Of a stretch of 64,000 nt of DNA, positions 1 through 64,000 are shown in pieces. The position numbers were made by a program, and so were the translations under genes. The stretch comes from Chiloscyllium plagiosum (taxonomy: Eukaryota): the NCBI RefSeq assembly GCF_004010195.1, contig NC_057754.1, forward strand, positions 2,075,238 to 2,139,237. Reading direction: 5' to 3'. Below the pieces are notes generated by a model, which saw only the letters and a program-made list of their open reading frames with translations, searched no databases and had not been told where the DNA came from. Position 1 is the stretch's first letter. Each line of letters begins with the position of its first letter.

Positions 1-1788
1 CTAGAGTATAGAAAAGTACAGCCACTCAACTCAGTCAAATGCCTTCTCTGCATCTAAAGAAATCACCAATCCCTGTATTGACTGCTGTTGGCATGCTTGA
101 ATTATGTGAAGCAGCCTCCTAACGTTATTGGAGGATCTGCGACCCTTTATGAAGTCCGTCTGATCCTCTTTAATAATAGAGTAACACAGTTTCCAGCCTT
201 AACGCAAGAGCCTTAGAGAGGATCTTAAAGTCCACATTTAAGAGTGAGATGGGCCTGTATGAAGCACAGTCTTCCGGATCCTTCCCTTTTTTAAGGATAA
301 GTGAAATATTGGCCTCTCTCAGAGATGGTGGAGGACAAACATGACTGTATGAATCATTAAACATATTCAGCATCGGGCCTGACAGTATACTTATAAATTC
401 CTTATAGAATTCACTGGGAAGTCCATCAGGACCGGGCGCCTTTCCACTCTGAAGCTGCCTCACAGCTCAGAGCACTTCTTGCTCTGATAATGGGGCATTG
501 AGAAAGGACTGTTGTTCGGGATTCACACCTGGGAGCTTCAGATCTCTAAAAATGGATTCCATTTTGGCCTGCCCCTCCTCACAATTCTCAGATATATATA
601 ATTTAGAGTAGAATCTCTGGAATGCCACATTAATCTTTTTAGAATCACATGTTAGGTTCCCAGAGCCTTCTCTAATCGCTGTACTGGTTTGTGGGGCACT
701 TCTCTTTCTGGCAAGGTATGCTAAGTATTTGCCTGGTTTGTCACCATGCGTGTATAACCTTTGCTTTGCAAAAGCCAGCTATTTCTTTGCCGTCTGCGTG
801 AGCACGGAATTTAGTGCAGACCGCAGTGCCGTAATCCTCTGTAGTTTGACCAACGAGGGTCTGTCAAAATAGGCCTTCTCGGCTGCCTTCAACCGTGCTT
901 CAAGGAGACATTGCTGCTCACCCTTCTGCCGCTTCCTACTTGTGGAAAATGAAATAACTAACCTCTGGCATAACCTATGTTGATGTCTATGAATGCCCGA
1001 AATTCCCTAGAGAAATACTCCACAAACTTGCTGTCTATGAGAATAAAGGGGTCCATTTGCCAGTACCTTGAATCCACTGTAACATCCTTAATTTTAACCA
1101 TGAGGTACTCTGGATCATAATCAGAGATGACAATATAACCAATCGTACAGGATGCCACCAGATCCAGGGTTACTGCAGGGGTCAGAAAAAAATCAATCCT
1201 CGTGTGACATCTGTGTGGATTGGAGAAAAACGTGAAATCCCTACCTGTAGGGTGGAGACACCTCCAGACGTCCACCAATCCTAATTCCCCACACGAACCC
1301 AATATCGAGGGTATCGAGGGACCTTTAGGCAACCTGTCTACTGTGGGGTCAATGAGGCAGTTAAAATCTCCCCCTATAATGATGTGCCGAGACTTGAGAC
1401 TTATCAGTTTAGAGAAAACATCTACCAATAGATTAAGAGGATGAGCTAGGGGACAATAAACATTTAAAATGCCATATTCTTCCCCATTTATCAAGGCTTT
1501 AAGAATTACAAACTTCCCGTATGTGTCTTTAACACATTCCAACAATTTAAATGAGAGATTTTTCCTTACCAATATAGCTACTCCCCTACTTCTGGTATTA
1601 AATGATGAAAAATAAATTTGGTCAAAGCCATTCTGCTGTAATTTCAGATGCTCCTTGTCATCCAAATGTGTCTCCTGTAACAAAGCAATATCCACCCTCT
1701 CCTTTCTAAGACTCAAGAGTACCTTTTTCCTCTTAATTGGTGAGTGACTTCCCTTGATATTCCATCATTTAATCAAATCATTAGCCAT
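1..1788 (-). pseudogene. L1 ORF2p (APE endonuclease and start of RT), disrupted
   Basis: LLQETHL, RGVAIL, GGDFN, RIDFF (endonuclease); GKAPGPDG, YRPISLLNVD, DAEKAFD (RT); several frameshifts and stops. Confidence 0.93.
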
Positions 1789-2392
1789 AATCTTCTGCAA
1801 TTACATTTAAATTCCAGAGAGGAGGAAACCGAACCACAAATTGCTGAGCCTTAGTGTCGCATGATCCACCAAATATAAAAACTACATAAACTAAAACCAC
1901 TACATTTAACAAACATACAAAATTATTAAAAATAAAAAACAACAAAAACCAGAAAACAAACCAACATATAAAGCATCAATAGTGCTGAGTCGGGGAACTC
2001 ACCCCCTGCCCGGAGGGGGCAACTACCTGTCCTGAACTGCCCATAAATAGGCATCTAACCATCTCAACCACCTTCATTTCTCCCATCTAGAGCCGCTTCG
2101 CAAGCACAAGCTAAAAAGAATAAACATCCCATCGAATATCAATATGAATAAAAAAACATTCTTTTATAAAAAAAAAGGGAATAAATACCCCATCCATCCT
2201 TTGGTATGTCCTAACTTAGAAATTTAAAATGTACATCTTAACCACCGCCAGACATAGTTTGAACCAAATTATTATCAATAGAGGTAAAAAAAAGGGAAAA
2301 ACAAATTTCCAACCGGATTTCCTCCATTTCTTTTCCAGAATGATAAACGCATACCCAAGCAACAATATTTATACATATTACAATTGTTTAAC

Positions 2393-3228
2393 TTAGGTTA
2401 GTTTGTTCACAAAGTCTCTTGCCTTCTTCGATGTGTCAAAGAGATGCATGGATCCATCTAAGGTGATCCGAAGCACTGCTGGATATCTCAGGGAGTACTG
2501 AATCCCAAGCTCCTTCAATCTTCTCTTGACACCATCATACGATTTTCATTTCTGGATCACCGCCGCTGAAAAGTCCTGAAAAAACATGATCTTAGACCTC
2601 TCGTAAATTAGGGCCTTTGGATCCTTCCCCTGGAGTCTGGAAGCCTCCATGACTCTCTCCTTATCCCAGTAGTGATGGAACCGCACCAGGAAAGGACAAG
2701 AGCGTTGACCCAGGTCCGACCTCCGTGCTGCGACCCGGTGAGCCCTCTCTATCTTCATTCCTCTCATGCCAGTCTCCAAGTCAAGGAATTTCGGAAGCCA
2801 ATCTTCAACAAATTCCGCAGGCCGCTCACCTTCCTTACCCTCAGGCAGACCGATGATCCAAATGTTTTGTCTCCTGCCCCTGTTTTCAAGATCATCCACT
2901 TGGTCACCAAATTACGAACCTGTGAAGGGTTTGGTCACCAAATTACGAAGGGCTTGGATCTCTTCCTTGAATGAATTGGCATCAGCTTCCACCACTGTGA
3001 CCCTGTGCTCCACCTCATCCGTCCTCTTCTCCAGTTCTCCCAGCTGCTGCTCATGCTTCTGCAGCATGAGAGAGAGACTGGAGCCAGCTTATCTTCAATC
3101 TGTTTCCCCAACATCTCACGAGATTTCGAGAGCTGGTTCACCAGGTCCTGGAGAGTAATCTGCTCTGAGGCTGCTGCAGGCTGAGCTGCAGGCCCGGCCT
3201 CAGATGCTCCTCCTCCCTTTTTAAGCAT
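2393..3228 (-). pseudogene. L1 ORF1p (coiled coil/RRM/CTD), frameshifted
   Basis: DDLENRGRRQNIWIIGLPEG, IERAHR and FFQDFS motifs; split over ORFs 2935-3228 and 2546-2899; stop TAA at 2393-2395. Confidence 0.9.
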
Positions 3229-3395
3229 TTCTGGACAGCTGAAAATACAGGTAAGTCAATTTTTAAATGGTTCTTGGGTCTCCACAATCTTTTCAACACC
3301 CCAAGAAATCCTGATGACCTGGGTTGGGTGGGTTAAAGGACCGTCCTGCTCCTGCTGCGATGCGAAGCTCTGTAGTGTGATCTTCTCAGATCGCT

Positions 3396-3403
3396 GCCAT
3401 CTT
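3396..3403 (-). promoter_or_regulatory. YY1-type motif AAGATGGC at the L1 5' end
   Basis: Matches the YY1 core about 10 nt inside the G-rich start, the position seen in mammalian L1 promoters. Confidence 0.55.
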
Positions 3404-6400
3404 AGATCCCCCTAACTTTTTAGTGTTTATGTAAAACAGTTGAAAGAAGTATTGGTGGCAGTACGCTACTCGTGTTTGGTACTGTGCCATACAACAACAC
3501 TGCTCACAGCATATAAATTGTGGATTATACCATGCCCTGTCAAGAACAGGAATGTGTGAAATCACAGGGCACCTCAGAAAAATGTTTTAAAATGTCATGG
3601 GCCTCATCTCACCAAATCCTGTTTGGCTTTGGGTTAACTGAGGGAGACTGAGTCTCTTCTGCTCAGGATGTCTGTAAAAAGAATGACATTAACCACTCGA
3701 TGCTGCCATTGGAACTTGATATGCATTTGTTAAAATTGGATTGGTGGGGTTTGGGTGGGTATCCTTATCAAATCCAAGGAAGAAGAGATGAAAATCAGAA
3801 CTTTTCAGTCCTGGACAGAGGCAGGAGTGGTGGGGTGGAGTTGGTACTTAATATCGTTCTTCACAGCCTGAGGACTTTGTTTTATGAACAACTCACAATT
3901 AATCTTAATCTCTAATTGGAAAGCTGTAGCTTTGAAAATGTCCCCAGGGTGAGACATGAAACAAAACATCAATGGTAATGAGCATTGCCAGTGCAAACCC
4001 CTGTCCTATCAGTCTGTCACATGGTCTTGTGTACCTGAGCAATTTGGCCTATTGACAAATACCTATTACTTATCCACTCCCGAGGCTCACGCAGAGCATT
4101 GACTTCCAAAACCAGAAGTTAATGCACTAGCAAACCAAATGGCCACACAGCCACTTAGCTTCAATGGATGTTGGCTGCAGTTTACTAAAAATAAAGTGAC
4201 TTTGAAGAAATAGTAAGGCAAAACTTTTAAAAACTTTAAAGATGGGGGCTCTTGTCTTAATTAGTTGAAAAACATCACTCTGTAAGGATTGGGAGGCTTC
4301 AGTGCTAATGGTTACCTAGCAGTTTTGCCTAGTCTGAGAATTCTGTTTTATAGCCCCAAGGGTCAGTGTAAAGAAAACCCCTCAGAAGCTGCATACTTCT
4401 CAACTCCTGTCTTTTAGCAGAAGTTCCTGGGGAATTTGGTCATTTCCACTTATCACTATTTCTGTCGATATGGTAAAACCGGAAAGGATGGATTGTGTTT
4501 AATCCTTGAAGACTCAAATCCAAGTTAGTTGCAATCAAAACTGGACATATGCCACCAAACTACAGCTGAGAGCAATTCAGTTTCATCAACAGGAAATTAA
4601 GTAGATACAAGATCTTGTCACATTTTTTCCTTTGCTTCCAGACCCTTGGCCCACAGGGTTATTTTTGCCCTTTAACCCCACCATCTCCTCAGAGACTTCT
4701 ATTTTGTGTTCTGCATCTGTGTGTGGGATTAAGGACACATTGTTTCAATTTCAATCACAGCTTTTATATTAACCAGTGTTTGCCACTTGTCTTAAGAATC
4801 AATTTTGCTCATAATAAATGGATTATTTAGAGTTAATTTAGGAAGCCTGTGGACATTTCTTTTACTCTAGAGGGTAGTACATAGAGAAGCAGTTGACTAT
4901 TTGGGTAATTGAATCAACACTTTTACTCTCATGGCAAAAACGGGGCTTCTTGATCAGTACATTGCTGCTGTCATATAGAATGTAATTGGAAATTCAGGAG
5001 GCACTTCTTTACACAGAGTGGTGAGAATGTGGAACTCACTGCTTCTGATTTATTTCCGACCCATGCTATTAGTTCACTTTCCTTTTTAACAGATACTGTT
5101 TGCCCTATTGTGCCCTTCTAGCATTTACAATTTCTGTTTTCCTATCATGTTGAAACATTTTTGTTCTATCTTTGTTTTGGAAACATTCTTTGTATTGAGA
5201 CTGCGCGTTGTGTTCTGGTATTGAGACACTGTGACAGTTCAGGTCCAGGTCTTTTCTCCATGAGTTAATCTCAGTGGAATTAGCAATAAGTTCAAATCTA
5301 TCCTTGGCTTCATCACTCTTTATTTCTTCTCCAACCCTCCAGTGCTCGGAAATCTTAATATTCCTGTAATTCTGGCCCCTTGCATGTTGCTATTTTCACC
5401 ATTCGTTGGCAGCCATGCATTATCCCATATAGGAGTAAACCTTGGAATTCCTCTTCTATACCCCAACTCTCCTCCTTTGAGGCAGTCTTTAAAATCTACC
5501 CCTTTCCCATTGTCCTAGAATCTCTTTGCGGGTTTGATGTCAAAATGATGTCAAAACGCCACTGTGAAATGCCCTACATAATTTTCCGATGTTAATGTTG
5601 CTAAATGCATGAGAAATAGAAACAAATAGCGATGGACAAATTCAACAGATCTGTGGACACAGAATCAGAGTTAACGTTTGGAGTTCAATATGACTGTCCT
5701 TTGACAGAATCTGCAGCTTCTAGTACGATTTTGGTTTTAGTTTGATATCAATGCAGGTTCCATTAGCATCTAGAAACATTGCCCATTTAATGCGTTAGAT
5801 TTGTCCATCAGCTGTTCCCTCAGCCCCCTATTCCTCTTTGTCTTCTGTCAGTTTGCCTTTATACATGATGTATCTCCAAATCTGGGTCAGCCTGCAAAAT
5901 CTCAAAACTACAGCTAAGTACCCTAAGGTATAAAAAGACTTACCATGCAGATGGAACATGAAGAGTTTGATGCAGAAACTCATTCTGCTTGATTGTTTGC
6001 TTACAGACTAATGCCACTTGATAGATGCGCACTTAATCGAAGCTTCTGCTCTAAAGATTATCATTATGTCTTCAAAAGAATGCTTATTACACTGTTGTAA
6101 TTGTGCAAACACCCCTACTGTGTAGAGCTGACCATCCCAATTATTGCTAACACTCGCCATCCTTCATTTGAATGTGTGATGTCTGTCACTTTGATAACCT
6201 GCTTCTGTGCAGTCCGGGGTTCCCAAATTAGCTGATTTAAAGCAACAGCAGCATTTGCTAATGAGCAGTTACCCTTGAGAACATTTTATTTTGCCTAGCA
6301 AGATTACAAATGCAGAGTGGAATGTCTCCCCATCCTCTCTTCCCCCCCACCCCCAACCTCCCCTATCCCTCCTTCACCACACACAAAACTCTCATTTATT

Positions 6401-8250
6401 TTCTTATTACACAAGATGTGTTCATAATTGCTTGTTAGTTGACAAGAGCATTCAGCTTCCTGTCATCTTCAACTTAAATTTATCCACAGTGTCGTATATC
6501 ACCCGATATAAGTCGACCCAGCATACAAGACAACTCCACTCTTTCAATGCCCAAAGATTACGTTCTTGCATCTATTTGGTGTATAAGCTTACCCCCAATC
6601 CTTGAAAAACATAAGATGCCTTACTGTCTTAGTAGTCACCTTCAATTTTGCATCCAAAAATGCATGCTTTGTTTATTATTGCCTTATAACTAGATGAAAG
6701 AGCTTAAACAGGTGATAATTGCTTGTAATTGTGAAGATATACAGGAGTTTAAGACTTGCCCACGCAGACCAGACTCCATGTGAAATGAGCAGCAATTATG
6801 GTGATCACACACAGCCACACATGTTCAATGTATAATAAGTCAGCCCCTGTTTTGGAGGGATTTTATTGAAGGCTTCAAAGTCAATAACTGTGGTAATTAT
6901 TGTCAATGATTGCATATGCAAAAGGTGAACTATTTTGAGAGTCTAGCCCATTGAATGAACAGTCACTTTATTCACTTAATGCTTTAACTGGACTAAGATA
7001 TGGGCAGTAGTACGTTCCAAGTTCAAATCCAGATCTCTGTTCAGTCAGCTGATCTCAGCCAAGACTACAATGCCCTTGACCGAGGTGAAGATGAGAAATA
7101 TTGGGAAGGATTCAGGCTGATGGGCATTAACCGGTCATCCCTGATAGTGGCTGCGTGTATATACTTTGGATGAGGACGGAATTGGTTTTTGTTATATTCT
7201 CTCCTAACCTAAATAACTTGCTTGTAGTCATGCCTTGGGCTCACACATACAAAACGGACAGCTGAGTATTTGCTGGGATGACTCTTAATGCCTGTGGAAA
7301 CATACCCCAGCATGATTCAGTGACTTCAGAAGATGATGTAAGAAAGCTGTAAAAAAAACTTAACTTTACACTGAATGAAACACTCTGCCTCTGTCATAGC
7401 AGTTATCTATCCTCCACAGTACTTTATTTAGTTATATGTCTACATACACAATAGGCAGTTGACAGTCTAATCACAGTTGAATTCCCTAGAAAGGATCACC
7501 GCTATCCATATTGTACAGTATGTCAATTATCAGTGTAAACTCTGGTTTGGTATTGATTTTCTGCCAATTGGTGCCAATGGTGTGTTCAGTAAATCCTGCG
7601 GATTGTTATGCATTAACACAACATGAACAGACATAATTGCTACATTGTCATTCATTCCATTTTTTCCTCCTTTCTTCTCAACATTGCACATTGGAGCCTG
7701 AGGGGACCGTGAAATCTACCACTGCTTCGATGTTATGCAGTGATCTTTCAGAAATTCCAGACCATCTCACTTTACAATTCGGTTCCATCCTGTTCCTATT
7801 CCAAGTCCTTCAGTCAGGCTTCCTTCCCCCATCCACTACACTGTTGGAAGTAAGGACTGATGAAACCCAGCATAAGCACCTCATGTAACCTTGAATGTGT
7901 TTTGCCATCTCTCTTCATGTTCCTCAACCTTTCCATTATTTCAAATGCGGTTAACCACTCCACTTATTTTTGAGTGCAATTCCTTCTGGTCTGAGTGTGA
8001 GCTTGCAGTATCTCCAATAGTTATGTAAGGATTGGATCTTCCCTACACACACAAGCACACACGAACAGATGCACACATGCCTCGGTGGGTGCACTGTCTC
8101 AAAGTGTCGCAGGCTTTTGTTTCAAAAATGTCATATTATTCAAAGCAGAGGCTTAAATTAAGTGAGCATCTATCACGTAGCATCAGTTTGTAAGCAAACA
8201 ATCAAGCAGAATGAGCTTGTGCAAATGTTGCTATGTCGTTACCAATCAAC

Positions 8251-8435
8251 TAGGAGAAAGTGAGGACTGCAGATGCTGGAAATCAGAGCTGAAAATGTGT
8301 TGCTGGAAAAGCGCAGCAGGTCAGGCAGCATCCAAGGAGCAGGAGAATCGACGTTCTTATGCCTGAAACGTCGATTCTCCTGCTCCTTGGATGCTGCCTG
8401 ACCTGCTGAGCTTTTCCAGCAACACATTTTTCAGC
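8251..8435. mobile_element. Palindromic non-autonomous Penelope-like (Neptune-type pLTR) element
   Basis: Inverted arms around the centre gacgttcttatgcctgaaacgtc; TSD cgttacca(a)tcaac at 8237-8250 and 8436-8448. Confidence 0.85.
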
Positions 8436-8464
8436 CGTTACCATCAACGTCCATTTGTCACCCA

Positions 8465-8610
8465 ATCAGCACTTTCCTCTTGTAATATAAATATTGATTT
8501 TTTTTCTTCTTGAAATGTATTTTTGTGAACTGTCCTGATGAATGTAAGGCAAAACTTCAACAATTTTGTTTTCAACAAGACGCAAATATTCTGCTCTATC
8601 AAACAACTAC
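8465..8610 (+). mobile_element. Old PLE 3' fragment with decayed hammerhead core
   Basis: cctgatgaatgtaaggcaaaacttc near 8534-8558 resembles CTGATGA-stem-GAAA. Confidence 0.35.
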
Positions 8611-9891
8611 TTATAAAAGAGCTCCTGGAGTTTGGAGTTTTTGGAGACTTGAGATCTGAGGAGAACCAGATGTCTTAAGTGAAATATTATTTTAAGGTTT
8701 TCCCCCCACTAGCTCCCAGGATCTTAATCCGAAAATAGCCATATTTATCAATGTATAAGAAATGAATCAGTGTTAGCGCTGCTCGAATGGTTACATGCAA
8801 GTTGCTGTTCTTTTCAATAAAACAGGTGGGGAGTGGTAATTGATGGGGGTTTGGGGGACAGAGCAGTGTTACATCCAGCATAAGCTTTTTATCTCCTTCA
8901 ATTACACTCCACATATCATCTTTCTGTCTGTCCCCTGTGCTGGCCAAAGATAGGCACCATTCTCTACAGCAGCTATAATTCTGTGTAAACAGCTGACACC
9001 CTTTTCACGCTGAGGGATATCATGTCATTGTGAGGGATAGGCAGTGTTATTTGGCTGTCTTTCTGTGCGGTCTTGTCTCTGTATTTCTTCCTTATTACCA
9101 CACTGTTGGCCTCCCTTAGAGACTGCACCAGCAGTTTGGAAATTACATTCAGATGTGACAGCTGCACAATTTTAATTTTATATTTAGAAACCATTTTCAT
9201 AACATAACACTTATTTACCTATTTAAAATCTGAAGTATTTAAATGTTAATGCTTCAGGGATTTATCAGCGCATATTGTTCAACACATCTGAGAATAAAGC
9301 ATTCTATACAGAGGGCTATGTGACACAGGGAGTATCACGTGTGACCATGATCCAGTCAATATCTGACATCTGACAGGTTCATTTTCCAAACAAAACTATG
9401 AGCATGATCTCTGACTGATGTTCACTCAGCTCAACCTTCTGCGCTGGCTCCCATTTGCCTTTAATATTCTTTTTTGTTGCTCATCTATAATTGCCCTTTA
9501 ACTGAATGGCTGGCGGCCATTTCTGAGAGTAGTTAAGAGTCAACCACTTTGCTGGATTCACATATAAGACAGACTAGGGAAGAAAAGCAGATTTGTTTGT
9601 TTGATTTGGTTTGATTTATTATTTTCACATGTACTGAGATACAGTGAAAGGTGATGCTTTGTTTGCTATACAGGCAGATCGTTCCATACAAAGTCCACAA
9701 TGATAGCAGAACAGTGTGCAGAATACAGTGTTACTGCCCCAGAGAAGGTGCAGAGAGAGAGAGAGAGAGATCAACATTAACATAAAACGTAGAATAATAC
9801 AGAACAGGAACATGCCTCAAAGTTTGTGCGAAGATTTGTAGCTCGGGTGCTCGTTGTTGTGGTTCTGTTCGCCGAGCTGGAAGTTTTTGTT

Positions 9892-9931
9892 GCAAACGTT
9901 TCGTCCCCTGGCTAGGCGACATCATCAGTGC
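9892..9931 (-). ncRNA. Minimal type I hammerhead ribozyme motif
   Basis: GCA CTGATGA T GTCGCCT AGCC AGGGGAC GAAAC GTT TGC: both core boxes, stem II and a 3 bp stem I. Confidence 0.75.
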
Positions 9932-10859
9932 TTGGGAGCCTCCTGCGAAGCGCTTCTTTGATGTTTCCTCCGGTGTTTATAGTGGTCTGTCCCTGCCGCT
10001 TCCGGTTGTCAGTTTCAGCTGTCCGCTGTAGTGGTTGGTATATTGGTTCCAGGTCGATGTGTTTGTTGATGGAGTTTGTGGATGAATGCCATGCCTCTAG
10101 AAATTCTCTGGCTGTTTTCTGTCTGGCTTGCCCTATGATAGTAGTGTTGTCCCAGTCGAATTCATGTTGCTTGTTGTCTGCGTGTGTGGCTACTAAGGAT
10201 AGCTGGTCGTGTCGTTTCGTGGCTAGTTGATGTTCATGTATCAGGACACTATTCAAAAGGGCCACAACACACTGCAGTACACCAGGACTGCAAAAAGAAG
10301 AAGAGGAACACCTATACAAGGTATTCGCCAAAAACCATAACTGCCTCTGCTATGTGTCCCGAGATTGGTGATCCCATGGGTGTTCCGTTGATTTGTTCGT
10401 ATATCTGGTTGTTGAATGTGAAGTGTGTTGTGAGGCACAAGTCCAGTAGTTTAAGTATGCCGTCTTTGTTGATAGGTTCAGCATCCTGTTTTTTGTTCTG
10501 TATGTCCTGTAGGTTGGCTATTATTTCTCTGGCTAGGGTTCATGTCCGCATACATGAACATCAACTAGCCACGAAGCGACACGACCAGCTATCCTTAGTA
10601 GCCACACACGCAGACAACAAGCAACATGAATTCGCCTGGGACAACACTACTATCATAGGGCAAGCCAGACAGAGAACAGCCAGGGAATTCCTAGAGGCAT
10701 GGCATTCATCCACAAACTCCATCAACAAACACATCGACCTGGACCCAATATACCAACCACTACAGTGGACAGCTGAAACTGACAACCGGAGGCGGCAGGG
10801 ACAGACCACTATAAACACCGGAGGAAACATCAAAGAAGCGCTTCGCAGGAGGCTCCCAA

Positions 10860-10899
10860 GCACTGATGATGTCGCCTAGCCAGGGGACGAAACGTTTAC
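10860..10899 (+). ncRNA. Minimal hammerhead ribozyme motif (right PLE arm)
   Basis: CTGATGA at 10863-10869, GAAAC at 10889-10893; one stem I mismatch. Confidence 0.7.
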
Positions 10900-11639
10900 A
10901 ACAAAAACTTCCAGCTCGGCGAACAGAACCACAACAAGGAACATGCCTTTTGGCCCACGATGTTGTGCAGAATATACTGCGAAATTAAACTAATGCCTTC
11001 TGTCCATATCCCTCCATTCCTTGCTTTATTTACATGTCTGTCTAAAGGTCCCTTGAATGCCCCCTTTGTATCTGCCTCCACCACTACCACTGGCAGTGCG
11101 TTCCAGTTCTGTGTAAAAACAACTTGCCCCTCACTTTTTTATTTAACTTCCCCCCTTACCTTAAATGCATGCCCCATAGTATTGGACATTTCAACTCTGG
11201 GAAAAAGATTCTGACTGTCAACCCTATCTAAGCTTCTCATAATTTTATAAACTTCTATCAGGTCTCCCCTTAGCCTCTGCCACTCCAGAGAAAACAACAG
11301 AAATTTTTCGAGCTCTTGTTGTAGCTTGTACCATCTAATTCAGGTAGCATCCTGGTAAACCTTTTCAGCAACCTCTCCAAAGCCTCTGCATCCTTCCTGT
11401 AATGTGGCAACCAGAATTGAACACAATACTCTAAGTGCAGCCTAACAAAAGTTTTATAAAGCTGCAACATCACTTCCTGATTCTTGTACTCAGTGCCCCA
11501 ACCAATAAAGTCAAGCATGCCAAATGCTTTCATTACCACTCTATCCACTTGTGTGGCCACTTTCAAGGAGCAATGCATTAGGAACCCAAGATCCCTCAAT
11601 ACTTCAATATTGTTAAGGGTGCTGCCATTGACTTTTTCA

Positions 11640-11985
11640 TAGAAATTCATAGAACTCCTAAAGTGTGGAAGCTGGCCATTCGACCCATCATGTCCACACC
11701 AACCCTTTGAAAGGCATTCTAACCAGATCTACCCTATATTGCTCTCCATGTAACCCTACATTTCCCATGGCTAACCCACCTAGCCTGCACACCCCTGGAC
11801 ACTATGTGGGCAATTCAGCATGGCCAATCCACCTGACTTGCACATCTTTAGACTGTAGGAGGAAGCCCACGTAGACACAGGGAGAATATGCAAACTCCAC
11901 ACAGACAGTCGCCCAAGGCTGGAACCAAACCCAGGCCCCTGGTGCTGTGAGGCAGCATTGCTAACCGCTGAACCACCATGCTGCT
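11640..11985 (-). mobile_element. HE1-type V-SINE nested in CR1
   Basis: tRNA-like head, tgtgtggagtttgca core, CR1-like tail. Confidence 0.88.
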
Positions 11986-12779
11986 CTAGCACTGTGTACC
12001 TTCTCTTAATATTTGATCTCCCACAATACAACATCTCACACTTGCCCAGATTAAATTCCAACTCCATTTCTCTGCCCATATCTGAAACTGATCTTTATCC
12101 CACTATATCCTTTGACAACCTTCTACACTGACAACAACTTCCCCAATCTTTGTGTCATCTATGTTTTCTTCCAAGTTATTTAAATAAATCACAAACAGCA
12201 GAGGTCCCAGTATAAATCCCTGCAGAATACCCACTAGTCACGGATCTCCAGCCAGAAAAACACCCTTCCATCACTACCCTCTGTTTTCTATGGGCAAGCC
12301 AATTCTGAATCCAAACGGCCGAGTAATTGTGGATCCCATGCATCTCAATATTCTTATGAGGGATCTTGTTGAAAGCCTTACTAAAATCCATTGCTCTGCC
12401 TTCATCAATCACCTTTGTCAACGCCTCAAAAAGATTCAATCAAGTTTTCAGACTTGACCTGCCCCACGCAAAGCCATGCTGACTTTTCCTAATTAGGCCA
12501 TGTTTTTCCAAATGCAAATATCTGGGCGGTCCATTTTGAAAGTGGGGAAGAAGCTGTTTGTGAACCTGTTCATACGTATACTCAAAGTTCTATATCTTCT
12601 CCCTGACGGAAGAGGGTGGAAGAGAGTATAACTGGGGTGGGAAGGGTCTTTAATTATGTTGGTTGCTTTCCCAAGACACAAGGAAATGTAGATGGAGTCA
12701 ATGGATGAAAGTCTGATTGGTGACGGACTGGGCTGTGTTCATGACTCTGCAGTTTCTTGCGGTCTTGGGAAGAGCAGTT

Positions 12780-14182
12780 AGAGAGTAATAGAGTCATAGA
12801 GATGTACAGCATGGAAACAGACCAACTCTTCCATGCCAACCCGATATCCTAACCTAATCTAGTCCCGCCTGCCAGCACCCGGCCGATATCTCTCCAAACC
12901 CTTCCTATTCATATACCCATCCAAGTGCCTTTGAAATATTGTAATTGTACCAGCCTCCACCGCTTCCTCTGGCAGCTCATTCCATACACGTACCACCCTC
13001 TCCATGAAAATGTTGCCCCTTAGGTCTCTTTTATAGCTTTTCCCTCTCACCCTAAACCTATGCCCTCTATTTCTGGACTCCCTGACCCCAGGGAAAAGAC
13101 TTTGTCTATTAACCCTATCCATGCCTCTCATGATTTTATAAACCTCTATAAGTTCACCCCTCAGCCTCCGATGCTCCAGCGAAAACAGCTCCAGCCTATT
13201 CAACCTCTCCCTATAGCTCAAATCCTCCAACCCTGGCAACATCCTTGTAAATCTTTTCTGATCCCTTTCAAGTTTCACAATATCTTTCCGATGGGAAGGA
13301 GACCAGAATTGTACACAATATGCCAAAAGTAGCTTAATCAATGTCCTGTACAACCGCAACATTAACTCCTGACTCCTATACTCAATACTCTGACCAATAA
13401 AGGAAAGCATACCAAACGCCTTCTTCACTATCCTATCTACCTGAGACTCCACTTTCAAGGAGCTATGAACCTGCACTGCAAGGTCTCTTTGTTCAACAAT
13501 GCTCCCTAGGATCTCACCATTAAGTGTATAAGTCCTGCTAAGATTTGCTTTCCCAAAATGCAGCACCTTGCATTTATCTGAATTAAACTCTATCTGCCAC
13601 GTCTTAACCCATTGGCCCATCTGGTCAAGATCCTGTTGTAATCTGAGGTAACCCTCTTCGCTGTCCATTACACCTCCAATTTTGGTGTCATCTGCAAACT
13701 TACTAACTGTACCTCTTATGCTCACATCCAAATCACACCGATCCTTGTGGCACTCCACTGGTCACAGGCCTCCAGTCTGAAAAACAACCCTCTGTCTTCT
13801 ACCTTTGAGCCAGTTCTGTATCCAAATGGCTAGTTCTCCCTGTATTCCATGAGATCTAACCTTGCTCATCAGTCTCCCATGGGGAACCTTGTCGAACATC
13901 TTACTGAGGTCCATATAGATCATGTCTACCACTCTGACCTCATCAATCTCTTTGTTACTTCTTCAAAAGACTCAATTAAGTTTGTGAGACATGATTTCCC
14001 ACGCACAAAGCCATGCTGACTATCCCCAATCAGACCTTGCCTTTCCAAATACATGTAAATCCTGTCTGTCAGGATTCCCTCCAACAACTTGCCCACCATT
14101 GGCGTCAGGCCCACTGGTCTATAGTTCCCTGGCTTGTCCTTACCACCTTTCTTAAATCACGTTAGCCAACCTCCAGTCTTCT
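12780..14182 (-). mobile_element. Relatively young CR1/HER1 LINE, 5'-truncated, with a 299 aa open RT/C-terminal stretch (12859-13758)
   Basis: KFADDTK, RRLRGELIEVYK, WNELP; 3' tail ctctatgactct. Confidence 0.95.
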
Positions 14183-15559
14183 GCCATACCACGCTGTGAT
14201 GTATCCAGATAGGATGATTTCAATGGTGCATCTATAAAAATTGGTAAGAGTCCTTGTGAACATGCTAATTTTCCTTAGCCTCCTGAGGAAGTAGAGACAT
14301 TGTTTGTACTTTCTTAACTATTGCATCAATATGGGCAGATCAGGACAGATTGTTGGTGATCATCACTTTCAGAAACTTGACATTCTGGACTATCTCCACC
14401 TCAGTATCATTGATGCAGACTGGGACATGCTATCCACTCTACTTCCTGAAATCAATGACCAGCTCCCTCATTTTGCTGACATTGATGGATGGATTGTTTA
14501 CACTGTCCTGTAAGCATTCAATCTCTTTCCTGTATTCTGATTCATTGTGTTGTGAGATCCAACCTATGATGGTGGTATTGACAGCAAACATATAAATGAT
14601 AATTGGCCACACATTCATGAGTGTAGAAGGGTTACAGTAAGAGGCTGAGTGTGCAGCCTTGCAGGGCTCCGGTGTTAAGGTTTATGGCAGAGGAGACGTT
14701 GTCGCCCATTCTTACTGATTGCAGAAAGTTGAGGATCCAGTTATAGTGGGGAGCCAAAACCTAGGTCTCAGAGTTCAGAGATGAGTTTGTTTGGAATTAT
14801 GGTGTTGAAGGTAGAGCTGTAGTCAGACGTAGGTATCCTTGTTATCCAGATATTCCAGGGATGAGCATAGGGGCAGGGAGATGGTGTCTGCTGTGGACCA
14901 GTTGGGTTGGGAGGCAAATTGCAAAGGATCAAGACAGTCTGGATGGCTGGATTTGATGTGAGCCATGACTAACCTCTGAAAACACTTCATAATTATGAAG
15001 GTCAGAGCCAGGTAGTGAGGCATGCTGCATGATTTTTCTTTAGCACCAGGATGATGGAGGTCTTCTTGAAGCAGGTGGGAACTTCAAAACATAACAAGGA
15101 GCGGTTGACGATGTCAGTGACTACTCCTGCCAGCTGGTCCACACAGGATCTGAGTGCGTGGACTGGGGACTCCATCTGGGCCAGTCATTTTCAGTGAGTT
15201 CACTCTGAAGAAGGCCGATCTGATGTCTGCAGTGGTCATTGTGGGTAAAGGTGAATCCAAGGCTGGATTTCCTTCCATGAAGAGCAATAATGAAAGAGGT
15301 GGATTTTTAACAACTATTGATGGTGGTTTCATGGTCATCATCATTGAAACTAGCTTGTAGTCCTGATCCAACTGTTTCAACTGTTGTTCAGATTTTATCA
15401 TAGCAGCAAATAACAACCATTAGCTAAGGCCTCTGGATTGTTAATGAAGTGGCATTGCCAGTATACCACTATCATCCTTACTAACCTCCCACTAACTCTG
15501 TACAGGTTAGGAATTGAATCTGTAACTGTCAATTTATAGGAGATAACAGTCATCGCTCA

Positions 15560-15835
15560 AATGGGTGACACTCTTCGTTCTGAGCAAGAAGGCTGAAGTT
15601 TATGATCCAGTGTATCATCATGAGCAAACAGTGCAGGATGGCATTTCAGTGACATACCCGGTGAGCCCTGCACAGACAGAATTACTATACTCCAGAGTAA
15701 TGCTTAAATTGAGGCCTTTCCACCACTTAGGCAAATGTTAAAGAATGACCCTATTGTGATTTAATCTATCGGCAATAAAGCACTTTGGAATTCCTGAGGT
15801 TGTGAAAGGTGCGATGAAATGCAGCACCTTTCCTC
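15560..15835 (+). mobile_element. Decayed Deu-domain SINE (SacSINE/AmnSINE-like)
   Basis: Similar to 37570-38000; ends gaggttgtgaaaggtgcgatgaaatgca. Confidence 0.5.
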
Positions 15836-16379
15836 TAATAGTGCCCCTCAGCCACTACCTGCATAAACCCAGTGAGCTATTTGGGATGTTTTTTCCAATT
15901 GCTGTCCTTTCAAACCTGTTCTTGCTCAACCGACACATTCCCATACAGCTCCCAACTTCCTCACTAAGATGTGGCAGAGGTTAAGGTGAAGTAGTCCAGC
16001 TGTTAAGAGAGTGAGTGAACTGAACTCTGTGATTCACTGCATGGCTCCTTAAACACAAACTGAATTGCTGAGAATCTTATTTCTTCAGGACTTGACTTTT
16101 CAATGATCTGAGTCAGTGCATCAATAATTCGAGAGGTCTGGATGAAATTCTTTTTCTTTGGTGCTTTGACCCTGTAAGTATCCTGTAATGTGTAGTCTAA
16201 CCCAACTTGAAAAAGCATGTTACATGATTTACACAAAGATATTAATAAGAAAGAAATACAAGATATTTTTCAGCAATGTTATCAACTATTTGATCCATCA
16301 ACTACAGTCCCTTCATGACAGCAGAGAGGGATTTTTATCCAAAAGTCTCGAACCAAGGGACATTGTCTCAGAATAAGGG

Positions 16380-16917
16380 AGAGAGAATGACAGATACACA
16401 GTCACAGAGATCACAGTTTCACAGTCACAAAGGTGAGACAAAATAGAACGGACAGCACCTATCATACAAACAGTTAACTAGACTACTGGACTTTGATAAA
16501 CAATTAACATACACGTAGGATAGAGGTGGGGTGAAATTTCTTCATTCAGAGGATGGTGATCTTTAAATTTGGGAGCTATGGACACTCAGTCACTGAGAAT
16601 ACTGATGGATCATTTTTGAACACTAAAGGAATTAAGAAATAATATAGGAACTGAAGGAGAAGATGAGACAGAGGGTGTTGAATGACCTACATCTGCCCCA
16701 ATTCTGATGTTCTTTATTTGCTGGGAAAACATATTAGTATTTTAAAAATCCTGAACCATGTCCTCTGAAACAAACAGCTAACGTGTATGTTAATTGTTTA
16801 TCAAAGTCCAGTAGTCTAGTTAACTGTTTGTGTGATAGGTGCTGTCCGTTCTATTTTGTCTCACCTTTGTGACTGTGAAACTGTGATCTCTGTGACTGTG
16901 TATCTGTCATTCTCTCT
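16380..16917. repeat. 137 bp inverted repeat pair (16380-16516 and 16781-16917)
   Basis: Reverse-complement match with one mismatch seen; spacer about 264 bp. Confidence 0.95.
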
Positions 16918-16919
16918 GC

Positions 16920-17562
16920 CTCAGTCCTTGTGCAGATGTGCTTTCTCTCTCTCTCTCTCTCTCTCTCTCCCCCCACTCCCTCTTTCATATAAAGCTGTGA
17001 TGCTCTGCTCAAGTTATAGGAAGGAGATTATCAAGCTGGAGAGGGTTCAGAAGAGATTTGCCAGGATGTTGCTGGGTATGGAATGTTTGACTATAAAGAA
17101 AGGCTGGATAGGCTGGGACTGTTTTCACTGCAATGTAGGAGGTTGAGAGATGACCTCATAGAAGTTTATAAAATAATGAGAGCTATAGATAGTGTTAATG
17201 GTAGCTATCTTTTCGCTGGGATGGTGGATTTCAAGACTAGGAGTCACACTTTTAAAGTGAAAGACTATGAGAGAGATTTAGAAAAGATAAGGCAATTTTT
17301 TTACACAGGATGGTTTGCATGTGGAGTGAACTTCCTGAGAAAATGGTGGATGTGATTAAATGTACATTTAAAAAACATTTAGATAAGTACATGAATAAGA
17401 AAGGTTTGGAGGGATGTGGGCCAGGCGCAGTCAGGTGGGACTAGTTTAGTTTGGAATTATGTTCAGCATGGACTGGTTAGATCGAAGGGTCTGTTTCCAT
17501 GCTGTATACTCTATGACTGTATGACTGAGTAACTGTAGATCTCTCTCTGTCTCTGTTGTCTT

Positions 17563-17600
<38 letters not shown>

Positions 17601-17880
17601 AGTCCCTGTGTATATCTGTGATTCTTTTCTCTATAATTTTATACTTGTAATTCCCTCTGTCTGCCTCAGTCTCTGTGCAGATGTGATTCTCTCCGATACG
17701 ACTGTGCATCTGCAGTTCCTCTTTCTCTGCCTGGCTTTCTGTCTGTTTCCCTTGGTCTCTGTGTGTATCTGTGATTCTCTCCTCTATGACTGCATATCTC
17801 TAATTATCTCTCTCTTTCTCTCTCTGTCTCTGTCTCTCTCTCTCTCTCTCTCTCAGTCTCTGCATTTTACTCTGTATCCT
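16920..17880 (+). repeat. CT-rich low-complexity tract with (CT)n microsatellites, interrupted by a CR1
   Basis: (CT)n runs near 16944, 17567 and 17807; recurring ctcagtc..tgtg..tgtgattct motif. Confidence 0.8.
17005..17527 (+). mobile_element. CR1 LINE 3' fragment
   Basis: LERVQKRFARM, RRLRDDLIEVYK; tail ctatgactgtatgact. Confidence 0.9.
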
Positions 17881-18029
17881 TGAGTCCAATGGTGACCTTT
17901 TGCTATCCTCCTCAAATTACTCCTTGCACATCGTGACCATTGATGTGGCATATTTCTCTGGTGAAGCAGCGAATATAGAGAAACATGCAAATGTACTAAG
18001 GATTTATAATTCTATCCAGTTCAAGCTTT

Positions 18030-18390
18030 GAATGCGAGAGGAAGCAGGCAGTGTTGGAGCATGAGCATTGCAGACACGTCTGTTACCTTTCAGATTAGAC
18101 ATTGTCCCAGGGCCCCATCTGCTTATTCAGCTGGGTATAAAAATCCCATGACATGATTCGAGGGCAGGGCACTTTCCTGTGTGCTTTCCAATAATCATTC
18201 ATCAACTGTTACCAGTGAAACAGATTTCTCTCATTTGTTATCTGTGAGATCTTGCTGTGCGCAAATTGGCTGCTACATCTGCCGACATAATAACAGTGGC
18301 TGCGTTCCAAAAGTAATTCATTCTTGGAATTACTTTGGGATGTTCCAGTATTGTGAGGAGCATTATACAAATGCAATATTTTTGTTTCAT
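18030..18390 (+). mobile_element. Deu-domain SINE, decayed
   Basis: cttgctgtgcgcaaattggctgc..aacagtg..caaaagta core. Confidence 0.65.
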
Positions 18391-19094
18391 TATCCTTTTT
18401 CAGTTGGGTCCTTTGGGCACTCAGAATTCTCTCCCCCTAACAAGCTGGCTGATTGAATTGTTTTCATGGTTCAGAAACGTGCTGTTAGGAGATACCCAAG
18501 AGTAGTGGGAGCTGATTTCCTCTCACCCTCTACTTCACCCTGTTTCATGCAGAAAATAAGACTCATTTTTACTTAACTGGGTCTCCAAGGGTAAGGAACT
18601 CAAAAGCTCTTTCATGGAATGTTGTATAACATCCCTGAACTCTGCTGAGACACGGCCTCAAGGGTAACGATACTGCTTCTAATGGCACCAGGATTGAAGC
18701 AACAGCCAGCCTGCTTTGAAGGTCTTACTGTTTTTTATTGAGTTGTTAAGTCATCATTCAAGGTCCACTTTGATCACATGCTTGTTGTGCTTGAACCCTA
18801 TCTTTTTTCTGGTGAAGGGAAGCTGTATCACTTTGTTTTTGTTAAATGCTGGGGCTTGGTTTCATTATGTACTGAGAGACAGGAGGTTGGTTAGGGACTG
18901 GAAAAACTCTTGATGCTTTTGTCCCTGTGCCATGCTTTAGCAGGCTCCTGCGGGAAGATTTACTTCCCCAATTACATTTGCAATAAACCAATTGAATATT
19001 TTTTAACATTGTGTTATTGTGAACAGCAGGCTTCCTTTTAGGATTATTTATCCTAGCTCCACTACCTTTCTTAAAGGAGAACCAGTGTTGTTAA

Positions 19095-19780
19095 GGATGT
19101 GGGCATTACTTGGCAGAGTTTATTACCCATCACTAATTACCCTGGAGAAGATGGTGAGGTGACTTAGCACCTTGGAGTCATACAGCATGGAAACAGACCT
19201 TTTGGTTCGATCCATCCCAATCTGACCTAGTTCTATTTGCCAGCATTTAGCCCATTTCCCTCTAAACCTTTCCTTTCCTCTTCATAAACCCATCCAGGTG
19301 CCTTTTAAATGTTGTAATTGTACCTGCCTCAACCACTTCCTCTGGCAGCTAGTTCCATACACGCACCACCACCTGTGTGAAAAAAATTATCTCTCAGGTC
19401 TTTTTAAAATCTTATCCCTCTCACCTTAAACCAATGGACTCTAGATTTGGTGTTCCCCCCTTGGAAAAAGACCTTGGCTATTCAACCTATCTGTGGGATG
19501 CTTTGTCCAGGATGATGTTGAGTTCCTTGAATGTTGTTGGATCTGTGCTCATCCATGCAAGTGGGAGTATTCCATCACACTCCTGACTAATGCATTGTGG
19601 ATGGTGGACAAGTTTTGGGGAGTCAGGAGGTGAGTCACTTGCTGCAGGATTCCCAGCCTCTGACCTGCTGTTGTAGACACAGTGTCTAAAAAGCTGGTCT
19701 AGTTCACATTTTGGTCAATGATAGCCTCCAGGATGTTGTTGGTGGGGATTCAGCAATGGTATTGCCATTGGAGGTCAAAC
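19095..19780 (-). mobile_element. Old CR1-group LINE (same family as 38460-39045) with a nested CR1 3' fragment at ~19175-19490
   Basis: Similarity to 38460-39045; the insert starts gagtcatacagcatggaaacag. Confidence 0.7.
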
Positions 19781-20279
19781 TATTAATTTCACTAAAATGT
19801 TTACATGTGAACTGTGACAGTAAACTTGAATGAACTCTTTGACCACAATATTTTAGCTGCAATATATTCTACTCTTAGAGTGTACATAGAGGATTCAAGA
19901 CCTAATCATGGCCACTAAATAGATTGCAAAATAGGAATCCAGGTATTACCTCTTTAACTTAGTGCTGTTGTGGATACCCAATCAGATTACCAACCAGTAT
20001 CAATTATGAATTGAAGTTCAGACTTTTGTATCCATATTCGTGAGTTGCTCACTGGATAAACATGGCAAGGTCATGGCAAAGATCCACAGGAAATGCTTTC
20101 AAACTGTTGAAAAGTGAAATTCCTTTGTAACAAAGGCAGCCTTATCTCAACACTCTCGCTTCTGAGTCAGGACATTGTGGGTTCACGGCCTATTCTCACT
20201 GCTGGGAGTCAAAGTCCATATTTTCTCTTCAGTGCAGCACCAAGAGAGTGCCAAACGATCTTCTGACCCTCTTTCAGAG

Positions 20280-20960
20280 TAGTGAGTAGAGTAGAGTAGC
20301 TTTTTATTTGTCATTTCTACCATATACAACTGATACAGAAAAATCGAGACAGTGTTCCTCCAGGACCGAGGGTGCTACATGGACAGCACAAACTATACAA
20401 TCATACACGGCATAAAGTGAATAAGAAGTGCAAAATAAGCACGTTACAGTGTAATAGAAGAATGATAAATAATAGACATTTTTCGAACAGCAATTCAAAG
20501 TTGTGCAAAGAATTTCAGATGGGAAAGAGTGTGATCATACTGTGTTAAGGAGCCTGATGGCTTGGGGGAAGAAAGTGTTGCACAGTCTGGCCGTGAGAGA
20601 CCGAATGCCCCGGTATCTTCTGCCTGATGGCAGGAGGGAGAAGAGTTTGAGTGAGGGTTGTGGGGTCTTCCACAATGCTCTTAACTTTTCAGATGCAGCA
20701 TGTGGTGTAAATGTCTGTAATGGAGGGAAGAGAGATCCCAATGATCTTCTCAGCTGTCCTCACTATCTGTTGTAGGGTCTTATGATCCGAGACAGTACAA
20801 TTCCTGAACCAGGCAGTGATGCAGCAATGAACCCTCAGGGTACTCTCAATGAACCCTGTGTAGAATGTGCTGAGGATGGGAAGTGGGAAGTGTGCTTTCC
20901 TTCAGCCTGCGCAGAAAGTACAAAGGCTGCTGGGCTTTCCTGGCTATGGAGCTGGTGTTG
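20280..20960 (-). mobile_element. Rex1/Babar LINE 3' fragment
   Basis: LLPSGRRYRGIRSLTARLCNTFFPQAIRLLN; aataaa signal then (ctact)n tail. Confidence 0.88.
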
Positions 20961-21869
20961 AGGCTTCAGGCCTCAACCAAGATGTACACTGTCTGATCTA
21001 TTTGGTGGAGTTTCTTCATTGCCGGGCACATCCAGTACCTCCACCAAGTGACCACTTCTCTGCTAAACCTTGGCAGTGAACAGCAGCTGCTAGTTTGAAA
21101 CATGCAGAGAGGAAGCACAGGATGATGCAGACAGACTGTATGATGGAGGAAGGTTTTCTATCATTTTTTAGCCCAGAAATGTTGAACCCAGTCACGAGAC
21201 CTACGCCTGCTTCAGGTCAGCTAAAATGTTTTGTTCCTGGCTACTTCACTCTTCTTAGTATATGACTGTGACATAAAATTCAGCACCTTGAGTCTCCAAA
21301 TATTATTGATTCTTGAAACTAGGGAAACACAAGACGCTGTGAAATTTCTTACTTAGCTCAGGTTTAATTGAGATCTCCTTGCTTTGCTGTTAACCAGTCC
21401 TGAGAGATAGAGAAAAACAAAATCTTCCCAGCATTCTGAATGACATGGGCCATGAGGAGAGATCTGGGAGAATTGTGTGAATACTCGAGTGAGGCCTTTC
21501 TCAAAGTTGGGAGTGACTTTGTTGCATTTTTTGACAGAATTCCAGATGCCAGGTTGAGATTCTCGCTAAGGAGTGGCAAGATGTCTATTAACAGGGATTA
21601 TTGCTAGTCATCATCCTCATCAACATTGAATCTTGCCTTATTGATGTGCAGTCCAACCCTGGCATCCCCGACTTGGAAACCAGAGACTGGGAATTCCCAA
21701 CATGAATGTTGGAGTGAGTACCTGGTGTTTCCACCTCTGTGCTTGCTCCACCGCACTACCAACCTTGACACATGGCACCAACATCTCAGGGCACACTTAA
21801 TTTAGAACTTCTGCATGCACCCAACATCCAAGACATTGTATCTGACTCCTGCTAGATCCTCTGTACCAT

Positions 21870-22219
21870 CAGGCTCAGTACAGCGCAGCAAATGGTCCCG
21901 GATGGAATACTGTACAGAACAGGCTCAGTACAACCCAGCAATCTGTCCAGGATGGAATACTGTACAGACCAGGCTCAGTACAACCCAGCAATCTGTCCAG
22001 GATGGAATATTGTACAGACCAGGCTCAGTACAACCCAGCAATCTGTCCAGGATGGAATATTGTACAGACCAGGCTCAGTACAACCCAGCAATCTGTCCAG
22101 GATGGAATATTGTATAGACCAGGCTCAGTACAACCCAGCAATCTGTCCAGGATGGAATACTATACAGACCAGGCTCAGTACAACCCAGCAATCTGTCCAG
22201 GATGGAATACTGTACAGAC
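21870..22219 (+). repeat. Minisatellite, 7 x 50 bp
   Basis: Unit caggctcagtacaacccagcaatctgtccaggatggaatactgtacagac starting at 21870, 21920, ... 22170. Confidence 0.97.
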
Positions 22220-22220
22220 C

Positions 22221-23039
22221 GTGCAAATGCAAGGTCTTGCACTTTGGAAAAAAGAACACCGGCATGGGCTATTCTATAAACAGTGAGAAAATTCCTAAAG
22301 CCAAAATACAAAGGAATCTGGGAGTGCTAGTACAGGATTCTGTAAAGGTTGACTTGCAGGTTGAGTCCATGGTTAAGAAACCAAATGTAATGTTGTCATT
22401 TATTTCAAGAGGGTTGGAATGTAAAAGCAGTGAGGTGCTACTAAGACTTTGTAAATTTCTGGTTAGGCCCCATTTAGCATACTGTGTCCAGTTTTGGGCC
22501 CCACACCTCAGGAAGGCCATACTGGTACTGAAGCGTGTCCAGCAGAGATTCACACGGATGATCCCTGGAGTGGTAGGCCCAACACATAATGAATGGCTGA
22601 GGATCCTGGATTGTATGCGTTAGAGTTCAGAAGGTTGAGGGGAGATCTAATAGAAACTTATAAGGTAATGCATGGCTTAGAAAGGGTGTACGCTGGGAAA
22701 TTGTTTCTATAAGGTAATGCATGGCATACTAGGACGCGTGGGCACAGCCTTAGAATTAGAGGGGGTGAATTTAGAACGGAAATGATGAGACATTTCTTCA
22801 CCCAGAGAGTGGTGGGCCTGTGGGATTCACTATCACGGAGCACAGTGGAGGCAGGGGTGTTAAATGTCTTCAAGGCAGAGATAGATAAATTCTTAATCTC
22901 GCAAGGAATTAAGGGATATGGGGAGAGTGTGGGTAAATGGTGATGAAATGCCCATCAGCCATGATTGAATGGCGGAGTGGGCTCGATGGGCCGAATGGCC
23001 TTACTTCCACCCCTATGTCTGATGGCCTTATGGTCTTAT
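22221..23039 (+). mobile_element. CR1 LINE 3' part
   Basis: KCKVLHFG, LVRPHLAYCVQFWAP; tail ggccttatggtcttat. Confidence 0.92.
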
Positions 23040-23559
23040 CATGACCTATCTCCAACTTACTTGCTTTACTTTTCAATGCTGCAGTGAAGGAGTGTCACCA
23101 GCTATCATTACAGTGCTGCATCAAGGACACTTTGCATGCAGGTTCAGGCACTCAACCCGCAAAATGAATCAGCTGCATCTCAGTTCTGCTTGTGCTCATT
23201 CACCTTGCACCTTTTGGATGCTCACAGCATCTCTACTTTGCCTTGCCCTGCCTTGTCTTGCCGAGCCTTGTCTTTTAGTGCAGACACAAAGACAGGCAGC
23301 TCATTGTGGTTGTCATCAGTCAAGGAAATGGGTATGTTGATGCAGCTCACTATGCTATTGCCAAGTTTACACCTGCATCTGTGCCAGACACATTGCAAGT
23401 GGTTCAAACAGATGGCCACATTGAAGTTGGAGAAAGTAGTACTGAGTCATGTCAAGGGAGACACCCTTTAAGCAGAGGGTCCTGCTGTAGTAAGCCTCTG
23501 TCCAGCAGCGTGGACACGGTCATTTGACACGAGGGACAATCAGGATCAGGACCCTTGCC

Positions 23560-24392
23560 TTGTAATGGGTGATGAACCAAATGTCAGACACCCATCATCT
23601 ATGTTTCTGTCCTATTTTGGGCCATTCTATCCTGCACTGAGAGAAAGAGAATAATTGAATGAGATGAAATTGCATGGCATAGCTGTTAGCACTGTTTCAG
23701 TTAGGAAAACATTGGTGAGATGTTCCAAGTGAGTGTGTAGGAAGTGCACAGACCATGCAGGATTAGTAACGTGAGAGTACTGGGTGGGTGACAGTGAGTG
23801 AATGAGGAAGCATGTTGCATGTAATAGTTGGAATGGTGGAAAATGAGCCTGGGTGGGGAGTGAGGGGAGAAGCAGAAATGGAGTGAGTGAGAGGTAGCAG
23901 AGAGAAGATGGTGACACTTACCCTGGCAGACTGGAAGAAGTCATTAACCTTTGTCCTGCACTGCAAGATGGCTCTCCAGATAGCTGATGATGCTTAATCA
24001 AAGTGGCAACCTCAGACCAGACTGATATGGTTTGATGTTGTGTCCTCTGCTGGTCCAAGGAGAAGGGGATTTTCCCAGCATCGTGGGTTTATCACCCATT
24101 ACAAGGCAAGGGTCCTGATCCTGATTGTCCCTCGTGTCAAATGACTGTGTCCACGCTGCTGGACTGATATCAGAGGCTTACTACAGCAGGACCCTCTGCT
24201 TAAAAGGTGTCTCCCTTGACATGACTCAGTACTACTCTGCTCCAACTTCAATGTGGCCATCTGTTTGAACCACTCATGTCTTCTGCTGGTCCAAGGAAAA
24301 GGGGATTTTCCCCAGCATCATCCCATCCACCAGGACCTTCAGACACATGTCCATGAAATGAGGTGCCAATTTCCTCTTCTCTGCCTTGTCCA
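23560..24392 (-). pseudogene. Harbinger-type Myb/SANT-like DNA-binding protein remnant, two exons
   Basis: KRKLAPHFMDMCLKVLVDG..WSEVA..WRAILQCRTKVNDFFQSAR|gtaagt; intron 23632-23921; tgcag|DRMAQNRTET*. Confidence 0.6.
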
Positions 24393-24399
24393 AGGCAAA

Positions 24400-24806
24400 G
24401 AGTCACAGATACATACAGCACAGAAATAGACCCTTTGGTCATACCAGTCCATGCTAACCATAATCCCAAACTAACCTCGTCCCACCTGCTGGCACTTGGC
24501 CCATATTCCTCCAAACATTTCTTATCTAAATGTCTTTTAAACGTTGTAACTGTACCCACATCTACCACTGCCTCTGGAAGTTCACTCCACACATGAACCT
24601 CTCTCTGTGTAAAACAAAGTTGCCTTTCCTGTCTTTTTAAAATCTTTCTCCTCTCACCTTAAAACCCCCAATCTTGAAATCCCCAACCCTAAGGAAAAGG
24701 CACCTGCTATTCACCTTATCTGTGCCCCTCATGATTTTATAAACCTCTCAACCTCCTATGTGAGTGAAAAATGTCCCAGCCTGTTGCAGCCTGTCCTTAT
24801 AACTCA
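24400..24806 (-). mobile_element. CR1 3' fragment
   Basis: WSELPEAVV..TFKRHLD and the CR1 tail. Confidence 0.88.
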
Positions 24807-25184
24807 AATGGCAAAAATCATGCAGGCACCTCTGGACTGGTGGTGTTTGGGTACACCTTTTAAAGAAGGCACCAGAGCCAATGATAGCTATCTATTCCTG
24901 GACATCCTGGCACTGGTGAGTTCTTCCCGCTACACTGAGTGGTAGAATCCAGCTGGCATTGGGTAAGAGAGGAACCATCAGGTGTGGTGGTTAGTTAATG
25001 AGGTGATGACAGCATGAGAAAGCTCGCTTAGTCTCACCAATAGAAACCTTCTATGAAACTCAGTGGAAGTGACACCGAGCCCAAATATGTTAAGATTCAA
25101 CTCAATCTACAACTGTCCAATCCTCAAAATGACCACAACTTAATATAGTAATGCAATGGAGAGTGCAATGCATAATCGTTTGAT

Positions 25185-25491
25185 CATTACATTACATTAC
25201 ATTACAGTGTGGATACAGGCCCTTCGGCCCAACAAGTCCACACCGACCCGCCGAAGCGCAACCCACCCATACCCCTACATTTACCCCTTACCTAACACTA
25301 CGGGCAATTTAGCATGGCCAATTCACCTTACCTGCACATCTTTGGACTGTGGGAGGAAACCGGAGCACCCAGAGGAAACCCACGCAGACACGGGGAGAAC
25401 GTGCAAACTCCACACGGTCAGTCGCCTGAGGCGGGAATTGAACCCGGGTCTCTGGCGCTGTGAGGCAGCAGTGCGAACCACTATGCCGCCC
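25185..25491 (-). mobile_element. HE1-type V-SINE, young
   Basis: CpG-rich; A/B-box head ggcggcatagtggttcgc..ggttcaattccc; (taatg)n tail. Confidence 0.92.
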
Positions 25492-25873
25492 AGTTTTTTT
25501 TATAGCTTCTTTCAGTCTATCCTATCCACATCCCTCATTATTTTGTACATCTCAGTTATACCTTCTCCAATCTCCTCTGCTCAGCGACAAACAACCCCAG
25601 ACTGTCCAATCTCTCCTCAGAACTGAAACTCTTCAGCCCAGACAATATCCCAGTGAATCTCTCCTGCAATATTCCCAGTGCGATCACTTCTGTCATTGCT
25701 GTCATTGCTGACCACGTAAGTAATATGTGAAAATGATCAGATTTATTCTGAACTGAAAGACACCAATGGAGTATCATATTGATCACTGTGATTGAACTAA
25801 TGTCTGCCTCTTACGATTATCTGAGCTATTATACTGAGCCACGGCAGCTGTAGGCTGCCACACTTGATTCCAT

Positions 25874-26484
25874 GATGTGGAAGTGCCGATGTTGGACTGG
25901 GGTGGACAAAGTTAAAAATCACACTACACTAGTCCAACAAATATCGGAAGGATATTTTGAAACTTGAAAGGGTTCAGAAAAGATTTGCAAGGATGTTGCC
26001 AGGATTGGAGGATTTGAGCCATAGGGAGAGGCTGAATAGGCTGGGGCTGTATTCCGTGGAGTGTCAGAGGCTGAGGGGTGACCTTATAGAGGTTTACAAA
26101 ATCATGAGGGGGCATGGATAGGGTAAATACACAAGGTCTTTTCTCTGGGGAGGGGGAGCCCAGAACTAGAGGGCATAGGTTTAGGATGAGAGGGAAAAGA
26201 TATAAAAGAGACCTAAGGGGCAACTTTTTCACACTTGGTGTGTGTGTGGAAAGGGCAGCCAGAGGAAGTAGTGGAGGCTGGTACAATTGCAACATTTAAA
26301 AGGTATCTAGATGGGTATATGAATAGGAAGAGTTTGAAGGGATATGGGCCGGTTGCTGGCAGGTGGGACTAGATTGGGTTGGGATATCTGGGTCAGCATG
26401 GACGGGTTGGATGTGCTGTACATCTCTATGACTCTAAGTTGAACTAACCCTGTTGGATTATAACCTGGTATGTAATTTTTAACT
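25874..26484. mobile_element. PLE pLTR hairpin remnant (family of 58065-58409) with a CR1 3' fragment (~25946-26437, +) in its centre
   Basis: Left arm gatgtggaagtgccgatgttggactggggtggacaaagttaaaaatc; right arm cctgttggattataacctgg..tttttaact. Confidence 0.75.
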
Positions 26485-27999
26485 ATATTCGACTCCTGCA
26501 CTGAGCTATTTCAGGTTCAACTGAGCTTTGTTACCCTGGGATTTCTTATCTTCTTCATGTAAAGCTTGAGGACACCATACAAGTGAACCATTGTGACTTG
26601 GATCTGATATGCTCTGATCAGATTGGAAAGAAGGGAATTGACTAGTAGTGGCTCCTCTGCATACAGCAGCGGATTACAGCTGAAGTGGTGCAAAGAGAGA
26701 TCCAAGAGAATTTGATTGACCTGTCACCAGGGAATCACGTCATTTTAATTGATGCTGAGTAAATTAAAGCAATCAGTAACAGTTACTTTTTAAAAATGAA
26801 TGAGAGATCTTAATGTATATATTTAGACAATGGAGAGTGACAGAGAAGAGAGGCAATGGTGCAAGTAATTGTTCATGTGCACAATGTAGCAGCATCAAAT
26901 CAGAGTAACAGTTCCAACCACTTGTCTCCACTGCAAGTCCATTACGTAAAGTAGTATGTAAAAATACAAAGCCATCATTAATATTGGCCATCCCTGTTTC
27001 CTTTGGGAAGGTGGTGAAGGGCTTCCTTTCAGAGTCACTGCCGTCAGTATGCAGTAAGTGTCGCCTCACTGCTGTTAGGAAGTTCCAGCATTTTGGCCTA
27101 GTGACCCATCAAACATCAAGCTCTCAGAATTGTCTTATGTTTTTTAAAAAATCGAAAGTCGGTATGAAAGGAATCCATCTGTAAACTGTTGGCGATTATA
27201 GCATTAACTTTTTTCTCATTTGCAACAAGCAGCTCCTTTTCATATTGTGCCAAAAACAGAAACATATTGAGTAAATAATGTTTAAATGATGTGGATTGTG
27301 ACTAGGTCAGAAGCAACATGCTGGGAAATAACCACATGGTTTCTCTCCTACCCTTTGTGAAACAGTGGTTTCACAGGTAAAATTCAGGAGTTTATCGACA
27401 GCATTCAACAAGTGGCTGAGTATGAACATGTCAGATAAGAAAGCACACTAAGAATGTTGACATTCAGAGTAATTCTCATTAACTTTTCCCATTTCACGTG
27501 TGTGTAGTTTAGCAGTTCAGTTTATTAATTTCTGTGGCAGTAATTTAACAGATTGGAATGGCAATCTTACTGAGAGGCACATTCCATGGGTGCCATTAGC
27601 CCTCCAGTATCACGCCTATGTGGTAATTTTTCATCTGGGAATTTGGATAATGGGCTCTGGGTTTATTGATTACGGTTGGTGAGGGCTGCAGGTCACATAT
27701 TAGATATTCAGGAAATTATGTATTCAGGCCTAAGCTGGGAAGCAAATTAAGCCTTTTTACCAATTCAATGTGTTTGCACAATGTGCTTATTGCAGCCTGA
27801 AGGCCTCCTTGATGTGATGTTACGTTTGAAATTGCCTTTTGATTATTTTGTGAATATAAAAGATGATTTCAAAGCCTAACACCATGATAATTCACCAGCA
27901 TGAATTTTTTTTTAAAAGGCACACAGCAGGGAATTGTTACTTAACAAACTGACTCTGGAGTGGCTAAAAAATATAATTTAGCACCACTCCTTTATGAAT

Positions 28000-28500
28000 T
28001 TAAGAAATAGGAGCAGCAGTTGACAGTCAGCCCCGGAAGCCTACTCCAGCACTCAGTAATATCATGGCTGATCTGCTACCGCTGCTCTACTTCACCAATT
28101 ATGCCTTGAATCCCTTAATTTCCAAATATCAATCTGAACCTGTCTTGAGTATTCAATGATTAGGCTTTAACAACCTACTTTGTATGGAAATCCTTTGAGT
28201 GACAAGATTTCTCTTCTTCCATATCCTAACTGACTAACCCTTTAACTTGAGGCTATGATTCCTAGATATAAACTCCCAGCATCTACCCTACCAAGCCTCT
28301 TAAGAATGTTTCATGTTTCAGTTAGGTCATGTCTCACTTAAAATAGTCCAAAAAAAAGCCTCTTTGGTTTCTCCTTATAAACCCTTTATCGCAGGAATTG
28401 GTCTAATATCCTACATTGCAAACCCTCTAAGGTAAATGTATCCTCTCGTAGGTAAGGTGACTAAAACTGTGTGTATGTCTGTACAGTGATTTACAATGCA
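28000..28500 (-). mobile_element. Old CR1 fragment
   Basis: aagaaataggagcag..atcatggctgatct tail signature. Confidence 0.6.
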
Positions 28501-30647
28501 GTATGATACAGACCATGTTTGTGGACATACAATTTCATGAGCAGTGTTCTGAGGACAAAAGACATGTTCCCACTTCAGGAAGAGATTCTTCATCAGTGTC
28601 CAAATCTGAGAAACACCAATATTAACCTGCCTTTCTCCCTTAGCTGCTGGTCACCAAGCATGAATTCCCAGAATTTTGTTTAATGTTTGAATCACCCTTC
28701 CTCACCTGAACCTCTTGGCATTCACTGAAGCAGACCTTCATGGGTTTCAGCAGCCCTTTGCTATTTCACCCACAAGGCCAATTTTCTTGTCAGACATTTT
28801 GACTGCGAGGGTCAGGACCTGGTCTTATTTGATGTACAAGCATTCACTTCATTGCAAGAAGGGCTGGATGCTGATCAGGATCAGGAGCACTGGTTCACTG
28901 TTTTAACCCTACCTATTCCAGGGTGCTGTGATTAATCATAACTATTGTGATGGCTCAGCATGTTTAGATGTCACTGAAGGAAGCAATGGTTGCAGCAGTA
29001 GATTGGAAGATCCAAGAACTGTTTACAGAGTGCCACTAATGTAGATGTCGGCATCCTAACATTTCCCGGTGTTGATGTGTGCAAAGTCCTTATTGTTGGG
29101 AATTGATCATACTGAAGTATTGTAAATAATTTCAAAGAAGTTGATTTGTCACTATATCTCTGTATCAGTACAGTTTAGCTGTGCCCACACTGAGAATGGG
29201 ATTTATGTATGAGAAGTAAGGTGCAACTTCCCTTGTAGATAGCTTATTGCTAATGGCAAGATCATTCATGGTTTAAGCAAATAGCAGGACAGGCTTGCGG
29301 GACTTAATGGCCTCCCCTTGTTCCAATGATGCTGAGCCACGCAGAGTGGAAAGATTCAACCTAGGTATAGGCAGGACAGTCATATATGACCTTTGTTGCC
29401 CGTGGATAAACAGATCAGAAAATCAGCAAGGACTCTGCTGATTTCCGTGCATCAAATGAGATGCTTGTTTGGGCTTGCAGAGAGAAATTCTTTGTGCAAT
29501 GGACATTTGGCTGTGTTTTGGTGAAATCCAGCCCATAGTTTTCTGAAGATAATTCTTAGTGTCATTGGATGCAAATGGCAGCTTTTTGTTTAATGAAATT
29601 CCGTATCCAGATTTTTGATAGTGACATTGACGTGAAAAAGGGGGCAGGGAGTGGGGAGCCATTGAAATGTGGCTCGTGCACAGAAGGTCAAGAAAAGCCG
29701 CCTGATGTCAATTTCTAATGTTAAACCTATCCTATACTGATATTATTGTGACGTGCATACCACACTTGTTCAGAAAGTGGAAGATGAAAACATTGCACTG
29801 GTGCCCTGACCCTGCCAGGTCCTGGTGGAAATGAGTGGAAGGTCAGGAGTATCTCTCAGTCAGAGTCTCCCAAGCGATTCCTTCCCTGTCAGCTCTCATC
29901 TATCCTGTGCCCAGTTCTACTCTCCAATGATCTAGGTTAAGTAGAAAAATCTCCTTTGAAGTGAACTGTCATCTCATTAATAAAAATAAATAGTAATTTC
30001 ACAAGAGCAGGGAGCTGAACTTAATTTCCTCATGCCCACCAGAATATTAAAATGATAATGCTGTTCATACTGGTATTACACAATTGCTCCTGGCTTGAAA
30101 ATTTTAGAAGGGAATTTGAAAGAATCAAATTATAACTGCTTTAATTCATTTTTCTGTGGTTCCTGCTTTCTCGCAAAATATTCAGCTGTGATCTTAGATG
30201 AACTGTTGTCTGTTGACTATAGTGAAGATGTCAAGTGGGAGAAAAGTCATTTGAATCAGTTGGATAAACATTAGGCTAGTTTTATTATTTGATCATGATC
30301 TAACGGTACAGGCAGGGCTGTAAATGTGTGTGCGTCTGAGTATCTGTTAGATGAGATATGTTTCAAGGAACCCATAGACCCTCTCACCTTCCAATAAAAG
30401 TAACACAAACCTGCCCATAGTGTTTCACTGTGCCTTTAGTTGTCAAGACCTGAAGCTTTGGATTGCCCACCTTACATCTCTTCTCCTCTTTTCTCCTTTA
30501 AGAGGCTCCTTAAAACCTATCTCTTTGACCCTACTTTCAGTTACCTGGTCTAATATCTGTTGACATGACTCATTGTCACATTTCATTTCATAACAACCAA
30601 GTGGAGAGCCCTGGTACATTTCAGTACGTTAAAAGCACAATGTAAAG

Positions 30648-30970
30648 ACAAACAAAAATAGAAATTGTTGGAAAAACTTGCAGGTCAGGCAGCATCTATG
30701 AAGAAAAATTAGAGTTAATGTTTCAGGTCCAGTGACCTTATCTCAGAACTGATGGTAGCTCGGAAAATGTCAGTTTATAATGCAGAAGATTGAGGTGGGG
30801 AGGAGGTAAGGAATGAACACTAGGTAGGGATAGAGCCCAAAGACAGAGAAGAGCAGTTGGACGAATAAAGGAATGGATAATGATCTGTCTCGGAGGGTGA
30901 ATAGCTGTTAGTAAAGACTATCTGTTGTTAGTCACTAATACTGTGTAATGGCAGACTATGAGATAACAAG
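30648..30970 (-). mobile_element. PLE (Neptune-type) 3' region
   Basis: gcaggtcaggcagcatc pLTR motif shared with the 8251, 38133 and 50022 copies. Confidence 0.6.
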
Positions 30971-31223
30971 GCAGCACAGTGGCTCAGTGTTTAGTACTGC
31001 TGCCTCACAGCGCCAGAGGCCTGGGTTCAATTCTAGCCTCGGGCGACTGTGTGGAGTTTGAACATTGTCCCCATGCCTGCATGGATTTCCTCTGGGTGCT
31101 CCGGTTTCCTCCCACATTACAAAAGATGTGCAGGTTAGGTGAATTGGCCATGCAAAATTGCCCATAGTGTTAGGTGCATTAGTCAGGGGGAAATGCAGGG
31201 AAATTAGTCTGAGTGGGTTACTC
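30971..31223 (+). mobile_element. HE1-type V-SINE
   Basis: ggcagcacagtggctcagtg head, ggttcaattc B box, V core. Confidence 0.9.
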
Positions 31224-31886
31224 AGTGTTTGTTACAGTCCTTGCACAGTATTTTGTAAATGACGTTTGTTTTGCTCATTGTCTGTATAGGGTCTTTCAAG
31301 TTCATTAGCTGCTGTTTTAGTGTGTTGGGTTTGTGGGCTACCATGATGCCAATGGGTCTGAGTAGTCTGGCAGTCATTTCTGAAAACGTCATTTAGAAAA
31401 TACCTTGCAAGAACTGTAACAAACACTGCATTGGACAAGCAGGCAGAAAACTAGTCACCAGGATACATGAGCATCAACTAGCCACAAAAAGACATTGACC
31501 CTCTCTCACTAGTATCCTCACATACGGATGAGGACAGACACCACTTCGACTGGGACAATACCTCCATCCTAGGACAAGCCAATCAAAGACACGCACGAGA
31601 ATTCCTAGAAGCATGGCATTCCAACCAGAACTCTATCAGCAAACACAGTCTATCAGTTAGACTCCATCTACCACCCCCTGAGAAAAGGAACAGGAAGTGC
31701 CTTCACCACAGCAAATAACATCACCACAGAAAATGAGATCACCAACCCAAAGAAACCCAAACATATAAATAGAAAGCAGGAATTTTCAGCATTGCTTCGC
31801 ATGAGGTCCACTGAAGATGTTACCTAGTAAGCTAATGAAATGTCTGGAAATGAACTTTTCAGCTCAGTGAGCAAATCTACATCCAA
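31224..31886. mobile_element. Penelope-like element with 5' inversion
   Basis: Minus 31224-31385: SEMTARLLRPIGIMVAHKP..NVIYKILCKDCNKH; plus 31385 onward: NVI*KIPCKNCNKHCIGQAGRKLVTRIHEHQ..REFLEAWH; decayed hammerhead ctgaaga..gaaatgtc at 31811-31844. Confidence 0.88.
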
Positions 31887-31917
31887 ATTTCTTCCCTAAA
31901 GGACATTTTGAATTGGG

Positions 31918-32100
31918 TGATTGATTTGAATTATTATTGTCGCATGCAACAATGTATAGTGAAAAGTTCTGTTTTGCATACTGTAAAGGCAGATCATAAC
32001 ATACAAAGATCAGAGGATGATTGAACAAAAAGGAATACAAAGTTACAGCTGCAGAGAAGGTGCACAAAAGGAAGGTCAACATTAGATTTGAAATTTGAGA
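31918..32100 (-). mobile_element. Rex1 3' UTR fragment
   Basis: Similar to 9590-9783. Confidence 0.7.
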
Positions 32101-32412
32101 CGGAGTGTGGTGCTGGAAAAGCACAACAGGTCAGGCAGCATCCGGGGAGCAGGAGAATCGATATTTCAGGCATAAGCCCTTCATCAGGAATGAGGCTATG
32201 GACCATGGGGGCTGTGTGATAAATCTGACAGAAATGTACCTGTACTTCCACGCACTTCATCTACTGAACCTGTTACACCCGATGTGGTCTCCTGTTCATT
32301 GGGAAGACAGGACGCCAATGTTGAACCCCCCCCCCCCCCGACAACCCATCCTGGCTTTTCCAGCACTGCACTCTCAACTGATTTCCAGCATCTGCAGTCC
32401 TCACTTTCTCCC
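32101..32412. mobile_element. Neptune-type PLE hairpin enclosing a GIY-YIG fragment
   Basis: Inverted pLTR arms; 32234-32316 translates CTCTSTHFIY*TCYTRCGLLFIGKTGR. Confidence 0.8.
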
Positions 32413-33555
32413 AATAGTTTCTATGATCACCATTACTGAGTCAAGCTTGATATTCCAGTTTTTTTCTGAAGTAAATTAATTTGGATTTAAATTCCACCAG
32501 CTGCTGAGGTTAGCCTGGGTCACATTGATATTACCACTAATTGCACCTTGAAGTGAGGCCGTAGCCGCATTTTGCAGGGGATAAATGGGAAGGAAATGGA
32601 AAGCAGTCTATAAATGACCACTACTGCTCTGCCATGACCCCAGATACAATGCCTGCTGTTTACAACTCTCCTTGTTAATAGTGAAACCATATGAATCATC
32701 TCATCACAACACAGCCTGATCTATAATGCATTTTCTGTCCATACCCTGGAAACAGAGGGATGGTGGTTGCAAAGCAAAGAGTTCTGCTTTACTCAGTTGA
32801 TGATCAACAACACACAATGAAAGCTCTATTTGTTACACAAAACTGGTCTGTCTTTGGAATCAGAATATGTTAAATGCGAGTAAACATCTGAAAGGGATGA
32901 TACTGTTTTGCAAGGCAAAAATTCCAAAGGGTCATATGAGGGGAAGCTGAGCATAATCGTTGATTCAGCTGGCTTGCTTTGCATTTGTTCTCCAAGGAGG
33001 AGTCTTCTTCAAGGACTAACACGATAGTTTAGGAAGCATCAGGAGACCTCGAGCACAGCCATTACTTGCACACTGAGGTTGCTTATTTTGATTCTGTGCT
33101 ATGGAGTGACAAATTCCCCCTCTTTTCCTGATCTTCCTCTCCACAGATCTTTGCCTGGTTTTGGAGGATTGGAGGTAAGGGAATGACCTGTGAACACAAC
33201 ATCTAAGTGGGGAGAGGCATCACTTTTCCCTGGCACCATTCACAGTAGCAGGTGAGAGATGAGCCTTGTCAGAAGCCCAGGAGCAGTTGAGAAAATTGCA
33301 TTGCACAGTAGGATGGAATTATTTCTTTGCCAGGATTGCAGTGTGGGCAAAACGAGTGACCCCAGAGTGGAGTGAGAAAAGAGAAATCGATCTGGGCCTG
33401 TTTGATCAGTCACTTGCTGTGAAGTGTACATGTGGGTGAGTTTAGCATCAGGCTTTTGCCATCCTTCTGTTTGTCTGAAATGTTTCCATTTTGAATAGTG
33501 TGAACCATTCTAGACAACTTATCACAGGGAAATATGACAGCCATAGAGGGTGCAC

Positions 33556-33670
33556 CTGATCACAACCACCTGATGAAGGCGCAACGCTCCAAAAGCTAGG
33601 GCTTCCAATTAAACCTGTTGAACTTTTTAACTTTGTACAACCCCATTCCAATACCGGCATCTCCATATCA
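33556..33670 (+). mobile_element. PLE pLTR fragment with decayed hammerhead
   Basis: CTGATGA at 33570-33576, aggcgcaacgctcc stem, aaaagcta in place of gaaagcta. Confidence 0.7.
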
Positions 33671-33699
33671 GAGGAAACAAGTTTTAAAAACAATGTAAG

Positions 33700-33960
33700 T
33701 CTTGCATTTAAGATATAGAGATAAGGAGGAAATTTTCTGTCAGGGTTGTGGCTCTGTGAAATTCTCTTCCTCAGAGAGTAGTGGTCATGGAATATTTAGT
33801 GGCTGAGTTAGAGAGACATTTCATTGAAGGAAACCAAAGGTTATTGGGGTGCAGGCAGGTAAGTGAGTTAAGACCACAATCAGATTAGCAATGATCTTAT
33901 GAAATGGCAGGACAGGCTGGAACAGCAGAATGACCTACATATCCTCTTATTTCTAACGAT
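33700..33960 (+). mobile_element. Old CR1 3' fragment
   Basis: catttaaga..aggagaaatttt..cagattagcaatgatcttatgaaatggc tail. Confidence 0.6.
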
Positions 33961-34834
33961 CTTACAGAAGGGAACTGAGTTTTAGTTGAGTATGTCTAAT
34001 GATCACAGTAAAGTCTGAGAGATCAGCTGACTTCAGGATTCATGGAGGAATTTCCCAGAGTTTTCCTGTAATTGGTTACAAGCTTTACATTCTTTTGTCT
34101 CACAGGAAGACCAGCATCGTGATTGCTTGTTGTGGGCAGTGCAGAAAGCTGTAAAGTCAAGCAGATAAAGTGAGCAGTAATGGGACTGGTGGTATTTTCT
34201 TACCATGCAAAAGTGGAACATCCTGTTGACACTCTGTGAGCCCACAGTGACAAATGGGAACTTGTACACATTAGAGGAGAGCTGACAGCAATGCTGGAAT
34301 CACAACCCAGCATGAGGAGAGAAAGGTGATAAGTACAAGCATGAATTTAACACCCTGCCAAACAAAAGCTACTTTGTGGATACAAACATTAAAAAGGTTC
34401 TTGTACCCAGTCTTTGAAATTGCTTCCTGTTGTGTTCTGCACTAAAATACGATGTGCAATATGCCAGTTTGAGAAGAAATATTCTGATAAGAAGAAAAGA
34501 ACCGAAATATTTACTTAGCTATGCTACTTAACTATGCGATTTGCCTGTATTGCTAGCAAGACAAAGCTTTTCACTATGCCTCAGTACATGTGACAATAAA
34601 TTTAATTCAATTCAATTCAAATAAACCACCAGGATTCATATATCCTGGATATCAAGGTAATGTTTTTACAATCTGTGATATTCAGATTGAGAGCAAAATC
34701 GTCCCTCCTCTTTTTCAGTTTGAGAATGATGGGAATGTTTTGTACACTTCTTATGAAGTTGTCTTTGTGATTGATGTTCTGGTTATCCTTCTTTATCTCT
34801 CTCTCTTTCTTACTCTGTCCCCCTCTGTTCAGTC

Positions 34835-35560
34835 ATGTCACTGTGGGTCAGAATGTTATGGGTTCAAGTCCCACTTCAGAAACTCAAACACACAATCTGA
34901 ATTGACACTTCAGTTCAGGTATTTTCCTAATCAACCTATTCAGAGATGTTAAAACACCCCTGTGGAGCAGGTGACACTTGAACTCTGGTTTCCTGTACCA
35001 GAGATAGGGGCATTATCACTACACTACAAGAACCCTATGCTAAAAAGCAACACATGTCACCCTAGGAACTGCTCTTTGGTATATTTTTACTAAATCCACC
35101 TGATCAGAGATGTTATTGCACATCTCTGGAGCAGGTGGGACTTGAACCTAGGTCTCCTGTTCCAGAGGTCTGGGCACTACCACTGCACCGCAAGAACCTC
35201 TCAGTTCTGAGGTATTACTGTACTGTTGAAGAGGTACTACTCACGGAAGACTGTTGCATTGTTACAGAGGCAGTACTGGGTTAGCAATGCAATAACAGGT
35301 GCTATCTGGGAGATGCACCTTTAACCAAAACCCTGTTCTCTCTAATGAGGGTAAAAGCTTGAAGAAAGAGCAAGCTTTCTGGCTAATAAATTTACCCTTC
35401 AACCAAAATCAACAAGGTTATCAGGTCATTATCACATTGCTCTTTGTGGGAACATACTGTGTGTAAATTGGCTGTCACAATCCTGACATTACAAAACAAG
35501 TACATCATTGACTGTAAATTGCTTTGGATCATCAAAGGCCTTCCTTTGATGATCCAATAA
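34835..35560 (+). mobile_element. Deu-domain SINE interrupted by two minus-strand tRNA-like SINE heads (34940-35035, 35105-35200)
   Basis: gggttcaagtcccact head and gtaaattggctgtc core; duplicated cagagatgtta..ggagcaggtg..cttgaac..aagaacc. Confidence 0.6.
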
Positions 35561-36089
35561 GATTTTCTTTTTGTGCTGCCATGTCTGATTTACCTGGTAG
35601 CAGGTGGACAAGTGGGTCCATTAGGTTTGTGTAAAAAATATTAAAGTTGCCACAATCCCAGAGGATTCTCATTAGATAGAGAGAGAGAGAGAGAGATGAC
35701 TGGCTGTGAGTTAACCTGAAGATTAGCAACCCTCAGGTGAGGGGGCAAGGTTGAGAAGGAGGACCTTCATGCTAATCTCAGATGTTGAGGAAACCGAATC
35801 CTTGCTATTGTAGTCACTCTGCATCTCAAACCAGCCATTCCCAGCAGGGGGGTGGGGTTAATTAGCTCAGTTGGCTGGTTTGTTATGCTCAATGATGCCA
35901 ACAGGAAGGATTCAATTTCTCTGCCAGCTGAGGTTACCATGAAGTTACTGCCTTTCAACCTCACCTCTGGCCCTCCTCATGGTGACCCTCAAGCTAAATT
36001 CACCACCTGTCGTCATCATTGTCTCTCTGTCTCCTCTCTCTCTCATTCATTCTGTCTCTCTCACTCAGAGAGAGAGGAAGAGAGAAAGA

Positions 36090-36310
36090 CTGTGTACATT
36101 GGGAGTGAATACGAAGGGGTTTAGGTCCTTTGGGATAGTGTGCATAGGGAATGAATGGGAAAGGCTTTGGGTCCTTTTGGATTGTGTACATTGGGAGGGA
36201 ATGGGAAGGGCTTTGGGTCCATTGGAATTATGAAAAGTTGGAGTGAATAGGAAGGGACTGAGTACAGTGGGATTGAACAGAGAAGGACTCGGTCGTTTGG
36301 GATTGAACAG
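36090..36310 (+). repeat. Degenerate ~45 bp tandem repeat
   Basis: tgtgtacattgggagtgaat..gaaggg..tttgggtcc repeated three to four times. Confidence 0.65.
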
Positions 36311-37569
36311 TTGGTGCAGAAAGTCTTTGTATGGAATCTGCTGCACTGCCTGTATTGAGTTTATTCCAACAATGCTATTGCAAGTTTTCACACGATGCTA
36401 AATTTATAGAAATTACTTCTGAAACTTGAATAAAAATCATTCATGTGATTGAAAGGAACAATTCATTTCATGAAGAGCAGAAGCCGTAACTCTGCATTAT
36501 TCAAAATGAAGCTTGGCTGTCACAACTCTATTTCCTACCGATTTAATAAAGCTTTTCAAGGAATAATAAACACACATACAAAAAAATGAATTTTGCAATT
36601 GCTAGAGTATCTCTTATTAATGTTTTAACATTTTCAACAGGATGAATAAAAATTCACAAGTCTTTTAGCGGGGAGGAATTGTTACCCTGAGGCTATGTTC
36701 CTAGGCACAACAGTGCAAGGCTTCATGCAACTAATAAAAGAAAGATTCTGGATGTAACTGTGTGTACGGATCGTTGCTATCCCGTTAATGTGATAGTGAC
36801 ATGCCACAGTCTGTGACTGGAATGAGCCATTGGAATTCGAGAATGCAAATCTCTTGATTGCCTTTTTCTCAAGTCTTTATGATTTATGAGGCTGTTGCAT
36901 CATCTCCTGGAGAGGAGTCAGGTTTGATTTCATGAGACAAGGAGCCTCAGGTGGGGGAACGTACATCTATTAAAACCTTCAATTCCAGTTGAGAATGATA
37001 GCAGGACAGTGTAATAAATATTAATGACCCATCATATGGAAATTAGACAAATACATTGGCTAGTCTGTCAGTGGATGCAGGATGGGTTTGAACCCAATAC
37101 TGAGATCACTTGTGCTTTTAACAATATTGATGAGCTTAAACACGGACAGGTACATGGTCTACATTTGGAGATTTGTGCCTTTATTTTTTTTCCTCTCTAT
37201 TTTCCTCTGCTGTAGAAGGATGTGAAGGTATTCAAGAGGGTGCAGAGAAGACTTGCAGGATGCTTTCAGAGATATCAGATTTCACTTACATGACTAGATT
37301 GGAAAAGCTGATGTAAGGCAAGTTCATTCAAGGCTTTTGAAAATGTACTTGATAATTACTTGAAGAGAAAATGTTAATCAGGTCGAAAGGGAATAGGTGA
37401 GGGAGTGGGATTAGGTGAGTTCACCTCACAGACAGCTGACACGCACACAGCAAATTGAATAATCTCTTTCTGTGTTGGAATCATTTGATCGTCTATGAAT
37501 CTCTTAAGGTGATCATAGCAAGCATCTCCCAGGTGTGTCCAACACCTTGCAGTGTCAGCCATATCTCAG

Positions 37570-38000
37570 GAGGTAACATTCTCATCTCTGAGTCAGAAGA
37601 TAGTTGGTTCAGTCTCACTCCAGGGCTTGAGCAGAAAATTCTAGGCTGCAGTGATGAGAGAGTGTTGCTCTGTTGGGTCTACTGACTTTCAGATGTGCTG
37701 TTAAACCAATGCCCCATCTGTCTGTCAGGTGGCCATTCAGCATCTCATGACAGTATTTTGATGAAGAGGAAATGAGTTCTGCCCAGTGTCCTGATTGATA
37801 TTCCTGTCTCAGACAGCAAGCCAGACTATCTGGTCATTGTCAACTTGCAGTTTGTGGGAGCTTGCTATGAATAAAATGGCTGCTGTGTTTCCTACATTAG
37901 AACAACAGTCACTTCATTTCAAAAGTACTGCGTTGGCTGCAATGTAATTTAGGACAAACAGTGAGTGTGAAAGGTGCTATAGAAATGCAAATCTTTCTTC
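37570..38000 (+). mobile_element. Deu-domain SINE, near full length
   Basis: tgagtcagaag head, tttgtgggagcttgct..tggctgctgtgtttcctacatt core, gaaaggtgctatagaaatgcaa tail. Confidence 0.75.
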
Positions 38001-38132
38001 CACCTGTCATTAAAATCAAAACACTAGGTCTGTGATTTTGTGGGAGAGACTTGTCACACTTTCTGAAAATTGAAACCATGTTAGCATCTTTCCAGTCTGA
38101 AATCAGCTAACACAGCACAAATGTAGAGTATG

Positions 38133-38360
38133 AGCTGGAAATGTGTTGCTGGAAAAGCGCAGCAGGTCAGGCAGCATCCAGGGAACAGGAGAATCGACGT
38201 TTCGGGCATAAGCCCTTCTTCAGGAATAAGCCCTTCCTGAAGGAGGGCTTATGCCCGAAACGTCGATTCTCCTGTTCCCTGGATGCTGCCTGACCTGCTG
38301 CGCTTTTCCAGCAACACATTTCCAGCTCTGATCTCCAGCATTTGCAGACCTCACTTTCTC
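38133..38360. mobile_element. Palindromic PLE element with two back-to-back hammerhead motifs
   Basis: Near-perfect ~94 bp arms; TSD cacaaatgtagagtatg at 38116-38132 and 38361-38377. Confidence 0.92.
38192..38226 (-). ncRNA. Minimal type I hammerhead ribozyme motif
   Basis: TTC CTGAAGA A GGGC TTAT GCCC GAAAC GTC GA: intact CUGANGA, stem II, GAAA and GUC site. Confidence 0.8.
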
Positions 38361-38459
38361 CACAAATGTAGAGTATGTCTGATTAATACATAGGGAGTGT
38401 GTTTATCAAACAGCTTTCTTATTTTGCTCTCTTTTCATTCTGTTAATGCTTCTGAATGA

Positions 38460-39045
38460 CTTTTTTTTATTAATTCATGGGATGTGGGCATTACTGGATG
38501 GGTCAGCATTTATTGCTGGTCCCTAGTTGCCTTTGAGAATGTGGCGATGAACTGTCTTCTTGAACTGCTGCACTCTCACAACATTGTTAGGGAGGGAATT
38601 CCAGGACTTTGTGGCAGCAATACTGAAGAAACGACAATATATTCCCAAGTCAGGATGGTGTCTGGCTTGGATGGGAACTTGCAGAGTGTGGCCGTTCCAT
38701 GCATCTGCTGCCATTGTCCTTCTGGATGGTAGTGGTCATGTGTTTGGAAGGTGTGGTCTAAGGAGAATTTCTGCAGTACATCTTGTAGATGGTTCACTGC
38801 TGCTACTGAGCGTCAGTGGTGGAAGGAGTGGATATTTGTGGATGTGGTGCCAGTCAAGCTGGGCTGTTTTATCCTGGATGCTGTTGGGCTTCTTGAGTGT
38901 TGTTGGAGCTGCACTCAGCTGGGCAAGTGGGAAGTATTACTTCACGCTCCTGACTTGTGCCTTATAGATGGTGGTCAGGCTTTGGGAAGTCACCGCCTGC
39001 ATTTGTAGCCCCAGTATTTATATTGGTAGTCCAGTTCTGTTTCTG
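38460..39045 (-). mobile_element. CR1-group (L2/Crack-like) LINE 3' fragment
   Basis: FFSIAATKSWNSLP..FKKTVHRHILKGN* followed by an A-rich tail. Confidence 0.75.
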
Positions 39046-40163
39046 ATGCAACTTTCATCCAGAGGACTGCTTTTTAGCTTTCTTACAGCTAGCACTACAC
39101 ATACACGGACTCTTTAGATATCTGAATATTCACATTTGAGCACTGAGTAGGTTAGATTCCACTGTTATCAGTGTGATATTGATAAATGACAAAGAGCTAA
39201 ACTGTAGCCAGTCACTAGTTTTCTGCTTGTTCATCTGTCACTGGTCTGAGTCTATTTAAAAGCTGGAATGAAGGTTCACCACAGAGAGTTGATACTTTCT
39301 AATGAACCTGTTCAGAAATTCTATGATACCCCTCTGGATCAGGTGGGATTTGAACATTGGCCTCCTGTCTCATAGGTGGGGATGCTACCACTGCACTGCA
39401 AGAGCCCTAAAACCAGATGGGTTTTCTTAACAATTGACACTGGATTCATGGTAATCATTAGACTTCTAATTCCAGATTTCTATTGCATTCATTTTCCCAC
39501 CTGGAATTTGAACCCAGGTTCCTAAAATATTACCTGTCTCTGGATTACCAATCTAGTGATAATGCCACTAGGCCATCACATCCCCAAAACAGCGTGACAA
39601 AATGATGGCAATAATCAGGCTTAGTTATCTCAAATTGCAGAGAAAATATGAAGACTGCAATTTCTTACAGCAGAGAAGGAGGCTGTTTACCTTACTGTGC
39701 CTGTGCTGTGGAGCAGCGACTCAATCAGTCCCACTCTATCCTCTTCTTTCCCCCTCCCACCCTGAAGAAGTTTTCCTCTTCAGTCAAGTCTGTGTCACAT
39801 TCTAATCTAGGTTACTGTGAAGCAAACAATGAGCTCGTTCCTTCATCATTTGGCACTCTGCTTTCTTTGAGGTTACTTCATATTGTGTCTTGCCGAGGAT
39901 AGCCACAAATCATTCTGACAATATCAAATGAGATGACACCTAATGTGATGATTCTTTAAAAGACAGATTAATTCAAATGTATTCCTCGCTCAACAGGTGT
40001 GTGTTAGTTATAGAAGCCATGATAAGAATGACTTATCTGATTAAACTATCTGTCCTTTACATGTACTGAGTTTATAAAATAAGGAGAATGCTTTTTAATC
40101 TTATCCCAAGAAAGCTGAGCTGACTCATGTCCAGTTTCACAATTCTGGCTTCCCTTCTGAACT

Positions 40164-40461
40164 TTGATTTGATTTGATTCCCTACAGTGTGGAAACAGGC
40201 CCTTCGGCCCAACAAGTCCACACCGACCCTCTGAAAAGTAACCCACCCAGACCCATTTCCCTCTGACTAATGCAACTAACCTATGGGCAATTTCCCATGG
40301 CCAATTTACCTGACCTGCACATCTTTGGACTGTGGGAGGAAACTGGAGCACCCGGAGAAAACCCACACAGACACGGGGAGAATTTGCAAATTCCACACAG
40401 ACAGTTGCCTGAGGCTGGAATTGAACCTGGGACCCTGGTGCTGTGAGGCAGCAGTGCTAAC
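40164..40461 (-). mobile_element. HE1-type V-SINE
   Basis: Same head and core as 25185-25491; (aatca)n tail. Confidence 0.92.
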
Positions 40462-40779
40462 GAACGTCATCCAATTATTCAGGCAATATATAAAAGAGTG
40501 TTCAGCATTGACACAGGCTACTTGTCCCAATCAGTCCAGGCTCTTCAGTGAACATTATCCTTCTCCCACATGTTTGACTGGTTTTGCCCTGAAGTATACA
40601 GATGCTATTCGCCTCACATTCATCAGTGCACCAAAGCACTAGGAACCCATATGATGTGCATCAAACTGCTGTTGGACCAAATCCTGATGATCATAAATGG
40701 GCAGTTGTTAGCGAGGCATCCTAGATGGTGAGTAACCTGGAGTGAAAATCCTGGAAGAGATTTTTCTCCCTTTCAACCT

Positions 40780-41120
40780 GTTTTTCCTTTATTCCTTTGT
40801 GGAATGAAGGATCCACTGCCAGCAATTGTTGCCCATGGACTGCCTTGCTAGGGCCATTTCAGAGTGCAGTTAGGAGTCAAACACATTACAGTGGGTTGAT
40901 AGCTTTCCTTCCTTAAAGGATATTAATGAACCAGATGGGTTTTTGCGATAATCAAGGTTAGTTTTATGGTTGCCATCACTGAGACTAGCTTGCAATTCCA
41001 GATTTTATTATTGAATTTAAACGCTGTCATCTTCTCCAGTAGGATTTGAACCCATGTCCCCAGAGCATTAGCCTGGGCTTCTGGATTACTGGTTCAGTGA
41101 AATGACCATTACACGGCATC
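40780..41120 (-). mobile_element. tRNA-derived SINE, second family (other copies ~39410-39585 -, 42255-42560 -, 49715-50020 +, 63130-63495 +)
   Basis: Shared core catctggttcactaatg.cctttagggaaggaaatctgc and LINE-like tail. Confidence 0.7.
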
Positions 41121-41228
41121 TCCCTGAGCTCCAGCCTCAATTGCAGGCACACTTTCTCTGTGCCTACTTTTTAACAGCAACCCACATTTGCCTGCGAGTT
41201 ACAGCTCCTGTGGAGAGTTCTTTCTCAG

Positions 41229-41336
41229 GTAATTATATTGAAGGTGTGTGTTCAGTCATTCATAAAATGCTGCATGGCTGTGAAAAGCTGTTGCTCGCGA
41301 CGCTGTGGGAGGACAACAACAGACATTTCATTGAAG
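41229..41336 (+). other. Candidate 108 bp internal exon
   Basis: ttctttctcag acceptor, AAG|gtcagt donor, open in two frames, CpGs retained; protein not recognised. Confidence 0.25.
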
Positions 41337-42594
41337 GTCAGTAGCCTCCTGGAGGCATGTTGTTCAGACTCCCACTTAATGGGTTTATGCTGGCGGAAGA
41401 ACGTATTTAATTCTCTTGACTCTTTGTCAGCAGATGTCATGATTGTACACTTTTGAAATGTGGCTAACCTCTTGATGATTTAGTTTTGTGAGGAATGTTT
41501 TGACGAGCTATTGATTTTCTTAATTCGTGTCAGATCTCAAAAATAAACAGATATGAGAAACCTGAATGGTTCCTGATGCTCAGCTGGTTAAACACAATCA
41601 GCAGCTGAACAACACAGGGTCTCAGATGTAATTCCTCGTAGCTGGTCTCATCCAGGGGAGAATAGCTGCCTCAGTGCTTTGGGTGAGGGAGATGTGAATT
41701 AGGCACTCTTTCTCATGCTGACGATCCCTATTGGGAATGTCTGTTTAGAATACCGTCTGAGATTTGGGCCCAGCTCTTGGTAAAGTTCTATTTTTGTCTG
41801 TTCCATTGCTCTCCAGACTGGCCTCCTGTTGTCCACTTTCACTCAAAACTCTGCTGCCTATATCTTAACTCACGTCGAGACCTTTTGACCCATTAACCTG
41901 TTGTTTGCTCACCTGTATTAACTTGTGGCAATACCTCAAATTTTCAAGCATTCGTTGTTTCAAATCCCTGCATTGATTACCTTGCACCTGCCCATCTGTT
42001 AACTTTCTCTAACTCTTCAAAATCTTCGTGGTTATCCCATTCGGGATTTTTGCAAATTCCCAGATTTATTCCACATCCCAAATGTACCTTGAGCTGCCTG
42101 GGGTTAAGACTCTGAAATTCCCTCCCCTGAACTTTTTCAATTTCACTTCTTCCTTTTATGATGCTTACTCAAAGCTTACAAAGCTTTGGTCACTACTGTT
42201 TGATCACATCCTTTGCCTTTGGATTTTGTTTGATTGCAGTCCTGTTTATCTTTTATTCATTCACTGAATGAGAGCATCGCTGGCCAGGCTAGCATTTATT
42301 GCCCATCCATCTGACAGTTAAGAGTCAACCACGTTGCTGTGGGTCTGGTGTCACATGTAGGCCAGAGCAGATGAGGATGGCAGTTTCCCTCCCTCGAGGA
42401 CATTAGTGACCCAGATGGGTTTTTACAATGGGCAATGGTCATCATTAGACTAACAATGCTAGATTTTAATTGATTTCAAATTTCACCATCTGCCATGGCA
42501 CTACCTAGGTCTTTGGATGAACAGTCCTGCAATAATATCACTAGGCCATCAACTCCCCATCTCGCCTCCTGTGAAATGTCTTAGGGATTAACCC

Positions 42595-42970
42595 AAACGT
42601 ACAAATTAGGAGTTGATGCTGACCTTGAGCCTCCTGCACCATTCAATAAGATGGCTCTGTGTGTGTTCCGAATTCCACATTCCTACCCTACCCAGACTCT
42701 GCCTAACAAGAACCTATCTACCTCAGCCTTAAAAACACTCAGTGACTCCTTTTCCACATCTTTCTGAGGCAGAGATTCCAAATTCTCACAGCTCCCCAAG
42801 AAAAAAAAACCTCTCATCCCTGCCCTAAAAGGCTGAGCCCTAATTTTAAAACAGTGCCCCCTAATTCTGGGCTCACTCACTAGAAGAAACATCCTTTCCA
42901 CATTCACCTTGTCAAGACCATTCTGAATCTTACACACTTCAATCAAATCACCACTCACTTTTCTAAACTT
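42595..42970 (-). mobile_element. CR1 3' fragment
   Basis: SGDLIEVCKI..RGHCFKI..FKAEVDRFL. Confidence 0.85.
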
Positions 42971-45900
42971 CGGGTACTCAAATAGCTTGCTGAATCCCTC
43001 ATAAAGAATGGGGATATGGTAGAGATATAAGAGTTATCTACTGAGCCAAAATCTACAGGAGTCAGTGGCATTGACAGCATTATCTGCAGGAACCATCATA
43101 TTGTGCACTTCTTTTTTTCATACATCTTAAAATCAATGACTTTTACTGCTGCATTTTCTGAACATTTTCTCTATTTAAACAAAAGTAGACTCTATCATAA
43201 GATCTCCAGTTGTACAAGTTGTCAGCTGGAATTGGAACTTCGGAATTGACTGGGATTGGTGTCCACATCGTATGGTGATAACCCACCTGCAGGTCCAAGA
43301 TCATGACAACACTATCTCAAATTCACCTTGTCCCTCGCATTCCTGGGAAAACCACTGCCAACCCTAGGGAGTACAAGCAGGAGGCTGGGAGAACACAGCA
43401 AACCAGGCAGCCTGCAGTTTTTTTGTCTCTAACCACTAGGGACCACAGTTTTGGAGGAACCACAGAAGAGCTGAAGATCCTTAAAGATGTAAAGGTTGCA
43501 GCAGGTACCCAAGCTTGGGAAGAGTAAAATGGAGCTGAGGATGATGGTAATTCTATATTTGACTGACCTTTGTGCCCCAAGAATGTAATGCATATTCAAA
43601 AGTCATTCCGCTTCACATTTGGATGAGAAGAATTTTAATTGGTCTTCCTCGTTCTGCACCACATTAGCTGCTTCCATGGTACAGTTGGATCCTAATTTCT
43701 AGATGCCATGCACTTGAATTGCACTGATATTTGATCAGAGGAACCTTTTTGATTATGATTCATTATTTATCCAGATTACATGGTGAATTAACTCTTGATT
43801 GGTGCTAGTGGCTCAACATTCAGTCAACGTTCACTAGTGGAGAATGGTTAAGAGTGATCAAAGAAAGTGAGGGAAGAGGTGCTTTTATCACGTCTGTCAG
43901 AAATGTTCTGACAGCACTTCACATGCATTCTGTAATTGAAATGACTGTAGGTACATAGAGAAGAAAGATGCACCAGTTTCCCTGAACAGAGATATGACTC
44001 CAGGAATTGTGAAGATTTAAAATAATTGTGGAAGAATTAGAGGTGAGTGAGGTGAAATCCTTTCATTCTGGAATTCACTGTATGAAAGGATGATAAAAGA
44101 TGCAACCAGCATCTTCACATTTAAGAAATGATTGGATACACATTCAAAGTGCTGCTATCTCCAGGGCATTGGACCAAGAGCTGGATGCAGTGATGATGTT
44201 ATATTGCTCTTTACCAGTGGCACTGACATAATGACAGAACTTAATGGTTGCAGCAGTGAGCCTGACCACTGGGTGGTGAGCGTTTGGCAACCCCTTTGCA
44301 TCCATTACAGGCCCACCCCCACCCCCCACCCCCACCGAATTTAATGCCAGTTGGACTCTTACCTGAGGTGCTAAAAGTTGGCACACTGATTATGGCATTG
44401 ACTCCGGTTCTGGAAGTCATTGTCACACATGAACCTCAGAGACCCAAGGAGCCAGTAAGAAAGTTAGGGGGATTGCTGCTGTCAGTCCCACTGGAAGAAG
44501 AGGCCATTGCTGGTACAAAAATCATTGTCAGAGCTCTGAAGGGAGGGTAGGTGAGAACATAGTATGGAAGGAAGGCAGGCAGGGTTTGCAGGTGGGGTTT
44601 TCTCCATTGAACAGGGACTGCCCAATACAGAGGGACACCATTCACTAGGCTGTGGGCATGCCCTGCTCTTCAAGGCGTCAATTAGCTTTGGGTAAGAAGG
44701 TTGTCCTTGAATTCTTCCCTCCTGGATTTAATTGGGATCTGTGGGAAGGCACATTCCCATCTATAGCCATTCCTCCAATTCCCAACTCACTTCCTGTGGG
44801 GATTTGAATTCTGTCAATGATTACCTGTGCTGTAAATTTCACTGATTTAATGAGATGGTATGTAGCATGAACAAAGGTAAACCTGCAAACAACAGTTCCA
44901 AGCTGTTGCATGTGAAAGGAACATTGACCAGAACACCAAACCAGCTCTTTGAATGTTTCTGGTGCTGCTTTGACCATTCACTGAAAGGACTCAAGCAATA
45001 AATGAGTTATTGCTGACAAAAAAGGAAGAAAAGCCAAAAAATAAAATTACCACTAAGTCAATTCTTATTTTCTCAAGTGATTTTCATGGCTGGGTACTAA
45101 AACTGTATCATAATTAAAAAGTGAATTGCTGAAAGTCCATTCTGAAAGAGAAATGAAATTTGTCTTCCACAACTCTCAGTGTGGAGCATGATGTTTGTTT
45201 GCTGGATGTGATTTAATAATAATTTGAACAGGTGCCAATTCATCACTGCAGAAAAGTTCCGCTTCTCTGGAAAAAAAAGGGAATGTAATAAATAATAACT
45301 TCTTGATATCCTCGGTTATGAAGTCTGACACATTTATTAATGTTTTAATTCACGTAATAGCACATACTTTCAAATGGATGAAACGGTTGTTGTAGCCCTG
45401 AGGCCGCAGTCTTGTTCAGTTGGAGTTTGGAATCTGACAAAGTGACTGTGCAACTAATTTAGTTTTACAAGTCTGCAATTTCTGTATCTTTAACCCATCA
45501 AAGGTCAAGTGCAGTGTTTCAGCATCCCATTACCTTGGAATGAAACGATTCATGATTTCAGCTCCCCACCTGCTCAAACATTACATATTTCCTGACCTTC
45601 ACTGCCTTTCGTTCTCTTTCATGCACTGTGCACCATGAGTGCAAAGAGGTGTTTGGACATTTTTTTCAATTCTTGGGCCCGTTTTCAGTTTGGAGTTACA
45701 GCTCCTCTTCCAGATCCCCTCTAGATTGAAAGTACATTTTGGTCTGTCTAGTAAGACAAGTGAGTGTGAGTGTTTCCTTATTAGGGTGATTTGATGGATT
45801 AATTTGTATGTTGCATAATAAGATATTGGAAGTTCTAGTTTCGCATACATTTCTGTCAGTTTTTTTTATCATTATAAATTCCAGTGCTCACATTTATCAC

Positions 45901-47689
45901 AGAAAATGTTTGAACAAACTTGTCATAATGTAATTATACAATCTCATCACTTAAGGAACTTACAGTACTAAACCACATATATGATGTCAAATCGGAAACA
46001 GAATTGCCCATTACGTGCTCTGATCCATTTATCCCTTCTCTGCAAATCTGCTCCACATCTCCCCCACCCCACCCCCCTCAACCTTCTTCTCATCTGAAGA
46101 GAACATTTAGTCTCATTTCTTTGCAGAAGCAACATGAGGGATAATTGCCATCGATTGGATTTCTTTTAACATAAAAACAAGTCATACAATACCACACATG
46201 ATACCACATGGAATTAAGGGAAGTATGGAAACGTGGTCAGACGTGTGGCTAAAGAAAGCAGAGAGGAGGAGAAGAGATATACTTTTCAGACTGGAAAATG
46301 TGGAGAATGGTGGACTCAGTATAGAAGAATTTGTTAACCATTCGTACCGATAAATGATTGGATTGGAGAACTTGAGGGACACAATGTACAGCCCAGAAAC
46401 AGGCCATTTGGCCTAACAAATCTATATTGGTGTCTATAGTCAACAAGAGTCTCTCCCACCCATTTTCATCTTGTCTTATCAGTGCAACTTTCCTCTTCAT
46501 GTCTTCATCCAGTACATCCTTAAATGTATCTGTGTCATTCACCATTTTAAGGAGTCAATGAGGGAAACTATCATCATTGACATAGAGTAAGATTTTAAAG
46601 GGATAAGGAAGCTGATGGATCTAAGTCATTTCAATAGACAAAAGCAAAACCCTTGGTTTGTTTTCCAGATGAATAGAATACAAAAGCAAAAGGGATGGTC
46701 AGACTGGTAAAATAACATAAAACAAGAGTTTTGGAGAAACTGCTGTTCTGAAGAAGAGGCATTAGACTCAAAATGTTAATAATTATTGAACCTTACAGTG
46801 CACAAGGAGGTCATTTGACCGACTGTCTGGACCAGCTCCCGAAAGAGCTACTCAGCTAGTCCTGGTATTTTGCTGTTTTTTGTTTGGAAAATAATATCTT
46901 CATTGCATGTTGTGAAACTTGCTGTTAACCTGTTTGTTTTACTTGATGCTGTCCATGGGCAATGGCAGGCTATCCCGAAGAATAGCCTCAAATATGACGT
47001 TTGATATTGCTCTTTTTCACTTCAATGAGCTAACTGTGATGTTGAGGAAATTGCTAATCGGAAGTCCACAAATGTCGTTGATAGTTTGTATCCCAGTTGT
47101 CAGTTTAGGTATTAAAACTGATTGAAAAGACAGAAGCATTGGAAATACTGAGAGAACACAGAAAACAGGGCACAGCTAAAGGACATCTCCTGACTCAGTA
47201 ATAAAGTTCAAGGTAAAGGTTGAGGAGGATATGAGCTCCAAAAGGCAGAACTCCAAAAATTAAAGTGAGAAAGAAAGCTGTTTTATGGGGATGAGACTGG
47301 AATGAGGTTTAATAAATGGGAGGAGAAAATGATAAACTGAGAAACAGAACAACAGAGAAACATTTAAATCGGTGAACAGTAGAGTCAGGAGAAACGTATC
47401 TCACTAAAACTGTCAAGTGGTGACACACCAGGATTGATTAAAGAAATAAGGACAGAATGGACATCCTTAGCACACAGGCAACAAAGAAGATGATTCTTTA
47501 GATTATGAAAAGGTTAGGAAGCAAGTCAAAAACAGTATGAAAGGCAGAAAGGAAACCGTAAGACTAAATTATCAAGAAATATGAAAAGAAATAGTGAATT
47601 ACTCCATGAACTCATAACAACCAAAAGGAAATAGGAAAATAAACTATTTTGGCCAAGACTCTTCAGTAAAATATGCTTCTATGCTGTAG

Positions 47690-48592
47690 AAACAACCCAA
47701 CTCCTATACTCAAAGTTCTGACCAATAAAGGAAAGCATATCAAATGTCGCCTTCATTATCCTATCTACCTGTGACTCCACTTTCAAGGAGCTATGAACCT
47801 GCACTCCAAGGTCTCTTTGTTCAGTAACACTCCCCAGGACCTTACCATTAAGTGTATAAGTCCTGATAAGATTTGCTTTCCCAAACTGCAGCACCTCACG
47901 TTTATCTAAATTAAACTCCATCTGCAACTCCTCAGTCCACTGGCCCATCTGATCAAGATCCCGTTGTACTCTGAGGTAACCTCTTCGCTGTGCACTACAC
48001 CTCCAATTTTGGTGTCATCTGCAAATTTACTAACTATACCTCGTATGTTTACATCCAAATCATTTATGTAAATGACGAAAAGTAGTGGACCCAGCACCAA
48101 TCCTTGTGACACTCCACTTGGTCACAGGCCTCCAGTCTGAAAAGCAACCCTCCACCACCACCCTGTCTTCTACCTTCGAGCCAGTTCTGTATCCAAATGG
48201 CTAGTTCACCCTGTATTCCATGAGATGATACCTTGCAAACCAGTCTCCTATGAGGAACCTTGTCAAACACCTTACTGAAGTTCATATAGATCACGTCTAC
48301 CACTCTGCCCTCATCAGTCCTCTTTGTTACTTCTTCAGAAAACTCAATCAGGTTCATGAGACACGATCTCCCACACACAAAAACATGCTGACTACGCCTA
48401 ATCAGTCCTTGCCTTTCCAAATACGTGTAAATCCTGTCTGTCAGAATTCCCTCCAACAGCTTGCCCACCACCAATGTCAGGCTCACCGGTCTATAGTTCC
48501 CTGGCTTTTCCTTACCACCTTCTTTAAATAGTGGCTTCACGTTAGCCAACCTCCAGTCTTCCGGCACCTCACCTGACTATCGATGATACAAA
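47690..48592 (-). mobile_element. CR1/HER1 internal RT fragment lacking the 3' tail
   Basis: [41 protein letters not shown]; closely similar to 13370-14182. Confidence 0.93.
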
Positions 48593-48870
48593 TTTCTGTG
48601 CATCAGCTGTGATGACATCTGTTGTGCCACTCAAGATCTATCATTCTGCCTCCTGGACTAGATCCTAAATAAGGATGTTACAAAGTTGCCATCTGCCAAC
48701 TGGCAGTCATTGAATTTCCATGGTGAGAATGATCCTTGCTAGACAGGTTCCAGATTATCCAGGGTCCCTGTGCAGCCAATTTCTAATGCTAGGCTTTGAT
48801 ACATAGCCTTTATGCGCTTGTGGAGAGACAAATACAATGTTGAACATTACCAAAGATATCCTGTTTACAG

Positions 48871-48982
48871 GAAGATATTGAGGACTGCAGATGCTGGAGA
48901 TCAGGATCAAAAAGCATGACGCTAGAAAAACACAGCAGGTCAGGCAGCATCCAAGGAGCAGGAGGTTGACAATAAGCCCTTC
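48871..48982 (-). mobile_element. Single-arm Neptune-type pLTR insertion
   Basis: TSD atcctgtYtacag at 48858-48870 and 48983-48995. Confidence 0.8.
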
Positions 48983-50021
48983 ATCCTGTCTACAGACTAA
49001 GTGATGGACTGATCACCCTAAACTCTGCAAAAGAGGAAGCTGATGCCTGTCAGAGATTTGCATTAACTCTAAATAAGTGAAAATAAACACCACTAGAGTG
49101 TGGAGTCTGACATCTGATTACAATGCTGACTGACTGGACTTCTGGATGACGGAGGTGTCTTCACAGCTGCGATTTCTACTGTGTATCTCGATTCGCTGCT
49201 CTATCAGGGTGAGGAATGGCAACTGAAATGGGAGACTGACATCTTCTGAAAGGCATAGAATTCTGGAAAGAGATGGCAGTATTTGTCAAGAAAGAAGGAA
49301 GAACAAGGAAATGGTGAGCTGAAACCTGCAACGCTGAATGAAGTGAGCATCTGAAACTCTTCAGCAAAAAGGTTACAAGCTTTCAAGAGAAGGACACCAA
49401 TTTAAAGGCCAACTACAAGCTACTAAAACATCAGATTCAAAGTGAATTGGATTAAAAGTTCAAAATGTGAAGATGGCTTTGAAAAAGTTCAGGAAAGTCA
49501 ATGTTGAAATTACATGTTGGAACTTTGACAGCATTGAAGGTTGATTTGAGAAGGCTGGACACTAGCACGATAAATATGAGCTGCTGGATAGACAGAAACA
49601 CCAGCTGTTGCTGACAAGTTCCAGTGAGATATAAGACATCTGTTGATTCAGTAATTGGGGTTAAGAATCATATACAGATCCCAGGAAGCAGGATTGCATT
49701 CAGAGAAGAGGATGACTTAGTGGTAATGTCACTGGATCAGTAAAATTCAATTAACAAATCTGGAATTGAACACTAGTCTTGGTAATGGTGACTATGACAA
49801 CCACCACCAATTATTGTTTAAAAAAAGATATGGTTCACTAATGCCCTTTAGGGAAGGAAATCTGCTGTCCTTACTGATCTGGCCTACATATGACTCTATT
49901 TACAGCAATGTACTTTCAACTTAATTTATTTTCTGAAAGTTTAAGGAATATTTAAGAATAGGCAACAAATGCTGGATTTGCCAGCAGCACCCACACCCTT
50001 GATAGGATAAAGTTAAAAAAG

Positions 50022-50200
50022 CTGAAAATGTGTTGCTAGAAAAACGCAGCAGGTCAGGCAGCATCCAAGGAGCAGGAGAATTGACGTTTCGGGCATAAGA
50101 ACGTCGATTCTCCTCCTTGGATGCTGCCTGACCTGCTGCGCTTTCCCAGCAACACATTTTTCAGCTCTGATCTCCAGCATCTGCAGTCCTCACTTTCTCC
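50022..50200. mobile_element. Palindromic PLE element, sister copy of 8251-8435 in opposite orientation
   Basis: TSD taaagttaaaaaag at 50008-50021 and 50201-50214; same centre and ends as the 8251 copy. Confidence 0.9.
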
Positions 50201-53200
50201 TAAAGTTAAAAAAGGCCAATTTCCAACCTCTTCTTTGTTTCAGAGAATTGTGACTTTCTGGTTGGCTTCAAAAGTCAGGCATTATAAATGTTGCAAGGAA
50301 AATGTGTACAAACATGTTTAGTCTTCTACAGTCCAACCCCTTAAGGCTGCTTTCCAGTCTCCCCATGAAAGACTCCAAGAGAAGCATAGGCCATCACCTG
50401 TGAATATCTTCTGCTGCAGTCCCTTTATTCCCAGCTGAAATTGCACATTTTGCAATAGCATTATCCAAGATTTGGATGTTTAGAACTGTTGAAAACACTC
50501 ATTAGCGACTGGAAACTTGCAATATTATTTAAGTCAAGTGTTCATTAGCAGCAAGGATCTTGATTGAAGTGAATGCGCTAAGGTCTGCCTTACTAATTTA
50601 GCTCATCACCGTGGATTCATTACAGATTGGTGAATTTCTAAAAATACTCTTTACACTTTTTAAAATTCATAACGGAATTTCATTCCTGATATCCTAGAAA
50701 GAAATGCAGTAATGAACAAGGCAGGTCAGGCTGCTTAGTTGGATTATTCTCCCAGATCTTCAAGCTCCTGACAAACGAGTTATATACTTACTCATTTTCC
50801 AGAACTTGCTTTGAAATGGAAAGCATATAAGTTTTATTATCACTTTTAATAAGGTCTCTAATTGAGGTCTTTTTATGTACATTTGTGAAACATCATACAG
50901 TGAGCCATTTTATTTCCTCTTTGGTTAAAACCAAGAAATATGAGGGCAACATTGTTTAATAAAATTGAGTTTTTTTATCCAGATTAAAATAAGAACTTGA
51001 AATTAAAAAAAACTGAGTGTGTTGGAAATTGAAATCTCGCCTCTCAGTATCTGAAGGAGAAGAGACTGGTTTATGATCTTGACATAGAAGCTGATCAAAC
51101 GTTAACCTGTCTTTCCTGTCATGAGAAGCACTGTGCATTTACACATTTTCTACTTCCATAGTTCTGTGTTTAATCTACAAGTAATTTTGTAGTCATTGCA
51201 GTTCGAAATAATTTCAAACAAAGGCTTATTTAATTGTAACGCTTGTCTTTGTTACTCCCACTCACATTATCTCTGTCATTTAGACCTATGTCTTGACTAT
51301 TTTCACAGATACTCACTGTCTTGTTAGCCAGATCTACCTTTCTTTCAGATTCTCTCTCATATCTCACTCTCAAATTCTCTTCTTCCCTTTCACACACTTT
51401 CTCTTATCGCTTTTCACCCTTAACTTGTTTCTGTTTCACTCTGTTCACATCTCCCTGTTTTTTAGGTTGATCTTGTGTTCTCTTAAATTGCCTCTGTCAA
51501 ATGCTTTCATGCCCTTTCCTTCGTGCTTCACTGTCTCCATCGTTTCCTTTTGGAGCTGTTCAAATTCTAGAACCAGGCCACTCACAAGGCAAATCTCAGC
51601 AAGCAAGTCTTCATACAAAGGGTAGTGAATAGTTGGAACTCTTCCCCCAAAATGTTTCTGAGGCTGGGGTCAGTTGACAACTTCTAAACTGAGATTGATT
51701 GCTAGTTTCTGGTTGGATAAGGGGATGAAGGATTCTAGACCAAGGCAGGTAGTCGGGTTTAAGATGCAGATCAACTGTGATCTTACTAAATAGCAGAAAT
51801 AGATTTGAGGGGCTGAATAATCATCTCCTGGTTCTGTGTTTTTGTAACTTTTCCCCAAGGCTGCAAAACATATGTACCACATCAGTCCTGGGTGCTGCCA
51901 AATGCCACATCCCCTTTCAGAAGGGCAGTAGACCCAGTTCCCTCCTCCTCCCCATGTCTGCCTTGAAGCTGCCATCAGATTTCACTACATGCCAGGAACT
52001 ATCTCTGCCAAAATCTGTTAAAATTCTTCTATTAGAGTAAACTTGCCATACATCCTGAGCTTTATCACAAGTTCAAGATAATATCTGTTTCTTTTCCTAC
52101 ACCAAGAAGTAATTAATAATAACATTTAAAATGAAGATTTTGTAGAAACAAAATCATAGAATCTTATCCTTGAAATTATTGCTGAAAATCTCCAGAACAC
52201 CAATTAATACAATCATTATTTGATCAATTCAATCGCCATACCTCCATATTCCTGACAATAACACAATGAAAGAACACCCAATTGTGTGAGAAAAGTTCTC
52301 AGCATAAGGGATAAGCCATAATGACCAAGATGGGGAGGAATTCCTTCACTCAGATGATATGGTGTAATTCATCTCTACTCCAGAGAGCTGTGGGAAATCA
52401 ATCACATTCACACAGAGATTGCTAAGTTTCTAGTTACTAACAGCATCAAGGAATAGATTATTGTTAGGCAAGGGCATCAAAGATTATTGGGAGTAGGCAA
52501 TTTGAAACACAAACAGACCAGCCATGATCTTATTGAATAGTGGAGCAGGCTCGAAGGACCGAATGGCCTAGCCCTGATTCTAATTCGTGTGCTCGTATAT
52601 AAAGATTACACAGGAAAATGAAATAGAGGCAAATATCAGCTGTGATCTAGAACTTCTGGCTCTTGGTGAGAAATGCTGTAGGAAAACATGTTTGTCATCC
52701 TCCAGGGATCCACTTTGTCACCAGTTCAAAACAATCTTAAAGGAAAAGAAAGCCAGTCATTAACTGTAAAGCGTCACGGTTATATCTGCTCCCTGATTAA
52801 TGCCCTCTGACTTTGGCATAATTACCTAGATTTGCTTGTTCTCAGCTTTGACCTTAAAGACAGAAGCATCAGGACAGATTGCCCAGCAGCAGTACCATGC
52901 AACATTCATTGCCAGTTCATGTGAGTGAGGAGGACAATATCATTCTGCTGAGGCAATAGGATTCTGAGCTTTTCAGCATGTGATTTTAATAAAGACAGTG
53001 TGTACTTAAAGAAAGACAGGTTTATGGGAAGTGTCCCCAGGAATACAACCTACTCTTTAACCCCTAAAGCCTGGGAGCAATCAGCAATTATTCAGGTTAA
53101 GATAAGGAGCCCATCAATTGGCACAAACCTTTGTTTCACCTTGAGCTGCTTTGCAGAGCTGGTGAAGGATTTATTGCCGGAATAAAACTATATGATGGTC

Positions 53201-53641
53201 AATAAGCACACCCTCAGTGACATAGTGTTTAATAGATGTCATACTGTGTGATAATTACATTGTACATAATTAATATGCCTTATATATTGAACTATCTGAC
53301 AGTGTAATTGCAAGCATTCTGTTAATTGATAAAGTTTGATTTGTTTTAATAGCAAGCTAAAAAAGGAACCTGTTTCTGTGCAGGCCATATGATAGGTATC
53401 ACATGCCTATTTTGGAGGCAGAAGAAAAGCTGTGCCTCTATTAACACTCCATTTTCTCTTCTCCCATTCTCTCTCCAATAATAAATTAAGCCATGTTCGG
53501 TGCGAATAGGTCTATTGGCAGTACTCAAGGTTCAGGAGTTTGAATGACTGGAATGGCTTCATCATGAGATGGAAAAAAAACTTAAAGTTGCATTCTGTGG
53601 TTTGAAGAAAAGCAGGACTGAAGTTAAACTGACCGTGCTTC

Positions 53642-53810
53642 CATAGAACATAGAACAATACAGCACAGAACAGGCCCTTCGGCCCACGATGTTGTGCCGA
53701 ACATTTGTCCTAGCTTAAGCACCCATCCATGTACCTATCCAATTGCCGCTTAAAGGTCACCAAAGATTCTGACTCTACCACTCCCACAGGCATCGCATTC
53801 CATGCCCCCA
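53642..53810 (-). mobile_element. CR1 3' terminal fragment
   Basis: (catagaa)n tail and caggcccttcggcccacgatg. Confidence 0.85.
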
Positions 53811-54300
53811 ATCTGGCAGCTAGTTCTGTTTGACCAAGTTGTGTTGCACCACTGCTGCAACATAAAGTTTACACATACAACATGAAATATTTTCAACACA
53901 TTTCACTGTTGCAGAGGCAGAGTGTGCTATGAAGAGCCAAGAAAACTTCCCCGAAGGGACGATGGACAGCAAGTTTGAGAAGGCCAGCATTTCAAATTTA
54001 AATGCAATTGGCCAAAGACAACAGAACTGAAGCATGCAGCAGCTCATGGTGATTGCCTGACCTCTTACAAGAGAATTGTGCACAAAGATTTGTAAAAAGA
54101 AGTAATAACAAGTAAATAACAATCAACATGGAATCTAGAGGTTTCCGTGCAGTTGGTAAATAACAGGAATTTGTAAATAGAGTGGAGAAAACATACCAAG
54201 ATGTTTTCATAGAGGTGTAGTCACGAAAATGATTGGGTGCCAATCAAAGGATATATGAGAAGTTGGATATTACAATTATGTGTTTTGTAAGATTGTTAAG

Positions 54301-54492
54301 ATTGACAACCGGAAGCGGCAGGGACAGGCCACTATAAATGCCGGAGGAAACACCACAGAAGTGCTTCACAGGAGGCTCCCAAGCACTGAGGATGTCACCT
54401 AGACAGGGGACGAAACGTTTGCAACAAAAACCTCCAGCTCGGCGAACAGAACCACAGCAACGAGCACCCGAGCTACAAATCTTCTCACAAAC
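54301..54492 (+). mobile_element. Poseidon-like PLE 3' fragment with hammerhead motif (54383-54423)
   Basis: Same family as 9818-10936; GCA CTGAGGA TGTC..GAC GAAAC GTT TGC; TSD attgttaag at 54292-54300 and 54493-54501. Confidence 0.88.
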
Positions 54493-54667
54493 ATTGTTAA
54501 GTTTTAGAACTGTCTTTTACCAAAGATAAAATGAAGGGGGCCTTGTAACCTTTTCTGAACTCTGCCTGATTGCAAGCCTGGATGTTTTGAATATTAGAGA
54601 TTAGAGAGCTCAGGTTGGCTTCCTCAGAAGGTACAAGGTGTTATTCTTGACGAAAATGGTAGCAGTT

Positions 54668-54975
54668 TAGAACATAGAACATAGAACATAGAAGAATACA
54701 GCGCAGTACAGGCCCTTCGGCCCTCGATGTTGCGCCGATCCAAGCCCACCTAACCTACACTAGCCCACTATCCTCCATATGCCTATCCAATGCCCGCTTA
54801 AATGCCCATAATGAGGGAGAGTCCACCACTGCTACTGGCAGGGCATTCCACGAACTCACGACTCGCTGAGTAAAGAACCTACCCCTAACATCTGTCCTAT
54901 ACCTACCCCCCCTTAATTTAAAGCTATGCCCCCTTGTAATAGCTGACTCCATACGTGGAAAAAGATTCTCACTGT
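54668..54975 (-). mobile_element. CR1 3' fragment, young
   Basis: RGHSFKL..FFTQRVVSSWNALP; (catagaa)n tail. Confidence 0.9.
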
Positions 54976-55637
54976 GGGGTTGTAGGTTCAGTTATATGGA
55001 AAAGGCTAAAGGAGGATGCTCAACAGAGGTCATATAAGTTTCTAAAGCAAGCAATAGAACCGTGAGTATAGGGTCAGGAATCTAACTTCACACACAACAG
55101 ATAAGAGGACATCTATGAGAAGGGGGCCAGTCAATGCAGGACTGAAGGTGTTGTATTAAAATGCACAGAATATATGAAATAAGGTAAATGAGCTTAAAGT
55201 CCAATTGAAATTGACAGGAAGTTGTGGATATCACAATAACATGGCTGCTAGAGGATCAGGCATGGGACCTCAGGGTTACCTTGTTAGTAAGAAAGGAAAT
55301 TTAATCAATAGCAAGAAGTGAAGAGTTGAATCAGAAGGTATAGAATTTCTGTGGGTACTATTGAGGACCCATGAAGGAAAAAGACTGATGGGAGTTATGT
55401 ACAAGTTTCGTAGCTATAGATAAGATGTAGAGAAGAAAATAAATCAGGAGATAAAAAAGACAAGTAAGAAAGGCAATATTACAATAATTATTGGAAACTT
55501 TAATATGCAGGTAGACTGGGAAAATCAGGTTAGTAGCAGATCTGAAGAAGAGGACTCTGTGGAATGTCTATAAGATTTTTTTGGAGCAGCTTGTGGTAGA
55601 GCCCATTAGGGAACAGGCACTTCTGATTTGGTGATAA

Positions 55638-55996
55638 TTAGAGTCATAGAGTCTTAGAGATGTACAGCATGGAAACAGACCCTTCGGTCCAACCCGTCCA
55701 TGCCGACCAGATATCCCAACCCAATCTAGTCCCACCTGCCAGCACCCGGCCCATATCCCTCCAAACCCTTCCTATTCANNNNNNNNNNNNNNCCCTTAGG
55801 TCTCTTTTATATCTTTCCCCTCTCACCCTAAACCTATGCCCTCTAGTTCTGTACTCCCCAACCCCAGGGAAAAGACTTTGCCTATTTATCCTATCCATGC
55901 CCCTCATAATTTTGTAAACCTCTCTATGGTCACCCCTCAGCCTCCGACGCTCCAGGGAAAACAGCTCCAGCCTGTTCAGCCTCTCCCTGTAGCTCA
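55638..55996 (-). mobile_element. Young CR1/HER1 3' fragment nested antisense; contains assembly gap 55779-55792
   Basis: Closely similar to 12780-13220; 14 N bases. Confidence 0.92.
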
Positions 55997-58064
55997 GATA
56001 TTTAATGAGGCAAATTTGATTAGGGGGCTTAAAGTGAAGGGAGCCCCTCGGTGCGAATGACTGTAATATGATAGAAGTCACCCTGCAGTTTGAGAGGGAG
56101 AAACTGGATCAGATGTAATGGTATTACAATTAAATAAAGGTAACTACAAAGACATGAGGGTGGAGCTGCCCAGAGTTGATTGGAAGGGGATCTTAGCAGG
56201 GAAGATGGTGGAACAGCAATGGCAGGACCTTTTGTGGGTAATACAAGAGGCACTGCAGAAATTCATCCCAAGGAAGAAGAAACATTCTAAGGGAAGGCTG
56301 AGGCAACCATGGCGGAGAAGGGAAGTCAGGGGCAGTATAAAACCAAAAGAAAACGCTGACCATGTGGTGAAGATTGGTGGGGAGCCAAAGGATTGGGAAG
56401 CCTGTAAAAACCAACAAAGATAACTACAAAAGTAAAAAGAGGTGAGAATATTAAATATGAGAGTAAGTTAACTCAGAAAAGAAGAGTAAAATGCCTAAAA
56501 GACGAGTGAGGCTGGAGAGGTAGTGATGGGGAACAAAGAAATGGCAGAGAAACTAATAGGTGCATAGCATCAGTTTTCATGGTGGAAGACACCAGCAGCA
56601 TGCCAGAACTCAAGAGAATCAGGAGATAGAGGTGAGTATAGTGACCATCACTACAGAGAAGGTGCTGGGAAAGCTGAACAGTCTGAAGGCCAATACATTG
56701 CCTGGGCCAGATGGACTGCATCCCAGAAATCTGAAGGAGACAGATGAGGAGATTGTACAGGCATTAGTAGTTATCTTTCGAGAATCACTGGAGTCAGGAG
56801 GATCCCAGATAACTGGAAAATGGCTAATGTAGTACCCCTGTTTAAGAAGGGAGGGAGGCAGAAAACTATTATTAAGGAAGAAATCGCAGAGTATGCGGAA
56901 GTGCATGGTAAAATAGGACGGAGTCAGTCTGGCTTTCTCTAGCATCTGCAGTCCTCACTTTCTCCTTTGTCAAGGGGAGGTCATGCCTGACAAATCTGTG
57001 AAAATTCTTTGAGGAGATAACAAGCAATTTAGACAAAGAAGATCCAGTGGAAGTAATCTGTTTGGATTTCCAGATGGCCTTTGAAAATGTAGTAAACAGA
57101 GGCTGCTAAGTAAGAGAACAGCCCATGGTGTTAGGGGCAGGGTACTGGCATAGATGCAAAGTTGGCTGACTGGCAGAAAGCAGAGAGTGGGGATAAAGGG
57201 TTCTTTTTCAGGATGGTAGCCGGTGACCAATGGAGTTCCGCAGTAGTCAGACTTGGGACTACAACTATTCACATTAACATTAACAATCTGGATGAAGCAA
57301 ATGAAGGCATTATTGACATGTTTGCAGATAACACAAAGATACATGGAGGGACAGAGCATACTGAGGAAGCAGGGAGGCTGCAGAAGGACTTGGACTGGCT
57401 AGGAAAGTGGGCAAAAAAGTGGCAGATGGAATACAATTTGGGAAAGGGTGAGGAATTTTGATAGGAAGAATAGATGTTAGGCTACTTTCTAAATGGTGAC
57501 AGGCTTCAGAAATCTGAAGCTTATAGAGACTTAGGAGACCTAGTTGAGGATTCGTTTAAGGTTAACATGCAAGTTGATAGTTCAGGAGGCAAATACAATG
57601 TTAGCATTCATTTCAAGAGGGCTAGAATACAAGAGCAGAGATGTACTGCTGAAGCTGTATAGGGCTCTGGCCAGACCGCATTTGGAATATTGTGAGCAAG
57701 TTTGGGTCCCACATCTTATGAAAGATGTACAGTGTTGGAGAGGGTCCAGAGGTGGCTTACAAGAGTGATCCCAGGGAAGAAGAGCCTGTCATATGAGGAG
57801 TGGTTGAGGACTTTGAGCCTGTACTCGATGGAGTTCAGAAGGATGAGGGGGAACCTGATTGAAACTTACAGAATAATGAGAGGTCTGGGTAAAGTGGACA
57901 TAGAGAAGATGTTTCCACTAGTAGGAGAGACTAGGCCCTGAGGGCACAGCCTCAGAATAAAGGAATGACCCTTTAGAACTGAGATGAGGAGGAATTTCTT
58001 TAGCCAGAGGGTGGTTAATCTGTGGAATTCACTACCAAGGCCAGGTCATTGAGTGTATTTAAGA

Positions 58065-58409
58065 TGTAGAGGTGCCTGCGTTTGACTGGGGTGGACAAAG
58101 TTAAAAATCACACAACACCAGGTTACAGTCCAACAGGTTTATTTGGAAGCACTAGCTTTTGGAGCACCGCTCCTTCATCAGGTAAATAGTGGGGCAGGAT
58201 CATAAGGCACCGAATCTATGGCAAAAAGATCAGTGTTATGCAATTTGTTCAATATATTGTTTTAATTGAATAACACTGTGATCTTTTGCTATAAATTCTG
58301 TGTCTTATGATCCTGCCCCGCTAGTTACCTGATGAAGGAACAGTGCTCTGAAAGCTAACATTTCCAAATAAACCTGTTGGGCTATAAGCTGGTGTTGTCT
58401 GATTTTTAA
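58065..58409. mobile_element. Palindromic PLE element (third family) with a hammerhead motif in each arm
   Basis: Arms ~58101-58240 and ~58268-58409; ctgatgaaggaacagtgctctgaaagcta at 58329-58357; TSD gagtKtatttaaga at 58051-58064 and 58410-58423. Confidence 0.88.
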
Positions 58410-59149
58410 GAGTTTATTTAAGACAGAGATAGGTTCTTGATTAGTAACAGGATAAAATGTTATGGGGAGAAGGTAGGAGAATAGGATTGAGAACATCAAA
58501 CATTCAAAACACTCAAGCAAAGTACTGTGGTTCACAACACAGGATTGCAGGTGGATGCTGACACTTGAATTGTAATGGCTACATTTGTGGAGTGATAGAA
58601 AAAGGCTGGAAGATTTGTCCAGCTTTAGATAAAGGGAGAAGTCCAAAGGCGAAATGGAGCATGAAAGAATGTTCTGGAGTTCAGTGTTTGCAAGCTGGGA
58701 AAGAAAGCAATCAGAAGTAAACATTTGGAAGCTAAGAATCATCTTGGACTTCTTGTGGGAGAATTGACTGTGTACTTAAAGGATATAGGCCAAATGCTGG
58801 AAAGTGGGACTAGATCTGGTCAGCATGGACAGGTTGGACTGAAGGGTCTGTTTCTGTTCTGTCATCTCTATGACTCTATGACAGTGGAAAGTGTACTTGT
58901 GAAGTGTGTTTTATCGATTGTGCTAAAAGTAAAATGGGAAAATGCTGTTCTATGCATTAAAATATGTTCCTCACAAAAACATAATTTTGGAAAAAGTGCT
59001 TTTAGTCTGGTGTTATAGGAACAGTTTAGTCTGGTGTTACAGCAACAGTTTAAACATGGTTGTCATGGCATCCTTTCAGTTATCAACTTGTGTTCTGAAG
59101 AAGAGGAGGAATTCATGAATGTTGGGCCTAGATAGCTGAAGACTCATAA

Positions 59150-59515
59150 CTGGAGTGGGAAAGTTTTCTTATGAGATAGGATTGGACAAGCCAAGCTTGT
59201 AGCTGCTAGAATTTAAGAAGAGTAAAAGCCATCTTGACTGAAACATACAAGGTCCTACAGATCTTGACAGGATGGATGTGGAGGGGAGAATCTAGAACTA
59301 GGGGTCACTGACTTCCATTTAAGCAGAAACATGAAGAAATCTTATCTCACAGAGGGTGGTGTGTTGAGGTAGATTGTGATAAGGATGTGTGGATGAAAAG
59401 TTACCATGAGTATTCAGGAGCATGGAATAATCAGATCAGCCATGATCTTATTGAATGATGGAGTAGGCTCAAGGGAGAGAGTGACCTACTCCTCCTAATT
59501 CATATCTTTGTATTT
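59150..59515 (+). mobile_element. Old CR1 3' fragment
   Basis: tctagaactaggggtcac..cagatcagccatgatcttattgaat. Confidence 0.7.
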
Positions 59516-60504
59516 AGAGCAAGAGAGGTCTGGGGAACAGTAGAACTGGAGAAAATGAAATAGCTAATCAGGTCAAGATAATGAAGGAATTAATTGCTGT
59601 TGCTTGCAGCTGCCAATGAGCTGGTGTAGAGGTGGAGGTGGGCAATGCTGTGGAGGTAGGCAGACATTTTGATGAAAGGATACGGGTGTAAAAAACCAGC
59701 CTGAGACTGATGAGGAGCTTGGATTAAGCCGAAGAAATGTGTTGCGTGGTCTGAAGAAAATTGGTTTGGTTTGTCCAATGGTTAACATTTAATGAGAATT
59801 GAGAGGGTGACTGTGTATACAGCTAACAGAAAATTCATAGTAGTTATCAAACAGAGAGAGCTTGAGTTTGACTTGATAAGGAACACACATAATTGCAGCT
59901 GTTTGCTCAGGTCAAATGGTAGAACGTACAATCTAAGGGAAGCCTACACATCCACAGCCCAAAGCACAAATCAAGCCAAGATCTGCTTCAGACCAAGCAA
60001 AGATGTTAATCCAGTTGTGGGTGGAAAGAGCCATGACAGTGAGGGAAGGAGCTTACTGGAATGAAATGTAAAGTGAGGAAAAGATTGTTGATCTGCTCGT
60101 AGGGTCTAAGGAGGTAGTGATAAGATGGGTAAACTAGATGCAAAGAAAGTTGGACAGATTAGTTCCCAGTCAATACAACCTTTGAGTCACATATATGAGG
60201 TAACTCCCAGTTTTACTCATGGTGCGAGTTCATTCACTGATTTCAAGGTGGGATAGTGTCCTGGGTAATAGAGGTGAAAATATAAACACAGATTCCTGCT
60301 CCTTATAACTGTCTGGTGACTTTTGTTGGAGAGTGTATATTTGAGAATAAAGTCAGGCTCAGCTGTGAGACTCTGTTTCAGTAATGTGTTATTGCTCTCT
60401 GTCTTTTATCCTTCATGAAGTTAAGTTGTTTGGAGGATGGTACCTGCACATCATTCCCCAGCAAGAGTCAATGCCTTCACAACAAAACGGAGGAAAAATG
60501 GATA

Positions 60505-60804
60505 AGATTAGATTAGATTAGATTCACTACAGAGTGGAAATAGGCCCTTTGGCCCAACCAGTCCACACCGACCCTCCGAAGAGTAACCCACCCAGATCCA
60601 CTTCCCCTCTGACTAATGCACCTAACACTATGGGCAATTTAGCATGGCCAATTCACCTGACTTGCACATCTTTCGACTCCCGGAGGAAACCCACGCAGAC
60701 ACAGGGAGAATGTGCACACTTCACACAATCGCCCGAGGCTGGAATTAAACCCGCGTCCCTGGTGCTGTGAGGCAGCAGTGTTAACCACTGAGACACTGTG
60801 CTGT
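60505..60804 (-). mobile_element. HE1-type V-SINE
   Basis: (agatt)n tail, V core, tRNA head. Confidence 0.92.
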
Positions 60805-61370
60805 CCTCTACTCTAATGTTTCTACTCTACAAACTTCCCTTTTTTTTCACAAAACCAGTGCTCTCATGTTTTCCTTTAGCTTCTCTCCTCTATTTTTCTT
60901 TGTCCTCTCAGATGTCATCACATTTATAAATAGCTCATTCTCAAATGCTATGTCAGTACCTTGGGTGAGGTTTCTCCAGTCTGTTACAGTTTCAGATGGT
61001 ATACCCTAAATTGTCAACCTCCCTGATAAGGTAGGGTGAATTGTTTCCTCTTCTTTATTCACCCACCTTCTTGATTGGTCACAACAAAGTGAATTTACAA
61101 AAGCTCCCTACCTTACAATGTTGTCTCTAAGCTATGAGCTACACATGCTGATAGGCGTGCTGATGCGTTGTCTTTTGCTTTTGGAAGTCACTGCCGTATA
61201 TCAACAGAAGAGATCTGCACCTCAGAAAAAATAATTAGAGAGAACTTTACTCCCTTGGAGATGCCTTTTCTTAGGTCATTCAAATTTGTGCTTTAAGAGG
61301 AGTTAATTTATCCAGGCTTTCTTGAGTTAACAAAAGATTAAGTTTATTGGTTACTTACTGCAAGAAGAAA

Positions 61371-61699
61371 CAGCAGCACAGTGGCTCAGTGGTTAGCACC
61401 ACTGTCTCACAGCACTAGCGACCCGGGTTTGATTCCAACCTTGGGTGACAGTCTGTGTGGAGTTTGCACAATCTCCCCGTGTCTGTGTGGGTTTTCTCTG
61501 GGTACTGTGGTTTCCTCCCACAGTCCAAAGATGTTCAGGTTAGGTAGATTGGCCAATGTTAAATTGTCCATAGTGATTGGGAATGTGTAACTTAGGAGGA
61601 TTAGCCATGGAGGGTGTGGGTGTGGGTGGGATGCTCTTTGGAGGGTCGGTGTGGACTCGATGGGCCGAATGGCTTCCTCACTGATCTATGATTCTATGA
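61371..61699 (+). mobile_element. HE1-type V-SINE
   Basis: gtggctcagtggttagcac head; tail ctatgattctatga. Confidence 0.92.
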
Positions 61700-62174
61700 A
61701 ATAATAACACAGTATACATGTGCGTAGGTTAGAAATGAGAAGGGTGATTTAAAAAGATAAAAGCTAAAAGATATATGGGTCAGTCTCTGGGTCATGAGTA
61801 AAAAATAGATAATGGTCTTTGATAGTTAAGTAGATGACTTCAGGATTTTTGTCTTTGCAGGTGGGTTAAAATTCTTTTCTAAGTTTCCATTTGATGGTAG
61901 CTGGCCTCCTGACTTGACTAGTGGATGGTTCTTTGTACTTTCCCAGTACATTGGTGGTTATGCATGAGTGCCTCAACCCACTGGCTCAACTGAGCCCCTC
62001 AGGTCATCAGCTCATCTTCTTTCACTAACACACATAAACTAAGGGTGAACTGGCTTCTAACCTCTGTTCTTGGACATTCTTGTTGAGGGGAAGACACAAG
62101 ACATGTTTCTCACCAAGACTACTGTCTTTTCTTCCATTGTGTATAGTCTGAGATCACTCAGGAGATTAGGATTA

Positions 62175-62332
62175 AATAAAACAAAGAAGTGTAGGGCTGG
62201 AGATCTGAAAGAAACAAAGACAGAAATTGCTGGAGAAACTCAGCAGGACTGCAGCATCTCTGAAGAGAAAAATGACAACATTTCATGTCTTCAACACTTC
62301 AGAAACTTCTCCAGCAATTTGTTTTTATTTGT
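62175..62332. mobile_element. Old PLE pLTR hairpin remnant
   Basis: aaattgctggagaaa ... ttctccagcaattt inverted arms with a left-side tail. Confidence 0.55.
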
Positions 62333-62554
62333 CCCCGGAGATAACAGCTCAATTTATAGTGCAATACCCCCTTTTGAGTTCATCCCTTTGAAGCTTTGAC
62401 ATCAGGTGTGACATTGTGGGGTCTCTCTCTCCCTAAAGTGCCACTGAATTTAAATCTGCACAAATTTGTTTGGCTGTAGCAGTCCTTTGTTTAAAAAATA
62501 CACTTGGAATTAGAAGTTCCAAATGCCTGTAGGTGATCCTGGGTTGCAACCTGT

Positions 62555-62763
62555 AGTTAGAATCACAGAATCCCTACAGTGTGGAAGCAGGTATTTGGCC
62601 CATTGGGTCCACACCAACCTTCGAAAGAGCATCCTACGCAGACCCATTCTCCCTACACCCTCCCTATAACCCTGCATTTCCCATGGCTAACGCACCTAGC
62701 CTGCACATCCCTAGACAATATGGGCAATTTAGCTTGACCAATCAGTCTGCACATCTTTGGACA
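62555..62763 (-). mobile_element. HE1-type SINE 3' half
   Basis: Similar to 11640-11860. Confidence 0.85.
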
Positions 62764-64000
62764 CCCAATATGAGTCCCCCTTCCTTTCAAAGTCAATTAT
62801 TCCTTGAAAGGTAAGAACCAAAGTGTGATAAAGGAGCAAAGAAATTTGGAAATGCAGAGCAGAAATTGCTCAAGGAAAAATAAATTGGAAAAAAAAATCA
62901 CTAATATCAATGACAGAGGAAGAATAATTTAATTCACCTCTCCTTGTCCATAATTAAAGCTTATGTAAGCCACTTTGGAAAATAAAGTACGAAGATTATA
63001 AATTTAAGAAATCACAGTGAATATTCCAACAATTTCTCATTGTAGCTGTGAAAGCAAATGGTTGAATGTTCCTTCTATGTTGTTCTGCAATATGGCACTT
63101 GGTAATGAGAAAGATTGGTGCTTCTCATTAGATGTTAGGTCACCTATCACAATATTATATTATAACCTATCAATCTAACCTGACAGCTAGTGATATGTAC
63201 ATTCAGTAAATAAATTTGGAATATAACACTCATCTCAGTAATGGTGATCCTGACAAGTATCATCAGTTGTTCTAAAATCCCATCTGGTTTTCCAGTGTTC
63301 TCATGGGAAGGAAATCTGCTGTACTTACCAGGGCTGGCCTAATCATGACTTTAGTGATTGACAATGTGACTGACTTTAAACTACCTTCTGAAATAGTCTA
63401 GCAAGTTACTCAGTTCAAGAGCAATAAGGGATGGGCAACAGATGTTGGCCTTGTCAGAGACACCTACATCTGCTGACAGAATGAAGAAAAAAAGGTGGTT
63501 AGTTGGCTCAGCTGACTAGAATAGAGCTTTGCAGGTGGAGCCAGTTCAATTCTTATATAGACTGTAGTCAATCATGGAGCCCTGCCTCCTTGTCAGTTCT
63601 TCTATGTTACTGCAGAATGGTGCCCCAGAGGCTTTATAATCAGCTTGTGGTTCATCGTGGCCTACAGCGAATTAACAAATCATAATTGAATAGCCCCTCC
63701 AACCCCCCCAACTTTCATTACTACAATGCTCAATGTTTTATGACTTCTCATTATCTAATATACTTTCAGGTTCAATACTATTCTTCCCTGAGTGTGTTAC
63801 TGCCTATCAGAATCAAGAGTTTGGCTAATAGGGGAAGCTGGATAAAGTAACATATTGATCCTTGTTGGGCATTCCTTTTAAGAGGCTCAAGCTTCAAGCT
63901 TTAGTTCTGGCTTGTATAGCTGTTATTGACTCCCTCTGGATGGTCTCCTCCTGTGACATTGATTTTGTATCTTTCTAAATTCTCTGCCTTTAAGTGGAAT

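What the first reader, a model, noticed from the sequence alone, without database searches (positions are those of the whole stretch)
8251..58423. Same insertion geometry in three dissimilar PLE families: head-to-head arms, one arm 32-37 nt shorter
Seen: unpaired tail of about 37 nt (8251-8287), 37 nt (9818-9854), 32-33 nt (38329-38360), 35 nt (50166-50200) and 36 nt (58065-58100), each element with a 12-17 bp TSD. Known: Drosophila virilis Penelope has inverted pLTRs with a similarly short tail. Inference: a conserved, sequence-independent length constraint in PLE second-end joining, such as an RT/GIY-YIG footprint or fold-back priming.
Basis: partly seen in the sequence, partly recalled or inferred. 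Interest (0 to 1): 0.72.

Follow-up and report, generated by a model that had tools for sequence, protein, structure and literature searches.

The report
Known Penelope tail in shark inversions
Five mirror-image insertions of Penelope-like jumping genes really do have one arm about 35 bases longer than the other, but this 30-40-base tail is a published hallmark of the whole class, already tied to two start sites of reverse transcription on the element's RNA.

Summary
All five elements are head-to-head, 5'-truncated copies with 12-17 nt target-site duplications and a one-sided tail (37, 36-37, 32-34, 34-38, 36-38 nt). A sixth, older copy has a 38-nt tail. They form three families. One family carries Penelope-type RT and GIY-YIG-region ORF pieces; all three carry minimal hammerhead motifs.

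The geometry is not new. A 30-40 bp tail at one end is described across PLE clades (PMC8557442, PMC3846280). Frangieh 2024 (PMC11167929) showed in vitro that it is the span between two internal RT start sites. Same-species raw reads show a sharp long end in family A (about half of the tail-covering depth stops at two positions). The short end could not be counted, so the genome-wide test is half done.

Twin priming from both target strands fits better. Residual leads: the inner ends of both arms nearly coincide, and two copies share one junction.

The parts
8251..8435 (.). E1, family A inverted PLE-end insertion: tail 8251-8287, long arm (antisense) to 8355, short arm (sense) 8356-8435; TSD 8237-8250 / 8436-8448
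   Evidence: present in two related species, where the TSD is a perfect 14-mer
9818..10936 (.). E2, family B (Poseidon-like) inverted insertion: tail 9818-9854, long arm to 10241, short arm 10545-10936; TSD 9806-9817 / 10937-10948
   Evidence: arms 97% complementary; right-arm ORF piece 85% identical to an RT-bearing protein
10234..10545 (.). Scrambled centre of E2: thumb-region piece (+, about 10234-10335), 29-nt filler, RT piece (-, to 10539), and a 5-7 nt inverted copy of the short arm's start
   Evidence: tblastn with P0001 aa 220-253 and 52-119
9887..9928 (-). Minimal hammerhead motif of E2's long arm (twin at 10863-10904, +). The ORF's ATG lies at the start of stem II, as reported for lizard Poseidon
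   Evidence: motif scan; ORF open from 9922 to the long end; PMC11167929
38133..38360 (.). E3, family A inverted insertion: short arm 38133-38226, 7-nt templated filler, long arm 38234-38328, tail 38329-38360; TSD 38116-38132 / 38361-38377; hammerhead motif 38188-38223 (-)
   Evidence: arms 99% complementary
50022..50200 (.). E4, family A inverted insertion with the same inner junction as E1: short arm to 50099, long arm from 50100, tail about 50166-50200; TSD 50008-50021 / 50201-50214
   Evidence: flanks unrelated to E1's (12/60 and 14/60 identical)
58065..58409 (.). E5, family C inverted insertion: tail 58065-58100, long arm to 58245, 18-nt centre, short arm 58264-58409; TSD 58051-58064 / 58410-58423; hammerhead motif 58329-58365 (+)
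25872..26484 (.).
54301..54492 (+). Solo family B copy ending at the long site (33 nt past the short site), TSD 9 nt
48871..48982 (-). Diverged solo family A copy with tail, TSD 13 nt with 1 mismatch
56936..56965 (+). Tail-only family A fragment (about 30 nt) inside a LINE-like sequence

Best explanation
These are ordinary dead, 5'-truncated insertions of endonuclease-bearing Penelope-like elements. The GIY-YIG domain makes a staggered cut whose 12-17 nt offset becomes the TSD (inferred from standard TPRT geometry). Both 3' target ends prime reverse transcription on element RNA (both-strand cleavage and extension shown in vitro for lizard Poseidon). Priming happens at two internal RNA sites about 35 nt apart (shown in vitro for that element): one end uses the distal site and carries the tail, the other uses the proximal site and lacks it. 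The two antisense cDNAs run toward the element's 5' end, stop near the same place and are joined head-to-head by short templated fill-ins and microhomology (inferred from the junctions). The tail is thus set at initiation, not at second-end joining. That one end takes each site, probably on a single RNA held by a dimer, is my inference.
For: PMC11167929: the enzyme cleaves and extends both strands, starts at two internal sites whose spacing is the tail, and is predicted to be a dimer. Family A's long end is sharp in same-species reads: 15,685 + 8,454 (X19) and 15,884 + 8,103 (X20) loose ends at 8252-8253 with unrelated AT-rich flanks, about half of the estimated tail depth. Solo copies end at the long site without any second arm. 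A protein of a related shark follows family B only as far as the short site (P0002 aa 301 at 10936). Neither arm contains the other in E1/E4 or E2: the short arm reaches 11 and 4-5 nt further inward, and 0-1 nt in E3 (the 5-nt figure uses, table 7, row 10238). Templated fillers at the E2 and E3 junctions. All 6 of 6 measurable inverted copies pair one long end with one short end.
Against: The in vitro data concern one lizard element and found no difference in start site between the strands. They do not show both sites used in one insertion. The short-end peak did not appear among the loose-end rows shown for family A or B (one search showed 24 rows and withheld 3,341). No shared fold or significant sequence likeness was found around the sites of the three families. 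The inner-end bias rests on three junction types. E1 and E4 share a junction with no clear microhomology, which independent de novo joining explains poorly. Families A and C have no protein evidence.
Confidence: 0.72

Rival explanations
1. Fold-back or footprint model (first reader; related to the self-priming proposal in PMC3846280): one cDNA from the long site folds back, copies itself, and is stopped about 35 nt short by bound RT or endonuclease.
For: It explains near-identical arms (97-99% in E2 and E3) and near-coincident inner ends. Palindromes at inverted junctions were read as self-priming in rotifers.
Against: It predicts that the loop lies on the tailed arm; in E1/E4 and E2 it lies on the tail-less arm. 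Both start sites are used in primary reverse transcription in vitro. E2's centre holds RT and thumb pieces from far upstream.
Confidence: 0.12
2. Endonuclease resolution: both ends are first made alike, and the GIY-YIG domain recognises the tail and trims one end while resolving the intermediate (the view in PMC8557442).
For: PMC8557442 calls the tail most likely a result of EN-mediated resolution. The D. virilis EN needed the tail for recognition (as cited).
Against: The later in vitro mapping places both ends at RT start sites. It does not account for the inner-end pattern.
Confidence: 0.1
3. For E1 and E4 only: a pre-formed palindromic master of about 185 nt is itself copied as a non-autonomous unit, so its geometry is inherited or regenerated from a palindromic RNA.
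For: Same junction to the base, 93.5% identity over 186 nt, unrelated flanks and separate TSDs.
Against: Only two copies. No shared arm-specific derived variants, and the 4T/5T run is swapped between their arms. Very many family reads break exactly at this junction (15,910 and 19,192 in X19); crossing reads could not be counted. The junction sits on hammerhead stem II, a plausible recurrent stall site.
Confidence: 0.3
4. Post-insertion processing: longer palindromes lose their centre by cruciform or hairpin repair, which equalises the inner ends. This concerns the inner ends only, not the tail.
For: The instability of long perfect palindromes is general knowledge (recalled). E2's centre is scrambled.
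Against: It gives no reason for the loop to sit on the short arm. E1 is old enough to be shared by three species, but its centre was not read in the relatives.
Confidence: 0.15

Closest known systems
Canonical EN+ PLE insertion unit with an inverted 5'-truncated copy and a 30-40 bp tail (Craig et al. 2021, PMC8557442, Fig. 2 legend; passages read)
   Same: Inverted arrangement, tail often at one end only, length range, hammerhead in the pLTR; described across several clades.
   Different: The copies here are bare two-arm stubs with no full ORF. I saw no statement on inner-end coincidence in the passages read.
Poseidon of Anolis carolinensis, PAc (Frangieh et al. 2024, PMC11167929; parts 1-3 of 4 read, figures not seen)
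   Same: Tail equals the span between two RT start sites; ATG at the start of hammerhead stem II; AT-rich targets. By eye, family B's long ends follow the same CTTCG motif and its short end lies in the same ACAACAAC motif.
   Different: The text read does not explain inverted copies or assign one site to each strand. Hammerhead-to-end distances differ among the families here (short end 44, 56 and about 67 nt after the GAAA, counted).
Adineta vaga Penelope families (Arkhipova et al. 2013, PMC3846280; passages and Discussion read)
   Same: Inverted pLTRs, a 31-bp tail on one of them, TSDs, palindromes at the junction.
   Different: TSDs there are 8-10 bp against 12-17 here. The authors favour self-priming on an antisense template.
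L1 twin priming
   Same: Both target strands prime on one RNA, giving an inversion inside a TSD.
   Different: In L1 the second primer lands at variable internal sites and the 3' end is not duplicated. Here the two sites are fixed about 35 nt apart and both arms cover the same sequence.

Membership tests
EN+ Penelope-like elements | PLE-type reverse transcriptase | tested here: met
   Family B only: E2's inner piece matches P0001 aa 52-119 at 82%. P0001 hits RVT_1 at E 3.3e-6, 27.4 bits, just under the 29.6 cutoff, with PF26215 precomputed. The window piece alone gave no Pfam hit.
EN+ Penelope-like elements | C-terminal GIY-YIG endonuclease in the same ORF | tested here: inconclusive
   E2's arms start downstream of the GIY-YIG motifs. 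Homologue P0003 gives a weak PF01541 hit (E 0.027, below cutoff); P0001 and P0002 give none. The Atlas's nearest named cluster is GIY-YIG in 17% of members at 0.87.
EN+ Penelope-like elements | Minimal hammerhead motif in the terminal repeat | tested here: met
   My own motif scan gave 8 hits: 7 in these repeats (families A, B, a B relative, C) and 1 elsewhere. Rfam gave no hammerhead hit among its 9 matches. E1 and E4 are cut inside the motif. Cleavage was not tested.
EN+ Penelope-like elements | 5' truncation, inverted copy, one-sided 30-40 bp tail, TSD | tested here: met
   6 of 6 measurable inverted copies.
EN+ Penelope-like elements | RT and EN of an autonomous partner for families A and C | not testable with these tools
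   No coding part of A or C lies in the window and no genome is held. Their assignment rests on hammerhead and architecture.
Penelope/Poseidon clade | RT phylogeny | not tested
   No tree was built. 'Poseidon-like' for family B rests on the ATG position in the hammerhead and a by-eye likeness of its ends to PAc.
Non-autonomous palindromic unit (MITE-like) | Many copies with one fixed junction | tested here: inconclusive
   2 of 3 family A inverted copies in the window share a junction; crossing reads were not countable.

The most novel reading that the evidence does not exclude
Inverted PLE insertions record coordinated twin priming on one RNA. A dimer places one target strand at each start site; the RT from the upstream site leads and the other trails; and the leading cDNA's snap-back bridges to the trailing one. 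Hence every inverted copy is long-plus-short, the inner ends coincide, and the central loop sits on the tail-less arm. A palindromic product could then propagate as a unit of about 185 nt (E1/E4). With some 10^5 copies, this genome would allow a direct test of an open step of the PLE cycle.
Probability: 0.3. Interest if true: 0.55.

Novelty: already known. Interest (0 to 1): 0.2.

Why it matters
As posed, the finding rediscovers a class hallmark whose cause was mapped in 2024. It matters modestly because the steps after initiation (second strand, origin of inverted copies) are still stated to be unvalidated in that paper. A genome with roughly 10^5 family A and 3x10^4 family B copies (rough read-depth estimate) is a rich natural data set for that question. 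The sign of the inner-end offset and the frequency of symmetric copies are cheap, decisive measurements.

Tried and rejected

Joints such as 8286>8252 and 8280>8356 have unknown letters in between and may come from sister subfamilies, so I did not use them.

Rfam returned only sub-threshold hairpin and frameshift-element matches. Pfam on the window's own PLE pieces gave nothing relevant.

A shared RNA fold or motif around the two sites across families was not found: single-sequence folds differed and the alignments were not significant.

Segmental duplication as the cause of E1/E4 was rejected because the flanks are unrelated. Assembly artefact was rejected for E1: contigs of both relatives run from flank into the element on the right side, and one relative's also on the left.

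The other 12 were set aside as opposite-facing dispersed repeats, templated duplications, an internal inversion or short palindromes. Two further candidate inverted copies (32098-32412, 62185-62331) were left out of the count because their ends and TSDs could not be fixed.

A search for 'Penelope' with 'twin priming' returned 3 papers, none on PLE mechanism by title or abstract start. Searches showed no paper on shark PLE tails in their listings. The library lacks most subscription papers, including the older Penelope tail literature. The figures of PMC11167929 (Figs 1G, S2), its spreadsheet and its GenBank file were not seen and may bear on the position of the second site.
Full report
**Observation.** The window is repeat-rich animal DNA; the closest proteins to its PLE fragment come from carpet sharks. 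No genome is held. Each of the five is bounded by a direct repeat: E1 8251-8435 (14/13 nt), E2 9818-10936 (12), E3 38133-38360 (17), E4 50022-50200 (up to 14) and E5 58065-58409 (14, one mismatch). Such matches arose in 17 of 20,000 random position pairs. Allowing for 1-2 nt of microhomology, the tails are 37, 36-37, 32-34 and 34-38 nt and 36-38 nt for E5 (read). A sixth, older copy at 25872-26484, split by a LINE-like insert, has a 38-nt tail and a decayed TSD candidate, 8 of 12. Two more candidates (32098-32412, 62185-62331) were not measurable and are left out. In contigs of two related species E1 is present and its right TSD has the A that the window lacks.

**Independence.** E1, E3 and E4 are one family (A), E2 a second (B), E5 a third (C). 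Their terminal regions are not significantly alike. E1 and E4 match over the whole 186-nt unit, junction included, at 93.5%, with unrelated flanks. The five elements are therefore at most four independent junctions.

**Identity.** E2's right arm encodes a 110-aa piece 85% identical to P0001, which carries an RT domain. E2's centre holds an RT piece and a thumb piece of the same ORF in opposite orientations. GIY-YIG support is weak: one of three homologues hits PF01541, below cutoff. A minimal-hammerhead pattern hit 8 places, 7 of them in these repeats, covering families A, B and C; this agrees with the motifs described for PLE terminal repeats (PMC4209133, passages). Rfam did not detect them. 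In family B the ORF starts at hammerhead stem II and stays open to the long end, as reported for lizard Poseidon. Families A and C have no coding part in the window, so their PLE status rests on motif and architecture.

**Read test.** I laid two same-species raw runs and two relatives' contig sets on 8200-10245. Family A depth was about 50,000 against 0.64 and 0.10 in unique flank, which suggests on the order of 10^5 copies including sister subfamilies; family B about 3x10^4 (rough). Loose ends with unrelated AT-rich flanks piled at 8252-8253: 24,139 reads in X19 and 23,987 in X20, about half of the estimated tail depth. The relatives' contigs peak there too, and X5 shows a further end at 8244 (347 contigs), so a minor longer class or target-template homology exists. 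Family B's tail depth was 0.64 of its arm depth in both runs, which fits a mix of tailed and tail-less ends, though edge effects also lower it. The short-end peak was not among the 24 loose-end rows shown (3,341 withheld; many reads fit both arms). Opposite-strand joints at 8356 (182 and 171 reads) suggest many other inverted copies, though library chimeras are not excluded.

**What is known.** PMC8557442 (passages) describes an inverted 5'-truncated copy and a 30-40 bp tail often at one end only, across PLE clades, and ascribes it to EN-mediated resolution. PMC3846280 (passages and Discussion) reports a 31-bp tail, 8-10 bp TSDs and junction palindromes in a rotifer, and proposes self-priming on an antisense template. 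PMC11167929 (parts 1-3 of 4; supplementary PDFs as text only) shows that purified Poseidon protein cleaves and extends both strands, starts RT at two internal RNA sites, and that the tail is the span between them; later steps are called unvalidated. Counting by eye on the template printed there, the 111-118 site follows a CTTCG motif. Family B's two long ends lie 7 and 11 nt after the same motif, and its short end lies in an ACAACAAC motif also present about 35 nt upstream in the lizard RNA. I did not see the figure that gives the second site. PMC8969392 lists inverted pLTRs and short 3' extensions as routine PLE features (passages). Passages of PMC9977147 and of bioRxiv 10.64898/2026.07.22.740005 added nothing on the tail.

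**Mechanism.** Each arm is antisense on the strand that leaves its adjacent TSD copy, as expected if both 3' target ends primed on element RNA (inference). Solo copies ending at the long site (54301-54492, 48871-48982, 56936-56965) show that the long end needs no second arm. A related shark's protein follows family B only up to the short site (P0002), a second instance of that end. The junctions discriminate between models. The inner ends of the two arms nearly coincide: offsets of 11 nt in E1/E4, 4-5 nt in E2 (arms of about 390 nt) and 0-1 nt in E3; E5's 18-nt centre cannot be assigned. Where there is an offset, the extra bases belong to the tail-less arm. Fold-back copying of the tailed cDNA predicts the opposite, and the tail-less cDNA cannot supply a tail. 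Two cDNAs are therefore needed, or later trimming. E2 has a 5-7 nt inverted copy of its short arm's start and E3 a 7-nt filler repeated from the arm, signs of templated fill-in during joining. All 6 of 6 measurable inverted copies are long-plus-short; counting E1/E4 once, random site choice would give that about 3 times in 100 (0.5^5). My best reading is twin priming at two RNA-defined sites, probably one site per strand on one RNA, followed by end joining. The two sites are shown in another species; the coordination is inferred from few copies.

**The shared junction.** E1 and E4 could descend from a palindromic master, or reflect a stall hot spot at hammerhead stem II. Very many family reads break at this junction and crossing reads could not be counted; the arms share no diagnostic variants. 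An earlier unchecked note on this genome reports differing centres among similar palindromes, which favours de novo joining but is not evidence I tested. I give the master about 0.3.

**Verdict.** Real, correctly measured, and an already known class signature with a published cause. The short-arm-leading pattern and the shared junction are small, testable leads. Interest 0.2.

Noticed in passing
window 24083-24277: An inverted copy of nearby sequence (about 23398-23578, 94%) sits between two near-identical direct repeats of about 42 nt: a locally templated insertion with a long duplication and no likeness to the PLE families searched.
   Followed up: partly
window 16376-16516: An inverted 141-nt copy (99%) of 16781-16921 lies inside a LINE-like sequence with no evident TSD; it looks like a templated repair insertion.
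   Followed up: no
window 31223-31887: A relative of family B with an L1-like internal inversion: a minus-strand ORF piece overlaps the plus-strand piece by 45 nt. Its right end appears to fall near the short site.
   Followed up: partly
window 8244-8250: 347 contigs of a related species align 7 nt past E1's long end into its TSD. Either a minor longer end class exists, or E1's target was complementary to the RNA just beyond the start site.
   Followed up: no
window 8252-8286: Reads in which the 35-nt tail is followed by another tail start (46 and 50 reads), plus the tail-only fragment at 56936-56965. They could be cDNAs stopped at the proximal site, or sister subfamilies.
   Followed up: no
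window 62185-62331, 30650-30750, 32098-32412: Older, A-related hammerhead-type repeats. The first looks inverted with a one-sided tail, but its ends could not be fixed.
   Followed up: partly
window 9775-9817 and 10937-10975: E2 is inserted in a repeat end whose uninterrupted relative at 53642-53704 serves, by eye, as an empty-site analogue.
   Followed up: partly
P0005, P0007, P0008: Annotated shark protein isoforms (5'-nucleotidase domain protein 1, MAP3K7, CUE domain protein 2) contain family B sequence: exonised PLE pieces or annotation artefacts.
   Followed up: no
window 21820-22270: A tandem array with a 50-nt period.
   Followed up: no
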